Shown here piece after piece: positions 1 to 64,000 of a DNA stretch of 64,000 nt (the first letter of the stretch is position 1; every line of letters begins with the position of its first letter). The position numbers and the translations under genes were made by a program. This DNA is from Acidiferrobacterales bacterium. Its GTDB lineage: Bacteria; Pseudomonadota; Gammaproteobacteria; Arenicellales; JAJDZL01. The notes beneath the pieces were generated by a model. It had not been told where the DNA came from. It saw only the letters and a program-made list of their open reading frames with translations, and searched no databases. The DNA lies in the NCBI GenBank assembly GCA_028820695.1, contig JAPPIB010000055.1, positions 128,015 through 192,014 on the forward strand. Direction: 5' to 3'.

Positions 1-630
1 CCGACGAAAGCCGGCGGCGCGATAGTCCCACCATGAGTAACTTTCAGCAGGTTGGTCAAAATCGCGGAATGCATCGGTCAGTCCGAGGTCGACAAGTTGT
101 CGCAAACAATCCCGTTCCGCCTTGCTGCATAGAATTTTGTCCTTCCACAATTGCGGATCGTGAACATCCTCATCTGCGGGGGCGATGTTGAAGTCCCCGG
201 TCACGACGAGCTTGTCATGACGGGACAGTTCCTGTTCGACGAACGCCGCAAGATGGCTGAACCATTCCAGTTTGTAGAAGTATTTGGGATCGTCAACCTG
301 TTTTCCATTTGGTACGTACACGTTGATGACGCGAACCCCGTTCGCGGTCACCGAGACCACTCGCTTTTGGGGATCGTCATAACCCGGCAGACCAAATACC
401 ACATCCTCGACCTCGCCCCGCACCAGTGTCGCCACACCGTTATAGGTCTTCTGTCCGGAAAAACATGAGGTGAACCCGATTTCCGAAAGTGCTTCCTGCG
501 GAAAGTTCTCATCTATGGTTTTGGTCTCCTGAAGACAAACCACATCAGGCTGATGCTCGAGGCACCAGTCGCTGACGTGGGTCAGTCGAACTTTCAGGGA
601 ATTCACGTTCCAGGTGGCTAGCTTAAGCAC
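1..630 (-). CDS. xthA: exodeoxyribonuclease III, N-terminal ~210 codons (C-terminus lies beyond the window start)
   Basis: Absent from the ORF track because it runs off the window. The reverse complement from 630 reads (GTG)LKLATWNVNSLKVRLTHVSDWCLEHQPDVVCLQETK...TGDFNIAP..., the canonical ExoIII/XthA N-terminus and metal-site motifs. Confidence 0.8.
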   Translation of the reverse strand, partial: MLKLATWNVNSLKVRLTHVSDWCLEHQPDVVCLQETKTIDENFPQEALSEIGFTSCFSGQKTYNGVATLVRGEVEDVVFGLPGYDDPQKRVVSVTANGVRVINVYVPNGKQVDDPKYFYKLEWFSHLAAFVEQELSRHDKLVVTGDFNIAPADEDVHDPQLWKDKILCSKAERDCLRQLVDLGLTDAFRDFDQPAESYSWWDYRAAGFRR

Positions 631-1131
631 TGTATCTTTCCGGTCATGTCTCAAGGTGTCAGACGACGGGGTTTTTGATATGCAAAGTGGGTACCATGAT
701 ACCAGCACACCTCGCAGGACGCGATTCGATGACCGACGCGCGCCGCCTTATCCCGGTGTGGATATTTTGCCTGGGCGGTACCATGTCGTCCGGCCCGGAA
801 AGGCCCCGACGGTCTCGGGAGTGCAAGAGTACCGACGTTATAATGGGTCTGGAAAAGACAAGCAGATGCATTTGACATTATCTGACTTGCTTGCGAGCCC
901 GATTGCCGCTGGCAAAAAAGGTCAGATATCCGCCTCTGCATGAACAGCTGACTCGGTCAGAAATCGTCAAGCATTTCAACTTGGATGCATGTGATATGCT
1001 GCCCGATGGCAGGAGAAGGTGACGGTTGGGACGAACTGGAGGATAGTCTTCGAACCGAACTCGAAGCTGATTCGATTAAAGCGTACCATGGCTCTGTGCC
1101 TTAACCATTTGAATTAGGAGAACAGCGACGC

Positions 1132-1353
1132 GTGGCTGTAAAAATCATCGACAGCAGAGGTATCGAAAGTCTGAAACCTATCGATGAGCAGACTGTTTCG
1201 AGTGCCCCGAGAGATATCCGTTCCTCAGAACACAGCTTTGAAGAAAGGATTGCGAGGATTGCAAGTGAGGTTCCCGATGAGCAATGGGCGAAACTCCCGT
1301 CAGACCAGATTGAAAATCTTGATTATTATCTCTACGAAAAAGAACATGAATGA
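1132..1353 (+). CDS. small hypothetical protein (73 aa), possibly antitoxin-like
   Basis: GTG start with AGGAG about 11 nt upstream. The acidic tail ...VPDEQWAKLPSDQIENLDYYLYEKEHE resembles tails I recall from small addiction-module-type proteins (recollection only). An AT-rich perfect hairpin (atgaaataa/ttatttcat) overlaps the stop. No partner toxin is adjacent. Confidence 0.45.
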   Translation: MAVKIIDSRGIESLKPIDEQTVSSAPRDIRSSEHSFEERIARIASEVPDEQWAKLPSDQIENLDYYLYEKEHE

Positions 1354-1440
1354 AATAAAGGTATTTATTTCATGTGGAGTGGCGGCGTAATTTATACTAA
1401 TCGCCGAATTGCCCACAGGCAGATTTCACATGTTGATCGT

Positions 1441-1517
1441 GGCTATGTAGCTCAGCAGGTTAGAGCACGGCACTCATAATGCCGGGGTCGGTGGTTCGAG
1501 TCCACCCATAGCCACCA
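1441..1517 (+). tRNA. tRNA-Met (CAT anticodon, elongator-like), CCA encoded
   Basis: ggctatgtagctcagcaggttagagcacggcactCATaatgccggggtcggtggttcgagtccacccatagccacca. It has the cloverleaf arms, a T-loop GGTTCGAGTCC and anticodon loop ctCATaa. A lysidine-modified tRNA-Ile2 cannot be excluded from sequence alone. Confidence 0.92.
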
Positions 1518-1552
1518 CACAGTGACCTCATTGTCGCGGCAGTTCGAGTGGA

Positions 1553-2785
1553 CTACGATCTCGCTTCTTTCAGGTGCTCGCGATAATCGTTCCGCTCAAT
1601 CGTGAGCCCGACCGCCAACCCTGCCATCAACCCCCAGAACGGTGCGCCGATATTCCAGATCGTTATGTCGGATATCGTTACGATCAGTGCGACCAGGGCA
1701 CCCATCTGAAACCTTCCGGAAAACGCGGTTACAAACGACTTTAGAAGGACCGGCAGCAACGCCAGCCCACTCAGAACAGCGATAAACTCCGTCGGCAGTT
1801 TCAGGATCAGCCATGTGGCGCCGAACGCCATAAGGCCAAAGGCAATGCTCATCATGCCGAACAGCACGCCTGCGGTGTACTGTCTTGCCGGTTCACCGCC
1901 GCTCACCAGTACAGCATTGGCAGGTCCTGTCACACAGGCGGATACGGACCCGAACACCGCGTTCACCAATGATCCCGCGCCACAGGCCGTCGTCATCGAA
2001 TTCACCGGCGGCGCGTGACCGCTGGCGGTCAGAACCGCAAACCCCTGGGCGTTCTGCGCCACCAGCACTGTGACCGCGAGCGGAATCACAAGCTCGAACA
2101 ACGCCTGTTGCGAAAATTCAGGTGTGTGCACCACCGGCCAGTCGAACCATCGGATGACCTGCTCGCCCTCAAAGTTGCCGGTTGCCAAGACAACCACAAC
2201 TCCCCCGGCCAGGGCCGCAACGACCGGAGGACACACAGCGGTCAATTGAGGGATCGTCAAAACTGCGAAGTAGGCGATGACCATGACCGCCGCGAGCAGC
2301 AATTCGTTTTCAAACGCCAACACCAGATCGAGCCCGAATTGGAGAAATATCCCGGCAACCATGGCCAATACAATGGGCATCGGAGTGTACTTAAGCGCTT
2401 TGCGCACGCCGCCCGACAATCCAATAGCCCCCACGAGAACTCCAGTTACCCAGAACGCACCGATCACTTCCGCAAAACTCAGGTGATCCAACGAAGATCC
2501 GAGCAGGACAGAACCCGGAATCGTCCAGGCAAAACTCAAAGGCTGTTTGTATGCAATTGAGAATAGGATCGTCAGTACACCGCCTACGAACGAACCCGCA
2601 AAGATCCACGATGCGATCTCGGCTTGTGACAGCCCGCCTGCAAGGCCGACCGATACAATGATTGCGACAGGCCCGGTGCACGAAAACAGAATTGCGACAA
2701 TAGCATTTGCCGCGTAGACCGTGCCAATGTCGCGGAAAAAATTGCTGATGCCGACAACAGGTCGCCGAATCGGTTCCAGAATCAT
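1553..2785 (-). CDS. benE: BenE-family benzoate/H+ symporter-like membrane protein
   Basis: 410-aa polytopic protein. ...YKQPLSFAWTIPGSVLL... and the overall hydrophobic pattern match the benzoate membrane transport protein family (recognised by eye). Confidence 0.75.
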   Translation of the reverse strand: MILEPIRRPVVGISNFFRDIGTVYAANAIVAILFSCTGPVAIIVSVGLAGGLSQAEIASWIFAGSFVGGVLTILFSIAYKQPLSFAWTIPGSVLLGSSLDHLSFAEVIGAFWVTGVLVGAIGLSGGVRKALKYTPMPIVLAMVAGIFLQFGLDLVLAFENELLLAAVMVIAYFAVLTIPQLTAVCPPVVAALAGGVVVVLATGNFEGEQVIRWFDWPVVHTPEFSQQALFELVIPLAVTVLVAQNAQGFAVLTASGHAPPVNSMTTACGAGSLVNAVFGSVSACVTGPANAVLVSGGEPARQYTAGVLFGMMSIAFGLMAFGATWLILKLPTEFIAVLSGLALLPVLLKSFVTAFSGRFQMGALVALIVTISDITIWNIGAPFWGLMAGLAVGLTIERNDYREHLKEARS

Positions 2786-3257
2786 TGAGCTTGCTGTGTC
2801 CTGGACTTTGGCAGGCCCGCGGCCACCGATGGTTTCCGGGCTCTGCCCGGATCGGACAATTGGCTGTTGCAGGGACTTCGTTTATCCATTCCGATATCGT
2901 CGAAAACGCTGATCCGCTAAGAATGCAAGTGAACAGTGTTGAACAGATGCAGGCGCGCAGTCACCTTGTACCAGTCTCAAACCGGCAACCCATGACCGTA
3001 ATCCAACAATTTTACAGGCAGTTTTGATTTACTTGATAAAATTAGGTCGCTTTCAGACGTCGCGCAATCCAACGCATTGACGTTATGGGACTTGACTGCG
3101 TTCAATCGCACATTCAATGAGAATCAAGACAGGACCGAACCGTTCCCGAATCGACGATTGCTGCCATGTGTCGTATCACCGCCATTCACCGCCAATGCGT
3201 CTGTAATCCGCAAACCTGCCCTGCTGCCTATCGTCCGGGCATTATCCAGGAAGTAAC

Positions 3258-4445
3258 TTGTACTTCACAGGCCTGACAGAGCGTGTCGGCGGCAAGGGCT
3301 CGGACGCGTGGGAGGTTCACTATGCGGCGATCGAGCGTCAGCGCCAAGGTGCCGACATCGTCATACTCTCGATTGGTCAGGAAATGATCGAGAGCACACC
3401 CGACGTTATCGTCGAAGCCTGTTACTCGAGCCTCAAGCGCGGTCGACACCACTATAGCGAAATTGGCGGCGAGCCGGATTTGAGAGAGGCTATCGCAAAG
3501 CGATTTTCCGACGAATCCGGCCTGACAGTTTCTGCTGCCAACTGTGCGGTTCTCGCAGGTGCGCAGAATGCACTTTTTGCTGCCTCACTGTGCACTCTTC
3601 AGCACGGCGATGAGGCAATCATCATGGAGCCATACTACGCCACTTATCCGGCAACATTCTCAGTGGGCGGCGCCGACGTCACCTCAATCAATACCAGAGC
3701 CGAAGATGACTTCATGCCAAGGATTGACGAGGTGGAGAAGAGCATTTCGAAACGGACGCGCGTCATCGTTGTCAACTCGCCGCACAATCCATCCGGGGTG
3801 GTCTATGACCAAGACTTCATGCAGGCCATGGTCGACATTTGCCGGTCGCGCAACATCTGGCTCATCAGCGATGAGGTCTACAGCTGTCTCCTGCCGCCCG
3901 GCTCGCATCACAGTCCTGCCACGCTGCCCGATGCGTTTGACTGCTGCATCACTGTGTCCAGCCTATCGAAGTCCCACCGGATGACCGGGTGGCGACTCGG
4001 CTGGATCATCGCGTCAGAGCCTGTCATAGAAAAGGTTTTCAATCTGTCAACGTGCATGAGTTACGGGTTGCCGATGTTCATCCAGGATGCGTCGGTCACC
4101 GCGTTGGAGCACACAGACCGTATAGCCAATGCAGTGCGCGATGAGATAGACCGGAAGAGAAATATGGTCATTTCCCGCCTGGGTCAGATCGATGGGATCA
4201 ACATCCGCGGTTCAAGATATGGCATGTTCGTCATTTTTGAGGTCAGGGACTTGGGTATTTCCGGCATTGATTTTGCTTGGCGCCTATTGGACGAATATCA
4301 GGTTGCCGCCCTACCTTGCGATGCCTTCGGCGCAAGTGCTGAAGGCCTGATCAGGATCAATATCGGCGAGTCGGAATCAAATCTGCTGACGGCCTGTGAA
4401 CGCATCCGTACCCTGGCACAATCCCTGAACAGCGGTAGCCGATGA
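3258..4445 (+). CDS. pyridoxal-phosphate-dependent aminotransferase (class I/II, AspAT-like)
   Basis: 395 aa with a TTG start. SLSKSHRMTGWRLGW contains the PLP-lysine motif (SxSK..MTGWRxG), and NSPHNPSG is the conserved N-P motif. Confidence 0.85.
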   Translation: MYFTGLTERVGGKGSDAWEVHYAAIERQRQGADIVILSIGQEMIESTPDVIVEACYSSLKRGRHHYSEIGGEPDLREAIAKRFSDESGLTVSAANCAVLAGAQNALFAASLCTLQHGDEAIIMEPYYATYPATFSVGGADVTSINTRAEDDFMPRIDEVEKSISKRTRVIVVNSPHNPSGVVYDQDFMQAMVDICRSRNIWLISDEVYSCLLPPGSHHSPATLPDAFDCCITVSSLSKSHRMTGWRLGWIIASEPVIEKVFNLSTCMSYGLPMFIQDASVTALEHTDRIANAVRDEIDRKRNMVISRLGQIDGINIRGSRYGMFVIFEVRDLGISGIDFAWRLLDEYQVAALPCDAFGASAEGLIRINIGESESNLLTACERIRTLAQSLNSGSR

Positions 4446-4606
4446 GCGAATCATCATCGCCTTGAAATAATTCCATTCAGCGCAATATTAGTATCAGTGA
4501 GCGGATCACGGATCCCCTGACGTGTGCAATATTATTGTCGTAATTTTAGAAATTGTGAAATAATATTTGCCCGTACAATGCCAACAACCGAATTGATAAA
4601 ACGATC

Positions 4607-5806
4607 ATGCTAACTGCACCGCCATTCAATCCTGAATTGGAAGTGTTTCGCCGCACCGTCCGCGAGTTCATTCAGGAAAATCTGCCGCAGCGCACCCGAA
4701 AGATGGTGGCGGCAGAGCAGATGGATCTCCCCAAGGAGGTACAGGCACAATGGCACAGGATCCTGCGGGACCGGGGCGGTTGGTGCTGCCCCTCTTGGCC
4801 TTCGCAGTACGGCGGGCCGCAGTGGAGCGATGCGCAGCAGTATATTTTCGAGCAGGAACTGGCGCTGAACGATGCGCCGCGGCTGATGATCTACGGCGTC
4901 GGCATGCTGGGTCCAACGTTGTTCAGGTACGGCAGTGAGTCCCAGAAGGAAACAATACTGCCGGACATTCTTGATGCCAATACTTTCTGGTGTCAGGGTT
5001 TCTCCGAACCGAATTCCGGATCAGATCTCGCTTCACTGAAGTGCGACGCGCAGCGTGTCGGTGATGAATACATCATCAACGGTTCAAAGATCTGGACCAG
5101 CGAGGCACATATCGCGGATTGGATATTCGGTCTTTTTCGTACGGGTAAGGGGGACCGCAAGCAGCAGGGCATCACGTTTTTGATGATTGACCTGTCGAGC
5201 TCGGGAATTACCGTTGATCCGCTTTTGTTGTTTGAGGGAACACACGAAGTCAATCAGGTACACTTCGAAGATGTCCGGGTTGCGGTGGAAAATCGGGTCG
5301 GTGCGCAGGACCACGGTTGGGAGATCGGAAAATATCTTCTTGGTCTCGAGCGTTTCGGAACCGCTGAGGTGTCACGCACCAAAGCCAGTCTTGAGCGGTT
5401 GCGGCGAATCGCCCACTCAGAAGTGCCCGGCGGCTCGCGACTGATTGACAATCCATCGTTCGCCGAACAGTTCGACCGGCTGGAGATTTCCCTGCATGCA
5501 CTTGAGATGACCGAACGCAGATTCCTGCTCGCCGAGAACGCGACACAGTCTTTCGGTGCTGAAGCCTCCATGCTCAAGGTGCGCGGGACCGAAATCCAAT
5601 GTGATGTGTTTCGCCTGACGGCTTTGGCCGGTGCCCACTATTCGCAGCTTGATCTGTCCCGCGATCAGATTGACGTCGAAACGGATTCTCCCTATGCACC
5701 CGGCAACGCCACCAGGAATTACTTCAACTATCGGAAAACACCGATTTATTCAGGATCAAATGAGATCCAACGCAATATCGTCGCCAAGGCGGCACTGGGA
5801 CTGTAG
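4607..5806 (+). CDS. acyl-CoA dehydrogenase, PimC-like large subunit
   Basis: 399 aa. FWCQGFSEPNSGSDLASLK and YGGPQWS match the ACAD family. It strongly resembles pimeloyl-CoA dehydrogenase large-subunit type proteins and is followed 3 nt later by a second ACAD. Confidence 0.85.
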   Translation: MLTAPPFNPELEVFRRTVREFIQENLPQRTRKMVAAEQMDLPKEVQAQWHRILRDRGGWCCPSWPSQYGGPQWSDAQQYIFEQELALNDAPRLMIYGVGMLGPTLFRYGSESQKETILPDILDANTFWCQGFSEPNSGSDLASLKCDAQRVGDEYIINGSKIWTSEAHIADWIFGLFRTGKGDRKQQGITFLMIDLSSSGITVDPLLLFEGTHEVNQVHFEDVRVAVENRVGAQDHGWEIGKYLLGLERFGTAEVSRTKASLERLRRIAHSEVPGGSRLIDNPSFAEQFDRLEISLHALEMTERRFLLAENATQSFGAEASMLKVRGTEIQCDVFRLTALAGAHYSQLDLSRDQIDVETDSPYAPGNATRNYFNYRKTPIYSGSNEIQRNIVAKAALGL

Positions 5807-5808
5807 CC

Positions 5809-6984
5809 GTGAATCAGGGAGCGATTTCCGAACAGTGTAATCTGATCGAGCACATGGCGATGCGATTTCTCGACAAGAATTATCCATTTGCCGTTCGCCA
5901 GAAACTGATCGGTTCAGCATCCGGGTTTTGCCGCGATCAGTGGCAGGAGACCGCTGAGCTCGGCTGGATGCATCTGCCTGTTGCGGAACCTATTGGCGAC
6001 AATGGTGGTGTTGCCGACTTCGTCGCGGTCCTGATGCGGGTATTCGGCCAGCACAACTATCAAAGTCCGTACTTTGCCAGTGCGGTGGTGGCGGCGAAGA
6101 TCATCGAAGCGATGGCTGAAGGTGCTGTACGGACCGATTTTCTGAATCAGATTGCCGATGGCACGTCGATCGTGTCGGCCGCATTGTATGAAAAGCAATC
6201 CAGGTTTGACCTGTGCAATGTCCTGACATCGGCGACTGAATCGGCTGACGGCTATATGTTGCAGGGTTCGAAAGTTGGTGTGCAGTACGGAAATGTCGCC
6301 ACACACCTGCTGATTCTGGCCCGGACTGAAGCCAGCCGGCCCTATTGTGAGGGATTGTCGATGTTCCTGGTGCCGAAGGACCTCGAGGGCATCAGCCTTG
6401 ATCATCATCGTACCCATGACGGCGGACGGGTCTCCATTGTTCATCTGAATAATGTCGCCACAGCGCATGACAGTCTGATCGGATCCAGGGATCTGGCGCT
6501 GGCGGAATTGCGCCAGGCCCTGAACTTCGCCCTCGCCATGGTCTGCGCCGAGATGGTTGGTGTGATGGATTCGACATTCACCGCGGTGTTGGAATTCGTC
6601 AAGACCCGCAGCCAGTTTGGCAGTCGTATCGGATCTTTCCAGGCCATCCAGCACCGGCTGGTCGACATGTACACGCGCTGCGAACTGGCATCTTCCATGG
6701 GCACGGAGGCAATAAGGGCAGTCAATGATCTTGCCGGTCCGGATCAGGATCGGCTGATCGCCGCCGCCAAGGCGGAGGTCGGCAGGCTGGCGACTGTGAA
6801 TGCCGAGGAGGCGGTTCATCTGCATGGCGCGATGGGAATGATGGATGAAATGCCAGTGGGCCATTTTCTCAAGCGAGTTTTTGCGCTCAATGGTCTATAT
6901 GGAGATGCTGAATATCATCAGGGTCGCTATCGCCAACTCAGCCAGGATCAGTGGATCCAGCGTGCATTGCCGGGCGTAAGATAA
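5809..6984 (+). CDS. acyl-CoA dehydrogenase, PimD-like small subunit
   Basis: 391 aa with the ACAD C-terminal pattern (...FGSRIGSFQAIQHRLVDM...HLHGAMGMMDE). It is tightly coupled to the upstream ACAD. Confidence 0.8.
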   Translation: MNQGAISEQCNLIEHMAMRFLDKNYPFAVRQKLIGSASGFCRDQWQETAELGWMHLPVAEPIGDNGGVADFVAVLMRVFGQHNYQSPYFASAVVAAKIIEAMAEGAVRTDFLNQIADGTSIVSAALYEKQSRFDLCNVLTSATESADGYMLQGSKVGVQYGNVATHLLILARTEASRPYCEGLSMFLVPKDLEGISLDHHRTHDGGRVSIVHLNNVATAHDSLIGSRDLALAELRQALNFALAMVCAEMVGVMDSTFTAVLEFVKTRSQFGSRIGSFQAIQHRLVDMYTRCELASSMGTEAIRAVNDLAGPDQDRLIAAAKAEVGRLATVNAEEAVHLHGAMGMMDEMPVGHFLKRVFALNGLYGDAEYHQGRYRQLSQDQWIQRALPGVR

Positions 6985-7011
6985 CTTCGAAAATAAAACT
7001 GTGAGACGTCA

Positions 7012-7923
7012 ATGAAGTACGAAAACATATTGCAGACCGTCGGTAATACACCGGTCGTGCGATTGAACAAGTCATCGGCACCGGCTGATGTGGATGTCTG
7101 GGTCAAGATCGAGAGTTTCAATCCTGCAGGTTCTGTCAAGGACCGCCCGGCGCTGAATATGATCGAGGACGCAGAAGAACAAGGGCTTATCAAACCCGGT
7201 GACACGATAATCGAACCGACCTCCGGCAATACCGGTATCGGTTTAGCCATGGTGGCAGCCTACAAGGGATATCGAGCGATATTTACCATGGCGGAAGACA
7301 TGAGTGAGGAGCGAAAGAGAATCCTGACCTCATACGGAGCCGAGATCATATTGACACCGGCTGACAAAGGGACCAAGGGTGCGATAGAAAAAGCAAGGGA
7401 ACTGGAAGAACAGGAAGGCTATTTTTTCGTCGGTCAGCATTTCAATCCCGCCAATCCGCAATCGCACCAGTCGACGGCAGATGAGATTTACGAGGACTTC
7501 GGCGATACACTGGACTATCTCGTGTGTACAACCGGCACCGGCGGTACGATCACCGGCATGAATCACTATCTCAGAAAGCGGATTGCGCACCTTCGGATCA
7601 TTGCGACCGAACCGGCCGATTCGCCAATTCTATCAAAGGGCATCGCGTGCAAGCACAAGATCATGGGTACAGCACCGGGGTTCATTCCGGACATTCTCGA
7701 CACAGACTCATACGATGAGATTCTTCCTGTGACGACCGAAGAGGCCTATCGGACAACACGCTATCTCGCCAGGGATGAAGGAATATTTTCAGGCATCTCG
7801 TCGGGTGCGGCAGTTTCCGGTATGCTGGAAGTGGCCAAACGGGCGGATAGTGCAGGCAAGACCCTGCTGGCGATTCTACCGGACACCGGCGAGCGTTATC
7901 TCAGTACTGATGTCTGGGCGTGA
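7012..7923 (+). CDS. cysK: cysteine synthase A (O-acetylserine sulfhydrylase)
   Basis: 303 aa. It has GNTPVVRL, NPAGSVKDRPA (PLP lysine), PTSGNTGIGLA, GTGGTITG and HKIMGTAPGFIP. Confidence 0.9.
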   Translation: MKYENILQTVGNTPVVRLNKSSAPADVDVWVKIESFNPAGSVKDRPALNMIEDAEEQGLIKPGDTIIEPTSGNTGIGLAMVAAYKGYRAIFTMAEDMSEERKRILTSYGAEIILTPADKGTKGAIEKARELEEQEGYFFVGQHFNPANPQSHQSTADEIYEDFGDTLDYLVCTTGTGGTITGMNHYLRKRIAHLRIIATEPADSPILSKGIACKHKIMGTAPGFIPDILDTDSYDEILPVTTEEAYRTTRYLARDEGIFSGISSGAAVSGMLEVAKRADSAGKTLLAILPDTGERYLSTDVWA

Positions 7924-8235
7924 CATGAGTCGGGCTATGTTGTTGGCCGCTCATCGGTGATCTTTCTCATAGTCGATTGTGCGGACATCTCCCTGATCAA
8001 ATCCGACCGCGATGACACGATTCGTACCTGAGCGAAGTGATTGCATGAGAGATCGGCTGCGCCGATTCGGAATGGCACAACGGGTCTTTGAGTATTGGAG
8101 CACGGGAGTATGCTCGATGCCAGGCGCAATCGCAGTGAGTCAACTCTTTGCAGTCATTCGTTTACAATATGGCTGATGAACGCGGCTGCGCTCTCGGTTC
8201 CATAGTGCAGTATCGGATAGGCCTGTGAACGATCA

Positions 8236-9606
8236 TTGACATTGGTGAACAAGAAACTTTACATCAAGACATTCGGCTGCCAGATGAACGAATATGATTC
8301 GTCAAGACTGGCGCAGTCGCTCGCGGTCTCACATGGCTACCGGGAAACCGACACACCGGAAAATGCCGATCTGTTGCTTTTGAACACCTGCTCAGTGAGG
8401 GAGAAAGCGCAGGAAAAGGTTTTTTCGCTGCTCGGCCGTTGGCGACCATGGAAAGTCGACAATCCGGATATCGTAATCGGGGTGGGCGGTTGTGTCGCCA
8501 GCCAGGAAGGCGAAAACATCCTGAAAAAAGCCCCGTTTGTTGACTTCGTATTCGGACCGCAGACCTATCACCGGGTCAGTGAAATGCTGGACGAGACGAT
8601 TTCCGGGCGCAATCACAGCCTGGACATCACCTTTCCGGAGATTGAGAAATTCGACTGTCTGCCGCCGAGACGGGTCGATGGTCCCCGCGCTTTCGTGTCG
8701 ATCATGGAAGGCTGCAGCAAGTACTGCAGTTTTTGTGTGGTGCCCTACACCCGAGGGGAGGAATACAGCCGACCATTCGATAGCGTCATTACAGAAATCT
8801 ACGAGCTTGCCGAGCAGGGCGTGCGGGAAGTGACATTGCTTGGACAGAATGTCAACGCTTACCGCGCGAGCGGTCATATGAACCGGGAAGTGGACTTCGC
8901 CACCTTGCTGCGATATGTCAGTGAGATCGATGGCATTGGCCGGGTTCGGTATACAACCTCCCATCCACTGGAATTCACCGATGAGCTGGCGCAGGCGCAT
9001 CACGACCTTCAGTCGCTCGCAAGACATGTTCATCTGCCGGTACAGAGCGGCTCGAATAGCATCCTGACGAAAATGAAACGCAGATATACGCGCGAGCGCT
9101 ATCTTGACATCGTCGCCAACCTCCGCAGCCATTGTCCCGATATCAGCATCACATCGGACTTCATTGTTGGTTTCCCGGGAGAATCGGAGCAGGAATTTCA
9201 GGCGACCATGGATTTGGTTGATGAGGTTCGATTCGATCAGTCTTTCAGCTTCCTATACAGCAAACGCCCCGGCACACCGGCTGCACAGTTGCCTGACAAT
9301 ACGCCCATTGAGAAAAAGAAAGACCGCCTCTATCGCCTGCAAGATAAACTGAATGCCTATGCCGCCGAAGTCAGCGACGCCATGGTATCTTCAGTTCAGA
9401 CAGTTCTGGTTGAAGGGCCGTCAAAACGAAGACGCGGTCAGTTGTGCGGCCGTACCGAAAACAATCGGGTGGTTAACTTTGACGGGTCACCCGAGCTGGT
9501 CGGAGAATTCATCGATCTGCAAATTACTGAGACCATGCCAAACTCACTTCGCGGTGTTGCCGTTGCAACACACATTCAGGATTCACAAACTGCCCGAATT
9601 GGCTGA
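8236..9606 (+). CDS. miaB: tRNA (N6-isopentenyl-A37) methylthiotransferase
   Basis: [16 protein letters not shown], the radical-SAM motif [15 protein letters not shown] and a TRAM C-terminus. The true start may be the GTG at 8245 ([13 protein letters not shown]). Confidence 0.93.
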
Positions 9607-10579
9607 ACCATCAAACATTTCCCAGGTCGAGAACGTTCTCGTGCTGACCCCCGCCGATAGCCGGCGGCTGGCGAACCTTTGCGGGCAGTTCGATGCCAAT
9701 ATCAAATCGATCGAAGGGCATTTCAGCGTCCGGGTGTCAAATCGGGGAAATCTTTTCTATATCGAGGGCAACGAGAACTCGGTTCGTGATGTGGAATCGG
9801 TGCTTCGCGTGCTCTACGATGAGACCGGGAAGTCCGACCGTCTTGACTCCAACGACGTTCAGGGCGTGATTTCCCGTCTGAACCGGAGCCAGCCGGACAA
9901 TCAATCCTATTTCCTGAAAGTCAGGAAAAGTACCATTCGGGCATGGTCCGGCAATCAGGAAACCTATCTTCGCAGCATACAGAACAATACCATTACGATT
10001 GGTGTCGGCCCTGCCGGTACCGGCAAGACGTACCTGGCGGTTGCCAGTGCCGCACACGCACTGGCCAATGACACGGTCAGTCGAATTGTTCTTGTTCGAC
10101 CGGTTGTCGAAGCCGGTGAGCGCATTGGTTTTCTGCCCGGCGACATCGAAAAGAAAGTCAATCCTTACTTGCGTCCGCTCTATGATGCGTTATATGAGAT
10201 GTTGGGGTTTGACCGGGTTGGCCGGCTGCTGGAGCGAAGTACCATTGAGATCGCACCGTTGGCATTCATGCGGGGCAGAACCCTGAATGATGCGTTTATC
10301 ATTCTGGACGAGGCACAGAACACCACGGTCGCTCAGATGAAAATGTTCCTGACTCGCGTCGGATTCAATTCCCATGCGGTGATCTCAGGCGATATCACGC
10401 AGATCGACCTGCCCCACAGTACCCAGTCGGGTCTCAAACATGCTTTGCGAATCCTCAATGGGATAAAGGACATCTCCGTTGTCAGATTCAACAATTCTGA
10501 TATCGTTCGCCATCCCTTGGTACAGACCATTGTTGATGCCTATGAACGCGATTCCAGCCGCAAGGACGACGGTCGGTAA
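9599..10579 (+). CDS. ybeZ: PhoH-like ATPase (YbeZ)
   Basis: Walker [12 protein letters not shown], plus ILDEAQN and GDITQIDLP. The ORF-track start at 9353 overlaps miaB by about 250 nt. An in-frame TTG at 9599, just before the miaB stop, gives the usual ~326 aa. Confidence 0.88.
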
Positions 10580-10581
10580 CA

Positions 10582-11043
10582 ATGTCCATAAATATTCAAG
10601 TTTCAAGTTCGTCCACAGACCTGCCCGCCGATACAGACATCGACGATTGGATACGTCAGACCTTGGTCCACGCCAATCGGGTCGATGCCGAGGTGACGCT
10701 GCGGGTTGTGGATGAGTCGGAAATCACCGACCTGAATCGCGTCTATCGGGATAAGAACTCTCCCACGGATGTGCTCGCATTTCCAAATCCCCTGCCACAG
10801 GAAATCGACATGGATCTTCTCGGTGATGTGGTTGTCTGTGCCGGGATAATCAACCAGCACGCGTTCGATCACAAGATTTCCCAATCAGCTCACTGGGCCA
10901 GAGTCATTGCACATGGGATTTTGCATCTGTGTGGATATGACCACGCACAACCCGACGATGCGACACACATGGAACGGGCGGAGGCGGAAATCCTTAAGCA
11001 AGTCGGACTTGTTCATGCAGAGCTTTTGAGATCGGAATCATGA
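10582..11043 (+). CDS. ybeY: rRNA maturation endoribonuclease YbeY
   Basis: 153 aa with the zinc motif HGILHLCGYDH and conserved position after phoH. Confidence 0.9.
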   Translation: MSINIQVSSSSTDLPADTDIDDWIRQTLVHANRVDAEVTLRVVDESEITDLNRVYRDKNSPTDVLAFPNPLPQEIDMDLLGDVVVCAGIINQHAFDHKISQSAHWARVIAHGILHLCGYDHAQPDDATHMERAEAEILKQVGLVHAELLRSES

Positions 11044-11891
11044 GCGATCGAAAACTTTTACTCCAGTCGCTGTCCGGAAAGCTGCGAAGCAAACTTGCAC
11101 GCGCGATTGCATCATCACCGGAATCGGCGCGAGAGGTGATTGAATTTGTTGACGATGCCACCCAAAATGACGTAATCGCGCCGGACGTTAACGAAATCAT
11201 CCAACGTGTGATCGGAGTGTCCGAACTTCGAGTCAAGAATGTGATGATTCCCCGCGCACTGATGGTTACGATCGACATCGACTCCAGTGTCGACGAAGTT
11301 CTGAAAATTGTGACTGAATCCGGCCATTCGCGATTTCCGGTGCTGGGCGGTCATTCAGACAATGAACAACAGGGTGTTCTGCTGGCGAAAGATCTGCTGC
11401 AGTACATTCAGGACGTCTCCATACAGGAGTTCAGTCTTCATGACAATCTGCGCGATGCAATGCTGGTCCCCGAAGCGATGCGCCTCAATACACTGCTCAA
11501 ACTGTTTCAGTCGACCCGCAACCATATGGCTATCGTGGTCAACGAATACAATGGAATTGCCGGGTTGATCACCATCGAGGATGTGATCGAGGAGATTGTC
11601 GGCGAGATTGAGGATGAGTCAGATTATGACGAGTCCGAAAGAATCACAAAAATCGCCGACAATCAGTACATGGTGCATGCACAAACTGAGATCAGTGACT
11701 TCAACGAGACTTTTAACGTCAATATCGACGAAGATACCGACACGATCGGAGGAGTTATGTTAAAGTTGGCTGGCAAGGTTCCGGATGAGGGAGATGTTTT
11801 CGACTACGAGGGACTGCAGTTTACGATCGTCAGTGCTGATCAGCGGAAAATTCTCTCTTTACGGGTAACTCCCAAGAATTCTGACAGGTAA
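11040..11891 (+). CDS. corC: CBS-domain Mg/Co efflux protein CorC (YbeX)
   Basis: 283 aa with a CBS pair and CorC_HlyC C-terminus (IAGLITIEDVIEEIVGEIEDE). Its start overlaps the ybeY stop by 4 nt. Confidence 0.88.
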   Translation: MSDRKLLLQSLSGKLRSKLARAIASSPESAREVIEFVDDATQNDVIAPDVNEIIQRVIGVSELRVKNVMIPRALMVTIDIDSSVDEVLKIVTESGHSRFPVLGGHSDNEQQGVLLAKDLLQYIQDVSIQEFSLHDNLRDAMLVPEAMRLNTLLKLFQSTRNHMAIVVNEYNGIAGLITIEDVIEEIVGEIEDESDYDESERITKIADNQYMVHAQTEISDFNETFNVNIDEDTDTIGGVMLKLAGKVPDEGDVFDYEGLQFTIVSADQRKILSLRVTPKNSDR

Positions 11892-11931
11892 GCTGTGCGA
11901 CACTGACAGCCGGCGATCTGACGGTAGCGAA

Positions 11932-13416
11932 TTGAAATCAAATCTGCTGAAGCTTCTGTCGGCGTTCGGGGCCGGGCTTCTCACCAATGCCGCGTTTGAG
12001 CCGGGTGGTGTATTTCCCCTGGTGTTTGTCACGCTTGCCGTCCTGTTCTGGATCTGGAGCGAATCATCTGCCAGAATCTGCGCGTGGAGCGGCTTCGTGT
12101 TTGCCTTGGGATTCTACGGATTCGGAATCCACTGGATATACAACAGCTTGCACGATTTCGGCGGAGCGCCTCCTGGGCTGGCCGGGTTCATGGTTTTTGC
12201 ACTGGCCTGTTTCCTGTCGTTGCTGGTCGCGGCCGGTGGGTTTCTCCAGGCAAGGTTGCGAATTTCCGGGACATTGCGTTGCCTGGCAGTCATTCCTGCA
12301 GTGTGGGTTGCTGTGGAGTGGATACGCAGCTGGATACTGACTGGGTTTCCGTGGCTTTACGTCGGCTATAGTCAGACGGACAGCTGGCTGGCCGGATGGG
12401 CTCCGATTCTGGGTGTTCTGGGAGTCAGTTTCATGGTTTGCCTGATTGCCGGGTTTTTGGTGCATTCGTACCGAACTGGATTCCGGATCGATGTGATGGT
12501 CCTGACACTCGCCGTCGCACTGGCTGGACTGTGGGGCAGGACGATTGACTGGACCAGCGAAACTCATCCGCCGATCAATGTGGCGATTGTTCAAGCCGAT
12601 GTAGACATTCTGGATAAGTGGAACTTCAACAACGCCCGTTCGCATCTGGATTTTTTCGTCGCACAGACTGCGGCACTGGTGAATCAGGACCTTGTGCTGT
12701 GGCCCGAGATCGCAATTGTCCAGACTGACAGGCGACTTGATAAGCTCAAGCTGTGGAGGCTTCTTGAGAGCCTTGCGCCGGATGTTCTGGTAGGCGTGGT
12801 TGAAGAACAGCAGATCGACGACAGGACAGTCCACTACAACAGCGCATTCGGAATCAGTGATGATGTTCACAAGTATCGCAAACGTCACCTCGTTCCCTTC
12901 GGCGAATTCATTCCGTTTCGTTCGCTACTCGGTTGGCTGAACAACTATATCGAGATTCCGGAATCAGATTTCACATCCTATGATGGAATTCAGCCTCCCC
13001 TCGTTCTCGCGGGTCAGCCGGCAGCCATCTCAATCTGTTATGAGGATGCCTTCCCCCTCGAGTTCTTCCAGGTGCTTCCGGAAGCTACTTATCTGGTCAA
13101 TCTCAGCGAAGATGCATGGTTTGGCGACAGACTCGCTCCGTTTCAGAGGCTGCAGATGTCGCGTATGCGGGCGATTGAGGCTGCCCGGCCGCTACTTCGG
13201 GCTGCCAACAAAGGCATTTCTGCGGCCGTTGATCACAAAGGGAACGTCGTAGCCCAACTCATGCAGGACGAGGGCAAGGTACTGAAGACACAGATCACGC
13301 CCAAGTCAGGGTCTACGCCTTACGTCCGGTTCGGAAACGTGCCTGTGCTGCTGTTATGTGTGATCTCGTTTGCGCTCGCGTTGGTGCGTAGGAGACCTGC
13401 CCGGGAAGCGGGCTAG
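11932..13416 (+). CDS. lnt: apolipoprotein N-acyltransferase
   Basis: 494 aa with N-terminal TM helices and a CN-hydrolase domain (WPE..., ISICYED, NLSEDAWFG). It completes the conserved miaB-ybeZ-ybeY-corC-lnt order. Confidence 0.9.
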   Translation: MKSNLLKLLSAFGAGLLTNAAFEPGGVFPLVFVTLAVLFWIWSESSARICAWSGFVFALGFYGFGIHWIYNSLHDFGGAPPGLAGFMVFALACFLSLLVAAGGFLQARLRISGTLRCLAVIPAVWVAVEWIRSWILTGFPWLYVGYSQTDSWLAGWAPILGVLGVSFMVCLIAGFLVHSYRTGFRIDVMVLTLAVALAGLWGRTIDWTSETHPPINVAIVQADVDILDKWNFNNARSHLDFFVAQTAALVNQDLVLWPEIAIVQTDRRLDKLKLWRLLESLAPDVLVGVVEEQQIDDRTVHYNSAFGISDDVHKYRKRHLVPFGEFIPFRSLLGWLNNYIEIPESDFTSYDGIQPPLVLAGQPAAISICYEDAFPLEFFQVLPEATYLVNLSEDAWFGDRLAPFQRLQMSRMRAIEAARPLLRAANKGISAAVDHKGNVVAQLMQDEGKVLKTQITPKSGSTPYVRFGNVPVLLLCVISFALALVRRRPAREAG

Positions 13417-14759
13417 ACGAGCACCAGTGCGGCAAACCCGAGTATCGCGAGGAAGCCTACTACATCGGTGATGGTGGTCAGCGCGACCCCGGCAGCCAAT
13501 GAGGGGTCAATGCCGACTCGTTCCAGAAGCACTGGCAGCAGCACACCCGATGCCGCAGACACACAGATGTTGACCAGCATTGCAATCGCGACAATTGCCG
13601 CGAGACCATAGTTCTGGTACCACAGAATCGAGATGCAGGCGACAACCAGTGCCCACACCAGTCCATTCAGCCCCCCGACCAACAGTTCTTTTTTCAGTAC
13701 GTCCTTCGCATTTGCGATTGAGATTGTGCCCACGCCCAATCCGCGGATGACTTTGGTCAGGGTCTGGGTGCCGGCATTACCTCCCATACTGGCGATGATC
13801 GGCATCAGTACAGCCAGCGCAACAAGTTTTTCGATCGCCTCCTCGAACTGTCCGATCACCCAGGATGCCAAAACTGCTGTGACCAGATTCACACCAAGCC
13901 AGATCGCGCGTTTTCGCGCAGTCTGAAATACCGGTGCGAAGATATCCTCCTCATCGTCCAGCCCCGCTGGAGCCAGAAATGTACGACTGGCGGAATCCTG
14001 AATCACGTCGACCACATCATCAATCGTAATCCTGCCGATCAAATGACCCTTGTCATCAATGACCGGTGCAGAGGTCAGGTCGTAACGCTCAAACGAATTC
14101 GCGACATGCTCTTCCGAGTCAGACGGACTGAACGTGTGTGGGCTCTCGTCCATGACGGTTGAAACCTGCTGACTCAGATCAGAAGTGACAAGATTACGCA
14201 GCAGCAGGGTGCCTCGAAGCATCCCTTCCCGGTCTACGACATAGAGTTTGTCGGTCGGTTCAGGCAGTTCTCCTCGCAGACGCAGATACCGCATCACGAC
14301 ACCGACTGAAATCGTCTCGCGAACGACGACGGTATCTACGTTCATCAGTCTCCCGGCGGTCTGCTCCTCGTAGGACAAGACCGCACCGAGACCTTGCCGC
14401 CTATCCTCGTCGACCGCCACCATCACATCGGCGATAATCTGCGACGACAAGTCAGGCACCAGCTCGGCAATATCGTCGATGTCCAACTTCTGGATCGCGC
14501 GCACCAAGGTGCTTGAATCCATATTGGCGATCAGGTTCTCACGAACCCCGTCGGATGCCTTGGCGAGAATCTCACCCATGTCTGACTCCGCGACCTCAAA
14601 CCAGATCAGACGTCTTTGCTCGGGTGGAATGCTCTCGAGTATCTGTGCAAGATCGGCCGGGTGCAGGCCATGAATCGTATCGCGCAACTCACTGGCTGCG
14701 CCGTGTTGCAGCCGTTGCAACACAAACTCTCGAAGTTCGGAATGTTCGCCGGTGGACAT
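13413..14759 (-). CDS. mgtE: magnesium transporter MgtE
   Basis: 448 aa with an MgtE N-domain, a CBS pair and a C-terminal TM domain (GNAGTQTLT, TDVVGF). Confidence 0.92.
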   Translation of the reverse strand: MSTGEHSELREFVLQRLQHGAASELRDTIHGLHPADLAQILESIPPEQRRLIWFEVAESDMGEILAKASDGVRENLIANMDSSTLVRAIQKLDIDDIAELVPDLSSQIIADVMVAVDEDRRQGLGAVLSYEEQTAGRLMNVDTVVVRETISVGVVMRYLRLRGELPEPTDKLYVVDREGMLRGTLLLRNLVTSDLSQQVSTVMDESPHTFSPSDSEEHVANSFERYDLTSAPVIDDKGHLIGRITIDDVVDVIQDSASRTFLAPAGLDDEEDIFAPVFQTARKRAIWLGVNLVTAVLASWVIGQFEEAIEKLVALAVLMPIIASMGGNAGTQTLTKVIRGLGVGTISIANAKDVLKKELLVGGLNGLVWALVVACISILWYQNYGLAAIVAIAMLVNICVSAASGVLLPVLLERVGIDPSLAAGVALTTITDVVGFLAILGFAALVLV

Positions 14760-14854
14760 GGGATTTACTTGTGAATCAGGCGCGGTGAGAAGGGCGACCG
14801 CTTGTTTCGGAGGTTATAAGTGTAGCACGCAACTGCTCAGGTCATATTCGACTC

Positions 14855-14882
14855 ATTATACGGACAGAGCCTGAACCGGCAA
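14855..14882 (-). promoter_or_regulatory. putative sigma70 promoter of mgtE (TTGCCG-16 nt-TATAAT)
   Basis: The reverse complement reads TTGCCGgttcaggctctgtccgTATAAT, about 95 nt upstream of the mgtE start. Confidence 0.4.
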
Positions 14883-15064
14883 ACAGTTCAGACTTTCCGC
14901 CACTAACGGGCAGCGCTTATCCCGGCTGGCTGCATCCGGGATGCGGGACTTGTATTGGAATGGTGCAGACAGTTCGCTTGCAGCAATCTTGCCTGATCAG
15001 CAACTGATCGCGTGAATGGATGCCTGGGCAGTTAAGAAAAAAACAGTGCTGGTAAAGTATGCGG

Positions 15065-15469
15065 CTAGTCCTGCGACATCTCCGCATTCGATATTCCGAC
15101 TTGGACGATGCGCGGCTTGTCAACGCCTGCGACGCCGACATACTTGAATAACGCGCCGTCCAGCTCGCGGGGCTGTGTATTCTGAACGACAACGGTCTGG
15201 GTGCCGCTCAGCAGGGCGGCAAATGGAGCTGATTGAGAATCCGCCTCGGAATCGGCAGGGAATTTGAAGGATTCGACGCCAGTGTTCGTGAACTCTACGT
15301 TACCCTGTTCATCGCTGACCCAGAATTCTGAAATGACCGATTGGTTCGCCACCTTGGTCAGTACCGCATTGATCGCGCCGGCATCCAGTCCGGCCTTGAT
15401 CGCGGCATCAACGTAATGTGCTGTCAGAATCGCTTGCGCCACCATATGTTTCGAAATGTTGTTTTCCAT
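15065..15469 (-). CDS. hypothetical protein (134 aa), soluble, sensor-domain-like
   Basis: Strong AGGAGG-type SD (ccacAGGAGGcagcaag ATG). There is no TM segment. The pattern ...EFWVSDEQGNVEF...LFKYVGVAGVDKPRIVQVG resembles Cache-like ligand-binding domains (weak, by eye). Confidence 0.55.
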   Translation of the reverse strand: MENNISKHMVAQAILTAHYVDAAIKAGLDAGAINAVLTKVANQSVISEFWVSDEQGNVEFTNTGVESFKFPADSEADSQSAPFAALLSGTQTVVVQNTQPRELDGALFKYVGVAGVDKPRIVQVGISNAEMSQD

Positions 15470-15796
15470 CTTGCTGCCTCCTGTGTTCGAGATCTGGCGT
15501 TTAACGGATGCTGACTTGATGTTATTGTGATCCAGAAATGGAGTGACACAACATACACCCGTCCAGCAGCTATTTTACAGTCCGCGGAAAGTTCGCAAGT
15601 GCGAAATGAGAAACCATTCAGCGGATGAGGTATGGCGCTGCATGCATTTTGCATGCCTCAGTCTATTCCAAAGACATTGCGGTCAAAACAAGGATCAACC
15701 ATATTTCAGTCATTGATCTGGCACTTGGTGATTCACGGCCGAATCCCAATTGCCCCAATCCGTGTGATTGCGTGGCTTCGCGATCAGCGGACTATT

Positions 15797-17590
15797 TCAT
15801 TGAATCTGTCTGACCGGCTGTTGGCTGGTTTGAGGTTCTTGCGGGCGGGTGTCTGCGGAATCGATCCGATTCAGCTGATCCAGCAATTCGAGGCGCTTAG
15901 AGGAGTCGTGGCACTCGATGATGCCGTCGACCTGTCCGACAACCTGTCCGACGGAACTGTTCCTCACAACCTGCTTGACCTCAAGCAGGGTTGCCGGGTC
16001 CATACTGAAAATCCTCAGTCCCATACCAAGCAGCAATCGCGTGTAGTTGCTGTCGCTTGCCATCTCCCCGCACAGTGATACCGGCTTGTCAAATTTCTGC
16101 CCGGCCTGGATTGTGTGCCTGACCAGTTTCAGCACGGATGGATGCAGCGGGTCATATAGATAGTTGACCTCGTCGTCGACCCGGTCGATCGCCAGGGTGT
16201 ACTGGATCAGATCGTTGGTGCCGATGGATAGGAAGTCCAGGTGCTGCGCAAACTGCTCTGCCGTGATCGCAGCCGCCGGCACCTCAATCATCCCTCCGAT
16301 CGGGACTGCTGAATCATGCTCTATCCCTTCTGCTCTGAGGTCATCAGCGACCTGGGCAACGATCGCCTTGACTTGTGTGAGCTCCTCAAGGTTCGACAGC
16401 ATCGGAATCATGCACTTGACCTCACCGTACACCGCGACTCGCAGGATCGCCCTCAACTGTGTGCGGAATATGTCTTCAGAGCGCAGGCAGAATCGCACTG
16501 CACGGACTCCGAGTGCGGGATTGATCGCGACTTTCCCCTGTCTGCGTCCACCATCCACCTGTTTGTCGGCTCCGAGATCGAGCGTACGGATGGTGACATT
16601 TTTCAGTGCCTGTACAACCTGCCGATAGGACTCGAACTGCTCCTCCTCAGTCGGCGACTGCTCACGGTTCATGAACAGGTATTCTGTCCGATACAGGCCG
16701 ACACCGCTCGCGCCCGATTCCAGCGCGGCATCAATTTCTGACGGCAATTCGACATTTGCGAGCAGGCTTACCTCAAAATCGTCAAGTGTGAGTGAATTCA
16801 GGTTGCGGGTCGCCAGCAGTCGCTGGTGCTGCCGATCGTACTCCTGCAGACGAAGCGTGAGTTCCCTGAGTGCAGTCTCATCCGGATTGACGATAACCTG
16901 TCCACTCTGACTGTCGACCGCGACCGTCGCCCCATGCGGAATCTGCCCGACCTCGCCGTGCAGCCCTACGACAGCAGGAATCTGGAGGCTTCGTGCAAGT
17001 ATGGCGACGTGGGAGATCCGGCTTCCCAGATCGGTTGCGAATGCCCGCATATTCATCTTCATGTACAGCACAGTATCCGCCGGAGTCAGTTCATGAGCGA
17101 CGACGATGTAATCACTCAGATCCTGTTCGGGGCGACTGTCATCGTCGCCCAACAAGACGAGCAGTTGGCGATGAATCTGGGATATGACCTGATTGACGTC
17201 ATCTTTCTTGCTTCTGAGGTATTCATCATCCATGGCATCGAACACCTTGACCAGATCATCCCGATGGATCATGAGCGCGGCGACAGCACTGACAGACTCT
17301 CTGTAAATGATCCTGACGGTCTCATCCCGCAGTGTTGCATCCTCAACCATGAGTACATGCGCTTCAAGAAACGCATCGATTTCGTGAGGTGCGTTCGCGG
17401 GCACCTCAGCCCGCGTTCTGCGAAGTGACTCGGCGGTACGTTTCAGTGCGAGATCAAGAAGTTCAACCTCAGTTTCGAGCCGCTCGGGTCCGACGGCCTC
17501 GATCGATGTATCGACAATAGCCTTATCGACGACGAAAGCGGTGCCGATTGCAATTCCAGACCCGACACCTGATCCTTGCAGCAGAATCAA
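15797..17590 (-). CDS. phosphoenolpyruvate-protein phosphotransferase (PTS Enzyme I, without a GAF domain)
   Basis: 597 aa. It has the phospho-His motif GSRISHVAILARS and the PEP-utilizer C-terminus ...SLCGEMASD. The N-terminus starts directly with the EI N-domain. Its start overlaps the npr stop by 4 nt. Confidence 0.9.
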   Translation of the reverse strand: MILLQGSGVGSGIAIGTAFVVDKAIVDTSIEAVGPERLETEVELLDLALKRTAESLRRTRAEVPANAPHEIDAFLEAHVLMVEDATLRDETVRIIYRESVSAVAALMIHRDDLVKVFDAMDDEYLRSKKDDVNQVISQIHRQLLVLLGDDDSRPEQDLSDYIVVAHELTPADTVLYMKMNMRAFATDLGSRISHVAILARSLQIPAVVGLHGEVGQIPHGATVAVDSQSGQVIVNPDETALRELTLRLQEYDRQHQRLLATRNLNSLTLDDFEVSLLANVELPSEIDAALESGASGVGLYRTEYLFMNREQSPTEEEQFESYRQVVQALKNVTIRTLDLGADKQVDGGRRQGKVAINPALGVRAVRFCLRSEDIFRTQLRAILRVAVYGEVKCMIPMLSNLEELTQVKAIVAQVADDLRAEGIEHDSAVPIGGMIEVPAAAITAEQFAQHLDFLSIGTNDLIQYTLAIDRVDDEVNYLYDPLHPSVLKLVRHTIQAGQKFDKPVSLCGEMASDSNYTRLLLGMGLRIFSMDPATLLEVKQVVRNSSVGQVVGQVDGIIECHDSSKRLELLDQLNRIDSADTRPQEPQTSQQPVRQIQ

Positions 17591-17859
17591 ATTTCGTTCT
17601 CCCCGAATCCTGAGTCGAACAGCTGCTGAACCGCCTTGTCGGCAACCGCCTCATCCGGACCATCTATCCTGAGCTCCAGTTCGGTTCCCTGCGTTGCCGC
17701 CAGCATCATCAATCCCATGATGCCTTTTGCATCGGCTGACTTGGCACCGTCAACCAGTGTTATCTCGCTCTCGAATCCGGACGCGACACGAACCAGCTGC
17801 GCAGCGGCGCGGGCGTGCAGCCCGAGTTTGTTGCGCACTTGAATGGTCGTTGACCTCAT
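17587..17859 (-). CDS. ptsO: HPr-family phosphocarrier NPr
   Basis: 90 aa with NKLGLHARAAAQLV (active-site His). The regulatory Ser46 position reads G (AKGIMGL). It sits in the conserved position after rapZ. Confidence 0.85.
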   Translation of the reverse strand: MRSTTIQVRNKLGLHARAAAQLVRVASGFESEITLVDGAKSADAKGIMGLMMLAATQGTELELRIDGPDEAVADKAVQQLFDSGFGENEI

Positions 17860-18746
17860 GGGCTCGGAAGTTCGTTGTGGCGCTTGAAAACGTCGTGCCC
17901 GCGGTCGACGAAGCGCTGTGCAATCTGTTCAACAACATACACCGACCGATGTCGACCGCCGGTGCATCCGATTGCGATGGTGAGATAGACGCGACCGGCA
18001 TCATGAAACTTTGAGAGCCACTCGGCTATGAAGCAGTCAATCTGTTCGATCATGTTTTGGACATCGGGTTTGGTGGAGAAGTATTCCTTGATCGGGCCTT
18101 CGAGACCATTGAATTTTTTCAGCTCGTCAATCCAGTAGGGATTGGGCAGACAGCGGACATCAAACACAAAATCCGCATCGAGGGGCGTGCCATGCTTGTA
18201 GGCAAAAGACTTAAACAGCAGCGACGAGTCGCTGACCCCGAAACCGGCAGCATCCTCCTGAATCAGATTGCGCAGCTCATGGGGTGAGATGCTCGTCGTA
18301 TCAAAATGCTTGGACGCCATATCCGACAATGGCGCAAGCAGCCGCTTTTCGGTCTCAATGCATTCAAGCAGTGACATCGTACCCTCCATCAGGGGGTGAG
18401 TTCGCCGCGTCTCTCCAAAGCGTTTGATCAGCGAACTGATCTCAGCATCCAGATAGATGATCTCAAACTGGACGCCGCTGCGCTGCAGGTACTGGATGTT
18501 GTCATCAAGGGAGTCAAAGAATTTCCTGTTTCTGGAGTCGATACCGACCGCTGTCCTTCGACAGAATACAAACTCAGGCTCCAACACCGAACTGATGAAT
18601 GGTTTAAGCAGCACAATCGGAAGATTGTCCACGCAATAGTAACCGAGGTCCTCCAGTGCCCGCATCGCGACACTTTTGCCCGAACCTGATAACCCAGTGA
18701 TTACCTTGAGGTACCTGACGTCGTCGTTGTTGGCACCTTGTTTCAC
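17856..18746 (-). CDS. rapZ: RNase adapter protein RapZ (P-loop NTPase YhbJ)
   Basis: Walker A GLSGSGKSVAMRALEDLGYYCVDNLP and the C-terminal motif GCTGGRHRSV. The track ORF (to 18896) overlaps ptsN. The GTG at 18746 gives ~296 aa starting MKQGANNDDVRYLKVITG. Confidence 0.9.
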   Translation of the reverse strand: MKQGANNDDVRYLKVITGLSGSGKSVAMRALEDLGYYCVDNLPIVLLKPFISSVLEPEFVFCRRTAVGIDSRNRKFFDSLDDNIQYLQRSGVQFEIIYLDAEISSLIKRFGETRRTHPLMEGTMSLLECIETEKRLLAPLSDMASKHFDTTSISPHELRNLIQEDAAGFGVSDSSLLFKSFAYKHGTPLDADFVFDVRCLPNPYWIDELKKFNGLEGPIKEYFSTKPDVQNMIEQIDCFIAEWLSKFHDAGRVYLTIAIGCTGGRHRSVYVVEQIAQRFVDRGHDVFKRHNELPSP

Positions 18747-18798
18747 GCAATCTGGTCTCGAATGAAGTGGTGTCTTAACACCCGTTGAGTTCGCTGGC

Positions 18799-19329
18799 CT
18801 AGGATCGGGCTGTGTCGACTTCAGACTCGATATTCGAAAGAATGCCGTACATTTCCTCCGAGTCGGCCGCTTGCATGAACTTCGAATACATACCATACTC
18901 CAGAAAAGCTTGAGCCAGCCGGGACAGGACCTTCAGATGCGAACTTGCACTTTCCCGGGGAACCAGCAAGCCGCAGGCCACACTGACGTATTTCCCTTCT
19001 CCCGAATCCACACACAAGGGTGTCTGCATGCGCAATATGACACCCAGTGACTCAGTCAGTGATTCCAGGCGACAGTGCGGAATCGCCACACCGTCAGCAA
19101 TCCATGTGCTGCCGATCTGCTCGCGTGCCAGCAGGGCTCGAAAAACCGTATCCTGGTCCAATGGATGCGGGCTGTTCCGGGTCAGCAGCCCCGCCATCTC
19201 CTCAAACATCCGTTTCAGGGTCGAGGCCTTGCTTGCCGTCCGAATTCTGGCCGGCGAGAAAATTTCCGTCAGCCGCGCCGAGTTCAGAACACCCGCGTCG
19301 GCTGAAGAGTGATCCGGACTTTCACTCAT
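18799..19329 (-). CDS. ptsN: PTS IIA-like nitrogen regulatory protein PtsN
   Basis: Contains the EIIA(Ntr) motif GVAIPHCR. The ATG at 19329 lies 7 nt after the hpf stop. The longer track start (19377) would overlap hpf. Confidence 0.88.
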   Translation of the reverse strand: MSESPDHSSADAGVLNSARLTEIFSPARIRTASKASTLKRMFEEMAGLLTRNSPHPLDQDTVFRALLAREQIGSTWIADGVAIPHCRLESLTESLGVILRMQTPLCVDSGEGKYVSVACGLLVPRESASSHLKVLSRLAQAFLEYGMYSKFMQAADSEEMYGILSNIESEVDTARS

Positions 19330-19336
19330 GACATGG

Positions 19337-19660
19337 TCAATAGCGGATGGTTCGCTGACCGTCGCTGTGCCGGCCATGATCAGTACGAAGTTCCTTGTGT
19401 TTGATCACCTGCCGGTCCAGCTTGCTGGACATGGCATCAATTGCCTTGAACATATCCGGTGCCTCTGACTTCGCATGAATGTACACCTTGCGCGCATGAA
19501 CAGTCGCTTCCGACTGGAAAGTGGACTTCTCCTTGTGCAGGATCACGTCAACTTTGGTGGGATGACGAAAATGGTTTCCCACCTTCTTCAGGCGCTTGTT
19601 CACATATTCCCGAACGGAATCTGTAATGTTCATATGGTGGCCTGTGATCGTAATTTCCAT
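19337..19660 (-). CDS. hpf: ribosome hibernation promoting factor (short HPF)
   Basis: MEITITGHHMNITDSVREYV... is the typical sigma54-modulation/HPF family N-terminus. The likely start is the ATG at 19660. Confidence 0.9.
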   Translation of the reverse strand: MEITITGHHMNITDSVREYVNKRLKKVGNHFRHPTKVDVILHKEKSTFQSEATVHARKVYIHAKSEAPDMFKAIDAMSSKLDRQVIKHKELRTDHGRHSDGQRTIRY

Positions 19661-19675
19661 AACAATACCTCTCAC

Positions 19676-21052
19676 TCACTGTGGGTCGGACAATTGGGCT
19701 GCCGCGATTGCGCGACGAGCCTTGTAAGACGGTACACGCATCTCAGCCCTGTACTTGGCGACAGTCCTGCGTGCGATATTTATTCCGCTGTCCCACATGC
19801 GTTGTGCGATCTGCTGGTCGCTCAATGGGGTCAGCTGATTTTCGGATTCAACAATCTGAAGGATTCTGTGTTTGATCGACATCGCCGATTCATCCTCGCC
19901 GACGTCACGTCTTATGCGAGCCGGAAAAAAGTGCTTCAACTCGAATGTGCCTCTTGGCGTCATTATATATTTGCCGGAACACGCCCGACTTACGGTCGAC
20001 TCATGCAGGTTGACCGCGTCCGAGATCTGCTGCAGTGTCAATGGTTTCATGGCATGCTCGCCATTGTCGAGAAAGGCGCTCTGGTGTCTGACAATCGCCT
20101 TGGCAACACGAAGAACCGTATCGTTTCGTCGACTGACGTTGTCAAGAAAATGCTGTGCTGTCACCAGGTTTCTCTCAAGGTATCTGCGATCTTTTGTTGG
20201 TATTCCATCGTCAATCATCGATCGATAGTGTTCGGAGATTTTCAGGTTTGGGATGAATTCCGAGTTGAGTAAGACAGCCCACTTGTCATCGATCTTGCGT
20301 GTGACCACATCAGGAATCACGGTCAACGCAGCCGCGCCGAAATTGATCGCCGGTGAAGGGTTCAGCGACTGTATCAGGTCAACCGCCGCCCGCACCGACG
20401 CCGCATCAACTTGCATCTGGGCGCCAATCTGTTCCAACTGTCTGTCGCCAAGCAACTCGAGGTGATCGCGCAGTATCGATTTTGCGTTCTGTCGCACAGA
20501 CCGGGGAGAATTGGCAAAGTCCAGCTGGATTGACAGGCACTCGGTCAGATTTCTCGCCGCTATACCCGGCGGGTCGAGTTGCTGTACCACCTCCAACACC
20601 CCCTCAACCTGTTGAGGCTCGACAGTCCATGGCAGGAATTCGACAATGTCCTGGATGGATTCTGTCAGGTATCCGCGTTCATCAATGCAATCAATGATTG
20701 TGTCGGCAATGGCGCGATCCGACTCTGAGAGCCCGGAGGCAAGTATCTGCTGGGCAAGGTGTTCGCGAATGGATATGGATTCCATCCGATTTGCCGCCAA
20801 CTCCAGCATCTCATCGGAGTCGAGCTCGGTGCGTTGCACGCCGTTCGATGGCAACTCTCCGTTCCGCCATGTCTCATCGCCTTCTTCCGGGACGGTGCGA
20901 TCGACTTCTTCCAAAAGTGGATTGGAGTCAACAACGTCCCTGATTTCTTCTGCCAGTTCGGAACTGGATAGTTGCAAGACCCGGACGGCAGTGCTGAATC
21001 GCGCGTTGAATGTCTGTTTTTGGCGTTGGCGTAATTCTACGGTCTGTCTCAT
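19676..21052 (-). CDS. rpoN: RNA polymerase sigma-54 factor
   Basis: 458 aa with a Gln-rich N-terminus (ELRQRQKQ), the HTH and the RpoN box ARRTVAKYR. Confidence 0.95.
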   Translation of the reverse strand: MRQTVELRQRQKQTFNARFSTAVRVLQLSSSELAEEIRDVVDSNPLLEEVDRTVPEEGDETWRNGELPSNGVQRTELDSDEMLELAANRMESISIREHLAQQILASGLSESDRAIADTIIDCIDERGYLTESIQDIVEFLPWTVEPQQVEGVLEVVQQLDPPGIAARNLTECLSIQLDFANSPRSVRQNAKSILRDHLELLGDRQLEQIGAQMQVDAASVRAAVDLIQSLNPSPAINFGAAALTVIPDVVTRKIDDKWAVLLNSEFIPNLKISEHYRSMIDDGIPTKDRRYLERNLVTAQHFLDNVSRRNDTVLRVAKAIVRHQSAFLDNGEHAMKPLTLQQISDAVNLHESTVSRACSGKYIMTPRGTFELKHFFPARIRRDVGEDESAMSIKHRILQIVESENQLTPLSDQQIAQRMWDSGINIARRTVAKYRAEMRVPSYKARRAIAAAQLSDPQ

Positions 21053-21419
21053 GATTAACTGATTATTTATTCTACTGCAACCGGTGAGAATTACGCAAAG
21101 GATTTCCTGATTGCCGCAAGTTATAAGTATGCTTTGTGTACAGCGATGTCATTGCAAGTCATTGATCATTAATACGCAATACATCACGGAACGATGATTG
21201 GTCCGGTCCCGCACAGGTTCAGCCCCCATGAGTTCATGCAACAGCACGACGACCAGGTCAAGTGCCTCGACGTGCTGTTCAAGTTGAAATTTCTGACCGG
21301 AATATCTGGAAATTTACTTACCGGTAGTGACATTTGGTACAAATTGCTCTGACGCTTCGACAAACATCAGGCCATCCATTTGCCGCTACGGGAATTGTCC
21401 TTGGCCGCGCACATGGATC

Positions 21420-21644
21420 CTAGATCCGTACGAACCGGTGCTGGTCGCATGCATGCGTTGGTTCCTGCAGGCGATAAAGCTCCACGAAGGTTGAAATTTC
21501 CACAAGGGACAGCACGAGCAGTTGGAGGCGCTGGTCGGCGACTGACATTTCCTCGCCCCACCTCTTGTCCAAGTAATTCAACACCTCGTCGATCTGCCGT
21601 GTCATGGCATCGTAAAACGATCGCATCTCATCTGCCGAACTCAT
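21420..21644 (-). CDS. hypothetical protein (74 aa)
   Basis: The translation looks helical and protein-like (EMRSFYDAMTRQIDEVLNYLDKRW...). The SD is poor and it may be a relic. No family assignment was possible. Confidence 0.3.
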   Translation of the reverse strand: MSSADEMRSFYDAMTRQIDEVLNYLDKRWGEEMSVADQRLQLLVLSLVEISTFVELYRLQEPTHACDQHRFVRI

Positions 21645-21764
21645 GAGCTTAAGTTCTACCCGCTCCTGTTCGGACTCCAGCGACTACCTGACATATGGCT
21701 CCAGATTCGCAAATTCCGGATCGGGTCCGATATCCCCGATGCATACGAAAGATGTACACTACCG

Positions 21765-23963
21765 CTAGTCAGGAGAGTCCAGAATGACGCACGAGGTATA
21801 CAAATACCGGTATAGTTTGAGTGCCAGCGACTTTTCTTGCTGTTCAATCCAGCGCAACTCCTGCGTGCCTAGCAGCCATACCTTGCAAGGCAATTCGGCA
21901 ACCACTGAGTGTGCACGGGTATCCGCATCAAGCACAGGAAGAATTACATCTCCAACTCCACATTGACGAACTCTGGTTCCGTTTTGGTCAAACACTGTAG
22001 CTCTACCCGATGCAAGCAGATGAATACCCTCACCTTCCACTGCTGCTATCTTTTCATCCTGTTTGTATTCACGGGTTTCAAGCCATGCTGACAATGATTC
22101 GACTACATCTTCAAAACTAGTCATTCTGTCCAGGTATCGCTCGAGAAGTTCTTCCGATTGGGTCAGCAGGAACTCCCGTTTCAGGTCTGCGGTTTCAGCA
22201 TCGGATTCCCAGTTTTCTATGACCAGGTCTTCGCATCGCTCAAGTGCTTGATCCTTGCTCGATTCGAACCACAACTTCTCGAATGCAGAAGTCGGGACAT
22301 CCCGCATCAACCCTTTATGCAGTGCATCCGACATTGCGCAAATTACGACTTGCACACCATTTTCCGTCGAATTCTGGATAAACTGACCCAAAATGCTGAC
22401 AGCTGAGTAATCGACACCGGAAACAAGCTTCATATCAAGTATCAGGCAGGTTGGAGGCGCAGAATTATTGAGCGGCTTTCTGAGTCGTGCAACCAAGGGT
22501 CTGGCACTGCCGAAGAATAAGTATCCCCGCAGGCTGTACCCGCATATCTGATCTCCTGACTGTAAAAGAATAGTGCGTTCGGGCGGCTGTCGAACCTTCT
22601 TGCTTCGATACGTTCGACCCGTAAACTCGTCTGCAATGGGATCGACGAGACTCAGCCTCAGCGCAAAAAAGACAAGAGTCGCCAGCAAGCCTGCCACAAT
22701 ACCCTCGACAAAGCCAAAGACATTGATTACGACTACAATCAGCAATACGATCGCGTAATCGGTCGCAGGCATTTTTTTGTAGCTTTGATACAGCCCTTCG
22801 TCGAGCAGTCCTATGGCAACGAAGAATAACAGTCCGCTCAACAATGATACAGGCAAGAATTCGAGCACACCGGATCCAAAAAACAATCCTCCGCCAATGA
22901 CCAGTGCGCAAATTACGCTTGTCAATCGTGTTGATGCCCCGAAAAGCCAGCTTCGGTAGGTTGGAGGGACGACCATGTAAGTGAAGGTCGCGCCGCTGAC
23001 TCCCGAAAATATACTTGAAATTCCAGCGGCGGAAAACTCCCTGTCCCAGTTCAGTTCCCGGCCGACCAACGTCTCAAGCCCTGCAAGACTCATCACTACA
23101 CAGACAAGAGCGACAAAAATAAGTACCAGCAAATTCGGTATCTGATCTATAACCGCGTTCCAGTCTACTTTCGCCAAGTCTGTCGGAGTGATCACTGGCC
23201 ATAATACGCCTTCAACACTGTTCAGCAGCAACTTGGAGTCTCGAGCATCTTCAATCGACAACCCAAGAGCGACAAAGACCAAATGGTATGCCCCGACCAA
23301 GACAACGACACTGAACGGAAGGATCAGCGCATTTTTCCATCGTCGCATTGCGAAGAATAGTACAAGGCCGTACATCGCTCCGGGTAACCAAAGAACCAAT
23401 GAAGACGGTTCAAACAGGTGCGTATAATTTTGCGGGTCAAGCTCAACGCCCGCGATGGATACCGTGGCGATGCCGACCGCAATTCCCATTCCACCGACAA
23501 AACCTGCCGCTACCGAAAACGGAATGAATCTGACCAGCATCGAAAGACGCAGTCGTCCAATTAGCAGACACATCGTGCCGGCGACGACCGAGCCCAGAGT
23601 CAATGCCACCACAGTGGTTACAAAAAGAACCTCGCCACTCGCATCAATCGTAAGTCCCACCTGCGCCATGACAATCACCAGCGCGGGTGAAATCCCTGCT
23701 ATCGCCCCGCGAAAACTACCGGTCAAAGCGACCGAAATGCAACCGACAAATACGCCGAACAGTACCAGTCCAACACCTTGCGGCAAATATGGCTGTAACG
23801 GTCCGGAAAAAATCGCACCGGCGAAAGCAATGTGAGCAACCAGTATGCTCAGTCCCGCGGTGGAACCTGCTGAAAGCGCAGGAATGATTTTCAACGACTG
23901 GATGGTTCCAGCCGATTCGGTGTTTACACTTTTTGGCATCAGTATGCTTTGATTCAGCAGCAA
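21765..23963 (-). CDS. SulP/SLC26-family anion transporter with C-terminal STAS and cyclic-nucleotide-binding domains
   Basis: 732 aa. About 10-12 TM helices are followed by a STAS-like segment (LILDMKLVSGVDYSAVSILGQF). A cNMP-binding-like beta-roll follows (GEGIHLLASGRATVF...GVGDVILP). Confidence 0.8.
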   Translation of the reverse strand: MLLNQSILMPKSVNTESAGTIQSLKIIPALSAGSTAGLSILVAHIAFAGAIFSGPLQPYLPQGVGLVLFGVFVGCISVALTGSFRGAIAGISPALVIVMAQVGLTIDASGEVLFVTTVVALTLGSVVAGTMCLLIGRLRLSMLVRFIPFSVAAGFVGGMGIAVGIATVSIAGVELDPQNYTHLFEPSSLVLWLPGAMYGLVLFFAMRRWKNALILPFSVVVLVGAYHLVFVALGLSIEDARDSKLLLNSVEGVLWPVITPTDLAKVDWNAVIDQIPNLLVLIFVALVCVVMSLAGLETLVGRELNWDREFSAAGISSIFSGVSGATFTYMVVPPTYRSWLFGASTRLTSVICALVIGGGLFFGSGVLEFLPVSLLSGLLFFVAIGLLDEGLYQSYKKMPATDYAIVLLIVVVINVFGFVEGIVAGLLATLVFFALRLSLVDPIADEFTGRTYRSKKVRQPPERTILLQSGDQICGYSLRGYLFFGSARPLVARLRKPLNNSAPPTCLILDMKLVSGVDYSAVSILGQFIQNSTENGVQVVICAMSDALHKGLMRDVPTSAFEKLWFESSKDQALERCEDLVIENWESDAETADLKREFLLTQSEELLERYLDRMTSFEDVVESLSAWLETREYKQDEKIAAVEGEGIHLLASGRATVFDQNGTRVRQCGVGDVILPVLDADTRAHSVVAELPCKVWLLGTQELRWIEQQEKSLALKLYRYLYTSCVILDSPD

Positions 23964-24039
23964 CCTGCCTTTTACGATAGGTGCATTACTCCGAGATCAA
24001 CAATGACGGGCGAATCGGTCGAGCGGCTCCATCAGCCTG

Positions 24040-27000
24040 TCAGCTCTCCAGAGACCAGAAATGCTGCCGCTGAAATGGGTAGCCTGGCAAAGATATACGA
24101 CGTCTCTCCTCGCTCGCAAAAAGCCCGCGAAACTCTGGCGTCAATCCCGACTCATAGGTTTTCGCGACTGCTTCAAGATAAGCGGTTTCATCGGTCGACG
24201 AGCGACTTAGAGTGGCCACTGTCACCGGGCTTTCACCGTCTGCGGCTTTCGGCCAGGTCGAGGCCACCTTCAATCCTGTCGCCGATTGCGGACCGACTTC
24301 AATAATCAAATCGATGTCCTGTTGCGCGAGAGTTTCCGAAATTCGTCCCGGTCGCACCTTGTCGTAAGTCTGTCGATACCAGTATGCCCCATCGAAAACC
24401 TCACCCGATCCCACCAGTTCGCCTGTAGCCTGGTTCACCATAGACAGTGATGGCGGGTTAGCCTTGACTCCATCGAACGCCGCTTCAAGTTCCTCCAGTG
24501 CTGTGGCATCCGGTGGGCATTCATTCTGTAATGCAGCCATCAGGGCTCCTCTGCGAGCAGCAATGCGCAAACCGTCCTCTAGAGACAGCACGCCCGCCGC
24601 TTGCGCCGCAGCAATCTGACCCGCACCTGTCCCAAACACGACGCTCGGCCGGATGCCGATGCTCGACCACAGCGCTGTGAGCGCGCATTGAAGCGAATAG
24701 ATGACCGGTTGCGCACAAGCCGGATCGTCGAGCTTCCCGAAATCGCCTAGCACCACATCCAGTAACGAAATTTGCAACTCACTTGACGCCATCGTGTGCA
24801 GATGGTTCAGCACTGCCTGAACTACCGGTTCACTCCCATAAAGATTTTCACCAATCCCGCGCCAGTGGCTGTCATCTGCCAGGTATGCGAAGGCCGGCTT
24901 GATTGTCGCAGGCGAACTATGGTTGGCATCGGATTCCGCAAGCGATGCCAGTCTGGTTCTCAGGGAATCGGCATCCCCAAATAGTATGCCAGCGCGGTGC
25001 ATCCAATGACTGCGTCCCACACCTGCCGTCCACGCCATATCAGTCAACTTGCAACCAAGGGCATCGCTGTTCAAATGGGCTGCGCTGCCATTGTCGAGCC
25101 ATGCAAGATAGCGCCCTGCAAGTTTGCGCAGCGCGTCTTCGGATTTGCCCGAAAGCGGTAATATCCGCAACGGTCTTGTCTGCAGATCGTCCACGGCAAG
25201 TTCTGTAACCGGTGCCGGCAGAGAAACGTCGATGCGATTCGCGGCACCTGCCGGGGAATTGATTCCGCTTTCTCCTTCCATCGGATACTGTGGCGCTTCA
25301 TAACCCTCGACCACAAGGTGAGCATTTGTTCCCGAGATCGCGAATGCACTCACTCCCGCTCGGGGTGGACGACTGCGGCTCGTCGGCCACTTGGTCATCT
25401 CCGATGTCACCTGCACCGGAAAATCACTCCATTGTATGTGGGGATTCGGGTCCCGGAAGTGCAGATGTTTCGGGATCACCCCGCGCTTCATCGCCAGCAG
25501 GACCTTGATCAATCCCGCGACGCCGGCCGCCGGCTCCAGATGACCGATGTTGGTCTTGACCGTGCCGAGCAGAAGCGGGCGGTCAGCCTCGCGTCCCCTG
25601 CCATACACAGCGGCAGCGGCGCGCACTTCAATCGGGTCGCCTAACTGCGATCCCGTCGCATGTGCCTCGAGGTAATCCACTTCGCAAGGAGGGATTCCAG
25701 CCTGTTGAAGCGCTTCCTCAATCACCTCTTCCTGCGCGGTTCCTTTCGGTACGGTCAGCGCGGCGCTCAACCCGTTCTGATTCACCGCTGAACCTCGCAC
25801 CAAACCCCAGATGCGATCGCCATCCGCCTCGGCATCGCTCAGCCTCTTCAGAATCACGACTCCGCAACCCTCGCCGCGAACGAAGCCGTCCGCGGCCGCA
25901 TCGAATGTCTTGCACCGCCCGCTCGATGACAACATCCCGTACTCCTTCATGAAATTCGAAACTCGAGTAGAAAGTACCGTTTGCACTCCGCCCGCCAGAG
26001 CCATGTCAATCTCACCCGCCCTGAGGCTTGCGGCAGCCTGATGCACCGCCACGAGCGATGACGAACAAGTCATGTCCAGCGGAACCGCCGGACCCATGAA
26101 CCCCAGTGTAAAAGCGACCCTTCCGATGGCCACGCTCGGTGCGGTGCCAAGAAAACTGTCATCCGCGCCTCTGCTTATGGCCAGGTCCCGGTACTCGCTG
26201 CCGCTCAAACCGATATACACGCCGGTGCGAGAGCCTGCGAGCGGCGAAGGGCATATGCCCGCGTCTTCGAGTGCCAGCCAACTCGTTTCCAGCAACAGTC
26301 TTTGGCGCGGATCCATGGTGCGTGCCTCGATAGGCCTGATGCCAAAAAAGTCCGCATCGAAAAGATTGATTCCCTCAACGAATCCTCCTCTTCGAGAGAC
26401 ACTGTCCTCGGCGGCGGGATCTCCGAAAACGCCGTGCCAGGGACCAGGGTCTTCGCGCCCATCCGTTATCGCGTCCATACCTGCCTCGAGCTGTTGCCAA
26501 AAAGCATCCAGATCAGGTGCGCCAGGGAATCGGCACGCCATGCCCACAATCGCGATTCCGTCCTTTTCCGCACCAATCTTTACTGGTTGCACCGAAACGG
26601 GCTCGTCCTGTGCTGGAGGAGCGAAAGCAGGTTCCACTTCGCCGAGCTCGCTGGCAAGATGTCTGGCAAGTGCCGCGATGTCCGGGTAATCGAAAACCAC
26701 CGTGTTCGATGCCGTGTAGGTGTCAGCGAAAGCTTTATTCAGCCGATTACGAAATTCCACGGACATGAGCGAGTCCATCCCTAGATCAAAGAAACCTACC
26801 GTAGGCTCTGGCAGCGATGACAATCGCAGTACGGCCTTTAATTCCTGCTGCAGGAACGAACCCAGCAGGTCTTCGCGCTCCGCCACCGGTACCTGCCTGA
26901 CACGAGAGATCAGATCAACCGCCAGGGCAGGTGAATCCGCACTCTCCTCAGGGTCCAAGAAGAGCAGATCCTCAAGCAGCGGCGGCCGTTCTTCGACGGC

Positions 27001-30000
27001 CTCTTGGAAAACGGTCCAATCCATGGCCATCACGACAGAATTTGTGATGTCCTGCCGTACAAGCCGTTCAAATGCCTTGATGCCCTGTTGCGGGGTGAAC
27101 CAGCGACCGCCTCGTGCGGCACGCTGTCGTTCAATCCGGTCGCGCTGTTCTGCTGCCTCACCGATTTCGGACCACGCTCCCCAGGCGATTGCCTGTCCCG
27201 GAAGTCCCAGTGCTCGGCGATATCCGGCAAGCTGATCCAGAAACGCGTTGGCCGCGGCGTGGTTCGCCTGACCCGGGTTGCCCATCACGCCGACCCGACT
27301 CGAAAACAGAATGAAAAAATCCAGATCAATATCGACAGTAGAGCGGTGCAGATGCCAAGCCCCTAGTATCTTCGGCCATAACACGATTTGGAATCGCTGC
27401 CAATTCTGGTTCGTCAGCGCACCGTCGGACAAAAGCCCTACACTATGGATCACGCCGCCCAGCGGGGGAAGTTCCTCTTTAATCCGCGCCAGCATTGAAT
27501 TTACCTGGCCGGCATCCGATACATCCGCGAGTTCCACCCTGACTCTGAACCCTCGTTCGCGTAGCGAATCGATTGCCCTATCAACCTCCGGGTCTGGAGA
27601 ACGTCGTCCATTCAGCACGATCGTTCCGGCTCCGCGTTCGGCGAGCCAATCGGCGACTGCACATCCGATGCCGCCAAGCCCTCCGGTGACAAGATACGTC
27701 CTGTCCTGCCGCAAGCGGCCGTTTGCCAGCGGCGGCACCGTCAGGACAATCTTGCCGGTATGGCGGGCCGCCCGCATGAATCGCAATGCCGTTCCGGCCT
27801 CCGCCAGCGGCCATCTGCTATGAACAATCGGTCGCACTTGTCCTGCCGCAAGCTGTTTCATGACGTCGCGAAGAACCCTGCCAACCCTGGCCGGTTCGGT
27901 CTTCTTCATAACATCGAGCTCGAGGATGGCATAGGCTACGTCAGGACGAACCTGTGCCATCTCATCCTCGCTGAGTATGTCCCGCCTTGCCAGCTCGACG
28001 AACCGTCCGCCATTCGCCAGGCAGGATAGGCTCGCGTCTATGAAGCCTTCCCCTGTCAGACTGTTTAGCACCACATCCACACCGACGCCGCCGGTGGCAT
28101 TGAGAATTTCTTCTCCAAATGTGGTTTGGCGACTGTCAAAAATGTTCTCCACCCCGAGCGAACGAAGGTATGACTGCTTGGGCGCGCTCGCTGTAGCAAA
28201 GACTTCCGCCCCCGCGGCCTGCGCCAGCTGGATCGCCGCCAGACCGACGCCGCCGGCACCCGCGTGAATCAACACCTTGTCTCCCTTGTTCAGCCCGGAA
28301 AACTCGTAAGACAGGGCGGCCGAGACGAATGCGCTTGGCACCGTGGCGAGATCCGATGCGGAAAATCCGGTCGGGGCCGGCGCGACCAGTTCCTCTCTCG
28401 TAATCATTTCAAACGCAAACGCGCCGAATCCCAGTCCGGTTACGTGATCGCCAATACGAACAGTTGACACTTCGGCACCGAGCTCAATTACACGGCCGTA
28501 CATCTCCCTGCCCAGATCACCCTCTTCGATAAAGCCCAGCGAGCGAAACACATCCCAAAAGTTAAGGCCGATCGCCTCAACCGCAATACATACCTCCTTC
28601 GGCTTCAGGTTGCGAGGTTGCAAGGGCTTGATGCACGGTCTTTCAAAAACGCCGCCCGGATCCGGTGCCAGCACCCACGCCGCATCATCCGGCAGGGAGA
28701 GTCGCTCGGCCCCGGCGTCTCCCCGGACCAGGCGTGCAACGTGACGACGTCCCGATCGGTATGCGATGTGGTTTTCCGAGTCGGGGTACAAAAGTTCATT
28801 GACCAAATCGGGTTCCGGCGATATCGGTGCAGGATCCAGGTCAATCATCCTCGGTTGCAGGTCCGCCGCTTCAAGTATCACGGCCTTGCCGAACCCCCAA
28901 AGAACGCTGCCGGCGAGCTCCCCGCCCTGTTCCCGTTCCAATACCTGCGCCCCGCTGGTGATAAACCACACACCTAGTTGCGGTTTCGCATCAACATCCA
29001 TCATTCCCTGGACCATCGCTAACGCACTGGCACCGATCCGTCTCACGTCCTCAGCCATTTCCTCGTGCGATGCATCCGACCCGCGGCCATTGCAGGCCAT
29101 CAGGTGTACGGCACCGTGAAAATCCATATCCGATGGAAGACTTCGCATGAGCGAACACCAGGAATCTCGATGTTCCATGTCCAGGGAGACGTCAACCACC
29201 CCGGCTCCGGATATCTCCCATGACTTGTCATTCGACGGTCCGTTCTCAACCAGCATCACTACCTGATTGCGAGCAGCCAGCCGGGTTGCCAGCTCGCTTG
29301 CCATCTCACAGCGATCCCCCGCGAGAATCCAGACCCCCGGCGCTTCCATTACTTCGGCTGCACTTTGTGCGACGATCACCCCCTTGTCCGGAAACTCGGT
29401 TGGGTCCGACTCATTCACTCCCAGAACTTCCACTTCACTGAAACCGACATCAGCGAGCGCGCGGCGCCATATTGACGGACTTGCCAGGGCATGGTGGGGA
29501 CGGTAGCTGTCAGCGAACCGCCACCATCCGTCCAATTGCCCGAAAGTGAGATCCATCCAACCCTGACCGCTGAGATTTTCGAGTGCAACCAGCTGACCCG
29601 ACGGCGCGAGAAGCAAAAGGCAATGTGTCAGTGTTTCTTGAAGATCGCGAGTTGCGTGCAAGACGTTCGACGCAATCAGCAAATCATAGGAGTTGACGGC
29701 AAAGCCCTGCACCAGCGGATCTTTCTCAATATCCAAAGGACGGTATTCGATGGCGCCTCCACCATCACCGAAGCGTGATTCTGCTTGTGCAAAGAATCCT
29801 GCCGAGATGTCCGTGTACATGTAATCGAACTGTCCATCCGGCAGTTCCGGCAAGATGGCAGCGGTCGCCGAACCTGTCCCCGCGCCGACTTCAATTATCC
29901 GAAGACGCTTTCCCTCGGGCCGGTCGGCCACGAGGGTGCGAATTGTCTCTTTCAATATCCGATTGGCTGCCCGCGCCACAGGTGCTTTCAGATACAGATC

Positions 30001-33000
30001 TCCAGGTGTCGGATCTCCGCTGCTGAACAGCAGCGTCAAAGGATCCTCTTTGGCGCGCAGTACATCAGCCAAGGCACCGCCACATCGTCTGAACAGGCCA
30101 ATTTCGTTGGTGCCGTGGCGATAACGCGAGACCATCGTGGAAACAAATTCCTCGATGTCCTCCGGCAATTCATCCGGCAACGGGTCATCCGGACCAACCC
30201 GGACGACGAATCCGTCGCCTGCCTGTTCCAATATTCCGGATTTTGCCAGCAGCTCAAGTATTCTGCGAAACAGGCGTTTATGGATAGCTTCAACCCCTAA
30301 GTGCTGGCGCAGATTCTCAGCGTTCAGCGTTGCGCCCGTTTCGCGCTTCCATCCGAGTTTCTCCAAGGTCGCAAGTGCATGACGACGCGACCACTGTTCC
30401 AAGTCGTTCAACAGAGCGCTTCTGTCGTCGCGCGAAACGCCTTCTTCAGCGAGATATTCGGCAAGCAGACCGGAACGGCGCGCCACGTCAGCCGGTGACG
30501 GAAGGAAGTCGGCAGGCACCATTCCCTGGGCCAGAACGACTTCTCGCCAGACGATCTCGTAAAGAAGATCATCGACTCCTTCGACTGCCGACAGCAACGC
30601 AGCACGCGTTGCGCGTTTTACGGTGTAGCCCTCCAATGCGCCGATCAGGTGCCCGGCCGAATCGTAGATGCGTATTTCACCACTCATTGCCTCCGCCGGA
30701 AGCTCGGCTTGCGTTTCAGCTTCCTGGACGGATTGCGTCATCTGTACATGGCACAAGACCGTTCGCGGCAGTCGCTCCCTGATCCACAGTCGCTTCCAGC
30801 CAAAAGGCATATAAGTCGTTTCATCTTCAACTCCACCCATAGTCCGCGCCGCAGCCACGACCTGGAAGCAGCCGTCCAGCACGAGCGGATGAACATCAAG
30901 TTTTTGCTGGTCGTAAACGCTGGGTAATGTCACCTCGCCCAGTGCTTCTCCCGGCCGGCACCATATGCCGCCGAGTGTTCGGAACGACGAGTCGAGATCA
31001 ATCCCTGTGGCGGAACGGGCGCGGTAGTAAGCCGCCGCATCCACCGGTTCGAAGCCGGATTTCAGACTGTCGGGATCGATTCGGTCTTCGTTTTGCACAT
31101 CCGGTGCACCACGCAAGACTCGGCACTCCACGTGATTCGTCCATCCCTCCTCGCTGCCTTTGCTGAATATCCTGACACGTCGGGACTTCGTTTCATCTTC
31201 GGAGTCAACCACGAGCTGAAGCCTGCGGACTGTCTCATCCACACTCTTCGCAGGATCTTCCGGCTGGAAGATCAGTGCATTCAGCAGTTGCATATCTTCA
31301 ACAACCACCGCGCGGTCCCCTTCGTCAAGGGCCGCAGATATCGACATGGCGCCGTAGAGCGCCCCTGGCGCAACGACCCGGCCGAACACTCGATGATCGC
31401 TCATCCACTGCGGGTCCGACGCAGAGATCTCCGTCTCGAATGTAACCTCCCCGCTAGCCGACTCGTAGCGATCGCCCAGCAGTGGATGCCCGGCACCGCG
31501 ACGCCGTTCCCGGGTCGAATCAAGCCAGTGGCGTTCGCGCTGGAACGGATAGTTGGGGATTGCGATTCGCCGGCGTTGCTCTCCAGCGTATAGCCCTTCA
31601 AAGTTTACCCGGAGCCCCGCCCGGTACGCTTGCGCAACCGCCTCGAAGAAACCATCGCTGCTACCGGACTGTTGTGCATCTTCCTTCGGTGGATGCATGC
31701 TTGCGAGCACTGTCGGCAACTGCGCATCGTCGCAATCCGGCCAAGCTGAGAGCGTCATCGCGCCCAACAACGGGCGCGGCCCTATTTCCACGATCACACC
31801 GACCCCGGCTTGCGCCAGCGATGCAGTTCCAGCAGCGAATGCCACCGGTTCGCGGGCATGTCGCCTCCAGTACGCTCCCTCAAGCAGCTGGCCGGTCTCA
31901 ACCGGCCGTCCGGTAAGATTGCTGACGATGGCGAGGGCGGCGGGTTTGATCGATATATCATCCAGCGACGTTTCCAGTGCATCCAATGCCGGGTCCAGCA
32001 AGGCACTGTGGAACGCCCGCTTCGTATTCAGCCGCCTTGTGCGAACACTTTCGACTTCGAAACGCTTGCATATGCTTTCAATATCCTCGACCGGGCCGCT
32101 CACCACCTGATGGCTGCCATTGTCTGCTGACACGCTGATGCCAGCGCGACTGGAAGATGAATTGAACTGTTCGACGATTGACGCAACCGTGTCGTGTGGA
32201 GCAAATACCGCGGCCATCGCACCGGGTTGGGTATTCGAAAGGATGGTGCCCCGCCTCTGTGCGAACCGCATGCCATCTTCCAAGCTGTAAACGCCCGCTG
32301 CCTGTGCGGCCGCCAGTTCTCCGACACTGTGTCCCACAACCACGTCGGGACGAATCCCGACACTGTTCCAAAGTGCTGTCAAAGCGCACTCGAGTGCGTA
32401 AAGCGCCGGCTGCTCCCACGCTGTGTCGTCCAGTCTGCCTTGTCCTGCGCCGTCCCTCGCGAACATTACGTCCAGCAAAGAAGCGCCTCCCTGTTCGCGA
32501 AATACTTGCTCACAGCGGTCGAACACTGCCCGCGCCACCGGTTCGCTTTCATAAAGCATCTGCCCCATGCCGGTCCATTGGCTGCCTTGCCCGGTATAGA
32601 CGAATGCCACCTTGATCTGAGAATGCTGTGGGATTTCGTCATCCTGTTTGACCAATAACCGAAGCTGCTCCCGCAGCGACCCGACGTCCTCGAACACAAT
32701 GCCCGTTCGGTGACTGAAATGACTTCGTCCGACACTGGCTGTCCATGCCATGTCGGACAGCAAAGCCCCTGCTGCAGTGTCTTGTGCTCCAATCGCCTTT
32801 GCCTGCGCATCGAGCCATGAGAGGTACCGTTCGGCGAGAGCTCGTGCACCTGCCGACTTGCCCGAAAGCGGAAGCAAGCGGCTGGCACGCTGCTTAAGCT
32901 CTTCATTCGGCATCGAAATATTCTTTGCTGCAGTCGACGAAGTTACCGCGATAGGTTTTGCAGATCCTGCCGTCAGATCTTGTTCGTAAGGTGCCTTGTC

Positions 33001-34395
33001 AGGTGCACAATATTCTTCCACGACAATATGGGCGTTCGTGCCGGAAATTCCGAAAGAATTCACTCCTGCAAGGCGCGGACGTCTGTCGTGTTGCGGCAGG
33101 TCCATCATCGAAGTGACGACCTGTACAGGCAGAAGATTCCAATCCAGACTCGAATTCGGATTGTTGAAGTGCAGGTGCTTGGGAATCGTACCGCGTTGCA
33201 TGACGAGCACTGCCTTGATCAGGCCTGCAATTCCGGCGGCCGACTCCAGGTGACCGACGTTGGTTTTCACAGAACCGACCAGAAGCGGTCGGTCGGCCAT
33301 GCGATTGTTTCCATAGACTGACGCTACCGCATTGATCTCGATTGGATCGCCCACCGACGTTCCGGTACCATGCGCCTCGAGATAATCGACTTGCGACGCG
33401 GTGATTCCTGCCTGCGAGAGCGCCTCTTCCATGACTTGCTCAAGCGCTGGTGTGTGCGGAACCGTGAGCCCGCTGCTGGCACCGCCGTGATTGACCGCTG
33501 AACCTCGGATGACGCCCCAAATTCGATCACCGTCGCGTTCCGCGTCGCTCAGCCGCTTGAGGACAACGGCACCGCAGCCTTCGCCTCGCACATAGCCGTT
33601 CGCGGAATCGTCGAACGCCTTGCACTGGCCATCCGGGGAAAGCATCATCGCATCTGCGCGCAGTTCGAATATGCGGCCACTCAAGATTGCCTGCACACCA
33701 CCTGCGATCGCCAGATCCGCCTTCCCCTGCTGAAGGTCTGAAACCGCATCGTGGACCGAAACCAGGGACGATGCGCAAGCGGCGTCGACCGCTTTCGAAG
33801 GCCCCCTGAGTCCCAGTACGAAAGAGACCCGACCACTGGTTCCGTTCAGGTTGGTGCCGCTGAGGGCATAAAGGCAGGCGGCAGCCTCGGCAGGCTTGTT
33901 CGATCCCACCACCAGCATCCTGTATTCGTCGTTGCTGATCCCTGTATATACGCCGGTGCGGCTGCCCATCAGCTGATCAGGGTCTATTCCTGCGTCCTCA
34001 AGAGCGTGCCAGCTGGTCTCGAGCATCATTCGCTGTTGCGGGTCGAGAAAGTCGGCCTCGACAGGCGAAATTCGAAAGAAACCAGCGTCAAAACCATCGA
34101 TCCCATCAACGAAGGCACAGTAACGGCAGGCGCTGTCCAATTCCTCAAGATCCGGAAATAGTTCATCCACGCGCTGGTTTCCGCTACCCGGGACGATTTC
34201 GCAGACCGAGTTTCCGCCAGATTCAAGAAGTTCCCAGAATTCAGAAATACTCGACGCACCTGGAAACCGGCACGCCATTCCTATCACTGCGACTGGTTGG
34301 ACAGGTTGTAAATTTCTTGCGTGATCCTTCACAGAATAGCTGGAAAATTTGAAGCTATTGTTTATGTGTACCCATGTTGACAATTCAGGTATCAA
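24040..34395 (-). CDS. type I polyketide synthase, 3451 aa: KS-AT-DH-cMT-(psiKR)-ER-KR-ACP-KS-degenerate AT
   Basis: KS1 has DAACASS (C207), EAHGTG and NVGHLE. AT1 has GQGSQW, GHSVG (S690) and RAFHS, which indicates malonyl specificity. DH has HRVFGRVVAP and LDGCFQ. The MT domain has IEVGAGTG. ER has LIHAGAGGVG. KR has TGGLGGIG, LWPK, FSS and GQANHAAAN. ACP has LGMDSL (S2542). KS2 has MTCSSS (C2777), EAHATG and NIGHLE. The AT-like tail has GTGAG in place of GHSxG. A TTG start is assumed, so the exact start is uncertain. Confidence 0.95.
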   Translation of the reverse strand: MIPELSTWVHINNSFKFSSYSVKDHARNLQPVQPVAVIGMACRFPGASSISEFWELLESGGNSVCEIVPGSGNQRVDELFPDLEELDSACRYCAFVDGIDGFDAGFFRISPVEADFLDPQQRMMLETSWHALEDAGIDPDQLMGSRTGVYTGISNDEYRMLVVGSNKPAEAAACLYALSGTNLNGTSGRVSFVLGLRGPSKAVDAACASSLVSVHDAVSDLQQGKADLAIAGGVQAILSGRIFELRADAMMLSPDGQCKAFDDSANGYVRGEGCGAVVLKRLSDAERDGDRIWGVIRGSAVNHGGASSGLTVPHTPALEQVMEEALSQAGITASQVDYLEAHGTGTSVGDPIEINAVASVYGNNRMADRPLLVGSVKTNVGHLESAAGIAGLIKAVLVMQRGTIPKHLHFNNPNSSLDWNLLPVQVVTSMMDLPQHDRRPRLAGVNSFGISGTNAHIVVEEYCAPDKAPYEQDLTAGSAKPIAVTSSTAAKNISMPNEELKQRASRLLPLSGKSAGARALAERYLSWLDAQAKAIGAQDTAAGALLSDMAWTASVGRSHFSHRTGIVFEDVGSLREQLRLLVKQDDEIPQHSQIKVAFVYTGQGSQWTGMGQMLYESEPVARAVFDRCEQVFREQGGASLLDVMFARDGAGQGRLDDTAWEQPALYALECALTALWNSVGIRPDVVVGHSVGELAAAQAAGVYSLEDGMRFAQRRGTILSNTQPGAMAAVFAPHDTVASIVEQFNSSSSRAGISVSADNGSHQVVSGPVEDIESICKRFEVESVRTRRLNTKRAFHSALLDPALDALETSLDDISIKPAALAIVSNLTGRPVETGQLLEGAYWRRHAREPVAFAAGTASLAQAGVGVIVEIGPRPLLGAMTLSAWPDCDDAQLPTVLASMHPPKEDAQQSGSSDGFFEAVAQAYRAGLRVNFEGLYAGEQRRRIAIPNYPFQRERHWLDSTRERRRGAGHPLLGDRYESASGEVTFETEISASDPQWMSDHRVFGRVVAPGALYGAMSISAALDEGDRAVVVEDMQLLNALIFQPEDPAKSVDETVRRLQLVVDSEDETKSRRVRIFSKGSEEGWTNHVECRVLRGAPDVQNEDRIDPDSLKSGFEPVDAAAYYRARSATGIDLDSSFRTLGGIWCRPGEALGEVTLPSVYDQQKLDVHPLVLDGCFQVVAAARTMGGVEDETTYMPFGWKRLWIRERLPRTVLCHVQMTQSVQEAETQAELPAEAMSGEIRIYDSAGHLIGALEGYTVKRATRAALLSAVEGVDDLLYEIVWREVVLAQGMVPADFLPSPADVARRSGLLAEYLAEEGVSRDDRSALLNDLEQWSRRHALATLEKLGWKRETGATLNAENLRQHLGVEAIHKRLFRRILELLAKSGILEQAGDGFVVRVGPDDPLPDELPEDIEEFVSTMVSRYRHGTNEIGLFRRCGGALADVLRAKEDPLTLLFSSGDPTPGDLYLKAPVARAANRILKETIRTLVADRPEGKRLRIIEVGAGTGSATAAILPELPDGQFDYMYTDISAGFFAQAESRFGDGGGAIEYRPLDIEKDPLVQGFAVNSYDLLIASNVLHATRDLQETLTHCLLLLAPSGQLVALENLSGQGWMDLTFGQLDGWWRFADSYRPHHALASPSIWRRALADVGFSEVEVLGVNESDPTEFPDKGVIVAQSAAEVMEAPGVWILAGDRCEMASELATRLAARNQVVMLVENGPSNDKSWEISGAGVVDVSLDMEHRDSWCSLMRSLPSDMDFHGAVHLMACNGRGSDASHEEMAEDVRRIGASALAMVQGMMDVDAKPQLGVWFITSGAQVLEREQGGELAGSVLWGFGKAVILEAADLQPRMIDLDPAPISPEPDLVNELLYPDSENHIAYRSGRRHVARLVRGDAGAERLSLPDDAAWVLAPDPGGVFERPCIKPLQPRNLKPKEVCIAVEAIGLNFWDVFRSLGFIEEGDLGREMYGRVIELGAEVSTVRIGDHVTGLGFGAFAFEMITREELVAPAPTGFSASDLATVPSAFVSAALSYEFSGLNKGDKVLIHAGAGGVGLAAIQLAQAAGAEVFATASAPKQSYLRSLGVENIFDSRQTTFGEEILNATGGVGVDVVLNSLTGEGFIDASLSCLANGGRFVELARRDILSEDEMAQVRPDVAYAILELDVMKKTEPARVGRVLRDVMKQLAAGQVRPIVHSRWPLAEAGTALRFMRAARHTGKIVLTVPPLANGRLRQDRTYLVTGGLGGIGCAVADWLAERGAGTIVLNGRRSPDPEVDRAIDSLRERGFRVRVELADVSDAGQVNSMLARIKEELPPLGGVIHSVGLLSDGALTNQNWQRFQIVLWPKILGAWHLHRSTVDIDLDFFILFSSRVGVMGNPGQANHAAANAFLDQLAGYRRALGLPGQAIAWGAWSEIGEAAEQRDRIERQRAARGGRWFTPQQGIKAFERLVRQDITNSVVMAMDWTVFQEAVEERPPLLEDLLFLDPEESADSPALAVDLISRVRQVPVAEREDLLGSFLQQELKAVLRLSSLPEPTVGFFDLGMDSLMSVEFRNRLNKAFADTYTASNTVVFDYPDIAALARHLASELGEVEPAFAPPAQDEPVSVQPVKIGAEKDGIAIVGMACRFPGAPDLDAFWQQLEAGMDAITDGREDPGPWHGVFGDPAAEDSVSRRGGFVEGINLFDADFFGIRPIEARTMDPRQRLLLETSWLALEDAGICPSPLAGSRTGVYIGLSGSEYRDLAISRGADDSFLGTAPSVAIGRVAFTLGFMGPAVPLDMTCSSSLVAVHQAAASLRAGEIDMALAGGVQTVLSTRVSNFMKEYGMLSSSGRCKTFDAAADGFVRGEGCGVVILKRLSDAEADGDRIWGLVRGSAVNQNGLSAALTVPKGTAQEEVIEEALQQAGIPPCEVDYLEAHATGSQLGDPIEVRAAAAVYGRGREADRPLLLGTVKTNIGHLEPAAGVAGLIKVLLAMKRGVIPKHLHFRDPNPHIQWSDFPVQVTSEMTKWPTSRSRPPRAGVSAFAISGTNAHLVVEGYEAPQYPMEGESGINSPAGAANRIDVSLPAPVTELAVDDLQTRPLRILPLSGKSEDALRKLAGRYLAWLDNGSAAHLNSDALGCKLTDMAWTAGVGRSHWMHRAGILFGDADSLRTRLASLAESDANHSSPATIKPAFAYLADDSHWRGIGENLYGSEPVVQAVLNHLHTMASSELQISLLDVVLGDFGKLDDPACAQPVIYSLQCALTALWSSIGIRPSVVFGTGAGQIAAAQAAGVLSLEDGLRIAARRGALMAALQNECPPDATALEELEAAFDGVKANPPSLSMVNQATGELVGSGEVFDGAYWYRQTYDKVRPGRISETLAQQDIDLIIEVGPQSATGLKVASTWPKAADGESPVTVATLSRSSTDETAYLEAVAKTYESGLTPEFRGLFASEERRRISLPGYPFQRQHFWSLES

Positions 34396-34432
34396 TCCAA
34401 TGAATTATAAGGCTTGGCCAAAGCGGGATTGT

Positions 34433-34447
34433 TTCGAATCATTCGAA
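34433..34447. promoter_or_regulatory. perfect 15-bp palindrome TTCGAAT-N-ATTCGAA about 40 nt upstream of the PKS start (candidate operator)
   Basis: ttcgaatcattcgaa reads identically on both strands except for the central base. It lies in the 238-nt hydrolase-PKS spacer. Confidence 0.25.
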
Positions 34448-34633
34448 GCTGCGATATTGCCTTACGGTTCTGTACGTGCACACGCTGGCGTTTGCCGAAC
34501 GGACAGTGCGGGGCCCCACCGGTGCGATGGTGCGACTTGAAACAGTTTGTCGGACTAGTCGGCGGGAAGTTTTCGAGTACAGCCTGTCAACCGGAATCAC
34601 ACTCGCCGGATACCTGCCCACCATTCAATCCGG

Positions 34634-35569
34634 CTACTGACCAATGTGGACTTTACGATTGTCCAATAGATTATGCTGTTCGAGAAATTCCCTTATTACA
34701 GCAACACATTCCTTGGGCTGTTCGAGTTGAAGCAAATGGGTTGTGTCGGGGAGGAAATCGTAATCCAAGCTGTGGATTTGGCTCAAATCAAATGTCGGAA
34801 GATATGAGTAGGGGAGAACCGGGTCGGCACCAACAACTTTGGTCGGACAGTCAATCTCTTCCAAGTCAACCCAGACTGTGTACATCCTGGCGTAGTTGAT
34901 GATCTGTGCTTCATAAGTACGAGGGCAGCGCAAACTGTAGCCGTCTCCCCCGTCATTTTTTTTTAGCATTGTTCTTGCTGCAAGATCGAGTACACCAGGA
35001 ACGGTGCGGTGATACACAGGAAGCCAGCTAAGCAAATCGACAAACTCATCCAAGGACTTGAAAGTATCTGTTCGACGCAGGGCGGCTTCTGTCGACCGTC
35101 TGGTTGCTATATCGTATTCTTCAGGGTAGTCATTAGGTTTGCACAATGGCGGATCAAACAAAATGCGCGCGGCGAAATCACAGTTCCCGGTGGAGGAGAC
35201 AAGTGAGGCCAAAGCGGAAACAGAATGGAATATTCCGATTTTCGGCTTCTTGCCGTACCTGACATCAATTTCATCGAGTATACGGTCGTGATCATCAACA
35301 AGTGCTGGAACAATGTGATCTGCCTGTGCGCCGACGGCGTTCCAGCCATGATTTCTAAGGTCAAAAACAAATAGCTCAAAGTCTTGGGCTAAAAGCGACC
35401 AAAACGGATAATACAAGTCGATGGCAAGACCGTTGCCATGACTCAATACAAGCCTCGGTCCGTTTGGATTCCCATGTTGCCGCAGATGGATGACAGTACC
35501 GTCGTCCATGCGAATTCTGTGCACGGAAAGCGGCTCAGGCACTTCCCATACCCTATCTTTACATGCCAT
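34634..35569 (-). CDS. alpha/beta-fold hydrolase (candidate thioesterase/release enzyme of the PKS cluster)
   Basis: 311 aa with the oxyanion motif LSHGNG, a nucleophile-elbow variant GIFHSVSA and a C-terminal His in DTTHLLQLEQP. Confidence 0.75.
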   Translation of the reverse strand: MACKDRVWEVPEPLSVHRIRMDDGTVIHLRQHGNPNGPRLVLSHGNGLAIDLYYPFWSLLAQDFELFVFDLRNHGWNAVGAQADHIVPALVDDHDRILDEIDVRYGKKPKIGIFHSVSALASLVSSTGNCDFAARILFDPPLCKPNDYPEEYDIATRRSTEAALRRTDTFKSLDEFVDLLSWLPVYHRTVPGVLDLAARTMLKKNDGGDGYSLRCPRTYEAQIINYARMYTVWVDLEEIDCPTKVVGADPVLPYSYLPTFDLSQIHSLDYDFLPDTTHLLQLEQPKECVAVIREFLEQHNLLDNRKVHIGQ

Positions 35570-35574
35570 GGAAA

Positions 35575-36306
35575 TTACTCATCCGCGATGCGAGCGATAG
35601 CTGGAACCAACTCGTGTGCAATTGCGGCAGCGAAATCAGTGTTGCCCATATCTTCAAGCTTCCAGAAAATATCCGGAAGGTGCGGGAACCTGAATGTGGC
35701 GGACCGGGCGCCATGTCGCATGCTTGGCGGGACTTGGAATCTGGACGGATCAAGAGAAAATCCAGTGCCAAGGGCTTTGATCAGTGCCTCCTTCAGTGTC
35801 CACAGGGTATAGAAAAAGTGAGGCTTTTCTCGAACCTGTCTGGAAGACAACTCGGTTTGCTCTTGCTCACCAAACACTATCTTGCCTATTCCATCAAAGT
35901 CGTTGCTGTCGATGCGCTCCTCGACATCCACTCCAACTCGTCCTTCGGAAGCAAACGCGATTAACCCATGCATGCCACTGTGACTTAGGTTGAAACTCGT
36001 TTGAACCGCCACACCGTCGATCAATGCGAACGGCTTCCCGTATTCGAAATTGTCAAAAGAAAGCAGTCTGTTGTCACAGTCGAGCCTATGACAAAGATTC
36101 ATGCGCAACGCTGCCCGACAAAGCGCAAACTCGCGCTGAGGACGAGAAAACTTATACCGGTGCCAGCGCTCCCGCTCAGACTTGTCAAGCTGCGAGAAGG
36201 CACGCTCCTCACGCGATTTATTCGGGGTCAGATCAACATGGACAACGGACACATCTGCAACTTCACAAAAACATCTGAACCACAAATCCTCATCTTCGTT
36301 AAGCAT
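35575..36306 (-). CDS. Sfp-type 4'-phosphopantetheinyl transferase
   Basis: 243 aa with GVDVEE and FYTLWTLKEALIKALG, the W/FxxKEA motif. Confidence 0.85.
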   Translation of the reverse strand: MLNEDEDLWFRCFCEVADVSVVHVDLTPNKSREERAFSQLDKSERERWHRYKFSRPQREFALCRAALRMNLCHRLDCDNRLLSFDNFEYGKPFALIDGVAVQTSFNLSHSGMHGLIAFASEGRVGVDVEERIDSNDFDGIGKIVFGEQEQTELSSRQVREKPHFFYTLWTLKEALIKALGTGFSLDPSRFQVPPSMRHGARSATFRFPHLPDIFWKLEDMGNTDFAAAIAHELVPAIARIADE

Positions 36307-36360
36307 GATGCTCTTGCATTCAAAAATGCGTTGTTTGCCGTGCCAGTCTACCCTTAATGA

Positions 36361-36396
36361 AAATCGGCCCTCTGATACAACAACAGGGCCGATTTA
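36361..36396 (-). terminator. hairpin plus U-tract downstream of the stand-alone ACP gene
   Basis: In the minus orientation: aaatcggccct-gttgttgtatcag-agggccgattt followed by tcatt. This is an 11-bp stem with a GC core, about 30 nt after the ACP stop. Confidence 0.45.
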
Positions 36397-36424
36397 AATT
36401 ATCCAGAATTGATCGAAGTCTGTC

Positions 36425-36646
36425 TCATCCGGAAAGATGATTGATCAGATCTCGTAAACTGCTGAAACCGGAAGCGACATCGCTCGTTATTGTTACGTCG
36501 AACTCCTCATTAATCACTTTGAGAAAATTCACAGCATCCATCGAATTCACCCCTAGTTCAGAAAAATTGGAATCCAGCAAGGCTCGATCGGATATGCCCA
36601 AGTGCAGCTCAATTAAATCTCCTACGCGTTGCTCAACGCTTCCCAT
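36425..36646 (-). CDS. stand-alone acyl carrier protein
   Basis: 73 aa with a four-helix ACP pattern. The attachment motif LGVNSMDAV is an NS variant of the usual DS. Confidence 0.8.
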   Translation of the reverse strand: MGSVEQRVGDLIELHLGISDRALLDSNFSELGVNSMDAVNFLKVINEEFDVTITSDVASGFSSLRDLINHLSG

Positions 36647-37112
36647 GACAAAACCTCCTTAATTGATGTTTACATGAATTACCAGGTGGCTGCAACCTCA
36701 GCCAAACTTCAAGCAGTTTCAATTGTAGTTTAATTTTTCTCATTATGTGAGCGGTATCACAACTTGATTTCGGCACAGTGGAGGGCTCGCCTGATGGCGC
36801 TCATTCAAGGGCAAGGACGCGTCCAATTGTCTCGCTGCCAAAATCCCTGATTCTACGATGCCGGCTGTGCCGTGTTCGCGCATGCAGATTGGCTGAATTT
36901 GCGAATCGCATATCGAAACAGTCGGTCGGGGCGTTTTGACAGCCGCGAATGCGAGCGTACGGGATGCGCCTTGCATAATTCATCAGCCGATGTCCTTGAG
37001 AATTCTTGAAACGGTATCCACGCGTCACGCCGCGCGGCAGGAGATTCTCCACTGGCGGTGTGCCTGCACATATGTGATCCGGTCAGTTGAGCCGGTTCTG
37101 CTCAACGCTCTG

Positions 37113-37862
37113 CTAAATCCGGAAACTATGACCCAGATAGAATTTCTTTGCGGATTCATCCTCCATAATCTGCTGGGCAGTTCCGGAGGCAACGACGACG
37201 CCGTCGTTCATGATGTGGGCGCGGTGGCAGACCGTCAGCGTTTCGCGTACATTGTGATCGGTGATGAGAAATCCGACATTGCGCCTGCACAGCGCCTGAA
37301 GCAGTTCGGTCAGTTCGATCACCGCGATGGGGTCAATACCGGCAAACGGTTCGTCCAGCAAGATGAATCTCGGCTCCAGTGCAAGTGATCTCGCCATTTC
37401 GACCCGCCGTCGTTCTCCGCCGGACAGTGTTGCGGCTTTCTGGTCGCGCAGGTGTTCGATCTGGAACTCGCTCAGCAAGTCATACAGACATTCCTGGCGC
37501 TGATAATGCGTGACGGACCTGTTGGTTTCCAGCATTGCGGTAATATTCTGTTCGACAGTGAGATTACGGAAGATCGACGAATCCTGGGGTAGATAACCGA
37601 CACCCTTTCGGGCCCGGGCGTACATCGGCAACCCCGAGATATCATCCCCATCGAGCAGGACGGATCCACTGTCGCACTTTTCCAACCCGATTACGGCATT
37701 GAAACAGGTTGTCTTCCCCGCGCCATTGGGTCCCAGCAGACCGATGATTTCACCACTATCGACGTGCAGACTGACTGAATCGACAACCTTCCGGGACCGG
37801 AACGATTTGGAAATATTGACAACTTCCAGTCGGCTGGCTACGGAGTTCATGGTTGACAGCAT
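37113..37862 (-). CDS. lptB: LPS export ABC transporter ATP-binding protein LptB
   Basis: 249 aa with GPNGAGKTT, LSGGERRRVEMAR and LLDEPFAGIDP. It is followed upstream by lptA and lptC. Confidence 0.93.
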   Translation of the reverse strand: MLSTMNSVASRLEVVNISKSFRSRKVVDSVSLHVDSGEIIGLLGPNGAGKTTCFNAVIGLEKCDSGSVLLDGDDISGLPMYARARKGVGYLPQDSSIFRNLTVEQNITAMLETNRSVTHYQRQECLYDLLSEFQIEHLRDQKAATLSGGERRRVEMARSLALEPRFILLDEPFAGIDPIAVIELTELLQALCRRNVGFLITDHNVRETLTVCHRAHIMNDGVVVASGTAQQIMEDESAKKFYLGHSFRI

Positions 37863-37897
37863 TTTGTCAGCTCAACTCACGTCCAGACGGTTCGACT

Positions 37898-38410
37898 TCA
37901 ATTCTGCAACTGGATGATAACCGTCGTGCGACCCTCGTCGGGCGAGGTCTTGGCTTCATCTTCGGGCTGAGATGTCTGAAACTCCCCGGTTGACCAGTTG
38001 TACACGACCGCATGGGTATTGATGACGACATCACCCTGTTCGAATGTGACATTCCCCACCAGATTGATCTGATCGTCTGAATACTGCACGACAGCTTGAT
38101 CAGCAACGCCGCTGGCTGACTCCTGATCCGCTTCGTTGACCATAAACTCCAATGGATTCCCCGTGGCGGTGATGTTATTGTTACCATCTTCCAGGGTCTT
38201 TATCTCGACCTGATCCGCGGTCAGCATCACGGCCTCACTGACAAGTTCGACATCACCTTTGAATACCGTCGTCTCCCTGTCGTGGTCATACGTCGCTGTC
38301 ACTGCTGTGATCTTGACCTCATCGTCAGCAAGCAACGCAGCTGGCCAAGTTGTTATGCAACAGACCAGAATGCCAGCTGCTGTTCTGCCAAAATTACTGT
38401 TGAGATACAT
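37898..38410 (-). CDS. lptA: LPS transport periplasmic protein LptA (OstA-like)
   Basis: Signal peptide MYLNSNFGRTAAGILVCCITTWPAALLA followed by an OstA beta-jellyroll pattern (TVFKGDVELV...LVGNVTFEQG). The track start at 38500 overlaps lptC, so the ATG at 38410 is preferred. Confidence 0.8.
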   Translation of the reverse strand: MYLNSNFGRTAAGILVCCITTWPAALLADDEVKITAVTATYDHDRETTVFKGDVELVSEAVMLTADQVEIKTLEDGNNNITATGNPLEFMVNEADQESASGVADQAVVQYSDDQINLVGNVTFEQGDVVINTHAVVYNWSTGEFQTSQPEDEAKTSPDEGRTTVIIQLQN

Positions 38411-38447
38411 TTTCCATCCATTCGATCCGCATTTCACGATTTCAGGC

Positions 38448-38909
38448 TCATTGGCCCATGTCACCCAATTGAAATGTAAGGTTAGTGGTTGTTGAATCAA
38501 AAATTTTCACATCATCCGAGTTGACCAGGGAAATGGTGACATCGCCTGTCAGCGACATTTCCTGACTATCCTCATAATACCTTCCATTGTTTGCCGCAAG
38601 CGTGCGTGTGAATCCCTTTGCATCAATCTGCAGTACCCGCGGCTCGATCAGATCACTATGTCCCTTCTCAGGAAACTGCAACAGACTGCTCGCTTCAATC
38701 GTATAATTGACATTCATATCAGGTACGATGCCGTTGATCACAACTTCCTGAATGACTCGGGTGCGTTGAAAAAAATCTGAATCGTTCGAATTTTCCTCGT
38801 CTTCTTGCATTGTCAAGCTTGTTAAAGCAATCAGACCAATTGCGACGATCGAGGTCAACCCTACCAACTTTCTCAGTTGTCCGCGCAGCAAACCCTTAAG
38901 TCCATTCAT
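38448..38909 (-). CDS. lptC: LPS export system protein LptC
   Basis: 153 aa with an N-terminal membrane anchor (LVGLTSIVAIGLIALTSL) and the LptC-like motif MSLTGDVTI. It lies immediately upstream of lptA. Confidence 0.7.
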   Translation of the reverse strand: MNGLKGLLRGQLRKLVGLTSIVAIGLIALTSLTMQEDEENSNDSDFFQRTRVIQEVVINGIVPDMNVNYTIEASSLLQFPEKGHSDLIEPRVLQIDAKGFTRTLAANNGRYYEDSQEMSLTGDVTISLVNSDDVKIFDSTTTNLTFQLGDMGQ

Positions 38910-38963
38910 TTCAGATCGCAGTATCGGCCAACGAAACCAGACACTTACCCAACTGTTTGTCCG

Positions 38964-39770
38964 TTGTCGGAATCAAGTAAATCTATAGTTTCAATCGAAG
39001 AGGTCAGCTTCTTCTTTGGTGAGAAGAAGGTCTACTGTAATGTTAACATAGAAATACCTCTTCGTGGTATCAGTGTGATCATGGGACCTAGTGGTTGCGG
39101 CAAGTCCACGTTGCTGAACCTGATTTGCGGAAGATTGCGTCCGAGCAGCGGCAATGTCAGGGTATTCGGAGATCACGTCTCGAATCTGAGCGAGCCGGAA
39201 CTTTTCCGGTTGCGACGTAGAATGGGAATGATGTTTCAGTCCAATGCGCTGCTGACAGACCTGAGCGTCTTTGAGAATGTGGCATTTCCCGTACGCGAGA
39301 ACACCGATCTGCCCGAGGAGTTGATTCGGGCTCTGGTGCTGATGAAACTCGAGCAGGTGGGCATGCGGGGCACACAGGCACTCATGCCGTCAGAACTGTC
39401 GGGCGGCATGTCACGTCGTGTCGCACTGGCGAGAGCGACGGTCATGGATCCGGAATTGTTGCTTTACGACGAACCCTTTACCGGTCTCGACCCGGTTTCT
39501 CTCGGGGTGATCACCAAGCTCGTCAGGGAATTGACGGACGCCTTGAATACAACCTCCATAGTGGTGACGCACGATGTCGAGGAGGGATTGAGCATCGCCG
39601 ATTACGTCTACCTGCTGGGGGACGGCGCACTGCTGGCAAGCGGTACCCCGAAACAATTGCTGGCAAGTTCCCAGCCGGAGGTGAGACAGTTCCTGCACGG
39701 CCTGCCCGACGGACCGGTTCCGTTTCACTATCCGGCCAATGATTACCGGGACGACCTGCTTGAACGCTGA
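38964..39770 (+). CDS. mlaF: phospholipid ABC transporter ATP-binding protein MlaF
   Basis: GPSGCGKSTLL, LSGGMSRRVALARA and LLYDEPFTGLDP. The track ATG at 38877 would overlap divergent lptC, so the TTG at 38964 (268 aa) is preferred. The start remains uncertain. Confidence 0.85.
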   Translation: MSESSKSIVSIEEVSFFFGEKKVYCNVNIEIPLRGISVIMGPSGCGKSTLLNLICGRLRPSSGNVRVFGDHVSNLSEPELFRLRRRMGMMFQSNALLTDLSVFENVAFPVRENTDLPEELIRALVLMKLEQVGMRGTQALMPSELSGGMSRRVALARATVMDPELLLYDEPFTGLDPVSLGVITKLVRELTDALNTTSIVVTHDVEEGLSIADYVYLLGDGALLASGTPKQLLASSQPEVRQFLHGLPDGPVPFHYPANDYRDDLLER

Positions 39771-40554
39771 CCGCCTCACAAACTGGATCCGCTCCATCGG
39801 AGCAACAGCATTGGGCGTTGTGGAACGGTTGGGTTACGCGGTCGTATTCCTTTCACGGTGTCTGGCCCGATTCCCCAAAGTGGTCATGCGGCCCTCCTTG
39901 ATTGTCCAGCAGCTGTACTCGGTCGGTGTGCTGACGGTGGTGATCACAATTGTCGCAGGTGCGTTCGTGGGTATGGTTCTTGGATTTCAGGGTTATTACA
40001 CTCTGGTTGATTTTGGTGCTGAGAGTTCACTCGGACTGGTCGTGGCATTGAGCCTTACACGCGAGCTCGGACCGGTCTTGTCGGCCTTGCTATATGTCGG
40101 CCGGGCGGGGTCAGCATTGACTGCGGAGATCGGACTGATGAAAACCACCGAACAGCTGGCGGCCCTGGAAATGATGGCCGTCAACCCCATTCAGAGGGTC
40201 GTCGCCCCGCGTCTATTGGCCGGAATCATCACAGTGCCCCTGCTGTGTGCAATGTTCACCTTTGTCGGAATATTCGGTGGATACTTTATCGGGGTCGTGC
40301 AGCTCGGCGTTGATGCGGGTGTTTACTGGTCGGCAATCCGCGATGGTGTGGATCTTCACCAGGATGTCGCGAACGGAATGATCAAGAGTGTTGTATTCGG
40401 TGTGATCGTGACCTGGATTGCGGTGTTTGAAGGTTATGACTCCTATCCATCTGCCGAAGGCATCAGCAGTGCGACAACGCGCACAGTTGTAGCGGGATCT
40501 TTGGCTGTCCTGGGGGTCGACTACATTCTCACTGCGCTGATGTTCAGGTTCTGA
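39739..40554 (+). CDS. mlaE: phospholipid ABC transporter permease MlaE
   Basis: 271 aa with the MlaE pattern ...LTRELGPVLSALLYVGRAGSALTAEIGLMKTTEQLAALEMMAVNP. Confidence 0.88.
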   Translation: MITGTTCLNADRLTNWIRSIGATALGVVERLGYAVVFLSRCLARFPKVVMRPSLIVQQLYSVGVLTVVITIVAGAFVGMVLGFQGYYTLVDFGAESSLGLVVALSLTRELGPVLSALLYVGRAGSALTAEIGLMKTTEQLAALEMMAVNPIQRVVAPRLLAGIITVPLLCAMFTFVGIFGGYFIGVVQLGVDAGVYWSAIRDGVDLHQDVANGMIKSVVFGVIVTWIAVFEGYDSYPSAEGISSATTRTVVAGSLAVLGVDYILTALMFRF

Positions 40555-40649
40555 CTGGAAAATCCCGCATGCACCTGTGTCCTGCGGATCTTGCATTTTG
40601 GCAAGACGATAATGCGGACAGTCCGGGCGTCATCCGATCAATGGATAGC

Positions 40650-40890
40650 ATGGCAGTCTGTACCCACCGCGAACGATCAGGTTCTGTTGCCGGGATCGGT
40701 CAGTTTGAAGTCAATGCGATTGGACTTGCGGCATTCGATGAGACAGCGTGAGCGTCCTGAAGCAGTGTCATGGGTGACACTGGCGGGAAAAGACGATTTG
40801 CGAGCCGCTAGGGACATCAGGGAGTTCGACTGCCAGACAGTCTCGCTTCAGGCGTCGATTTGCCGCCTGCCGAGGATTTGAATATGGGAC
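40650..40890 (+). pseudogene. decayed enoyl-CoA hydratase (crotonase) domain relic upstream of the 3-hydroxyacyl-CoA dehydrogenase gene
   Basis: Fragments lie in two frames and are broken by stops. They are ...FEVNAIGLAAFDETA*, ...PEAVSWVTLAGKDDLRAARDIREFD...ICRLPRI*, then ...NMGREAFFELGADD...ERALRHVLAAEREA. These resemble the PVNAL, AGADIREF, QRLPRL, GLVD and FFAEREA landmarks of FadN-type crotonase domains. About 100 codons remain where about 280 are expected. Confidence 0.4.
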
Positions 40891-42218
40891 GGGAAGCGTT
40901 TTTTGAGCTCGGAGCAGACGATCAGGAAAGAGCGCTTCGACACGTTCTTGCTGCCGAACGCGAGGCAAGGTCGATGCGACTTTCTGAATCTGAACCGGCA
41001 ATGAACGATCATGTCGCGGTCATCGGTGGCGGACACATGGGTTCAGGAATCGCCTATGTGTTGCTGACTGCCGGTTATCTGGTGACGATCATCGAGTCCG
41101 ATTCCGAGTCCTGCGTTCGTGCGCAATCCAATGTTCATAGGCTTATTGATGCCAGCATCCAACGCAATTACATCACACAGCCGGAGGGCTCAGATTGTCG
41201 TGCCCGACTTGTCGTCAGTTCAGGCTATGGGGGTATTGCTGACGTATCGGTCGCGATCGAGGCGGTATACGAGGATATGCAGACCAAGCAATCCGTCTTC
41301 AAGATGCTGGAGACGAATGTTGCACAATGCGCAATCCTTGCTTCCAATACCTCGTATCTCGATCTGAACGAGATTGCGAGTGTTCTTGAAGATCCGTCTC
41401 GAGCGATCGGTCTTCACTTTTTCGCGCCGGCTCACATCATGAAACTGCTGGAAGTCATCCGCGGTGACGCCACTTCGGAACGCGTAATTTCTGCAGCGCT
41501 TGCCATAGCGCGACGATTGGGCAAGGTACCGGTTTTGGCGGGTGTTTGCGATGGGTTTATCGGCAATCGTATTGTGGCCCGCTATCGGGAGGCCGCCGAC
41601 TCACTGCTGCTGGATGGCGCATTGCCCTGGGAAGTTGATCAGGCCATGGTAAGTTTCGGTTATCCAATGGGACCTTACGAGGCACAGGACTTATCCGGAC
41701 TTGACATCGCCTACGCAAGCCGTCGACGACGCGATGCAAGCCGCGATCCAAATCGTCGATATGTATCAATCGCCGATAAAATGGTCGAAAGCGGCAGACT
41801 CGGCAGAAAATCCGGACTCGGTTGGTATCGTTATCCGACGTCACGTGAAAAGCAGATCGATCCTCAGGTTGAGGCATTGATACTGGAACAGTCCAGTCTG
41901 ATGGCAGTCAGTCGCACCTCATTTTCCCCAGATGAAGTTCAACAACGTCTGGTGCTGGCGATGATCAATGAGGCGGCCGATATCCTGCACGAGGGCATTG
42001 CGAACTGTGCGGCTGACATCGATCTGGTTACGATTTTCGGCTACGGATTTCCGCGCTGGCGCGGTGGTCTCATGCACTACGCTGACTTGATTGGTGTTGA
42101 TGAGATTGTGCTCAGGCTGGAAAGTCTTCGGAATCAGGACCCAGTGGTCTGGGTGCCCAGTGCGCTACTGTATTCATGTGCCGCCGAAAACCTGAAAATC
42201 TCCGATTATCGCGCATGA
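40860..42218 (+). CDS. 3-hydroxyacyl-CoA dehydrogenase (NAD-binding and C-terminal domains only)
   Basis: Rossmann motif VAVIGGGHMGSGIA, then HFFAPAHIMKLLEV and GFIGNRI. The functional start is probably the ATG at 41001 (MNDHVAVIGGG). The first ~47 codons of the track ORF look like relic crotonase-linker sequence. Confidence 0.88.
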   Translation: MPPAEDLNMGREAFFELGADDQERALRHVLAAEREARSMRLSESEPAMNDHVAVIGGGHMGSGIAYVLLTAGYLVTIIESDSESCVRAQSNVHRLIDASIQRNYITQPEGSDCRARLVVSSGYGGIADVSVAIEAVYEDMQTKQSVFKMLETNVAQCAILASNTSYLDLNEIASVLEDPSRAIGLHFFAPAHIMKLLEVIRGDATSERVISAALAIARRLGKVPVLAGVCDGFIGNRIVARYREAADSLLLDGALPWEVDQAMVSFGYPMGPYEAQDLSGLDIAYASRRRRDASRDPNRRYVSIADKMVESGRLGRKSGLGWYRYPTSREKQIDPQVEALILEQSSLMAVSRTSFSPDEVQQRLVLAMINEAADILHEGIANCAADIDLVTIFGYGFPRWRGGLMHYADLIGVDEIVLRLESLRNQDPVVWVPSALLYSCAAENLKISDYRA

Positions 42219-42273
42219 GACGCGATTGGGATTTCAGGTTGCCGTCGGCAAATCAGTCCTGCGCAGGTACCGT

Positions 42274-43467
42274 TCAGACTTTCTCAAGCGCGATGGCTAT
42301 TCCCTGACCTACACCGACACACATCGTCGCCAACGCGAAGTCTCCGGCATTTTTCAGTTCGAGTGCGGCGCTGCCTGCAATGCGCGCACCGGACATTCCA
42401 AGTGGGTGTCCGAGTGCGATTGCACCACCGTTCGGGTTGACATGTCCGGCGTCATCGTCGACACGGAGCTCGCGCAGAACTGCAAGCGCCTGACTTGCGA
42501 ACGCCTCATTCAGTTCGATCACACTGAACGACTTTGGTGTGAGGTTGAGCTGGTTGCACAATCGGCGGGTGGCCGGGACGGGACCGACGCCCATGATTCT
42601 GGGCGCTACGCCGGCACTCGCGCCGCCGGCAATGCGGGCGATCGGTTTCAGATCAAACTGGCGCACGGCGTCTTCACTCGCGACCAGTAATGCCGCAGCC
42701 CCATCGTTGACACCGGAAGCATTGCCCGCGGTGACGCAGCCATTGTCGCGAAACAATGGCGGCAGCGCCCGCAGGCTCTCAAGTGTTGTCTCGCGTGGAT
42801 GCTCATCCTTGCTGACAGCAATGGGTTCGGTATGCGGCTGCGGAACCTCGACAGGAGTAATTTCGGTGGCAAGTCTTGCTGTGGCGGAATTGGCGCGGGT
42901 CTGGCTTCTCAGTGCGAATTGATCCTGGTCATCGCGGGATATGCCATATTCTTCGGCAACAATTTGTGCAGTTTGCGCCATCGAGTCGACTCCGTATTGC
43001 TGTCTGATCAGCGGATTGACGAAGCGCCAGCCCAGGGTCGTGTCGTAAATTTCGGCTTTGCGCGAAAAAGGCCGGGTGGCTTTTGGCATGACGAATGGTG
43101 CACGGCTCATGCTTTCGACGCCGCCGGCGATGACGAGATCAAGATCACCGCAGCGAATTGAGCGGGATGCCATGATCAATGCATCCATTCCGGACCCGCA
43201 CAGTCGGTTGATGGTTGTACCCGGAACTGAATGTGGAATCCCTGCGAGCAGGAGTGCCATGCGAGCGACGTTTCGGTTATCCTCTCCGGCCTGGTTCGCA
43301 CACCCCAGGATTACCTCATCAATTCTTGCCGGATCGAGCCTGTCATTGCGCTCGAGCAGTGCCTGAATGGGAATGGCGGCGAGGTCATCGGTACGGATAT
43401 CGCAAAGTGTGCCGCCGAATCTGCCGATCGGTGTGCGGATGTAATCACAGATAAAGGATTCCGGCAT
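42274..43467 (-). CDS. 3-oxoadipyl-CoA/acetyl-CoA C-acyltransferase (PcaF/PaaJ-like thiolase)
   Basis: The ATG at 43467 has a GGAG SD, giving MPESFICDYIRTPIGRFGG..., the typical PcaF/PaaJ N-terminus. It also has NRLCGSG (active Cys) and a C-terminal CVGVGQG. The track ORF to 43629 is an N-terminal over-extension. Confidence 0.9.
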   Translation of the reverse strand: MPESFICDYIRTPIGRFGGTLCDIRTDDLAAIPIQALLERNDRLDPARIDEVILGCANQAGEDNRNVARMALLLAGIPHSVPGTTINRLCGSGMDALIMASRSIRCGDLDLVIAGGVESMSRAPFVMPKATRPFSRKAEIYDTTLGWRFVNPLIRQQYGVDSMAQTAQIVAEEYGISRDDQDQFALRSQTRANSATARLATEITPVEVPQPHTEPIAVSKDEHPRETTLESLRALPPLFRDNGCVTAGNASGVNDGAAALLVASEDAVRQFDLKPIARIAGGASAGVAPRIMGVGPVPATRRLCNQLNLTPKSFSVIELNEAFASQALAVLRELRVDDDAGHVNPNGGAIALGHPLGMSGARIAGSAALELKNAGDFALATMCVGVGQGIAIALEKV

Positions 43468-43717
43468 GGGGGTTTTAGCTCCAATTGAATTGACAACCTG
43501 TCTCATTTGTGTTGGGCAGGAAAAACATCCTCGTGTGCCCCGACGGCGATTCGAACTGCCCGATCCACTATCAGTGTATTCCAGAAAAGGACATTGCATC
43601 TGCCGGATTTCGGGCGTGACGAAGGTCAAATAACTTCCAAGGTAACAATAAGTCTATAGTCATGACTATGGTCAATATGCAATTCCATCCGATCCTATCC
43701 AGTTTTGGAGCAAGCCG

Positions 43718-43993
43718 ATGGAAATTGACAAGTCGACTGGTGAAAGAACAATCAAGGCGTCTGAATTCAAGGCGAAGTGTCTCAAGTTGATGGACGAGGT
43801 CGCGAACACTGGTGAAGCGTTGGTGATATCAAAAAATGGCCGTTTGATCGCCCGTCTCGTGCCTTATCGAAGCAGGCCTGTCAGCCTGTATGGAATCGAT
43901 AAGGGTAAAATCGAGATTCTTGGGGACATCATTGAACCGGTGGATGTCAAATGGGAAGCAAATGCGGACAAATCCACGGAAGTCGATAATTGA
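43718..43993 (+). CDS. type II antitoxin, Phd/YefM family
   Basis: 91 aa. ...IKASEFKAKCLKLMDEVANTGEALVISKNGRLIARLVP matches Phd/YefM. Its stop overlaps the start of the downstream PIN toxin by 4 nt. Confidence 0.8.
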   Translation: MEIDKSTGERTIKASEFKAKCLKLMDEVANTGEALVISKNGRLIARLVPYRSRPVSLYGIDKGKIEILGDIIEPVDVKWEANADKSTEVDN

Positions 43994-44409
43994 TTCGGCT
44001 TGATACGCACGTTCTCTTGTGGCTTCGCAGTGGTGAGAAGTCTCTGGGTTCTGCTGCACGGAAAAAGATCGATCAGGCTTGGCAATCGGAGGATATTGCT
44101 GTCTGCTCGATTTCATTCTGGGAAATTTTCATGCTCCAAGGCAAAGACAGAATCAGGCTATCTGAGAACATTGGAAATTGGCGGCGCGTCCTGCTGGAAC
44201 AGGGCGTGGTGGAGATTCAGGTGGATGGGAGCATAAGCCTGCGAGCGGCCAGTCTGGCTGACTTTCACACTGACCGTGCCGACCGCGTGATCGTTGCCGC
44301 CGCACTCAACGGCCATTGCCTGGTTACCGCTGACAAACGTATCCTTGATTGGCCTGGCGAACTTGAGCGGCTGGACGCGTCTGAGCAGTTCCCGAGAACG
44401 TCGTGTTGA
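43990..44409 (+). CDS. vapC: type II toxin, PIN-domain VapC family
   Basis: 139 aa with LDTHVLLW (Asp), SFWEI (Glu) and DRADRVIVAAA...VTADKRI, the acidic PIN residues. Confidence 0.85.
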   Translation: MIRLDTHVLLWLRSGEKSLGSAARKKIDQAWQSEDIAVCSISFWEIFMLQGKDRIRLSENIGNWRRVLLEQGVVEIQVDGSISLRAASLADFHTDRADRVIVAAALNGHCLVTADKRILDWPGELERLDASEQFPRTSC

Positions 44410-44892
44410 CTCGTATAGACGTCAGCTGAATACCAGTTTGGACATTTGAGGGCGGTTGACATCCTGTCTGCGCAAACCGCTCCCTTACCGCTGTTTCGTC
44501 TGGACATCTGACCGGCAATCCCACCAAGATCATGCCTCTGCGATCGTGCATTCCTGATGCTTTTCTCGCCATGACTTAAGCCCGTGTTGCCGTCCTCAAC
44601 GCGGAGCTGCAGACATCAGATATGCTGCATTGGAAGACGCAAGTATTTTCTATGAGTGTTCGCGTGATGCAGAAGCAATGCCGCGGCGATCATTGGATCA
44701 CAAGAGACGATTGATCTTTGCTGAAATCCCAGCCTCACGGCAGGCTTGTGCTTGCGAGAAGGTTTGCAGGGCATGGATTTCCGACACTTTTCCCAAACAT
44801 ATACAAATGATCTGGCGTACTTATAATGTTCAACCACAAACTCTTCAGGGGGAGTGTTGATTGATAGATGTTCAGCATTGTCGAGTGAGTTT

Positions 44893-46440
44893 ATGGAAAG
44901 CACGAACAACAAAAATGCTGCGCTTTGGTTTGTCGACCGGCATGTCGAACAGGGCAGGTCCGACAAGGTGGCGTTCCGGGAGGCGTCGGATGAGAGCCGA
45001 ACTCTGACCTATGGTGAGTTGGCCGAGCGTTCCAGTCTGGTAGCGGACGCTTTTTCCAAACTGGATATCCGACGCGAAGAAAGAGTAGCCTGTCTCTTGC
45101 TTGACCAGATTGAATACCCTGAAGTGTTCTGGGGAGCATTGAAGTCGGGAGTTGTACCTGTGCTGATCAACACATTGTTGTCAACAGCAGTGTACAGCGC
45201 CATCCTTGAAGACAGCCGGGCGGTGTGCCTGATTGTCTCGTCCGAGTTACTTGACCGGGTGATGCCAGCAGTTGAGGGCAACCCTTACCTGCGCGAGGTT
45301 GTCGTGGTCGGCCGCGATGCACCGCAGGGCATGTCTGTGTACAGTGACTTCATAACGGATACAAAACCGCGTCAGCCAATTGATGTCGATGGAGACGAGT
45401 GTGCGTTTTGGCTCTATTCGTCAGGATCAACCGGCAATCCCAAGGGTGTACGACACGTCCACAGCGCCCTGCGGGCGACTGCAGAAACCTATGGCGCACA
45501 AGTTCTTGGGATACGCAGCGGTGATGTGGTTTTCTCGGCGGCCAAGATTTTCTTTGCCTATGGGCTTGGAAATTCGATGACGTTTCCGATGTCGGTCGGC
45601 GCTACCGCAGTCTTGTTTAACGGTCGACCCACCCCGGACATGGTGCTGCAAGTCATCGAGCAGGAACAGCCAACCGTGTTTTTCGGTGTTCCGACATTGT
45701 ATGCAGCGGTGATTGCCAGGTTGGAGGGCAGTGAGACGCCGTCATCCAATCTTCGGGTCTGCATATCAGCGGGTGAGGCTTTGCCTGAGGAGATCGGTCT
45801 TCGTTGGCGGGACATCTGGGGCGTCGACATTCTCGATGGGGTCGGTTCAACCGAAATGCTGCATATTTTTCTCAGCAACCGATCGGATGATGTTGTATTT
45901 GGCACGTCGGGAACCGCGGTACCCGGTTACGAGCTGCGTTGTGTTGACGAGGATGGCAAAGAGGTTCAGGCGGGGCAAATCGGTGAGTTGCTGGTGCGAG
46001 GAGACTCATCCGCCGATGGATATTGGAACCAGCGCAGCAAAAGTCGGTCAACATTCGAGGGCGAGTGGACACGAACCGGAGACAAATTCGAATACTCGGG
46101 CGGGGGCCGTTACGTCTATTGCGGCCGAACCGACGATATGTTCAAGGTTTCGGGTATCTGGGTCTCGCCGTTCGAGGTGGAACAGGCACTGGTGTCTCAC
46201 GATGCTGTCCTTGAGGCGGCGGTTGTGGCGGCGAGAGACAAAGATGGACTTGAGAAACCGAAGGCATTCGTCGTACTCAATCATGATGCGGATGATTCGG
46301 ACATTCGCGGCGTTCTCAAGGAGTTTGTGAAAGACAGGATCGGACTATGGAAGTATCCGCGTTGGATTGATATTGTTGACGAACTTCCAAAAACAGCGAC
46401 TGGAAAAATTCAGCGATTCAAACTGCGGGAACCTCAATGA
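44893..46440 (+). CDS. benzoate-CoA ligase family protein
   Basis: AMP-binding motif FWLYSSGSTGNPKGVRHVH, plus YGLGNS, GELLVRGDS and PKTATGKIQRFKLR. The likely start is the ATG at 44893 (MESTNNKNAALWFVDRH); the track ORF starts at 44854. Confidence 0.85.
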   Translation: MESTNNKNAALWFVDRHVEQGRSDKVAFREASDESRTLTYGELAERSSLVADAFSKLDIRREERVACLLLDQIEYPEVFWGALKSGVVPVLINTLLSTAVYSAILEDSRAVCLIVSSELLDRVMPAVEGNPYLREVVVVGRDAPQGMSVYSDFITDTKPRQPIDVDGDECAFWLYSSGSTGNPKGVRHVHSALRATAETYGAQVLGIRSGDVVFSAAKIFFAYGLGNSMTFPMSVGATAVLFNGRPTPDMVLQVIEQEQPTVFFGVPTLYAAVIARLEGSETPSSNLRVCISAGEALPEEIGLRWRDIWGVDILDGVGSTEMLHIFLSNRSDDVVFGTSGTAVPGYELRCVDEDGKEVQAGQIGELLVRGDSSADGYWNQRSKSRSTFEGEWTRTGDKFEYSGGGRYVYCGRTDDMFKVSGIWVSPFEVEQALVSHDAVLEAAVVAARDKDGLEKPKAFVVLNHDADDSDIRGVLKEFVKDRIGLWKYPRWIDIVDELPKTATGKIQRFKLREPQ

Positions 46441-47264
46441 CCCAGGTCCGGTGGGCTGACGGTGCCACAGGTTTCATTTCCGCTGGCGGCCATCGTCTCG
46501 AATTCGCCTGCTTCGGCCCGCCACCGCACGACGCTCCGACAATTGTCATGTTGCATGAGGGCCTCGGATGTGTGGGCCTGTGGCGGGATTTCCCGGAATT
46601 GGTTTCGCAATCGATCGGATTCGGTGTTTTCACCTACTCCCGTGCCGGCTATGGTCAGTCTGATGCGGTTGAGTTGCCGCGACCGTTGGACTACATGACG
46701 ATTGAAGCACAGGACGTTCTTCCGGACGTTCTCGACTCGATAGGACTGAGATGCGGAATACTGCTTGGGCATTCGGATGGCGCAACAATTTCCGCGATCT
46801 ATGCAGGAACAGTTTCCGATCCTCGAATTCGAGGGCTTGTTCTGATCGCGCCACATTTTTTTGCTGAAGAGGTCGGACTATCGCAGATCCAACGGGCTGC
46901 CGAAATTTTCAGGACGGGCGAACTGAGACTCAAGATGGCCAAGTATCACCGAAATCCCGATGTTGCATTCCGCGGTTGGAACGATGCGTGGCTGCATCCT
47001 GATTTTGTAAGATGGAATGTGAGCGACGTGATCGATCACCTGCGTATTCCGGTTCTCGCCATTCAGGGTGAAGATGATCAGTATGGGACATTGGCGCAAG
47101 TCAGAGAAATCGAAAGCCGAGTCAATGCGCCTTTCGAGAAGTTGATCCTGCCGCAGTGCCAGCACTCGCCCCACCTGAGCCGGCCCCAAGAGACGGTTGC
47201 AGCAATCGCCAGGTTCTCGATGCGGTTTGACAGGTTCGAAAGTGGAGTTGTTCAATCCACTTGA
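46437..47264 (+). CDS. alpha/beta hydrolase associated with the box cluster
   Basis: 275 aa with HEGLGC, the nucleophile motif GHSDGA and a C-terminal QHSPH. It overlaps the ligase gene by 4 nt. Confidence 0.75.
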   Translation: MTQVRWADGATGFISAGGHRLEFACFGPPPHDAPTIVMLHEGLGCVGLWRDFPELVSQSIGFGVFTYSRAGYGQSDAVELPRPLDYMTIEAQDVLPDVLDSIGLRCGILLGHSDGATISAIYAGTVSDPRIRGLVLIAPHFFAEEVGLSQIQRAAEIFRTGELRLKMAKYHRNPDVAFRGWNDAWLHPDFVRWNVSDVIDHLRIPVLAIQGEDDQYGTLAQVREIESRVNAPFEKLILPQCQHSPHLSRPQETVAAIARFSMRFDRFESGVVQST

Positions 47265-47488
47265 TTGCGTCTGTGCAGCGCTGGCCGTGAGCCGGAATGG
47301 CTGCACTGTGCTATGAGATGCGACCTGCGCAAAATCTGTCGTTCGGTTGAGACGTTATAATTCGATTCGGTGATCACCGGCTTTACCTGCGTCGACTTGA
47401 TTTCGGTTTCAGGTTGAGACGCGGGCATTTGTACTGATCTGCACCGCCGGTTTGGTTTCAGGGTGCTGACTAACATCGAGATGGAAAA

Positions 47489-49147
47489 TTGAGAGATTTC
47501 ATAAACTTTCAGACCGACCCGTCAAGATACCGCCACTGGCGCGTCGATTATGATGGTGCGATTGCCAGCATCTATATGGATGTCGACGACGAAGGTGGAC
47601 TATTTGACGGATATGAACTGAAACTGAATTCCTACGATCTTGGTGTCGACATTGAACTTGCGGATATTGTTGAGAGGATGCGTTTTGAGCATCCGCAGGT
47701 TAAGGTCGTGGTACTTCAGTCCGGCAAGGATCGGATTTTCTGCGCCGGCGCTAACATTCGCATGCTGGGCGGCGCGTCACACAGCCACAAGGTTAACTTC
47801 TGCAAGTTCACGAATGAAACACGAAATGCTCTGGAATCTGCAGAATCTGACAGCGGTCAGAAATACATTGCGGCGATCCGGGGTTCCTGTGCCGGGGGCG
47901 GTTATGAACTGGCCCTTGCGTGCAATTACATCATGCTGACAGACGATCGGAACACTTCAGTCTCTCTTCCTGAAGTGCCCCTTCTTGCCGTGTTGCCAGG
48001 AACAGGCGGTCTCACCCGTCTGACAGACAAGCGCAAAGTCCGCCGCGACTTGGCCGATGTCTTCTGTTCGACGGAGGAGGGAGTCAAGGGCAAGCGGGCG
48101 CAGGAGTGGCGACTGGTCGATGAGGTGGTCAGCAATTCCAGCTTCAATCAGGCTGTGTTGGAACGCGCGACAGGGTTTGCTGATGCGTCCGAAAAGCCGG
48201 CAGTCGCGCAGGGCATTGTGCTGACAGACCTGGATCGAACCTTTGAGCGTGATGGAAATGTGAAATACTCTGCTGTCAGTGTTGAGGTTGATCGTGCGTC
48301 GAGAAAGGCCACGATTGACATTTTCGGTCCCGACTCAGCTCCCCCGGACATCGAATCGTTTGTCAGGCACGGTGCGGAGAACTATCTGCTCCGTCTTGCC
48401 CGCGAACTGGACGATGCTGTTCTTCATCTGCGTCTGAACGAACTTGAGATCGGACTTTTGGTGTTCAGGTCGCAAGGCAGCCACGAACAGTTCATTGCTC
48501 ATGAGACCTTGTTGTTGAATAACACTGACCATTGGCTGGTCAATGAAGTGCTGAAGTTGTGGAAGCGAGTTCTGAAACGTATCGACATCACGTCGCGTTC
48601 CATGATTGCAGCAATCGAACACGGTTCGTGTTTCAGCGGAATTCTGGCGGAGATCATATTTGCTGTTGATCGCAGCTATATGATGATGGATGAATTTGAG
48701 AACGACGATAGGCCGTTTGCGCATATTTCATTGACGGATGCGAACTTCGGAATGTTTCCGATGGCCAACGGCCTTTCGCGGCTGCAGACCCGATTCTTGG
48801 GTGATGGAAACTGTCTCGAGACTGCGATTCAGCGGAAAAGTGAAAGTCTTGATGCGCAGACAGCTGAAGAACTTGGCTTGGTGACGTGGTCGCTGGATGA
48901 ACTGGACTGGGAAGATGAACTGAGAATTTTCATAGAAGAGCGTGCGTCTTTCAGTCCCGATGCCATGACGGCAATGGAGGCTAATTTGAGATTCGCTGGT
49001 CCCGAGACAATGGAAACACGGATTTTCGGACGTCTGACCGCTTGGCAGAACTGGATATTCAACCGTCCCAATGCAGTTGGAACTGAAGGTGCGTTGCAAC
49101 GCTATGGCAGCGGAGTGCGCGGCAGATTTGACATGGAACGGGTTTGA
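47489..49147 (+). CDS. boxC: benzoyl-CoA-dihydrodiol lyase BoxC (crotonase superfamily)
   Basis: 552 aa. The N-terminus ...FQTDPSRYRHWRVDYDGAIASIYMDVDDEGG and the motif IFCAGANIRMLG resemble BoxC. It is followed by boxB with a 4-nt overlap. TTG start. Confidence 0.85.
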   Translation: MRDFINFQTDPSRYRHWRVDYDGAIASIYMDVDDEGGLFDGYELKLNSYDLGVDIELADIVERMRFEHPQVKVVVLQSGKDRIFCAGANIRMLGGASHSHKVNFCKFTNETRNALESAESDSGQKYIAAIRGSCAGGGYELALACNYIMLTDDRNTSVSLPEVPLLAVLPGTGGLTRLTDKRKVRRDLADVFCSTEEGVKGKRAQEWRLVDEVVSNSSFNQAVLERATGFADASEKPAVAQGIVLTDLDRTFERDGNVKYSAVSVEVDRASRKATIDIFGPDSAPPDIESFVRHGAENYLLRLARELDDAVLHLRLNELEIGLLVFRSQGSHEQFIAHETLLLNNTDHWLVNEVLKLWKRVLKRIDITSRSMIAAIEHGSCFSGILAEIIFAVDRSYMMMDEFENDDRPFAHISLTDANFGMFPMANGLSRLQTRFLGDGNCLETAIQRKSESLDAQTAEELGLVTWSLDELDWEDELRIFIEERASFSPDAMTAMEANLRFAGPETMETRIFGRLTAWQNWIFNRPNAVGTEGALQRYGSGVRGRFDMERV

Positions 49148-50646
49148 GTCGGTTGCGGAGCAAACCAGATTCAGAAAAATTTCGAGGCAGTCAAGTGGAA
49201 GATCACACAAAGGTCGATTACGACACACGGATTCCCAATAACGTCGGGCTAAGTGCCGACCGAAAGGTTCTTCGGGCTTTGGAGAAGTGGCATCCTGGTT
49301 TTATCGATTGGTGGAATGAGCTGATTCCAGCGCGATATCAGCAGTCCATGGTCTATCTTCGTACCGCGATTTCCGCAGACTCGAAAGGGTGGGCAAAATT
49401 TGACTATGTGAAGATGCCGGACTATCGCTGGGGTGTACTTTTGGCGCCGCGTCAGCAAGGTCGCACGATTCCCTGTGGTGAGCATTGCGGCGAGCCTGCG
49501 TGGCAGGATGTGCCGGGAGAGTATCGGAACATGCTCAAGCGCCTGATCGTGATTCAGGGTGATACCGAACCGGCGTCTGTGGAACAGCAACACTTGCTTG
49601 CTCTGAGCGCCCCGTCACTCTATGACATGCGCAACCTGTTTCAGGTCAATGTCGAGGAAAGCCGTCATCTGTGGGCGATGGTGTACCTGCTTTTCAAGTA
49701 CTTTGGGCGGGACGGTCGCGAAGAAGGCGAGGACCTTCTGCGCCGTTCGTCCGGCTCTGCGGAGACGCCGAGATTGCTCGGCGCGTTCAATGAGAAGACC
49801 CCGGATTGGCTGTCGTTTTTCATGTTCACGTTCTGCACTGATCGCGACGGGAAAATGCAACTGGAGAGTCTGGCGCAATCCGGTTTCGACCCTCTGAGCC
49901 GAACCTGCCGCTTCATGCTGACAGAGGAGGCGCATCATATGTTTGTCGGCGAAAACGGCATCATGCGGACCATACAGGCAACCTTGGAGGCGATGAACCG
50001 GGCCGGTATCGACAATCCGAATGATGTCGAGGGGATTCGCAAGCTCGGTGTCATTGACTTGCCGACCATTCAGAAAAAACTGAATCTTCACTTCTCGCTC
50101 AGCCTTGACCTGTTCGGTCAGGAAATGTCAACCAATGCCGCCAACGCCTTCAATGCAGGAATCAAGGGGCGTTACATGGAGTCCAAGCTTGAGGACGACC
50201 ACAGGCTTGTGGAGGCGACGTATGCTGTCCGAACTGTAAAGAATGGTGAAATTGTCTCCGAACAGGTTCCGGCGCTGACCGCAATCAATATGCGGTTGAG
50301 AGATGACTACATTGTTGACGCATCACGGGGTGTCAAACGATGGAATAGTCTGATTCGAAGAAACGGGATACCGTTCGAGATGAAACTTCCCAGCGAGGCT
50401 TTCCATCGTCAGATCGGCGTGTTTGCAGCTGTTCATGCGGATGTGGGTGGAAACCTGATCGACCAGGGCACGTGGGACCGGAATGTCAGCGAATGGTTGC
50501 CGACGGGCGGTGATGAGGACTTTGTCCAGTCGTTGATGGAGCCCTGCTATGAGCCGGGCGAATATGCGAGTTGGATTGCTCCGCCCAGAGCGGGCATCAA
50601 CAACAGGCCCGGTGACTTCGAGTACGTCAGGTTGCATATGGCGTAA
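49144..50646 (+). CDS. boxB: benzoyl-CoA 2,3-epoxidase subunit BoxB (di-iron oxygenase)
   Basis: ...DYDTRIPNNVGLSADRKVLRALEKWHPGFIDWW... is the characteristic BoxB N-terminus. Di-iron EExH-type motifs are present (VEESRHLW, LTEEAHHMF). An alternative start is the GTG at 49195. Confidence 0.88.
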   Translation: MSRLRSKPDSEKFRGSQVEDHTKVDYDTRIPNNVGLSADRKVLRALEKWHPGFIDWWNELIPARYQQSMVYLRTAISADSKGWAKFDYVKMPDYRWGVLLAPRQQGRTIPCGEHCGEPAWQDVPGEYRNMLKRLIVIQGDTEPASVEQQHLLALSAPSLYDMRNLFQVNVEESRHLWAMVYLLFKYFGRDGREEGEDLLRRSSGSAETPRLLGAFNEKTPDWLSFFMFTFCTDRDGKMQLESLAQSGFDPLSRTCRFMLTEEAHHMFVGENGIMRTIQATLEAMNRAGIDNPNDVEGIRKLGVIDLPTIQKKLNLHFSLSLDLFGQEMSTNAANAFNAGIKGRYMESKLEDDHRLVEATYAVRTVKNGEIVSEQVPALTAINMRLRDDYIVDASRGVKRWNSLIRRNGIPFEMKLPSEAFHRQIGVFAAVHADVGGNLIDQGTWDRNVSEWLPTGGDEDFVQSLMEPCYEPGEYASWIAPPRAGINNRPGDFEYVRLHMA

Positions 50647-50828
50647 ACGTCAAGGCACTCCCAGCGAAAATAATGTTATCCGGCAAGTTCGTCAGCCTGG
50701 GGACACCGGGAGTGATTTTTCATTCAAGATGACAACCGATCTTCCGTCGACTGTCATAGGGCCATGGTCAGTTATCAGGAAGCAGACAGGGGCAGTGCCG
50801 GAGACTCATAAATTATGAGTTTTGCTGT

Positions 50829-51455
50829 TCAATCTGTGCGCGCTTTGGCAATCTCCTGAACGACAGCCTGTCCAATCAATTCGATACCGGCGAAACTCTT
50901 GATACGCGGTTCTACAGTTGTAAATGTATCAGGGCCGAATACGAGTTCCCAAAGACCACAGGCATCCGCCAATGCGATGATCATGATGTCTCTTGGAGCT
51001 GGTATGTCGTTGGTCTGGACAATGCCCGCGATTCGATGCAGGACATCTCGATCTGATCTGCCGGACTCATGGGTGATGGTATAGTTGCCAATAAATCGCA
51101 GCAGTCGATCGCGCTGGCGCAAGAGAATACCGCGTTCCACCAGGCTTTCGGTCAGTCGGTCGGCGATACGTTCGGCACCTGTCGCGAATACACGAACCCA
51201 ATAACGTGTCGGTCGTTTTTTCGGATCAGCGGCAATCTGTTCCAGCACAATGTCAAGCAACGGCTCCCTCATCGATGCATTGCTGGTCACAAACAACCCT
51301 TCCAGGTCGGTATCTATGCGATTGTTGATCGCGAGTTCCATCAGGAGTGCGCCGCTGAGTGTATTGCTGATGGTTTCGGATGGCAGCCTGTCTGTCAGTC
51401 TGCCGGTTTCCGAATCCAGCATCAGGATGAAAATTTCCTCGCTGATCGTGATCAT
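50829..51455 (-). CDS. GPP34/GOLPH3-family protein
   Basis: 208 aa. ISEEIFILMLDSETGRL...LSGALLMELAINNRI and ...LVERGILL... follow the GPP34 family pattern (by eye). Confidence 0.65.
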   Translation of the reverse strand: MITISEEIFILMLDSETGRLTDRLPSETISNTLSGALLMELAINNRIDTDLEGLFVTSNASMREPLLDIVLEQIAADPKKRPTRYWVRVFATGAERIADRLTESLVERGILLRQRDRLLRFIGNYTITHESGRSDRDVLHRIAGIVQTNDIPAPRDIMIIALADACGLWELVFGPDTFTTVEPRIKSFAGIELIGQAVVQEIAKARTD

Positions 51456-52613
51456 CTGAAATTATCCAACACGTGAACTTGTAATTGTGCCATCGGAAAT
51501 AGACGAACGGGTACGTCCGTAAGCTAACAGGTCAACTGAATAGACTGTCATGAAACAAATCGTCCAATATCACTGAACAAATACGCACCTCTGACTATTT
51601 TATGCGAAGTGCTGCAGCGGATGAACGGGTACGGATTATCAGACTTTTCCAAAACAGCAAAGCGGCACGGTGTTTCACAGCGAAGAAAGTTGTGGACCAG
51701 CAGACAATCGCATTGCCCGCGATTGTGCAATCCGTTCAAATGAGCAAGCGGTTGCCGCCAAAAGTCATGGTGAATCGGAAGAAGGATCAATTGCCCTGTC
51801 TATATCGCAGCCTTGTTCTTGTTCGAAATTCTGATATATGCCGACTCCATCGCTTCTGTGAACGAATTATGCCGATCCCAAAAATTCTGGGAATTCGCCT
51901 CCTCTTTTGATCAGAACAGCTGTCGTACTATCACTAAGGTCTGTCGCGTCCAAAGCCGGTAACGCACTGCTGCCCTGCCAGAATGACTTTAAATGCTTTC
52001 GATATACCACGGTATCAACGTTCCGAAAACGGTTCGCTGACTGACGCAGCGGTATTCATAGACACGCACTCAATCGGGCAGATGGAATGAGGTAATGGAT
52101 TGGCGACATTTTATTTCGAGTCGACCAACGCGTTCAAAACAATATCGTTGCGGGCGACGTGTTTGGCGCTCAGTGAGTTTTAGCCGTTGAAGGACATTTT
52201 TCTGCCAGATGCCGATCTGCTTGAGCATCTGTGCAGCGCGCCGAATCGATACCATCCATGAGACCACAAGATTAGATCGAGAAAGCGCAAATGTCGCCGC
52301 CGTACTGAAGCGGCTTCGGTATGGATTGCGGAAAATGTTCCATGTCTGAGCCGCTTGAACTTCGAACAGCGCTTGATTTGACTGCCGATTCAATCTCCTT
52401 TGGCGACAACATCGAATGTACCGCGACAAGGCAGAGTGTTTTTCATTCGAGATCCTGAATATGTTCTTGACAAGTGAAAACAATATCCTGTAAACAATGA
52501 CCCAAGAATTTGCGCCTCCATCGGCAGCAGGATGTCGAGACGTATTGCCATGTTGGAATGTCAACGTGTTCACAACGATGGAACATCGAGGAAACCCAGA
52601 AGGCTGATCGAGT

Positions 52614-54014
52614 ATGACACAGTTAATAGACAACCGAGGTCTTGCGATGACAGTTGCAAGTCAGACCGTCGTGGATAATTTCGAGTCCGCGCTTTCCCAG
52701 ATGCTCACCTATTCGGGTGACTCGGTCGGGACGATTGATAAAGCCATTGCCGAAGATCCAGAGTTTGTGATGGGACACTGTCTGCGCGCACATGCCGGCG
52801 GTGTAATGGTGGATGCCGCATTCTGTGATCAGGTGCGGGAATCTGTAGCGCATGCTGAGGCGCTGGCTGGCAAAGCCAATGATCGCGAGCGAAAACATAT
52901 TGCGGCAGCACGCAAATGGCTGGATGGAAATTTCAACCAGGCGGCCGAGTTGCTGGAGTCCGTGCTGGTGGACTACCCGAGAGATACTCTGGCTTTGCTG
53001 ATCGCACATCTCGGTGATTTTTACCGCGGTGATGCGCACAATCTTCGCGATCGCGTAGCCCGGGTATTGCCCCAGTACTCCGAAGATGACGCTGAGTATG
53101 GCTACGTGCTCGGAATGTACGCATTTGGATTGGAAGAATGCAATGAATACTCGATCGCCGAAGAAACCGGCAGGAAGGCGGTTGAGATGAACGCCGCTGA
53201 TGTCTGGGCGACTCACGCGGTGGCGCATGTCATGGAGATGCAAGGACGACAGGATGATGGCATTAATTGGTATGAATCCCGTGTGAGCGATTGGTCTTCC
53301 GACAGTGGGTTTGCAGTTCACAACTGGTGGCATCTTGCTCTTTTCTATCTTGACCTTTACCGAACTGACAAGGTATTGGAGATATACGACAACACAATCT
53401 TTGACGGTATTGTCGCATTGGAGATGCTGGATGCAAGTGCATTGCTCTGGCGATTGCATCTGATGGGGATCGACACCGGAAACCGCTGGCAGGTATTGAG
53501 TGACAAGTGGGCTGAGACGATAGAAAAAGCCGGATACTACTGTTTCAATGATGTGCATGCGATACTGGCTTTCGTTGGAAGCGGCAGGCTTGACTTGGCC
53601 GACAGGATGGTCAGTCAGCTCAGATGCAGTGCATCGAATACAAATGACTCGGGCGGCATGATCCGAAATGTTGGATTGCCGATTGGCGAGGCCATAGTGG
53701 CATTCGGCAAGGGTGACTATGGGGTTTGCACCGATCTGCTTTGCAAGATCCGCTATATCGCCAATCAGTTCGGCGGCAGTCACGCCCAACGGGACTTTAT
53801 CCCGCAGACGCTGATAGAATCCGCGGCTCGCGCCGGTCGGTTGAATCAAGCGCGATCGCTGCTTTCAGAGCGGGCTGCGAGAAAGCCGACAAGTCCGCAC
53901 ATCTGGCAAAAGACAGCGAGTGTATTGGAACAGTTGCAATGTGTTGATGAGGCACAACGTGCGAGACGAAGAGCGGAGTCATTGCTTGCCTCTTCGAGGA
54001 TGTCGGCAGATTGA
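52614..54014 (+). CDS. tetratricopeptide-repeat protein, TTC38-like
   Basis: 466 aa. The N-terminal ...AIAEDPEFVMGHCLRA... and helical-repeat character resemble the TTC38 family. The 408-aa antisense ORF has no protein-like features. Confidence 0.7.
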   Translation: MTQLIDNRGLAMTVASQTVVDNFESALSQMLTYSGDSVGTIDKAIAEDPEFVMGHCLRAHAGGVMVDAAFCDQVRESVAHAEALAGKANDRERKHIAAARKWLDGNFNQAAELLESVLVDYPRDTLALLIAHLGDFYRGDAHNLRDRVARVLPQYSEDDAEYGYVLGMYAFGLEECNEYSIAEETGRKAVEMNAADVWATHAVAHVMEMQGRQDDGINWYESRVSDWSSDSGFAVHNWWHLALFYLDLYRTDKVLEIYDNTIFDGIVALEMLDASALLWRLHLMGIDTGNRWQVLSDKWAETIEKAGYYCFNDVHAILAFVGSGRLDLADRMVSQLRCSASNTNDSGGMIRNVGLPIGEAIVAFGKGDYGVCTDLLCKIRYIANQFGGSHAQRDFIPQTLIESAARAGRLNQARSLLSERAARKPTSPHIWQKTASVLEQLQCVDEAQRARRRAESLLASSRMSAD

Positions 54015-54061
54015 GTGAAAACTGACTTGACCTGATCACTGACCGGTGCTTGTGTCCCAAT

Positions 54062-54091
54062 AAAAAGCCCTGCGCAGAGGCAGGGCTTTTT
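54062..54091. terminator. bidirectional rho-independent terminator between the TPR gene and groEL
   Basis: aaaaAGCCCTGCgcagagGCAGGGCTtttt: an 8-bp GC-rich stem flanked by an A-run and a T-run, so it is usable on both strands. Confidence 0.7.
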
Positions 54092-54112
54092 CCGATCGAC
54101 TGAGCGGTTGGA

Positions 54113-56070
<1,958 letters not shown>

Positions 56071-56237
56071 TTACAACCTCCAAGTTTCAGATTGAATAGT
56101 TTTAGGTTTGAATTTCCAATGCTGAATGTTCAGCAAGCAATTCAAATTAATCCGGAACACAAAACGAAAATGATTCAACCAGTGAACCGGTTGAACCAAC
56201 CATTCGGCAGTGAATTCCGACAAAAAATCGAGGTTTG

Positions 56238-56264
56238 TTAGCACTCACCTCGATTGAGTGCTAA
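56238..56264. promoter_or_regulatory. CIRCE operator (HrcA binding site), perfect consensus
   Basis: TTAGCACTC-acctcgatt-GAGTGCTAA, exactly TTAGCACTC-N9-GAGTGCTAA, lies about 170 nt upstream of groES. Confidence 0.85.
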
Positions 56265-56267
56265 CAA

Positions 56268-56295
56268 ATTATAGGGATTAAATGATCAATGTCAA
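56268..56295 (-). promoter_or_regulatory. consensus sigma70-type promoter of groESL (TTGACA-16 nt-TATAAT)
   Basis: The reverse complement reads aataTTGACAttgatcatttaatcccTATAATttgTTAGCACTC. CIRCE starts 3 nt after the -10 box. Confidence 0.6.
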
Positions 56296-56481
56296 TATTT
56301 ATCGTGAAAAAATTGCGCTGAGATCGAAGTCGGGCTCAGCCGGGATTGCGTTCAAGCGAGAAATGGATCGAATTGTGGCTGCTGCCGGTTACGGGACATT
56401 GGTCGTGCATACTCAAATCTGTTATGTGCTGCAGCTTTAAGTAAACCCATAAACCGTGCGAAATTGTGCATCCTATTATAA

Positions 56482-57108
<627 letters not shown>

Positions 57109-57241
57109 AATCAGTACTGGGCCAGTTCAGCATCAAATACAAGCCACGTTGCATACGGTGTTCCGCATCCTTTCAAACTGCTTGCTCTGTCATCCATGAA
57201 TTCATTCGATCATTTCGAATTGTGTCGTAACCGTAACAATC

Positions 57242-58321
57242 ATGCCCTCAAATACTGCTGAAACAGTCGTAGTCGGGATGTCCGGCGGTGTTGACTCGTC
57301 CGTATCCGCCGCGTTATTGCTGGAACAGGGGTACAACGTTATCGGACTGTTCATGAAAAACTGGGAGGAGGATGACGATGATGAGTGCGGCGCGACAGAG
57401 GACTTGGCGGATGCCCAGGCTGTCTGTGATGTTTTGGATATACCCCTGAAGACAGTCAACTTCTCATATGAGTATTGGGAGCGCGTGTTTACCGGATTCC
57501 TGAGAGATCTTCAACGCGGAAAAACACCGAATCCAGATATCATCTGCAATGTTGAGATCAAGTTTCGCGAATTTCCTCAATGGGCGATGAGGCTCGGTGC
57601 CGATTACGTCGCTACCGGTCACTATGCGCGAATTGTGCGCGAGAACGGCACCTTGAATCTTCTCAAGGGAGTCGACAGGGACAAAGACCAAACCTACTTT
57701 CTTTATGGATTGAAGTCGGACGCACTCCACAATGCGATGTTTCCGATCGGTTTGATGACCAAGGACCAGGTGCGATCAAAGGCGCGAAAGCTGGGTCTTG
57801 AAGTTCATGACAAAAAGGGAAGTACCGGCATCTGCTTTATCGGACGGAGAAATTTCAAGTCGTTTGTCAGCCGCTACCTGGAATCGACCGAAGGCCCGAT
57901 CATCGATTCACAAGGTACAGTGCTCGGAAAACATGACGGTGCCTTTTTATACACCATCGGTCAGCGCACCGGACTTGGGGTCGGCGGGCCGGGTGAGGCC
58001 TGGTACGTAGCAGACAAGGATATTGCAGGCAACAAGGTGGTGGCGGTACAGGGTCACGATCACCCTCTCCTATACAGTCGGCAAGCCACTATATCCAAAC
58101 CCGCATGGATCTCGATACAGCACAGTTTGCCTCATGCGGCACAGGCAAAGGTGCGCTATCGGAGCGAAGAGCAAAACTGTCTTGTCTGTCATTCACAGGA
58201 TCAGGGCTATTTTGTGGAATTTGAGCAACCCGTTCGCGCAGTCACACCCGGGCAATCCATTGTCTTCTACGACGATGAGATCTGTCTGGGCGGTGCGATA
58301 ATCGAAGCCACGCAAACCTGA
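57242..58321 (+). CDS. mnmA: tRNA 2-thiouridine(34) synthase
   Basis: PP-loop VVVGMSGGVDSSVSA, plus TPNPDIICN and KDQTYFL. Confidence 0.93.
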   Translation: MPSNTAETVVVGMSGGVDSSVSAALLLEQGYNVIGLFMKNWEEDDDDECGATEDLADAQAVCDVLDIPLKTVNFSYEYWERVFTGFLRDLQRGKTPNPDIICNVEIKFREFPQWAMRLGADYVATGHYARIVRENGTLNLLKGVDRDKDQTYFLYGLKSDALHNAMFPIGLMTKDQVRSKARKLGLEVHDKKGSTGICFIGRRNFKSFVSRYLESTEGPIIDSQGTVLGKHDGAFLYTIGQRTGLGVGGPGEAWYVADKDIAGNKVVAVQGHDHPLLYSRQATISKPAWISIQHSLPHAAQAKVRYRSEEQNCLVCHSQDQGYFVEFEQPVRAVTPGQSIVFYDDEICLGGAIIEATQT

Positions 58322-58322
58322 C

Positions 58323-58928
58323 ATGCTTACCGTCGGAATCACTGGAGGAATCGGCAGTGGAAAGTCTGCTGCCGCAGACAGGTTCGCCGAACTTGGCGTT
58401 CCTGTCATCGACGCCGATGTGATTGCACGGCAAATTGTGGAGCCTGGTCGACCCGCATGCAGCAAAGTGATCGAAACTTTCGGCGCTGAATTCGCTGCCG
58501 CCGACGGCGGACTGGATCGCGGCAAGCTGAGAAAACTGGTGTTTTCCGACTCCGGAAAGATAACCCGGCTTGAAGACATCCTGCACCCGGAGATTCACGC
58601 AGAAATCTTGCGCCGGCTGTCTGATCTGTCAGCGCCGTACGCCGTAGTTGTGATTCCGCTGCTGGCAGAAAGCAAACGCAGTTATCCGCTTGATCGGGTC
58701 TTGGTCATTGATGCACCATCGCAGCTGCAGATCAGCCGGGTGTCCGATCGCGACGGTGAGACTGCGCAGGAAGTCGAAAAAATCATCAGTCTGCAAGCGA
58801 CGCGAAAGGATCGGTTGAGAGTCGCGGATGATGTCATCTCAAACACCGGCACCAGGCAATCGCTCACAAGTGCAGTGGATGAGTTGCACAGCAAGTATCT
58901 GGCGATCGCCGAAGATATGGGATGCTGA
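58323..58928 (+). CDS. coaE: dephospho-CoA kinase
   Basis: VGITGGIGSGKS P-loop; 201 aa. Confidence 0.9.
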   Translation: MLTVGITGGIGSGKSAAADRFAELGVPVIDADVIARQIVEPGRPACSKVIETFGAEFAAADGGLDRGKLRKLVFSDSGKITRLEDILHPEIHAEILRRLSDLSAPYAVVVIPLLAESKRSYPLDRVLVIDAPSQLQISRVSDRDGETAQEVEKIISLQATRKDRLRVADDVISNTGTRQSLTSAVDELHSKYLAIAEDMGC

Positions 58929-58931
58929 CTG

Positions 58932-59747
58932 ATGTCCGACCGCAAGGAAGTCAGGTCCGATCACAGCTCGATTGCCGATACAGGTTGGTTTCATGAAGAA
59001 TGCGGGCAGGAACTCGGCGAACGATTGCAGTTCCTCCCGAACAAGCCGCAACGGATCGTCGATGTCGGGTGTCGTGTCGGACCGCTGAGTCGGTCGCTGC
59101 GCTCGAATTTTCCTGATGCGTCGGTCATTTCAGGCGATGCCCTGACGCGGTCAGGCCCTGAAACAGAACAGGGGAAGGTCGCAGACTGTTGCCCGGACAG
59201 TTTATCTGAACTGGAACGGATGTCACTTGAGGACGGCTCTGCAGGACTGATCGTGTCCAATCTTTCGGCCTCATATTGCGATCCGAAGGCATTTTTTGCA
59301 GAATGCTATCGGATACTGCGCGCGGACGGCGCACTTTTGTTTTCGATGTTCGCGGCTGGATCGTTGGAGGAGTTCCGCCTCGCCTGCCGCCATTCAGGTA
59401 TCGCGCTCATTGATGGGAGGTTTCCCGAAATGCGCGACATCGGTGATCTGCTACTGGCCGGCGGCTTCGCAAATCCGGTTGTTGACACTGACTGCAGGCG
59501 TGTGCGTTATCCCGACATTCAATCCCTCATCCAAGTTCTCGATCAGTCTGGAGCATTCGCTGCGATGGTGGGCGATCACCGACCGCTATCGAAAAAAAGC
59601 GTACAATCTGAACTATCCGAACAGTTTCATGATCTGGATGGCAACGACAATTTCATGCTGACCGTAGACGTCATTTATGGAGTTGCGTGGAAAAATGAGT
59701 CCGGCGGCAGTACTGCCCATGTGCATTTTCATCCGGTGCAGGCATAG
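58932..59747 (+). CDS. class I SAM-dependent methyltransferase-like protein (BioC-like, degenerate motif I)
   Basis: 271 aa. IVDVGCRVG replaces the usual DLGCGTG motif. ...IVSNLSASYCDPKAFFAECYRILRADGALLFSMF resembles the BioC/UbiE-type post-I region. Confidence 0.55.
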   Translation: MSDRKEVRSDHSSIADTGWFHEECGQELGERLQFLPNKPQRIVDVGCRVGPLSRSLRSNFPDASVISGDALTRSGPETEQGKVADCCPDSLSELERMSLEDGSAGLIVSNLSASYCDPKAFFAECYRILRADGALLFSMFAAGSLEEFRLACRHSGIALIDGRFPEMRDIGDLLLAGGFANPVVDTDCRRVRYPDIQSLIQVLDQSGAFAAMVGDHRPLSKKSVQSELSEQFHDLDGNDNFMLTVDVIYGVAWKNESGGSTAHVHFHPVQA

Positions 59748-59783
59748 CTGTTCAGGCGATATCTGATCGATTGGTGAGTTTCC

Positions 59784-61334
59784 ATGAATCTGATGACATC
59801 TCAGGAGTATTGCGAGTCGTTGGACAGTTACAGTCCGAATGTTTATGTTCGCGGCTCAAAAGTGGATAGTGTGGCAAGCCATCCGATGCTTGCGCCCGGA
59901 GTGAACGCCATCGCGATGACCTATGACTTCGCCAGGATGTCCGAACACCGGGACTACGCTCTCGCTGAACAGCACACCTCAGGTCGGACCGTCAATCGAT
60001 TTGTGCATATCAATCGCGATGCAGACGATCTTCTTTGCAAGCTGGAATATGTCCGTGCGGTTTGTCAGCTGACCGGATGTGCGATGCGATATCTGTCCAT
60101 GGATGGTCTGAACGCCTTGTTTCAGGCCACCTATCAGATGGATGCGGAATACGGCACCGAATATAGCACCCGTCTTATCGAGCAGATGCATCGTATCCAG
60201 CAAGAGGATCTGACAGTCGGCATCGCGATGACTGATGCGAAAGGCGACCGCTCGCTGCGACCGAGCGAACAGCCCAAGCCTGACAGTCATCTGCACATTG
60301 TGAATCGAAGACCCGATGGTATCGAGATCTCTGGTGTAAAGGCGATTGTCACCGCCGCACCTTATGTGCATGAGCTGTTTGTGTTGCCCGGTCGGAACAT
60401 GTCCCGCGAGGATAAGGACTTCGCGGTCGCGTGTCAGGTACCGATTGACGCGAAAGGACTTACGATCATAGCTCGGCCTGCGGGGCGTCCCGGCGATCCC
60501 ACGGCCGAATTCAGCAGCAGATTCGGACAGTCAACCGGGGTGTGTATTTTCGAGAACGTCTTCGTACCCTATGACCGGGTCTATATGTGCGGCGAATGGG
60601 AGCACGCCGAGTATCTGACCAAGACGTACGCCAACCATCATCGCCATACCTGTATTGGTGCCAGAGCCGGTTTTGGCGACCTTTTGATCGGGGCGTCCGG
60701 GATGATGATCGAGACCAACGGTCTTGATGCCAATGCTGAGCCGCATCTGAAAGACTCGATGGTGGAGTTGATCAAGACCGTCGAGAGTTTCTATGCATGC
60801 GGTGTTTCGGCGTCGGTGTATTGCACTACGACAGCGGCGGGCAACTGCGAGCCGGATGCGGTTTATTCGAACATCGGCAAGCTGATGCTGGCGAACTCAA
60901 TCTATGACATGCATCGAATCGCCAACACTGTTTCGGGCGGCCTGATCGTGACACTTCCGCACCCAGACGATGACCACAATCCTGATACGATGCACAAACT
61001 GGACACACTGATGTCGGCGAGTCCCGATATTCCACCGCATCGCCGTGCGACTGTCGCCCGACTGATCGAGGATCTGACAGCCTCCCATTCCGGAGCCTGG
61101 TATTCGGTAATCAGCGTACATGGCGGAGGGTCACCAGAAGCGATGAAACGGGAAATTTACAGGAAATACCCGGTCGCAGCCAAGGCGGAGTTCGTTCAGC
61201 GCCTCATTGAGCGCGGTGTTCATGAAAGTTCCGGGAATACCGCGAAGCAGCCCGGTCAATGTTGCGATACCGGTTGCGAGCCTCCGGAAAAATCCACCAT
61301 CCCAACGCGTGAGAAACGTCGATTACTTCGGTGA
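59784..61334 (+). CDS. 4-hydroxybutyryl-CoA dehydratase / 4-hydroxyphenylacetate 3-hydroxylase family protein
   Basis: 516 aa. The N-terminus MTSQEYCESLDSYSPNVYVRGSKVDSVASHPMLAPGVNAIAMTYDFA closely parallels my recollection of the AbfD N-terminus. Cys/His candidates are CQLTGC (aa 94-99) and HHRHTC (aa 285-290). Confidence 0.7.
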   Translation: MNLMTSQEYCESLDSYSPNVYVRGSKVDSVASHPMLAPGVNAIAMTYDFARMSEHRDYALAEQHTSGRTVNRFVHINRDADDLLCKLEYVRAVCQLTGCAMRYLSMDGLNALFQATYQMDAEYGTEYSTRLIEQMHRIQQEDLTVGIAMTDAKGDRSLRPSEQPKPDSHLHIVNRRPDGIEISGVKAIVTAAPYVHELFVLPGRNMSREDKDFAVACQVPIDAKGLTIIARPAGRPGDPTAEFSSRFGQSTGVCIFENVFVPYDRVYMCGEWEHAEYLTKTYANHHRHTCIGARAGFGDLLIGASGMMIETNGLDANAEPHLKDSMVELIKTVESFYACGVSASVYCTTTAAGNCEPDAVYSNIGKLMLANSIYDMHRIANTVSGGLIVTLPHPDDDHNPDTMHKLDTLMSASPDIPPHRRATVARLIEDLTASHSGAWYSVISVHGGGSPEAMKREIYRKYPVAAKAEFVQRLIERGVHESSGNTAKQPGQCCDTGCEPPEKSTIPTREKRRLLR

Positions 61335-61336
61335 AC

Positions 61337-62245
61337 TCAGCGAGAGTCGCCGCGATTCAGCATTGCCGTCAATCCGGTACGCAAATCTTCGCCAAGAAGT
61401 TCTGAGATCATCCGATCGCCAAGTCCTGCGGCTGTCGCATTCTCAAAGAGTTTCAGTGCCGAATCGCTCATTGATGATTCCAGTCCTGCCTGTCGGATCA
61501 CCTGCTCAATGTATCTTGAATCTTTCAGCGCGTTTTGCACACTGAAGACATAGCCCCCGTAGTCATGATCATTGACGATCTGTCCGATTATCCTGTCCAG
61601 AGCAACCGAATTTCCTGATCCTCGGCAGATGATTCGGTAAAACTTCTCCCAGTCGATTCCCAACACATCCGCGGCATGGAAGGTTTCGATGATGGAGCGT
61701 ACCATGCCCAAAACGAGGTAATTGCTGATCAGTTTGGCTTGTCCACCGGACCCGATGGGGCCGAAGTGCAAAATCGATGAACAGAAATTGTTGAGGATCG
61801 GTTCGACCCTGTCGAGTACCTCGTCGTCAGCACCGACAAATGCACCGAGCTCACCTGCATCGGACTGGGCTTTTCCGCCAGCGAGCGGCGCCTCGGCGAA
61901 CAGCACTGATCTTTCCGTCAGTCGTTGCGCCAACTCCAATGTCGCGCCAACTGATGACGTCCCGGTATCCAGTACCAGATGCTGGTCATTCAGGACCGCC
62001 CATATCTCGGTGATGGTGTTGCTCACATCGTCTGAGGTTGGCAGACAGAGAATTACGATATCGCTGACTTCGACAGCCTCTGACTTTGACTTGCATAACC
62101 GGGCTCCCAATTGAACCAGTCGATCCACATTGTCTTTGCTTCGATGCACCGTTACGAACACCTGATGACCGCCTTTGAGCAGGTTCGATGCAATCCCAAA
62201 CCCGATGGCACCGAGTCCAATCACCGTAATCCGTTCACTCATCAC
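61337..62245 (-). CDS. NAD(P)-dependent beta-hydroxyacid dehydrogenase (3-hydroxyisobutyrate dehydrogenase family)
   Basis: 302 aa with the Rossmann motif ITVIGLGAIGFGIASNL, plus ...APLAGGKAQSDAGEL... and ...GSGGQAKLISN. Confidence 0.8.
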   Translation of the reverse strand: MMSERITVIGLGAIGFGIASNLLKGGHQVFVTVHRSKDNVDRLVQLGARLCKSKSEAVEVSDIVILCLPTSDDVSNTITEIWAVLNDQHLVLDTGTSSVGATLELAQRLTERSVLFAEAPLAGGKAQSDAGELGAFVGADDEVLDRVEPILNNFCSSILHFGPIGSGGQAKLISNYLVLGMVRSIIETFHAADVLGIDWEKFYRIICRGSGNSVALDRIIGQIVNDHDYGGYVFSVQNALKDSRYIEQVIRQAGLESSMSDSALKLFENATAAGLGDRMISELLGEDLRTGLTAMLNRGDSR

Positions 62246-62279
62246 TGCCTGCTAAACACAAAGTTCCTGTTATGAGCTG

Positions 62280-63020
62280 TCAGATTGTCCAACCGCCATC
62301 GACAACAAAGAACTGACCGGTTGCGACTTTCGACTCATCCGATGCAAGATAAACGATGATCGGAGCAATGTCCTCCGGTTGCGACATCTTTCCTGTAGGT
62401 TGGCGGGTGAGTATTTCCTGGTAGGCTTGCTCATAATCGCCGCGAGCTTTCAGCCGCTCTGTGAGTGAGGGAGTCAGAACGGTCCCGGGGCATACGGCGT
62501 TGCATCGGATTCCCTGCTTGATATAGTCGCGGGCGATAGCCTTGGTCAGGCCAAGCACCGCGCCTTTGGTTGCGCCATATACACAGCGACTGGCGGCACC
62601 GGTGATCGCAGAAACAACACTTGCCATATTGATGATCGAACCGCCGCCGTTCTCGATCATCGCCGGAAGAAACGTCTCGATCACTCTGGCATGACTTCGG
62701 ACATTGATAGAAAGTGACTTTTCCCAGATGTCATCATCAGCGTCTTCTAGTGTGCCGTGATGGACATATCCGGCACAGTTGAATACTACGTCAGGTGTCG
62801 GCACTGTCTGTGGTAAGCGGGCAATCGCTGAGCTGTCGGTCACATCCAGCTGAAGGCAGTGAATGTTGTCACTTTCCTTTTCCAGACTGGTCAATGAAGG
62901 TGCATCGACATCCGACGCGAATACGGTAGCGCCCTCATTGGCCATGGCAATCGCGCTGGCCCTGCCAATACCCATTCCAGCAGCAGTCATAAACACGATC
63001 TTGTTTTCCAATCTGTCCAT
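62280..63020 (-). CDS. SDR-family oxidoreductase (BDH2/DHRS6-like)
   Basis: 246 aa with TAAGMGIG, NMASV, YGATKGAVLGLTK (YxxxK) and IRCNAVCPGTV. Confidence 0.85.
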   Translation of the reverse strand: MDRLENKIVFMTAAGMGIGRASAIAMANEGATVFASDVDAPSLTSLEKESDNIHCLQLDVTDSSAIARLPQTVPTPDVVFNCAGYVHHGTLEDADDDIWEKSLSINVRSHARVIETFLPAMIENGGGSIINMASVVSAITGAASRCVYGATKGAVLGLTKAIARDYIKQGIRCNAVCPGTVLTPSLTERLKARGDYEQAYQEILTRQPTGKMSQPEDIAPIIVYLASDESKVATGQFFVVDGGWTI

Positions 63021-63045
63021 AATATTCGCTCTGTGAACAATAAAA

Positions 63046-64000
63046 TCAGTGATGTACGACTCTCACATACCTCTGCGGTCCGCCACGTATTTGTTCGTTG
63101 TTGACCGCACCGTGAACACGAGTGATGAACTCATCAAACAGCGGAACAGTAAAGTCGGTAAATCCGTAACTTGGGCTGTAGATCAGTCCGCTGCTGATCA
63201 ATGCCTCTGTAGTGGAACTGACCTGTTGTGAAGTTTTCCCCAGAATTTTTTCTGCTAATCCGGTCCGATACGGTCTGTTCTCGCATTGAGCCATTGCATG
63301 CAGATAATTTTTTTGTGTATCCGAAGTCCGCGCGTAACGAGACCTGAAAGAATTTTGATCCAGTCGGTGCGCGGCAAGAATACTTGAGTCTTTGACATCG
63401 GAAAGGGTGATAACAGGTCCCTGAGCTGTATTCCATACTTGGTATCCCCACTCCTGAAGAAAATACGGATAACCTTGGGTTTGACTGAACACGTCGTCTA
63501 TAGCGTTGTTTTCAAATTCAACGTCTTCACGTTGGGCTGGAACGACGAGTGCGCGCCTTGCGTCGACAGAACTGAGTGGTCCAACTTCTGGATACTGAAA
63601 CAGTCGTTCTGCGTAAGTTCCTGCATTGCCAGCGAGTTTAATCAGAGAAGGCAGTCCCGCGCCGATCACCAATATGGGCAGGTTCTTTTGATTTGTGCGA
63701 TGCATGGCCATAACGAGCGCTTCGAACTCGTTCGAAGGAAGACTTTGAACTTCATCGATAAGAATTACGATTGACACGTTTCGACACTTAGCCGCTTCAC
63801 CAACTGCCAAAAACAGTTCAGCGAGATCCCGGGCTAATACGCCGCTGTCCGCGGTACCTCGTTGTGGATCAATATCCAAGGATATCTCAACACCTTCCAC
63901 TCTTACCTTGATTGTCTCAACAAAACTCTTAAGCACCCGTAGGCCCGATTTAACGTACCCATTGACTCTACCGGTGTTGTCCAGTATCAGTAAAACCGAG
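63046..64000 (-). CDS. AAA/ATPase_2-like ATP-binding protein with a C-terminal winged-helix domain, partial (N-terminus beyond the window end)
   Basis: The reading frame stays open to position 64000 (...LILDNTGRVNGYVKSGLRVLKSFVET...). It has a Walker B-like ILIDEVQSL, GYPYFLQEWG and a wHTH-like C-terminus. The Walker A motif is presumably outside the window. Confidence 0.6.
   Translation of the reverse strand, partial: SVLLILDNTGRVNGYVKSGLRVLKSFVETIKVRVEGVEISLDIDPQRGTADSGVLARDLAELFLAVGEAAKCRNVSIVILIDEVQSLPSNEFEALVMAMHRTNQKNLPILVIGAGLPSLIKLAGNAGTYAERLFQYPEVGPLSSVDARRALVVPAQREDVEFENNAIDDVFSQTQGYPYFLQEWGYQVWNTAQGPVITLSDVKDSSILAAHRLDQNSFRSRYARTSDTQKNYLHAMAQCENRPYRTGLAEKILGKTSQQVSSTTEALISSGLIYSPSYGFTDFTVPLFDEFITRVHGAVNNEQIRGGPQRYVRVVHH

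Follow-up and report, generated by a model that had tools for sequence, protein, structure and literature searches.

Adjacency of lptB and rpoN is the general state in Proteobacteria, as in the yrbG-lptB-rpoN locus of E. coli. In the window, by which we mean the whole 64,000-nucleotide stretch of DNA analysed here, 16 kb of other genes lie between them, which raises the question of how the two came to be parted and whether the position of the intervening genes has any function.

An insertion splits the lptB-rpoN spacer

ORF and Pfam calls placed all genes of the locus on the minus strand, and the genes that an earlier sequence-only reading had reported between lptB and rpoN are present at the positions it gave. 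The upstream host flank consists of lptC (38909-38448; Pfam LptC), lptA (38464/38500-37898; LptD_N) and lptB (37850/37862-37113; ABC_tran), and the downstream host flank (15797-21052; Pfam) of rpoN (21052-19676), hpf, ptsN, rapZ, npr and ptsI. The mlaFE genes, envelope genes like lptCAB, are also adjacent. Flank gene order and orientation are those of the canonical lptCAB-rpoN-hpf-ptsN-rapZ-npr locus (the yrbG-npr region of E. coli), but the canonical locus has a short spacer where 16 kb lie here. In the four nearest genomes that we found, all Arenicellales (L002-L005), the lptB-rpoN gap is 157-158 bp, with lptC-lptA-lptB upstream and otherwise identical synteny. Between these genomes and the window RpoN is 73-74% and LptB 84-86% identical (86% for the L002 protein), and the downstream flank proteins are mostly 73-87% identical (65% for ptsN of L004). 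The four empty spacers align with one another end to end, and also with two spacer remnants kept in the window, one of about 43 nt beside lptB (37070-37112) and one of about 85 nt beside rpoN (21053-21137; alignment with the four empty sites, and blastn). Since the same flanks enclose a 157-158 bp spacer in four genomes and both remnants are kept, about 15.9 kb of DNA (window ~21138-37069) has truly been inserted at the locus, dividing the ancestral spacer between its two sides. The splitting of a normally tight junction, as proposed in the sequence-only reading, is thus borne out by empty junctions in four relatives.

Composition, which that reading had singled out for comparison across the locus, also deviates in the insert. 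Inside the insert the tetranucleotide correlation with the remainder of the window is 0.76-0.86, down from 0.90-0.94, and GC3 is 0.46-0.55 in the ACP, alpha/beta-hydrolase, PPTase and SulP genes vs 0.61-0.66 in flanking genes. This atypical composition is the only island-like trait of the insert. Pfam searches of the insert ORFs, including shadow ORFs, and repeat and tRNA scans found no integrase, transposase, tRNA or border repeats, in agreement with the earlier remark that the borders bear no classical mobility signature; the sole tRNA found in the window is at 1441-1517. The features of a classical genomic island (integrase or transposase, attachment site, flanking direct repeats) are therefore absent from the insert.

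The insert encodes a polyketide synthase with accessory genes

On the lptB side, the insert begins with a non-coding stretch (36647-37069) that promoter scanning and sequence identify as the leader of the ACP operon; its small ORFs had no Pfam match, and it is without similarity to the other loci compared. The leader is followed by a gene for a free ACP of 73 aa (36425-36646; PF00550, E 2.6e-12), and directly 3' of this gene is a hairpin (36355-36401; inverted repeat with an 11-bp stem and a U-rich tail) that is a possible partial terminator. Next come an Sfp/HetI-type PPTase (35575-36306; PF01648 and PF22624), whose best NCBIfam match is HetI, below cut-off, and an alpha/beta-hydrolase (34634-35569; PF12697). 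Alignment of hydrolase homologues (n=2405; the best at 60-70% identity) showed Ser116 (in G-x-F-H-S), Asp249 and His278 to be invariant, and the top Foldseek match of its AF2 model (pLDDT 76) was the CurM thioesterase 3qit, a PKS off-loading enzyme, narrowly ahead of generic esterases. The hydrolase is likely a chain-release or transfer enzyme.

The largest gene of the insert encodes a type I PKS (24040-34395; an ORF of 3451 aa, or 3430 aa from the GTG at 34332). Pfam and motif searches resolved KS1 (34299-33016), AT1 (32604-31678), DH (31488-30595), cMT (29961-29431), ER (28605-27742), KR (27699-27166), an internal ACP (26853-26656), KS2 (26559-25300) and a degenerate AT (24903-24061), that is, a KS-AT-DH-cMT-ER-KR-ACP module at residues 33-2580 followed by KS-dead AT. 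KS1 has the canonical motifs DPQQR and HGTGT, and the GHSVG and RAFH motifs of AT1 are malonyl-type. The active-site motifs of this first module are intact with one exception, the catalytic Tyr of the KR, which is His here and in every PKS family member compared; full reduction is for this reason not assured. KS2 retains its Cys-His-His triad, the AT that follows is dead, and no ACP follows KS2. The closest solved KR by sequence is that of mycocerosic acid synthase (MAS; 9d2z, E 3e-42). The literature surveyed holds no demonstrated product for any member of this PKS family.

These features suggest a route to a methyl-branched acyl chain. As the PKS has no loading module, KS1 would take a fatty-acyl starter from primary metabolism; AT1 would supply malonate, as its motifs indicate, and the cMT would place an alpha-methyl group from SAM on the chain. 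Reduction of the unit by KR, DH and ER, if complete, would leave the internal ACP loaded with a methyl-branched acyl chain, which KS2 may then extend, or hand over, onto the free ACP, the latter presumably primed by the PPTase of the cluster and loaded by AT1 or FabD. The hydrolase could then release or transfer the product, or the chain may pass to the type II FAS and be elongated to a mid-chain methyl-branched fatty acid.

The gene set recurs at unrelated loci

Full-length homologues of the PKS, aligning to residue 3447 (about 3417 in L010), were found in five other loci (L006, L007, L010, L011 and L013) at 61-83% identity. In L012, the N-terminal ~1,400 residues, the part compared, are 49% identical. 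ACP, PPTase and hydrolase genes adjoin the PKS in L010, L012 and L013, where the ACPs are 58-73% and the PPTases 55-61% identical to those of the window, and hydrolase and ACP genes adjoin it in L011. The core of the cassette is hence a conserved gene set of a 3.4-kaa PKS, a free ACP, a PPTase and an alpha/beta-hydrolase. The genes around these clusters differ case by case, and include GAPDH and sulfatase genes, hydantoinase genes, a xanthine/uracil-type permease and IS elements. L012 and the L003 record share an ENA assembly and a chromosome length, so that this Arenicellales relative has an empty lptB-rpoN spacer and a PKS cluster 1.4 Mb away from it. The best named homologues (60-76%) belong to MAGs labelled Bryobacterales, Chloroflexi, Gemmatimonadetes, Latescibacteria, Nitrospinae, Rhodospirillales and Gammaproteobacteria; most carry no sample description, and one is a bin of the SB0662 sponge series.

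The cargo resembles the Sup cluster of sponge symbionts

The cargo was compared with the sponge symbiont ubiquitous PKS (Sup) cluster, described in 2007 by Fieseler et al., as summarised in later papers (PMC3908369, PMC4245539, PMC9426513). Sup PKSs are small and FAS-like, ubiquitous in and specific to sponge microbiomes, with methyl-branched fatty acids as their proposed products (PMC4245539, PMC3908369), and Sup gene cluster families turn up in MAGs from several phyla irrespective of taxonomy (PMC9426513). A permease, SupE, is also part of the sup cluster (PMC3908369, Table 1). The window PKS likewise has a single FAS-like reducing module with a C-methyltransferase, followed by the further KS-dead AT, and a predicted methyl-branched product; its homologues come from MAGs of many phyla, and its cluster includes a permease gene. 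Its KS1 carries DPQQR and HGTGT, the two KS motifs at which the primers used to recover sup genes are aimed (PMC3908369). In the window cluster the PKS is accompanied by the recurring ACP, PPTase and hydrolase genes. The original description reportedly assigns these same three functions to supB-D and is said to have SupA end in an extra KS-AT. Unlike the Sup cluster, that of the window runs ACP-PPTase-hydrolase-PKS-permease rather than PKS first, interrupts the lptB-rpoN spacer in an Arenicellales-like genome, and has a SulP-STAS(-cNMP-like) permease dissimilar to those of the homologous clusters inspected. The cargo is apparently a Sup-type PKS cluster, judged by its architecture, its accessory genes, the distribution of its homologues and the descriptions in the literature.

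That comparison by description gives some room to another FAS-like family (Swf, the WcbR/RkpA capsule-lipid type or the mycobacterial MAS/Pks type) with a different product, as do the similarity of the KR to that of MAS and the generic NCBIfam matches of the C-terminal part (PKS_plus_SDR, Pks13, Pks2), all far below their cut-offs. We nonetheless regard such an origin as rather unlikely, given that a cMT-containing FAS-like module with a neighbouring permease fits published Sup clusters (PMC4245539, PMC9426513, PMC3908369), and that the spread over MAGs of phyla typical for sponge microbiomes fits them as well. MAS shares the order KS-AT-DH-ER-KR-ACP with the window PKS, and is an iterative, fully reducing enzyme that elongates fatty-acyl starters to methyl-branched fatty acids. 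It branches from methylmalonyl-CoA, however, whereas the window PKS pairs a malonyl-type AT1 with an in-line cMT; its KR keeps the catalytic Tyr that is His here, and it has neither the terminal KS-dead AT didomain nor the dedicated free ACP. [quoted passage not shown] SwfA, though, is KS-AT-DH-ER-KR-ACP without MT or terminal KS-AT, has the KS motifs DPQ(I/V)R and HATGT, and is accompanied by the reductase-sulfotransferase SwfB and usually by the radical SAM protein SwfC (PMC3908369). With a cMT, DPQQR and HGTGT in KS1, a KS-dead AT at the end of the PKS, and neither a reductase-sulfotransferase nor a radical SAM gene among those of the insert, a Swf-type cluster was rejected.

The sequence-only reading had not recognised the arrangement as described. 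The Sup-type cargo is of a known kind and matches a cluster already in the literature (PMC3908369, PMC4245539, PMC9426513), and only the insertion site appears unreported.

Origin of the insert and significance of its position

Taken together, we consider it likely that the segment is a horizontally acquired Sup-type cassette that inserted into the lptB-rpoN spacer in a gammaproteobacterium related to Arenicellales. The host is probably a sponge symbiont; we infer the sponge origin of the sample from its label, ROBB21 (cf. PMC8163846). The cluster might instead be ancestral at this site and have been deleted from the four Arenicellales relatives, which are the only ones examined and, at 73-74% RpoN identity, the closest found; the insert also contains a decayed gene, and is thus not brand new. 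Given alignable spacers and remnants, however, precise deletion, whether independent or ancestral, is less parsimonious than a single insertion, and the generality of lptB-rpoN adjacency in Proteobacteria, the atypical composition of the insert and the greater similarity of the window PKS to those of other lineages (61-83%) than to that of the Arenicellales relative (49%) all point the same way, making ancestral presence very unlikely. It is still harder to credit that the junctions are assembly chimeras in which PKS and housekeeping contigs were wrongly joined. The scaffold does come from a short-read metagenome, and the many Sup-like PKS variants per sponge sample invite mis-joins (123 supA variants in one specimen; PMC4245539). 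Yet both junctions lie in non-coding DNA that preserves the two matching halves of the ancestral spacer, as a real insertion would leave them and a random join would not; the borders are without repeats, the locus lies well inside a 200-kb scaffold, and second contigs, possibly re-assembled from the same reads, encode identical RpoN and LptB among the same neighbours.

For an inserted cassette, the sequence-only reading had suggested that its placement could tie a lipid-like polyketide to the envelope and sigma-54 operon, by read-through from lptB or uncoupling of rpoN. A functional placement of this kind, with synthesis of a lipid-like product coordinated with LPS transport or sigma-54 regulation through read-through from the lpt operon, altered rpoN expression or both, would suit the co-orientation of every gene, the probably lipid nature of the product beside the envelope genes lptCAB and mlaFE, and the finding of no strong intrinsic terminator on the minus strand in the lptB-ACP or SulP-rpoN intervals. 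We think it improbable, and saw no sign of a functional link to lpt or sigma-54. Homologous cassettes occupy six other, unrelated contexts, never beside lpt or rpoN, and that of the relative lies 1.4 Mb from its empty spacer. The conserved ~85-nt block that rpoN retains upstream contains a promoter-like TTGCGT-N18-TAGAAT (promoter scan match 21090-21062), while the cassette has a promoter-like site of its own (36751-36722) and a strong RBS, AAGGAGG, before the ACP gene. No sigma-54-type promoter was found in the intergenic regions of the cluster, and between the cassette and rpoN stand a dead gene and 280 bp of non-coding DNA without a match. The most plausible reading of the lptB-rpoN position is chance integration at an intergenic site that tolerates it, and not regulatory design.

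A bolder combination, that the insertion has been co-opted, with the lpt promoter reading through the cassette because no terminator is evident between lptB and the ACP gene, and that the KR Tyr-to-His change and the KS-dead AT with a free ACP separately amount to an undescribed PKS logic, appears similarly doubtful. Were co-option true, a methyl-branched acyl product would be made in step with LPS export and end in the envelope lipids of the symbiont, and rpoN would depend on its proximal promoter alone. The family-wide KR substitution, together with KS-dead AT and a free ACP, would be a PKS logic still lacking a biochemical description.

The permease and a decayed gene at the rpoN end

Between the PKS gene and rpoN lies the gene for a SulP-STAS permease (21765-23963; 724 aa from 23939). 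The sequence-only reading had called it a SulP-STAS-cNMP transporter; SulP (PF00916) and STAS (PF01740) are borne out, but the cNMP-binding domain (PF00027) is a sub-threshold match (20.6 bits vs the Pfam cut-off of 27.5), seen in 5 of 16 homologues. Beside the homologous clusters of L011 and L012 are permeases of another type (Xan_ur), with no relation to this SulP, whose own closest homologues (56-57%) have no PKS next to them, so the window permease may be a passenger in the cassette; its GC3 (0.52) is like that of the accessory genes. The non-coding right end of the insert, delimited by sequence comparison (21138-21419), had no match among the loci compared and folds no better than shuffled sequence. 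Between it and the permease gene, a 74-aa ORF (21644-21420), previously listed as an ORF in its own right, is present but is the remnant of a longer gene (21420-21758). A representative search and in-frame translation showed that the ORF corresponds to the last ~70 residues of proteins in a family ~115 aa long, and that the N-terminal part can still be read upstream in the same frame, where a TAG (21686-21684) breaks the frame and the start codon is missing. An intact homologue of this decayed gene follows a Rieske oxygenase gene in L016.

A foreign segment lies between lptB and rpoN

Between 15.8 and 38.9 kb of the window, the minus strand carries lptC, lptA, lptB, ACP, PPTase, hydrolase, PKS, SulP-STAS, orf74, rpoN, hpf, ptsN, rapZ, npr and ptsI in that order, with mlaF and mlaE divergent from lptC. 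The gene list and coordinates of the earlier, sequence-only reading were right: lptB and rpoN are separated by minus-strand genes for a free 73-aa ACP, an Sfp/HetI-type PPTase, a 311-aa alpha/beta-hydrolase, a type I PKS (a 3451-aa ORF, or 3430 aa from the GTG chosen by public gene callers) and a SulP-STAS protein of 724–732 aa, followed by the 74-aa orf74.

An RpoN scan of one genome per GTDB species yielded four Arenicellales MAGs, two of them complete chromosomes, and all four keep flank synteny with the window (MlaE 90–91%, MlaF 89–90%, LptB 84–86%, RpoN 73–74%, Hpf 84–87% and PtsI 83–85% identity). A scan of metagenome contigs with RpoN found no further relative. None of the six insert genes was found at the flank-syntenic locus of these four genomes, where a spacer of 157–158 bp separates the end of lptB (9842/9843 of the locus) from the start of rpoN (10001). 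Alignment with the four empty spacers revealed that the window retains ~43 nt past the lptB stop (37112–37070) and ~85 nt before the rpoN start (21137–21053). All five genomes share a sigma-70 promoter-like TTGCGT-N18-TAGAAT in the latter block. As both ends of the ancestral spacer survive at the insert borders, the foreign segment spans about 21138–37069, or 15.9 kb, making this a clean and precisely definable insertion site. The proposal that an insert splits the lptB–rpoN junction is thus borne out, both by the retained spacer ends and by the flank synteny search that had been suggested as a check, which found the junction empty in four of four Arenicellales genomes.

The composition of the insert is atypical, as the GC and tetranucleotide profiling proposed alongside that search revealed. 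Tetranucleotide correlation to the rest of the window drops from 0.90–0.94 to 0.76–0.86 within the insert, and GC3 of the ACP, hydrolase, PPTase and SulP genes is 0.46–0.55 vs 0.61–0.66 for flanking genes. An assembly chimera could also join unrelated sequence to lptB and rpoN, but this is unlikely: the two junctions carry the matching halves of a single spacer, and the 200-kb ENA metagenome scaffold that holds the locus (ROBB21-1_SAMN13943214 scaffold_83), part of which is identical to the window, extends far beyond it on either side. Second contigs with identical RpoN and LptB have the same neighbours, and these may derive from the same reads. An ancestral cluster lost from the relatives was also considered and rejected in favor of insertion. 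We likewise rejected a classical island, as we found no tRNA near the insert, no repeats at its borders, and no integrase or transposase domain in the scanned insert ORFs, including shadow ORFs on either strand; these scans uphold what had been noted from the sequence alone. No Pfam match was obtained for the shadow and small ORFs that were tested within the insert or across its edges, so no hidden transposase remnant was found. When all insert intergenic regions were compared by blastn with every fetched locus, the only matches were the rpoN-proximal spacer remnant and an orf74 homologue.

The PKS and its accessory genes recur at unrelated loci

Homologues of matching PKS architecture aligned up to residue 3447, except for that of L010, which aligned only to ~3417. 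Identity to the window PKS is 66–70% for L006, 61–62% for L007, and 63% for both L013 and L011. The L010 PKS matches at 48–83% in frameshifted pieces (61–83% outside the degenerate AT; best KS 76%), and L012 is more distant, at 49% over the N-terminal ~1,400 residues, the only part contained in the locus. The L011 PKS gene (10001–22249) is split by a DDE_Tnp_1_4 transposase gene at 13780–15378, and the L010 and L006 PKSs are each spread over several gene calls, possibly through long-read frameshift errors.

At L010, L012 and L013, a free 73-aa ACP (58–73% identity to that of the window), a PPTase (55–61%) and a ~304-aa hydrolase (61–70%) adjoin the PKS; at L011, a hydrolase and ACP do. This recurrence suggests that PKS, ACP, PPTase and hydrolase constitute a conserved functional unit whose internal gene order varies. 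The surrounding genes are different at every locus: GAPDH and sulfatase genes at L007, hydantoinase genes at L013, IS elements and a restriction-modification-like gene at L006, and Uma2 genes, a xanthine/uracil-type permease and PHA/beta-oxidation genes at L012. Positions 1–12853 of L012 hold a Sup-like cluster of a 3486-aa PKS, ACP, PPTase, hydrolase and Xan_ur-type permease. L012 comes from the same ENA assembly as L010 and sits at 2.72 Mb of a 3,820,606-bp contig taken as the chromosome of L003 (OY762925.1), one of the four Arenicellales genomes, whose empty lptB–rpoN spacer is at 1.29 Mb. Such clusters are therefore common in the Arenicellales lineage, but at other genomic positions. The window PKS is closer to copies in other lineages than to that of this Arenicellales relative, and one lineage can thus hold different Sup variants at different loci.

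The cassette is probably of the Sup type

Sup PKSs are small, FAS-like enzymes that dominate KS amplicons of high-microbial-abundance sponges, with 123 variants in one specimen, and their proposed products are mid-chain methyl-branched fatty acids (PMC4245539; PMC3908369). MAGs from Chloroflexota, Spirochaetota, Proteobacteria and Acidobacteriota harbour SUP gene cluster families, 'independent of bacterial taxonomy' (PMC9426513). The family of the window PKS has this same multi-phylum pattern: among named matches to its KS-AT part and to the hydrolase, the source MAGs bear the labels Bryobacterales, Chloroflexi, Gemmatimonadetes, Latescibacteria, Nitrospinae, Rhodospirillales, Deltaproteobacteria and Gammaproteobacteria. 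One is an SB0662-series bin, a series that also gave the sponge-specific Entoporibacteria. A search with the first 950 aa of the PKS returned only gene-call fragments of ≤1,663 aa, none of them named SupA. Going by architecture, accessory genes, distribution and published descriptions, we consider it likely that the window PKS falls in the Sup clade. Swf, the other widespread sponge-associated synthase considered, was excluded: unlike the window cluster, it has no cMT, has different KS motifs and is accompanied by SwfB and SwfC (PMC3908369).

The arrangement had earlier gone unrecognised as a described one. Its cargo appears to be of the known Sup type, in an Arenicellales-like host, and only the site appears unreported; a search of the literature turned up no account of an island at the lptB–rpoN junction. 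What had been supposed a novel polyketide-envelope-sigma-54 arrangement would be a further copy of the commonest sponge-microbiome PKS cassette, adding an Arenicellales-like gammaproteobacterium to its hosts.

PKS domains and a proposed pathway

The PKS domain order is KS-AT-DH-cMT-ER-KR-ACP-KS-AT. KS1 has the Cys-His-His triad, DPQQR and HGTGT; AT1 has the malonyl-type motifs GHSVG and RAFH; the DH has HxxxGxxxxP and DxxxQ; cMT and ER have their cofactor motifs; and the internal ACP has GMDSL. In the C-terminal didomain, KS2 keeps its Cys-His-His residues and the last AT (window 24061–24903, minus strand; residues ~3165–3445) has GTGAGQ instead of GHSxG, lacks ~75 residues including the specificity region, and is followed by no carrier domain. 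An intact KS2 with a dead AT is common to the three full-length homologues aligned (the GHSxG position reads GTGAG/GSGPA/GQGPG/GQGLG in the window, L006, L007 and L011), which marks these peculiarities as family traits and not local decay.

In SDR and PKS ketoreductases, the catalytic residue of the KR motif is Tyr. The window KR has His at this position (H2379, window 27259–27261, minus strand), within GQxxYAAAN and opposite the catalytic Tyr of MAS and AmphB, and the same His is present in L007, L011 and L013. The closest solved KR by sequence is that of MAS, which makes methyl-branched fatty acids by a different route. The His argues against simple full reduction, on motif comparison; we assume that the KR still works because DH, ER and cMT are intact and well conserved.

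The pathway probably proceeds as follows. Since the PKS lacks a loading module, the starter accepted by KS1 would be a fatty-acyl thioester of primary metabolism; one malonate extension, C-methylation and full reduction would then leave the internal ACP charged with an alpha-methyl-branched acyl chain. With neither a working AT nor its own ACP, KS2 would most plausibly condense this chain with malonate borne by the free ACP, or merely transfer it there, the free ACP being primed by the cluster PPTase and loaded by AT1 or FabD. The chain could then be elongated by type II FAS, placing the branch mid-chain, or be released by the hydrolase. A Ser-Asp-His set is invariant in this hydrolase; the best fold match of its model (pLDDT 76) is the CurM off-loading thioesterase, with generic esterases nearly equal, and a PDB sequence search gave marginal matches only. 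Hydrolase, ACP, PPTase and SulP had no NCBIfam assignment above cut-off. The dead terminal AT, a KS2 dependent on free ACP and the KR Tyr-to-His change are family features that bear on the still unproven product of these highly abundant enzymes.

SulP is an uncertain partner and orf74 a relic

The sequence-only reading described a SulP-STAS-cNMP transporter. SulP and STAS hold up; the cNMP-binding domain scores only below threshold (20.6 against a cut-off of 27.5 bits), and in 5 of 16 family members. The protein belongs to a large family of ~730 aa, and its gene, with a GC3 of 0.52, groups with the foreign accessory genes. The permease of sup clusters is SupE, whose Plakortis fosmid homologue adjoins a STAS ('anti-anti-sigma') gene (PMC3908369, Table 1). 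No 'SupE' name occurs among the 120 SulP matches listed, the two closest homologues among them (56–57%) are not beside a PKS, and the permeases at L011 and L012 are of an unrelated kind. On these grounds we do not claim SulP as a member of the conserved core; it is part of the insert, and its link to the pathway is uncertain.

orf74, previously listed as a gene, is not intact. It aligns with the last ~70 residues of a ~115-aa protein family, and the missing N-terminal third is readable in frame upstream (21420–21758 overall, minus strand), as PEFANLEPYVR*SLESEQERVELKL in the window vs PKAFATLEPFLDWALETERERIDRRL in a homologue. A TAG at 21686–21684 replaces the Trp of homologues, no start codon is present, and in L016 an intact homologue overlaps a Rieske oxygenase gene at the latter's stop. 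Together, these features point to a decayed relic with no relation to the PKS; by implication, the insert has occupied this site for a while, or debris came in with it. With the unoccupied site, the two spacer remnants and a passenger gene in decay all visible, the insert would be a well-resolved case of Sup-type cassette transfer between phyla without recognisable mobility genes.

Position of the cassette and regulation

The insert was earlier proposed to tie a polyketide to the envelope and sigma-54 operon, through read-through from lptB or uncoupling of rpoN. As far as sequence can tell, transcription might run from lptB into the cassette, but a functional placement sits poorly with a cassette present at many unrelated sites, which argues that its position between lptB and rpoN is incidental. 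The sigma-54 promoter pattern was no commoner than chance and absent from the cluster intergenic regions, and the conserved block proximal to rpoN was retained. The insertion itself stands, and the proposed envelope and sigma-54 tie is not supported. The ACP gene is preceded by a promoter-like site (36751–36722) and an AAGGAGG RBS, and a hairpin with an 11-bp GC-rich stem and U-rich tail lies between the ACP and PPTase genes (36401–36355, minus strand). As a possible partial terminator, this hairpin might favour ACP expression over that of downstream genes. Scans for terminators and promoters gave no excess over shuffled sequence, the only Rfam match was a tRNA, and folding of the 373 nt upstream of rpoN was no better than that of shuffled versions.

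Just beyond mlaFE, at 40860–50646, Pfam annotation indicates a beta-oxidation-type block with 3-hydroxyacyl-CoA dehydrogenase, thiolase, acyl-CoA synthetase, alpha/beta-hydrolase and enoyl-CoA hydratase genes. At 50829–51455 (minus strand) is a gene for a 208-aa protein of the GPP34 (Golgi phosphoprotein 3) family (PF05719, E 2e-34), which is best known from eukaryotes.

Follow-up and report, generated by a model that had tools for sequence, protein, structure and literature searches.

The 64-kb window (the whole stretch of DNA analysed here) carries a large type I polyketide synthase (PKS) gene, probably of the Sup type, on the minus strand at 24040..34395. The list of open reading frames and the translation give 3451 codons from a TTG at 34395; a public gene call for this contig begins 21 codons later, at a GTG at 34332, and yields a protein of 3430 aa. 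Pfam resolves nine domains in the order KS-AT-DH-cMT-ER-KR-ACP-KS-AT-like. The original prediction had proposed a reading frame here encoding KS-AT-DH-cMT-ER-KR-ACP and a second KS. Pfam backs each of these domains, supporting rather than refuting the cMT, ER and KR assignments, and all of the predicted motif coordinates proved exact when the translation was re-inspected. An adjacent PPTase, ACP and hydrolase had also been named, and all three genes lie directly upstream of the PKS on the same strand. They encode an α/β hydrolase of 311 aa (34634..35569; Pfam Abhydrolase_6), an Sfp/HetI-type PPTase of 243 aa (35575..36306; Pfam ACPS, with a HetI-like NCBIfam match below cut-off) and a discrete ACP of 73 aa with the motif LGVNSMD (36425..36646; an open reading frame with PP-binding in the public gene call and a weak NCBIfam acyl_carrier match). 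A SulP-STAS transporter of 732 aa (Pfam) is encoded 76 nt downstream of the PKS, also on the minus strand (21765..23963), and its C-terminus gives a weak cNMP-binding match below the Pfam cut-off.

All PKS domain coordinates that follow are on the minus strand. KS1 (aa 33-460; 33016..34299; Pfam match 33-410, E 3.6e-155) has a Cys207/His342/His382 triad that is invariant in 54/54 family members, carries the DPQQR and HGTGT motifs and evolves with a dN/dS of 0.03-0.11; its closest solved homologue is CurL. AT1 (aa 598-906; 31678..32604; E 2e-85) has S690 within GHSVGE and RAFHS at 793-797. The domain is intact in 54/54 members, all of which possess Ser690, and xAFHS is conserved. In the DH (aa 970-1267; 30595..31488; Pfam PKS_DH_N and PS-DH) H1001 is kept by 54/54 members, and so is D1174. 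The cMT core (aa 1479-1655; 29431..29961; Methyltransf_12, E 2.7e-15) sits in a region spanning approximately aa 1291-1720 and contains IEVGAGTG at 1501-1508; EVGAGTG, His1580 and Glu1606 are invariant across the family. The predicted combination of a malonyl-type AT with C-methylation from SAM is thus borne out by RAFHS in AT1 and the intact SAM motif of the cMT. The ER (aa 1931-2218; 27742..28605; Pfam ADH_N and ADH_zinc_N) has the NADPH motif LIHAGAGGVG at 2042-2051, conserved in 54/54 members, and the integrated ACP (aa 2515-2580; 26656..26853; Pfam PP-binding) carries Ser2542 in an invariant GMDSLM. Taken together, the active sites of KS1, AT1, DH, cMT, ER, the KR NADPH site, the ACP serine and KS2 are conserved in 50-54 of the 54 members. 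By Pfam the protein has no loading domain and a single full reducing loop.

The KR (aa 2233-2410; 27166..27699; Pfam E 3e-60) has TGGLGGIG at 2237-2244 together with Lys2342, Ser2366 and Asn2383. Alignment with the KRs of MAS and AmphB places His2379 at the position of the catalytic Tyr. The replacement of this SDR residue by His in 54/54 members, and the lack of a TE domain in cis, would fit a dead KR with an unused DH and ER, so that α-methyl β-keto intermediates are made. The KS2-extended product would then either close into a methylated pyrone or lose CO2 to leave ketones, with no need of a thioesterase. Both parts of this scheme seem very unlikely to us. Few domains of the PKS are as constrained as the KR (dN/dS 0.06-0.11), in which the NADPH motif and the Lys, Ser and Asn residues are invariant across the family. 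The DH His/Asp pair and the ER motif are also invariant, and the non-synonymous evolution of DH and ER is some 2-3 times slower than that of the truly dead second AT described below. Elsewhere, 16 of 25 His-type KRs in other multimodular PKS modules accompany a DH, the KR standing upstream of it, which suggests that KRs of this type do reduce. The His-for-Tyr variant co-occurs with a cMT in 15 of 17 cMT modules sampled. Its presence in multimodular PKSs led us to reject it as a Sup-specific trait.

Behind the integrated ACP, Pfam finds another KS, followed by a KS-AT linker and a tail resembling an AT. KS2 (aa ~2613-3034; 25294..26559) has a Cys2777/His2912/His2952 triad, of which the Cys is present in 54/54 members and the two His in 50/54 and 54/54 respectively, and its dN/dS of 0.06-0.20 indicates strong purifying selection. 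Motif alignment assigns the remainder (aa ~3078-3451; 24043..25164) to the KS-AT linker, a degenerate AT2 and a post-AT linker. In AT2, GHSxG has become GTGAG, GQGSQ has become ADDSH, and the small subdomain with AFHS is missing. The Ser nucleophile is absent from 52/54 members, with Gly at its position in 48/54, and dN/dS in the AT2 core is 0.20-0.52. One sub-lineage (L018, L041, L050, L064, L066, L069, L071, L072) has had the AT2 core deleted and retains both KS2 and the post-AT linker. Judged on these motifs, the second AT is dead family-wide. The original description of a single module holds in that there is one full reducing module. It overlooks a conserved second minimal module, since the KS2 triad is intact, its dN/dS is low and a discrete ACP comes directly next in most relatives.

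The protein was correctly predicted to stop after the AT-like tail; its C-terminus reads GYPFQRQHFWSLES at 3438-3451. This end falls at the post-AT linker (YPFQRQHFW), a typical module-internal boundary, and the arrangement common among relatives, a PKS gene followed closely by an ACP gene, looks like a split second module. From gene order we infer that the discrete ACP serves KS2 rather than the priming of KS1. A terminus placed exactly at such a boundary could also mark a detached fragment of some bigger collinear line, a split module with its partners elsewhere, or a decaying relic, rather than a self-contained system. We find this hardly credible: the 64-kb window holds no further PKS or NRPS gene, more than 10 phyla supply dozens of loci in which this C-terminus is again followed by ACP, PPTase and hydrolase, and the reading frame is intact over all 3451 codons and under purifying selection.

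As predicted, no release domain is present in cis, Pfam detecting no TE, R or C domain in the PKS protein. The observation is better worded as release in trans, for the hydrolase adjoins the PKS in 50/60 complete loci. The discrete ACP adjoins it in 51/60, usually 25-220 nt past the PKS stop, and the PPTase in 28/60 (47%); the commonest gene order among relatives is PKS-ACP-PPTase-hydrolase. The hydrolase residues Ser116, Asp249 and His278 are invariant and 2405 homologues were found. Its sequence matches in the PDB are weak, the AlphaFold model reaches only a moderate pLDDT of 66, and Foldseek retrieves generic α/β hydrolases, one of the matches being the CurM TE. With matches so generic and weak no specific activity is assignable, and we regard the protein as a candidate family-specific enzyme for release in trans. 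An NCS2 permease (~583 aa) is found in 33/60 complete loci (55%). No similarity to it is detectable by sequence in the SulP-STAS protein of the window, and SulP genes ~40% identical to that of the window abut the PKS in three relatives (L057, L063, L076). A PhyH-like neighbour seen in clustering was rejected as a partner because its occurrence is inconsistent.

The cassette is flanked by lptCAB on one side and rpoN-hpf-ptsN-rapZ on the other, and mlaFE and miaB-phoH-corC-lnt also lie in the window; these genes bear out the gammaproteobacterial type of context first proposed. We rejected the PKS as a recent high-GC island: its GC3 of 0.61 is the same as in the host genes (0.58-0.65), and its raised total GC stems from the first two codon positions and hence from amino-acid composition. 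The borders of the insertion show no flanking direct repeats, tRNA or integrase, scans for promoters and terminators gave background levels only, and an Rfam search returned nothing relevant.

A contig scan confirmed 583 relatives in species-representative genomes. The best 80 of these 583 are 61-76% identical in the methyltransferase region and come from MAGs that span more than 10 phyla; the taxa represented include Paracoccaceae, Nitrospinaceae, Acidobacteriota, Rhodothermales, Gemmatimonadota, Chloroflexota, Latescibacterota, Spirochaetia, Binatia, Ca. Porisulfidus and Ca. Palauibacter irciniicola. The nine-domain order is identical throughout their loci. Over the full length, identity to proteins of many phyla is 54-71%, and the nearest relatives are from Nitrospinaceae (70.6%), Paracoccaceae (68.9%) and Arenicellales (67.1%); a neighbour-joining tree mixes the phyla. 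In the KS amplicon region, MAG proteins from several phyla share 80-89% identity with the window PKS. The source contig is labelled ROBB21-1_SAMN13943214_METAG-scaffold_83 and is also present in run SRR10996926. This label is consistent with the sponge study Robbins 2021, the sponge host being read from names and not from metadata. The prefixes APA, RHO, COS and IRC on MAGs of relatives would fit the initials of sponge species in Robbins 2021, and other relatives are MAGs bearing sponge-symbiont names.

In the literature, sup PKSs are small, monomodular, sponge-specific and hugely diverse, and mid-chain-branched fatty acids have been proposed as their products. The window PKS is likewise small and monomodular, with a reducing loop and a cMT, an apparent sponge source and divergent copies across phyla. 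The published SupA domain string presumably matches this layout of reducing loop and cMT. Clusters of this kind occur in MAGs of several phyla as the SUP gene-cluster families (Loureiro et al. 2022, PMC9426513), SupE is described as a permease, and Sup genes predominate when high-microbial-abundance sponges are surveyed for PKSs, accounting for >99% of KS amplicons in one study (PMC4245539). Source, architecture and relatives bear out the suspected resemblance to the sponge Sup PKSs, and the accessory genes may point the same way (PMC4245539, PMC3908369, PMC9426513). Matches to shorter PKS pieces are fragmentary gene calls, and no homologue named 'Sup' appears among them or among cluster members. 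The family has reportedly been known since 2007 (Fieseler et al. 2007), and sup clusters are said to be treated also by Hochmuth & Piel 2009 and Hochmuth et al. 2010. In the literature reached, we found no product or functional work on any Sup PKS.

The gene might instead be an ordinary cis-AT PKS of the cyanobacterial or myxobacterial type in a free-living gammaproteobacterium, outside the Sup family. Its best solved homologues are indeed domains of the curacin pathway, and the NCBIfam match is to a generic 'type I polyketide synthase' only. We nevertheless judge this highly improbable, as the source contig and all close relatives belong to metagenome or MAG sets named after sponge studies, proteins of many phyla share the unusual nine-domain layout at the full-length identities given above, and published SUP gene-cluster families stem from like MAGs (PMC9426513). 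The best overall explanation, and in our estimation a probable one, is that the locus is a sup cassette of a gammaproteobacterial sponge symbiont inserted between lptB and rpoN.

We propose that the Sfp-type PPTase would activate both the integrated and the discrete ACP. As a loading domain is absent, an acyl starter supplied in trans would prime KS1. AT1 would load malonyl, KS1 would carry out the condensation and the cMT would methylate the α-carbon with SAM, after which the His-type KR, DH and ER would fully reduce the unit to a 2-methyl-branched acyl-ACP. The chain would then move to KS2 for one more decarboxylative condensation, with malonyl on the discrete ACP. As AT2 appears to be a dead structural remnant, the discrete ACP would be malonyl-loaded by AT1 or the cell's FabD. 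The resulting 4-methyl-3-oxoacyl-ACP would either enter the type II fatty-acid enzymes, leading to the mid-chain-branched fatty acids that the literature proposes, or be released by the Ser-Asp-His hydrolase. The adjacent SulP/NCS2-type permease may be functionally linked to the cassette. The most likely product would be a methyl-branched reduced acyl chain, extended once via KS2 onto the discrete ACP and released in trans. Because SAM methylation of unsaturated lipids is another bacterial route to fatty acids with a mid-chain methyl group, the proposed link between Sup and such fatty acids is conjecture.

Module 1 could alternatively cycle on its one ACP as an iterative synthase like MAS or the fungal HR-PKSs, to give a multi-methyl or a programmed methyl-branched chain. 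KS2 would then have another chain-length preference or make the last extension only, and the hydrolase would free the acid. The domain order is that of MAS with a cMT added and equals that of fungal HR-PKSs, the literature calls the family 'monomodular', and the lack of a loading domain, the one full reducing loop and the two active KS domains beside one active AT would all suit iteration. We think this iterative model, with the role it gives to KS2, rather unlikely. KS-AT and cMT are nearest to collinear cyanobacterial modules: KS-AT matches CurL at 1e-206, with MAS (2e-139) and LovB (4e-106) scoring lower, and the cMT matches CurJ (5thy) at E 2e-64 and LovB at 1e-35. In most loci the discrete ACP gene comes straight after KS2-AT, as it would if a collinear module were split. 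In addition, only one methyl group is present in the mid-chain-branched fatty acids of sponges that are cited in connection with Sup.

Returning to a single round in each module, the Sup cassette can be pictured as a portable branch inserter. In this tentative scheme, for which the odds are somewhat against us, a CurJ-like module with its His-type KR would add one methyl-branched C2 unit, the AT-less KS2 would hand over to the discrete, FAS-like ACP, and the host type II FAS would finish a mid-chain-branched lipid. If this is true, the window copy may be a tractable entry to the long-standing question of the Sup product, because its gammaproteobacterial locus is like that of E. coli and a single operon-like block of 15 kb holds all the helper genes. 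The copy is compact and complete (ACP, PPTase, hydrolase, PKS and transporter; 21.8-36.6 kb) and is a practical candidate for heterologous expression. Whilst the window PKS would be a further member of a family known for years, the death and deletion of AT2, the constraint on KS2, the family-wide His-type KR and the likeness to CurJ and CurL are new here. The dead or deleted AT2 beside a conserved KS2, the split-module ACP and the His-for-Tyr KR provide concrete, testable mechanistic hypotheses.

Among characterised systems, the curacin A PKS provides the best solved matches, with CurL for KS-AT, CurJ for the cMT and CurK/CurF for DH and ER; the ER matches in the PDB are the CurK and MAS ER domains. 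The curacin modules resemble the window PKS in placing the cMT between DH and ER/KR and in combining a malonyl AT with SAM methylation. They form part of an extended collinear line of several proteins, with a sulfotransferase-TE at its end, whereas the window PKS stands alone, with one full module, KS-AT(dead), a discrete ACP and a hydrolase. The window has no other PKS genes, and the stand-alone layout recurs in ~80 loci.

The original label of MAS/HR-PKS-like holds for domain order but not for sequence, in which the nearest modules are cyanobacterial and cis-AT (CurL, CurJ); on these alignments the module is CurJ/CurL-like rather than MAS-like. MAS shares the KS-AT-DH-ER-KR-ACP order, the lack of a TE in cis and the expectation of a reduced methyl-branched acyl product, and its KR and ER match those of the window well (3e-45). 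The MAS KR has the canonical Tyr where the window KR has His. MAS takes its branches from methylmalonyl-CoA and lacks both a cMT and a second KS. The window AT1, by contrast, is malonyl-type (GHSVGE, xAFHS) and is accompanied by a cMT with a SAM motif and His/Glu pair; with the NCBIfam Pks2 model the protein reaches 1469 bits, below the cut-off of 2400. Fungal HR-PKSs such as LovB share the KS-AT-DH-cMT-ER-KR-ACP order and the SAM-derived methyl group. LovB and PsoA are, however, far less similar than bacterial modules, the window context is bacterial, and the window PKS has the additional KS2-AT(dead) and discrete ACP. A PUFA/HglE assignment is contradicted by an NCBIfam PfaA score of 554 bits (cut-off 1010), the one ACP in the PKS and a DH of PKS type. 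AT1, intact throughout the members compared, separates the family from trans-AT systems, only the terminal second AT being vestigial.

The swf clusters (SwfA/B/C) are, like Sup, monomodular, specific to sponge symbionts and spread across phyla, and the published swf fosmid has a SupE-like permease and STAS-domain proteins nearby. SwfA has the order KS-AT-DH-ER-KR-ACP and lacks a cMT; a reductase/sulfotransferase and a radical SAM enzyme come after it. Its KS has no DPQQ and reads HATGT where the window KS1 has DPQQR and HGTGT. The sup clusters themselves are the closest parallel: they share with the window a PKS of approximately one module with a full reducing loop and a cMT, what appears to be a sponge metagenome source, extreme diversity over many phyla and a transporter beside the PKS. 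The window copy differs from other sup clusters in its gammaproteobacterial lptB-rpoN locus, in having its accessory genes upstream rather than downstream of the PKS, and in carrying a SulP-STAS transporter in place of the NCS2-type permease of 33/60 relatives.

The PKS gene (24040-34395, minus strand) is an uninterrupted reading frame of 3451 codons when read from a TTG; the public gene call for the same contig starts at a GTG (34332) and gives 3430 residues, and no convincing ribosome-binding site favours either start. Numbered from the TTG, Pfam matches place KS1 at residues 33-410, AT1 at 598-906, a PKS-type DH at 970-1267, a class I methyltransferase (cMT) at 1479-1655, an MDR-type ER at 1931-2218, KR at 2233-2410 and an integrated ACP at 2515-2580. 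A second KS (KS2) with KS-AT linker families follows (about 2613-3150), and an AT-like tail (AT2) then runs up to the stop codon. The protein ends in a post-AT linker, GYPFQRQHFWSLES, and contains no TE, R or C domain. The motif positions of the original prediction are all exact, and the architecture it observed, without a release domain, is confirmed by the Pfam order and the C-terminus.

The contig is ROBB21-1_SAMN13943214_METAG-scaffold_83 (200 kb), which is also contained in the assembly of run SRR10996926. This label agrees with the demosponge study by Robbins et al. 2021, whose sponges include Aplysina, Rhopaloeides, Coscinoderma and Ircinia. Alignment of the methyltransferase region against one genome per GTDB species confirmed at least 583 stretches as relatives. 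The best 80 of these are 61-76% identical to the query in that region, and all 80 lie in MAGs, many with APA_, RHO_, COS_ or IRC_ bin names. Their taxa include Paracoccaceae, Nitrospinaceae, Terriglobia/Bryobacterales, Rhodothermales, Chloroflexota/SAR202, Latescibacterota, Gemmatimonadota (including Ca. Palauibacter irciniicola), Spirochaetia, Binatia, Arenicellales, Pseudomonadales and Ca. Porisulfidus. Searching with each domain of the window protein (tblastn) showed the nine-domain order to be common to essentially all sufficiently long loci. When 54 full-length proteins are placed in a neighbour-joining tree, phyla are intermingled; the nearest relatives belong to single MAGs of Nitrospinaceae (70.6%), Paracoccaceae (68.9%) and Arenicellales (67.1%), while other gammaproteobacterial copies in this set are only 57-62% identical.

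The sup (sponge symbiont ubiquitous) PKSs are small, monomodular and sponge-specific. They predominate in surveys of KS amplicons, one specimen having yielded 123 variants; mid-chain-branched fatty acids have been put forward, as a proposal, for their product (PMC4245539, PMC3908369). SUP gene-cluster families occur in MAGs of Chloroflexota, Spirochaetota, Proteobacteria and Acidobacteriota (PMC9426513). The pattern of relatives found here is the published signature of this family. Judged by source, architecture, relatives and accessory genes rather than by direct alignment to SupA, the cassette is very probably a Sup-family member, and the Sup-type resemblance suggested in the original prediction is borne out on the same grounds. 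That interpretation largely stands, but the locus is better filed under the known Sup family than as a MAS/HR-PKS-like novelty.

The accessory genes were counted in the 60 loci where the PKS is complete and flanked by 3 kb or more in both directions. A discrete ACP adjoins the PKS in 51/60, an alpha/beta hydrolase in 50/60, an NCS2 (Xan_ur_permease) transporter of about 583 residues in 33/60 (for example 4435-6183 of locus L044) and a PPTase in 28/60. The most frequent order is PKS, ACP gene, PPTase, hydrolase, with the ACP gene 25-220 nt past the PKS stop. These four recurrent genes and the PKS fit a five-gene supA-E cluster, in which SupE is a 'permease'. The window is arranged differently: the genes for the discrete ACP (73 residues, 36425-36646), the Sfp/HetI-type PPTase (35575-36306) and the hydrolase (311 residues, 34634-35569) lie upstream of the PKS, all on the minus strand and with the hydrolase gene directly next to it, and a SulP-STAS transporter gene (21765-23963) starts 76 nt downstream. 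SulP genes of about 40% identity abut the PKS in three further loci from Pseudomonadales or other gammaproteobacterial MAGs (L057, L063, L076). Sequence comparison of the SulP and NCS2 proteins of the cassettes detects no similarity; SulP and NCS2 proteins share a fold. The NCS2 type occurs in 33 of the 60 loci and SulP-STAS in a few gammaproteobacterial copies including that of the window; a transporter of this broad kind seems to be an optional component of the Sup system.

The hydrolase has 2405 homologues, the best 120 of which are 57-70% identical to it. Ser116 (in FHSVS), Asp249 and His278 are invariant among the homologues aligned, and an AlphaFold model of moderate quality (pLDDT 66) places them where the triad of an alpha/beta hydrolase belongs. 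The model matches esterases, lactonases, membrane phospholipase A and the curacin TE with TM-scores of 0.5-0.6, matches that are compatible with, but not specific for, a putative trans thioesterase. One 90%-identity cluster of the Sup hydrolase (proteins P0153 and P0527-P0529) spans MAGs labelled Acidobacteriota and Gammaproteobacteria, which points either to a very recent transfer between phyla or to errors in binning.

The cassette block is flanked by lptC-lptA-lptB (37113-38909) and rpoN-hpf-ptsN-rapZ (17856-21052), which are contiguous in typical Gammaproteobacteria; the window also encodes mlaFE, miaB-phoH-corC-lnt and a beta-oxidation gene set. Because of these flanks and housekeeping genes, the assignment to a gammaproteobacterial-type genome stands, and the cassette has the look of a block inserted into a conserved locus. 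At its borders neither flanking repeats nor a tRNA or integrase was found. A compositionally recent insertion was rejected, since the GC3 of the PKS (0.61) equals that of neighbouring housekeeping genes and codon positions 1 and 2 account for its GC content of 58-59%. GC3 is lower in the accessory genes (ACP 0.46, hydrolase 0.49, SulP 0.52, PPTase 0.55) than in either the PKS or the core genes of the host (0.58-0.65), and the cassette may be a mosaic whose parts differ in history. An inverted repeat at 36355-36401 (17-nt arms, 13-nt loop), between the discrete ACP and PPTase genes, could be an attenuator or RNA-processing site. The beta-oxidation-like set (40860-50646), 4-14 kb from the cassette, encodes a 3-hydroxyacyl-CoA dehydrogenase, thiolase, acyl-CoA synthetase, alpha/beta hydrolase, enoyl-CoA hydratase and a 500-residue protein lacking a Pfam match, and might either provide acyl starters or break them down. 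Beyond it lie a 208-residue GPP34 (Golgi phosphoprotein 3) family protein (50829-51455, minus strand, E = 2e-34) and a TPR protein (52614-54014), eukaryote-like domains of a type often noted in sponge symbionts.

Alignment of the 54 full-length family proteins shows Cys207/His342/His382 of KS1, Ser690 of AT1, His1001/Asp1174 of DH and Ser2542 of the ACP in all 54; the malonyl-type xAFHS motif of AT1 is also conserved. The EVGAGTG motif and His1580/Glu1606 of the cMT are likewise universal except for Val1503 (44/54), the LIHAGAGGVG motif of ER is found in 48-54 proteins per position, and KR has TGGLGGIG in 51-54 with Lys2342, Ser2366 and Asn2383 in all. In KS2, Cys2777 and His2952 are invariant and His2912 is present in 50/54. 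AT2, by comparison of the aligned sequences, is dead: its nucleophile position is Gly in 48/54 and Ser in only 2/54, and in the window ADDSH replaces GQGSQ and the small subdomain of about 65 residues bearing the specificity motif is missing. One sub-lineage (loci L018, L041, L050, L066, L069, L071 and L072) has deleted the AT core and retains KS2, the KS-AT linker and the post-AT linker (RRRISLPGYPFQRRxYW); in locus L064 hardly anything is left between KS2 and the terminal RRRxxLPGYPFQRRRHW. This stepwise loss resembles a possible origin of AT-less KS modules.

Nei-Gojobori dN/dS for the 12 closest protein pairs is 0.03-0.11 in KS1, 0.06-0.11 in KR, 0.06-0.20 in KS2, 0.06-0.21 in cMT, 0.08-0.21 in ER, 0.11-0.26 in DH and 0.09-0.29 in AT1, and reaches 0.20-0.52 in the AT2 core and 0.24-0.52 in the KS2-AT linker. 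From these per-domain values the reducing loop and KS2 are predicted to be functional. AT2 is under relaxed, not absent, constraint, consistent with a structural remnant.

KR is among the most constrained domains despite His2379 (codon 27259-27261), which occupies the catalytic Tyr site of the SDR K-S-Y-N tetrad (GQANHAAAN, against GQGAYAAAN in MAS and GQPGYAAAN in AmphB) and is His in all 54 family members. A KR-domain search of 1.84 billion representative proteins gave, in the best 150 (P0361-P0510), 489 KR domains with Tyr (452), His (25) or another residue (12) in this column. The idea that His-type KRs are peculiar to Sup was rejected, as ordinary multimodular cis-AT PKSs contain them too. 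Since 16 of the 25 His-type modules also carry a DH, such KRs almost certainly reduce. Within these proteins the KR is His-type in 15/17 modules containing a cMT and Tyr-type in 451/472 without one; the sample is skewed to relatives of the query, so the association may stem from shared ancestry of a cMT-KR unit and not from a functional coupling.

We propose that the PPTase would prime the integrated and discrete ACPs and that KS1 would be primed in trans, whereupon AT1, KS1, cMT, KR, DH and ER would yield a 2-methyl-branched saturated acyl-ACP. KS2 would add one further extension, onto the discrete ACP, which would be loaded by AT1 or FabD because AT2 cannot load it. The resulting 4-methyl-3-oxoacyl-ACP would enter type II fatty-acid elongation or be hydrolysed by the conserved hydrolase. 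A SAM-methyl-branched reduced chain is a reasonably probable product; that KS2 and the discrete ACP form a split second module is a more tentative suggestion, the main rival being iterative use of the first module, as originally predicted. The cassette is of value as a gammaproteobacterial copy, both compact and complete, from a family that is abundant but functionally unsolved, and for its mechanistic oddities, the dead AT2 and the His-type KR.

Part-by-part comparison with solved structures places KS1-AT1 closest to CurL (1e-206), followed by MAS (2e-139), Pks13 (about 1e-127), trans-AT KSs (about 1e-114), LovB (4e-106) and, more weakly, animal FAS. The cMT is closest to that of CurJ (2e-64), DH and ER match CurK, CurF and MAS, KR matches MAS and AmphB, and KS2 matches 7zma and CurL. 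The generic 'type I polyketide synthase' is the sole NCBIfam model to pass; Pks2, Pks13 and PfaA fall below their cut-offs. The MAS/HR-PKS-like label thus describes the domain logic and not the descent, with CurL and CurJ closest and MAS and LovB lower: by descent the PKS is predicted to be a cyanobacterial- or myxobacterial-type cis-AT module. The Sup family is already known, and the window cassette adds another member to it.

Follow-up and report, generated by a model that had tools for sequence, protein, structure and literature searches.

A conserved terminal ketosynthase with a relic acyltransferase in a putative Sup-type polyketide synthase from a sponge metagenome

Introduction

Surveys of polyketide synthases (PKSs) in sponge microbiomes are dominated by genes of the Sup ("sponge symbiont ubiquitous") type. 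The Sup PKS, that is, SupA with the accessory genes SupB-E, was described by Fieseler et al. 2007 (Appl Environ Microbiol 73:2144) and Hochmuth et al. 2010. Sup genes are abundant and highly diverse in sponges of high microbial abundance, and their KSs form a clade of their own in KS phylogenies. SupA presumably carries an additional ketosynthase-acyltransferase (KS-AT) unit after its acyl carrier protein (ACP) and clusters with genes for an ACP, a phosphopantetheinyl transferase (PPTase) and a hydrolase. To our knowledge, neither the product nor the mechanism of a Sup-type enzyme has ever been shown by experiment, and the connection with mid-chain-branched fatty acids is one of correlation. 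Sup enzymes were characterized as "unusual, small monomodular" PKSs (PMC4245539), Sup clusters are present in MAGs of several phyla, Proteobacteria among them (PMC9426513), and SupE has been described as a permease (PMC3908369); a statement on the domain order of SupA was not found in our literature search.

KSs that rely on a trans acyltransferase, and behind which a catalytically inactive vestige of the KS-AT architecture remains, are represented by PksJ (4na1) and by the structures designated "AT-less PKS" (4qyr, 4tkt). Vestigial ATs also occur in some hybrid assembly lines and bear the same likeness to the didomain described here. Terminal condensing enzymes that extend a FAS-like product onto another carrier, or into another pathway, are exemplified by enzymes of the mtFabH type, which bridge type I and type II systems, and by the Steely fusions of FAS and type III PKS. 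A described counterpart of an inactive terminal AT is found in CalA3 of the calcimycin PKS, whose AT has undergone Ser-to-Gly, His-to-Leu and Arg-to-Leu exchanges, while its KS still has the Cys-His-His triad and catalyzes amidation as well as hydrolysis (PMC10006239).

Here, we describe a PKS gene which fits the Sup type and which ends in a KS (KS2) fused to a relic AT (AT2, hereafter AT°), and compare it with these systems.

Results

Domain organization and end of the PKS gene

The window (the whole stretch of 64,000 nucleotides that was analyzed) lies on a scaffold of a sponge metagenome, as stated in its ENA record. The PKS encoded there has the domain order KS1-AT1-DH-cMT-ER-KR-ACP1-KS2-AT°, as deduced from motifs and from matches to the Pfam families KS, AT, DH, Methyltransf_12, ER, KR, and PP-binding (Table 1). 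The public gene call in the ENA record begins at GTG 34332, which is 21 codons downstream of TTG 34395, and yields a protein of 3430 aa; residue numbers given here are counted from TTG 34395. In AT1, GQGSQW begins at residue 602, GHSVG at 688, and EIGP at 870, with RAFHS at 793-797; judged by its sequence, AT1 is the sole active AT of the cassette. The first module, with its order KS-AT-DH-(MT)-ER-KR-ACP, resembles mycocerosic acid synthase (MAS; 5bp1, 9d2y), which was a close match in both sequence and structure. MAS, however, stops after its ACP, has no second KS, and introduces branches via methylmalonyl-CoA rather than by a C-methyltransferase.

Table 1. Features of the PKS cassette in the window.
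Feature	Coordinates	Strand	Remarks
Discrete ACP, 73 aa	36425..36646	-	AcpP-like; motif GVNSMD
Sfp/HetI-type PPTase	35575..36306	-	Pfam and profile match
α/β hydrolase, 311 aa	34634..35569	-	nucleophile elbow FHSVS
Type I PKS ORF	24040..34395	-	3451 codons from TTG 34395; Pfam and motif reading
KS1	33031..34299	-	aa 33-455; DAACASS, EAHGTG, NVGHLE
AT1	31678..32604	-	aa 598-906; intact; GQGSQW, GHSVG, R-R-G, RAFHS
Internal ACP1	26656..26853	-	aa 2515-2580; Ser2542 in GMDSL
KS2	25291..26562	-	aa 2612-3035; Cys2777, His2912, His2952
KS-AT linker domain	24901..25290	-	aa 3036-3165; Pfam KAsynt_C_assoc, CurL-like_PKS_C, RhiE-like linker
Relic AT (AT°)	24271..24900	-	aa 3166-3375; large subdomain retained
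Deletion scar in AT°	24499..24528	-	~aa 3290-3299; alignment to AT1 and model
Post-AT linker	24043..24270	-	aa 3376-3451; carries YPFQRQHFW; stop codon 24040-24042
SulP-STAS permease	21765..23963	-	weak cNMP-binding match

A preliminary description of this DNA had claimed that no carrier domain follows AT2, and had considered a frameshift concealing a continuation into an ACP or a thioesterase (TE). The first claim was borne out, as Pfam PP-binding was matched only by ACP1 and by the 73-aa ORF (Table 1). The PKS stops 4-8 aa past YPFQRQHFW, and only 76 nt separate its stop codon from the next ORF, that of the SulP transporter, which leaves no room for a hidden carrier domain. Moreover, the YPFQRxxW motif is followed by 0-21 aa in 96 of the 120 top homologues and in 56 unique related loci, none of which has an ACP or TE fused to this end. 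A frameshift, a truncation, or a hidden ACP could thus be ruled out, given that the SulP ORF lacks a PP-binding match and that so many proteins and loci stop alike.

A relic AT devoid of its small subdomain

BLASTP aligned KS2-AT2 to KS1-AT1 with 51% identity over 693 aa and then skipped AT1 residues ~724-802, which correspond to the small subdomain and RAFHS. At this scar, ~80 aa of AT1 (the small, ferredoxin-like subdomain including the HAFH histidine) stand opposite ~8 aa in AT°, and a FabD profile was matched by AT° at positions 11-124 of 290 only. Of the catalytic motifs, GQGSQW is replaced by ADDSHW (aa 3173-3178) and GHSxG by GTGAG (aa 3255-3259, nt 24619-24633). The EVGP motif, which begins at aa 3366, is 111 aa away from GTGAG, compared with 182 aa between the nucleophile and EIGP in AT1, which leaves ~71 aa missing. 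Both the exchanged motifs and the shortened spacing had been reported in the preliminary description and were reproduced exactly; they also proved to be characteristic of the family. Among 97 aligned sequences, the nucleophile position is occupied by Gly in 87, the small subdomain with the HAFH histidine is absent from every one, and the distance from the nucleophile to EIGP is 68-126 aa versus 180 aa in AT1. One homologue still contains GHSTG and GEGSQW, yet it has the same deletion. The notion that Ser and His are merely shifted is therefore incompatible with the alignment. The earlier statement that AT2 has lost every catalytic signature was correct for GQGSQW, the GHSxG serine, and the HAFH histidine, but not for the arginine equivalent to R117 of FabD: R3282 in ARRGA, which aligns with the Arg of QRRG in AT1, is present, as it is in 51 of the 97 homologues. 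Nevertheless, with Gly at the nucleophile position and the His-bearing small subdomain deleted, AT2 cannot, as far as its sequence can tell, catalyze acyl transfer.

KS2 is conserved and the didomain fold is predicted to be intact

The catalytic triad that had been recognized in KS2 was confirmed motif by motif: MTCSSS at aa 2775-2780 (C2777, codon 26065-26067), EAHATG at aa 2910-2915 (H2912), and NIGHLE at aa 2949-2954 (H2952); the Lys of the KTNIGH motif is present as well (VKTNIGH). Across the aligned homologues, the Cys is found in 97/97 and the two His in 94/97 and 95/97. The dN/dS of KS2 (0.14-0.20) is the same as that of KS1; the values are 0.29-0.35 for AT° versus 0.23 for AT1, and 0.28-0.40 for the linkers. 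Thus, KS2 looks catalytically competent. Its sequence is compatible with condensation, hand-off, or release, and the retained triad is no proof of condensation because CalA3 keeps Cys-His-His without condensing (PMC10006239).

The AlphaFold2 model of KS2-AT° (pLDDT 85.9, pTM 0.89) superposed on KS-AT didomains, a comparison that had been proposed as a check. These didomains were also its best matches in the PDB, with CurL (4mz0, TMq 0.84) at the top and CalA3 (7wvz, TMq 0.83) among them. The deletion scar was modeled as one short helix plus a loop, and the fold consisting of KS, linker domain (LD), and AT is predicted to be kept. In contrast, KSs of the trans-AT type matched query residues ~10-440 only, whereas KS2-AT° retains the AT large subdomain, with AT/FabD homology up to residue ~690; also unlike these KSs, the window PKS possesses an active AT in cis, that of module 1, and the carrier is free-standing. 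As AT° is under purifying selection and the KS-LD-AT fold is predicted, the role as a scaffold that had been suggested for the relic AT fits, and it is the best reading of this domain.

These data also bear on the notion that KS2-AT° has no function, being either what decay has left of a former second module or a product of misassembly or truncation. AT° is undoubtedly inactive, it evolves faster than AT1 (dN/dS 0.35 vs 0.23), and no ACP is present in cis, all of which would be expected of a remnant. However, the identical terminus in the 96 proteins and 56 loci comes from many phyla, the architecture is common to 31 unique full-length ORFs, the fold was predicted with confidence, the Cys of KS2 is invariant, and KS2 is as constrained as KS1, with the dN/dS of AT° also well below 1. 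Pseudogene decay was ruled out by the dN/dS values together with the conservation of the triad, and the notion of a remnant or artefact, already contradicted by these observations, is very improbable.

A discrete ACP and a hydrolase accompany the didomain

In the window, the genes are arranged in the order ACP-PPTase-hydrolase-PKS-permease, compared with PKS-ACP-PPTase-hydrolase in most related loci; tRNA and Rfam scans revealed nothing near the cassette. A survey of how often KS-AT termini with a relic AT occur together with a discrete ACP, as had been proposed earlier, was conducted on those loci whose downstream sequence extended over at least 3.5 kb (n = 33, regarded as informative). Of these, 29 contain the discrete ACP, 27 the α/β hydrolase, and 26 the two together, and in four, for example L029, a discrete ACP was not found within 10 kb. 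In 13 loci the discrete ACP gene directly follows KS2-AT° on the same strand, and the same holds for two Rhodothermales genomes. The discrete ACPs of related loci are orthologous and keep the Ser, and that of the window could be aligned with AcpP over its entire length, a better match than the one with ACP1. In one Bryobacterales symbiont, KS2-AT° constitutes a separate ORF of 844 aa. Locus L092, the nearest relative found without KS2, has neither the discrete ACP nor the hydrolase, but a release domain where KS2-AT° would be located. The joint absence of KS2, discrete ACP, and hydrolase from this locus suggests that the three travel together. The discrete ACP is thus the probable carrier partner of KS2, as inferred from co-occurrence; gene adjacency as such is compatible with the discrete ACP serving KS2, priming KS1, or carrying the final product.

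In a different assignment, KS2 would be the second condensing domain of a single, iterative FAS-like machine and would draw on ACP1 and AT1 for those cycles, later ones or methyl-branched ones, that KS1 refuses; the discrete ACP would then act elsewhere, for instance in supplying the starter or passing on the product. Labor is split among KSs in a comparable manner between FabB and FabF and among the several KS domains of PUFA synthases. ACP1 precedes KS2 in the polypeptide by ~35 aa, there is a single active AT, the triad of KS2 is conserved and strongly constrained, and a few loci are without a detectable discrete ACP nearby, all of which is consistent with this assignment. Conversely, the presence of a discrete ACP in most informative loci, often right after KS2-AT°, the existence of KS2-AT° as a separate protein without ACP1, and the lack of both discrete ACP and hydrolase in the KS2-less L092 argue against it, which makes it unlikely, in our opinion.

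The hydrolase of the window is 59-70% identical to its homologues (119 among the matches listed) and is probably the off-loading enzyme. Its AlphaFold model (pLDDT 83) matched generic α/β hydrolases, including the TE of curacin and the acyl-CoA hydrolase MpaH; none of the structural matches was diagnostic of function. Off-loading could also fall to KS2 itself if, in the manner of CalA3, it did not condense but transferred the finished chain from ACP1 via Cys2777 to water, to an acceptor with an amine or hydroxyl group, or to the discrete ACP's thiol as the nucleophile; AT° would then lend structural support. CalA3 sets the precedent of an ACP-less terminal module with a dead AT that plays a structural part and a Cys-His-His KS that catalyzes amidation and hydrolysis (PMC10006239). 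It shares Gly at the nucleophile position with AT°, it is a structural match to the model, and KS2-AT° is positioned where L092 has its release domain. The two differ in several respects, however. The AT of CalA3 has both subdomains and lost the Arg, whereas AT° lost the small subdomain and kept the Arg; CalA3 further comprises an inactive DH, an inactive KR, and a docking domain at its N-terminus, whereas no DH-KR follows AT°; and CalA3 releases its product by forming a C-N bond with 3-hydroxyanthranilate, without a discrete ACP or a hydrolase as partners. In addition, an obvious means of release is already at hand in the conserved hydrolase, each of the two His, which serve decarboxylation of malonyl groups, is retained in 94-95 of 97 sequences, and the cassette has no conserved gene for an acceptor substrate. 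A releasing or transferring KS2 therefore appears doubtful.

As a core gene of the cluster, the SulP permease was rejected: it adjoins the PKS in only four surveyed loci and is, for this reason, treated as a facultative, occasional neighbor.

A PKS family of sponge microbiomes that fits the Sup type

Database searches returned thousands of homologues of the PKS. Of 73 related metagenome loci, 72 had accession prefixes that stand for sponge projects, and the seawater prefix LXNH did not occur; LXNJ denotes Petrosia, LXNI Sarcotragus, and MKWU Aplysina (PMC5099237). A scan of a genome collection with peptides of the window mostly retrieved unrelated multimodular PKSs, with two Rhodothermales MAGs as the only true family members. 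The family is thus very common and almost confined to sponge microbiomes.

The window PKS resembles Sup PKSs in its sponge-metagenome origin and in being a small, single-module, FAS-like enzyme with a C-methyltransferase. As with Sup genes, the family is abundant, diverse, and distributed over many symbiont phyla (PMC4245539; PMC9426513), and KS1 contains the DPQQ and HGTGT sites targeted by the primers for sup amplicons (PMC4245539). The accessory genes of the cassette encode an ACP, a PPTase, a hydrolase, and a SulP permease; among the Sup accessory proteins, SupE is described as a "permease" (PMC3908369). No protein named Sup was among the matches in the homologue searches with the PKS, the hydrolase, and the SulP permease. 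A difference from Sup PKSs was not found, the likeness being one of provenance, cluster content, and the presumed SupA architecture, rather than of reference sequence. On this basis, the window PKS fits the Sup type.

Discussion

Taken together, the locus is best explained as encoding a Sup-type, FAS-like PKS of a proteobacterial sponge symbiont, in which KS2-AT° would constitute, together with the discrete ACP, a second module of minimal size, AT° being its structural shell; we assign this reading a probability of about one half. KS2-AT° would have arisen from an ancient internal duplication of KS1-AT1. As the KS2 of the window is 60-76% identical to orthologous KS2s, compared with 51% between KS2-AT2 and its own KS1-AT1, the duplication would be older than the spread of the family. 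The AT copy may have lost the small subdomain with the catalytic His first and the Ser later, and would since have been kept as a shell of three parts (linker domain, AT large subdomain, post-AT linker) that holds KS2 in the architecture of a KS-AT didomain. We infer that the reduced, possibly methyl-branched chain produced by module 1 would pass from ACP1 to Cys2777, while the discrete ACP would be malonylated in trans, either by AT1 or by the FabD of the cell. KS2 would then carry out one more decarboxylative condensation, and the resulting β-ketoacyl chain on the discrete ACP would be released by the conserved α/β hydrolase or processed by enzymes of type II FAS.

An extension of this reading, which we consider speculative, is that KS2-AT° and the AcpP-like discrete ACP form a dedicated adaptor from a type I PKS module to type II FAS, and that AT° represents a living intermediate between cis-AT and AT-less modules. 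Module 1 would introduce a methyl branch into a chain of short or medium length, and KS2 would extend this branched primer onto a carrier usable by FabG, FabZ, FabI, and FabF, so that the branch would come to lie mid-chain. The mtFabH and Steely systems employ a KAS III and a type III PKS, respectively, whereas KS2 is a type I KS; the likeness to them is thus a functional analogy only, and what ties the discrete ACP to type II enzymes is only its AcpP-like sequence.

The gene itself fits as an additional member of the already known Sup-type kind of PKS. What the comparison adds is that the terminal didomain of KS and dead AT is universal in this family, is under selection, and is nearly always accompanied by a free ACP and a hydrolase. 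A gene ending in KS-AT° should consequently not be annotated as truncated. The PKS terminus, the free ACP, and the hydrolase (four genes) define a functional unit for reconstitution. The relic AT provides a natural case of an AT large subdomain that is apparently retained purely as a scaffold, which bears on the evolution of AT-less modules and on PKS engineering. If the adaptor function proved true, it would account for the mid-chain-branched fatty acids of sponges.

Domain organization and origin of the KS2-AT° terminus

By Pfam, the PKS consists of KS, AT, DH, methyltransferase, ER, KR and PP-binding domains, followed by a second KS and a second Acyl_transf_1 stretch (KS2-AT°, AT° denoting the relic AT, or AT2). 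All motifs and positions previously assigned to KS2, AT2 and AT1 were reproduced, including the spacing between the nucleophile motif and E(I/V)GP (111 aa in AT2 versus 182 aa in AT1). Because the public gene call on the contig starts at a GTG 21 codons further in (3430 aa), the residue numbers used here are shifted by 21 relative to that annotation.

Positions of the PKS, its motifs and neighboring genes in the window
Feature	Nucleotides	Strand	Residues and remarks
PKS ORF	24040-34395	-	3451 codons counted from TTG
KS2, MTCSSS	26065-26067 (C2777 codon)	-	aa 2775-2780
KS2, His motifs			H2912 in EAHATG; H2952 in NIGHLE
AT2, ADDSHW			aa 3173-3178
AT2, GTGAG	24619-24633	-	aa 3255-3259
AT2, EVGP			starts at aa 3366
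AT1 motifs			starts: GQGSQW 602, GHSVG 688, RAFHS 793, EIGP 870
Discrete ACP	36425-36646	-	73 aa
PPTase	35575-36306	-	Sfp/HetI type
α/β hydrolase	34634-35569	-	311 aa
SulP-STAS permease	21765-23963
lptB	37113-37862
rpoN	19676-21052

The preliminary description held that AT2 had lost every catalytic signature. This is correct for the nucleophile Ser, the catalytic His and the oxyanion-hole Gln, but not for the carboxylate-binding Arg (R3282, in ARRGA), which is retained in the alignment with AT1. No carrier domain follows AT2, as stated before: the protein ends 8 residues past YPFQRQHFW, and the next ORF, 76 nt beyond the stop, encodes a SulP-STAS permease without a carrier domain (Pfam).

KS2-AT2 and KS1-AT1 of the same PKS share 51% identity over 693 residues, in an alignment that skips AT1 residues ∼724-802 and then resumes up to the post-AT linker. 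The skipped stretch comprises the ferredoxin-like small subdomain and the RAFHS motif; the FabD profile matched AT2 only at positions 11-124 of 290, which bears out the proposed deletion of the small subdomain with its HAFH motif. Alignments with sequences of KS-AT crystal structures (CurL, MAS, GfsA) end at query residue ∼690-729. The identity and the single skipped block indicate that KS2-AT° is an internal duplicate of KS1-AT1, whose AT has lost ∼71 residues including the catalytic His, as well as its nucleophile Ser and its oxyanion-hole Gln. With orthologous KS2 domains, the window's KS2 shares 60-76% identity, whereas the didomain shares only 51% with its own KS1-AT1; the duplication is therefore old. 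One homologue of KS2-AT° (P0070) retains intact GHSTG and GEGSQW motifs in its second AT yet carries the same deletion, which is why loss of the small subdomain was probably the first inactivating event, preceding loss of the Ser, with motif drift afterwards.

Predicted fold and selection

A structural model, proposed earlier as a check, was computed for KS2-AT° with AlphaFold2 from 41 sequences (mean pLDDT 85.9, pTM 0.89). In Foldseek, it matched KS-AT didomains, first CurL (TMq 0.84), then Lsd14, DEBS, GfsA, MAS, Pks13 and CalA3; the small subdomain is absent from AT°, one short helix and a loop taking its place. Since the model superposes on these didomains, the linker domain, the AT large subdomain and the post-AT linker are predicted to hold KS2 in the usual didomain frame. 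Pairwise dN/dS (Nei-Gojobori, disjoint pairs of loci) was 0.14-0.20 for KS2 and 0.14 for KS1. For AT° it was 0.29-0.35, compared with 0.23 for the active AT1 and 0.28-0.40 for the KS-AT linkers; thus, purifying selection on AT° is weaker than on a working AT but evident, and comparable to that on a structural linker.

Conservation of the terminus across the family

A search with KS2-AT° returned 7953 proteins at E ≤ 1e-10, the best 120 of which (37-67% identity, mostly 50-63%) were examined. Their hosts are MAGs of Gammaproteobacteria, Bryobacterales, Gemmatimonadota, Latescibacteria, Nitrospira, Nitrospinae, Chloroflexi, Rhodospirillales and others, and 96 of the 120 end ∼0-15 residues from a YPFQRRRHW motif. 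Across 97 aligned sequences, the KS2 Cys is always kept (97/97), as are nearly always the two His (94/97 and 95/97), and the AT° nucleophile position is occupied by Gly in 87 and by Ser in only one; from this position to E(I/V)GP, all 97 span 68-126 aa, versus 180 aa in AT1. When public metagenomes were scanned with the relic-AT alignment, 73 loci were obtained, which together with four further loci gave 56 unique loci with a relic-AT terminal ORF. In all 56, the tail past the motif is 1-21 aa long, and none has an ACP or TE after it; the whole architecture is common to 31 unique full-length ORFs. A frameshift hiding a continuation into an ACP or TE, raised in the preliminary description as a challenge to its view, is therefore ruled out. 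KS2 followed by a dead AT is a standing, conserved property of the whole PKS family and not peculiar to the gene in the window. That KS2-AT° is a functionless remnant is contradicted by these data and highly improbable.

A few related loci deviate. In a Bryobacterales symbiont of the metagenome that also yielded the window (L027; likewise L028), the ACP1-KS2 linker contains an in-frame TAG (L027, 9929-10003) at a sense codon of the window, so that KS2-AT° becomes an ORF of its own (844 aa, GTG start 24 nt ahead of the KS) and the remainder of the PKS a 2561-aa protein, with the hydrolase and an ACP encoded close by. A natural split, a read-through site and a shared assembly error are all conceivable origins. 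On a 1.58-Mb contig (L029), gene calling gave two overlapping ORFs for the PKS, which meet within the ACP1 region (9749-10183), a pattern that looks like an assembly frameshift rather than a real split; discrete ACP and hydrolase were not found within 10 kb of this PKS. A more distant relative (L092, Ga0114966, not a sponge prefix; 42-50% identity) encodes KS-AT-DH-MT-ER-KR-ACP (59-11034) followed by a different C-terminal domain of ∼300 aa with a weak acyltransferase/condensation-like match. Its surroundings include an IS66 transposase, a PPTase and a type II thioesterase; the locus contains no second KS, discrete ACP or sup-type hydrolase.

Partner genes and genomic setting

Ahead of the PKS, on the same strand, lie the genes for a discrete ACP, a PPTase and a hydrolase. 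The co-occurrence survey suggested earlier covered 33 informative loci (3.5 kb or more of sequence past the end of the PKS): along with the relic terminus, 29 of them encode a discrete ACP, 27 the hydrolase, 26 both of these, and 13 a PPTase. The ACP gene directly follows KS2-AT° on the same strand in 13/33, and likewise in two Rhodothermales genomes. The commonest orders were PKS-ACP-PPTase-hydrolase, PKS-ACP-hydrolase, and PKS followed by convergent hydrolase-(PPTase)-ACP.

The discrete ACPs fall into a single orthologous group, and their Ser is conserved. In the window and in L030-L095, this phosphopantetheine Ser is embedded in G-V-(S/N/P)-S-(M/V/L)-D, not the usual D-S-L. The window's ACP aligned end-to-end with E. 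coli AcpP at 28% identity, above its match to ACP1. Of the 2405 homologues of the hydrolase, the 119 listed (not counting the window protein itself) are 57-70% identical to it; across 38 aligned members, neither the Ser nor the His position varies. The hydrolase is predicted to adopt a generic α/β hydrolase fold, with the curacin thioesterase and an acyl-CoA hydrolase among the structural neighbors.

The five-gene cassette (ACP, PPTase, hydrolase, PKS, SulP) is situated between lptB and rpoN (region 19676-38909) and so interrupts the lptC-lptA-lptB-rpoN-ptsN-rapZ series, whose genes normally adjoin one another in Proteobacteria. The GC content of the PKS gene (58-59%, versus 50-52% in accessory genes and flanks) suggests that it was acquired by horizontal transfer. 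Among related loci, only four (L044, L047, L071, L075) have a SulP gene next to the PKS; the C-terminus of the window's SulP gave a weak, sub-threshold cyclic-nucleotide-binding match. A few kb past mlaFE (40860-46440) are 3-hydroxyacyl-CoA dehydrogenase, thiolase and AMP-binding acyl-CoA synthetase-like genes.

Proposed function

As far as sequence analysis reaches, the interpretation in the preliminary description is supported. KS2-AT° and the discrete ACP may constitute a final-condensation module, a mechanism to which we assign a probability of about 0.5. The acyl chain assembled by module 1 on ACP1, reduced and possibly methyl-branched, would be transferred to Cys2777 in KS2. The extender unit for one final unreduced condensation would come from the discrete ACP after priming by the cassette PPTase and malonylation by AT1 or FabD, and the product on this ACP would be released by the hydrolase or passed to type II enzymes. 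The role of AT° would be architectural only. That the two KS domains instead share ACP1 and divide the labor is rather unlikely. Equally doubtful, KS2 might be a release or transfer catalyst, for which CalA3 is a direct precedent: in this ACP-less module with a Ser-to-Gly dead AT, the KS carries out no condensation despite its Cys-His-His triad (PMC10006239). KS2-AT° resembles it in lacking an ACP, in the Gly at the AT nucleophile and in the retained Cys-His-His.

Family identity and sponge provenance

The window corresponds to scaffold_83 of ENA assembly ERZ23495530 (ROBB21-1_SAMN13943214), a label whose name points to a coral-reef demosponge study (PMC8163846). The prefixes found among related metagenome loci are LXNJ (Petrosia ficiformis), LXNI (Sarcotragus foetidus), MKWU (Aplysina aerophoba) and those of JGI sets; LXNH, the prefix of that project's seawater assembly, did not occur. 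The SupA described in 2007 reportedly carries an additional KS-AT past the ACP, in a cluster with ACP, PPTase and hydrolase. Sup ("sponge symbiont ubiquitous") PKSs are small, FAS-like and methyltransferase-containing, abundant and diverse in high-microbial-abundance sponges, and found in many phyla (PMC4245539, PMC3908369, PMC9426513); SupE is listed as a permease (PMC3908369). In these descriptive traits, the window's PKS family fits Sup. No Sup-named protein was among the matches listed for the KS2-AT°, hydrolase and SulP searches.

The family is known and very common, though biochemically uncharacterized. KS1 (33361-33378) contains both DPQQ and HGTGT, the degenerate-primer sites of sponge KS-amplicon surveys (PMC4245539, methods), whereas KS2 (25651-25668 and ∼26290) has DPRQR and HATGS in their place. 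Amplicon surveys of "sup" diversity would accordingly have missed KS2 and sampled only KS1.
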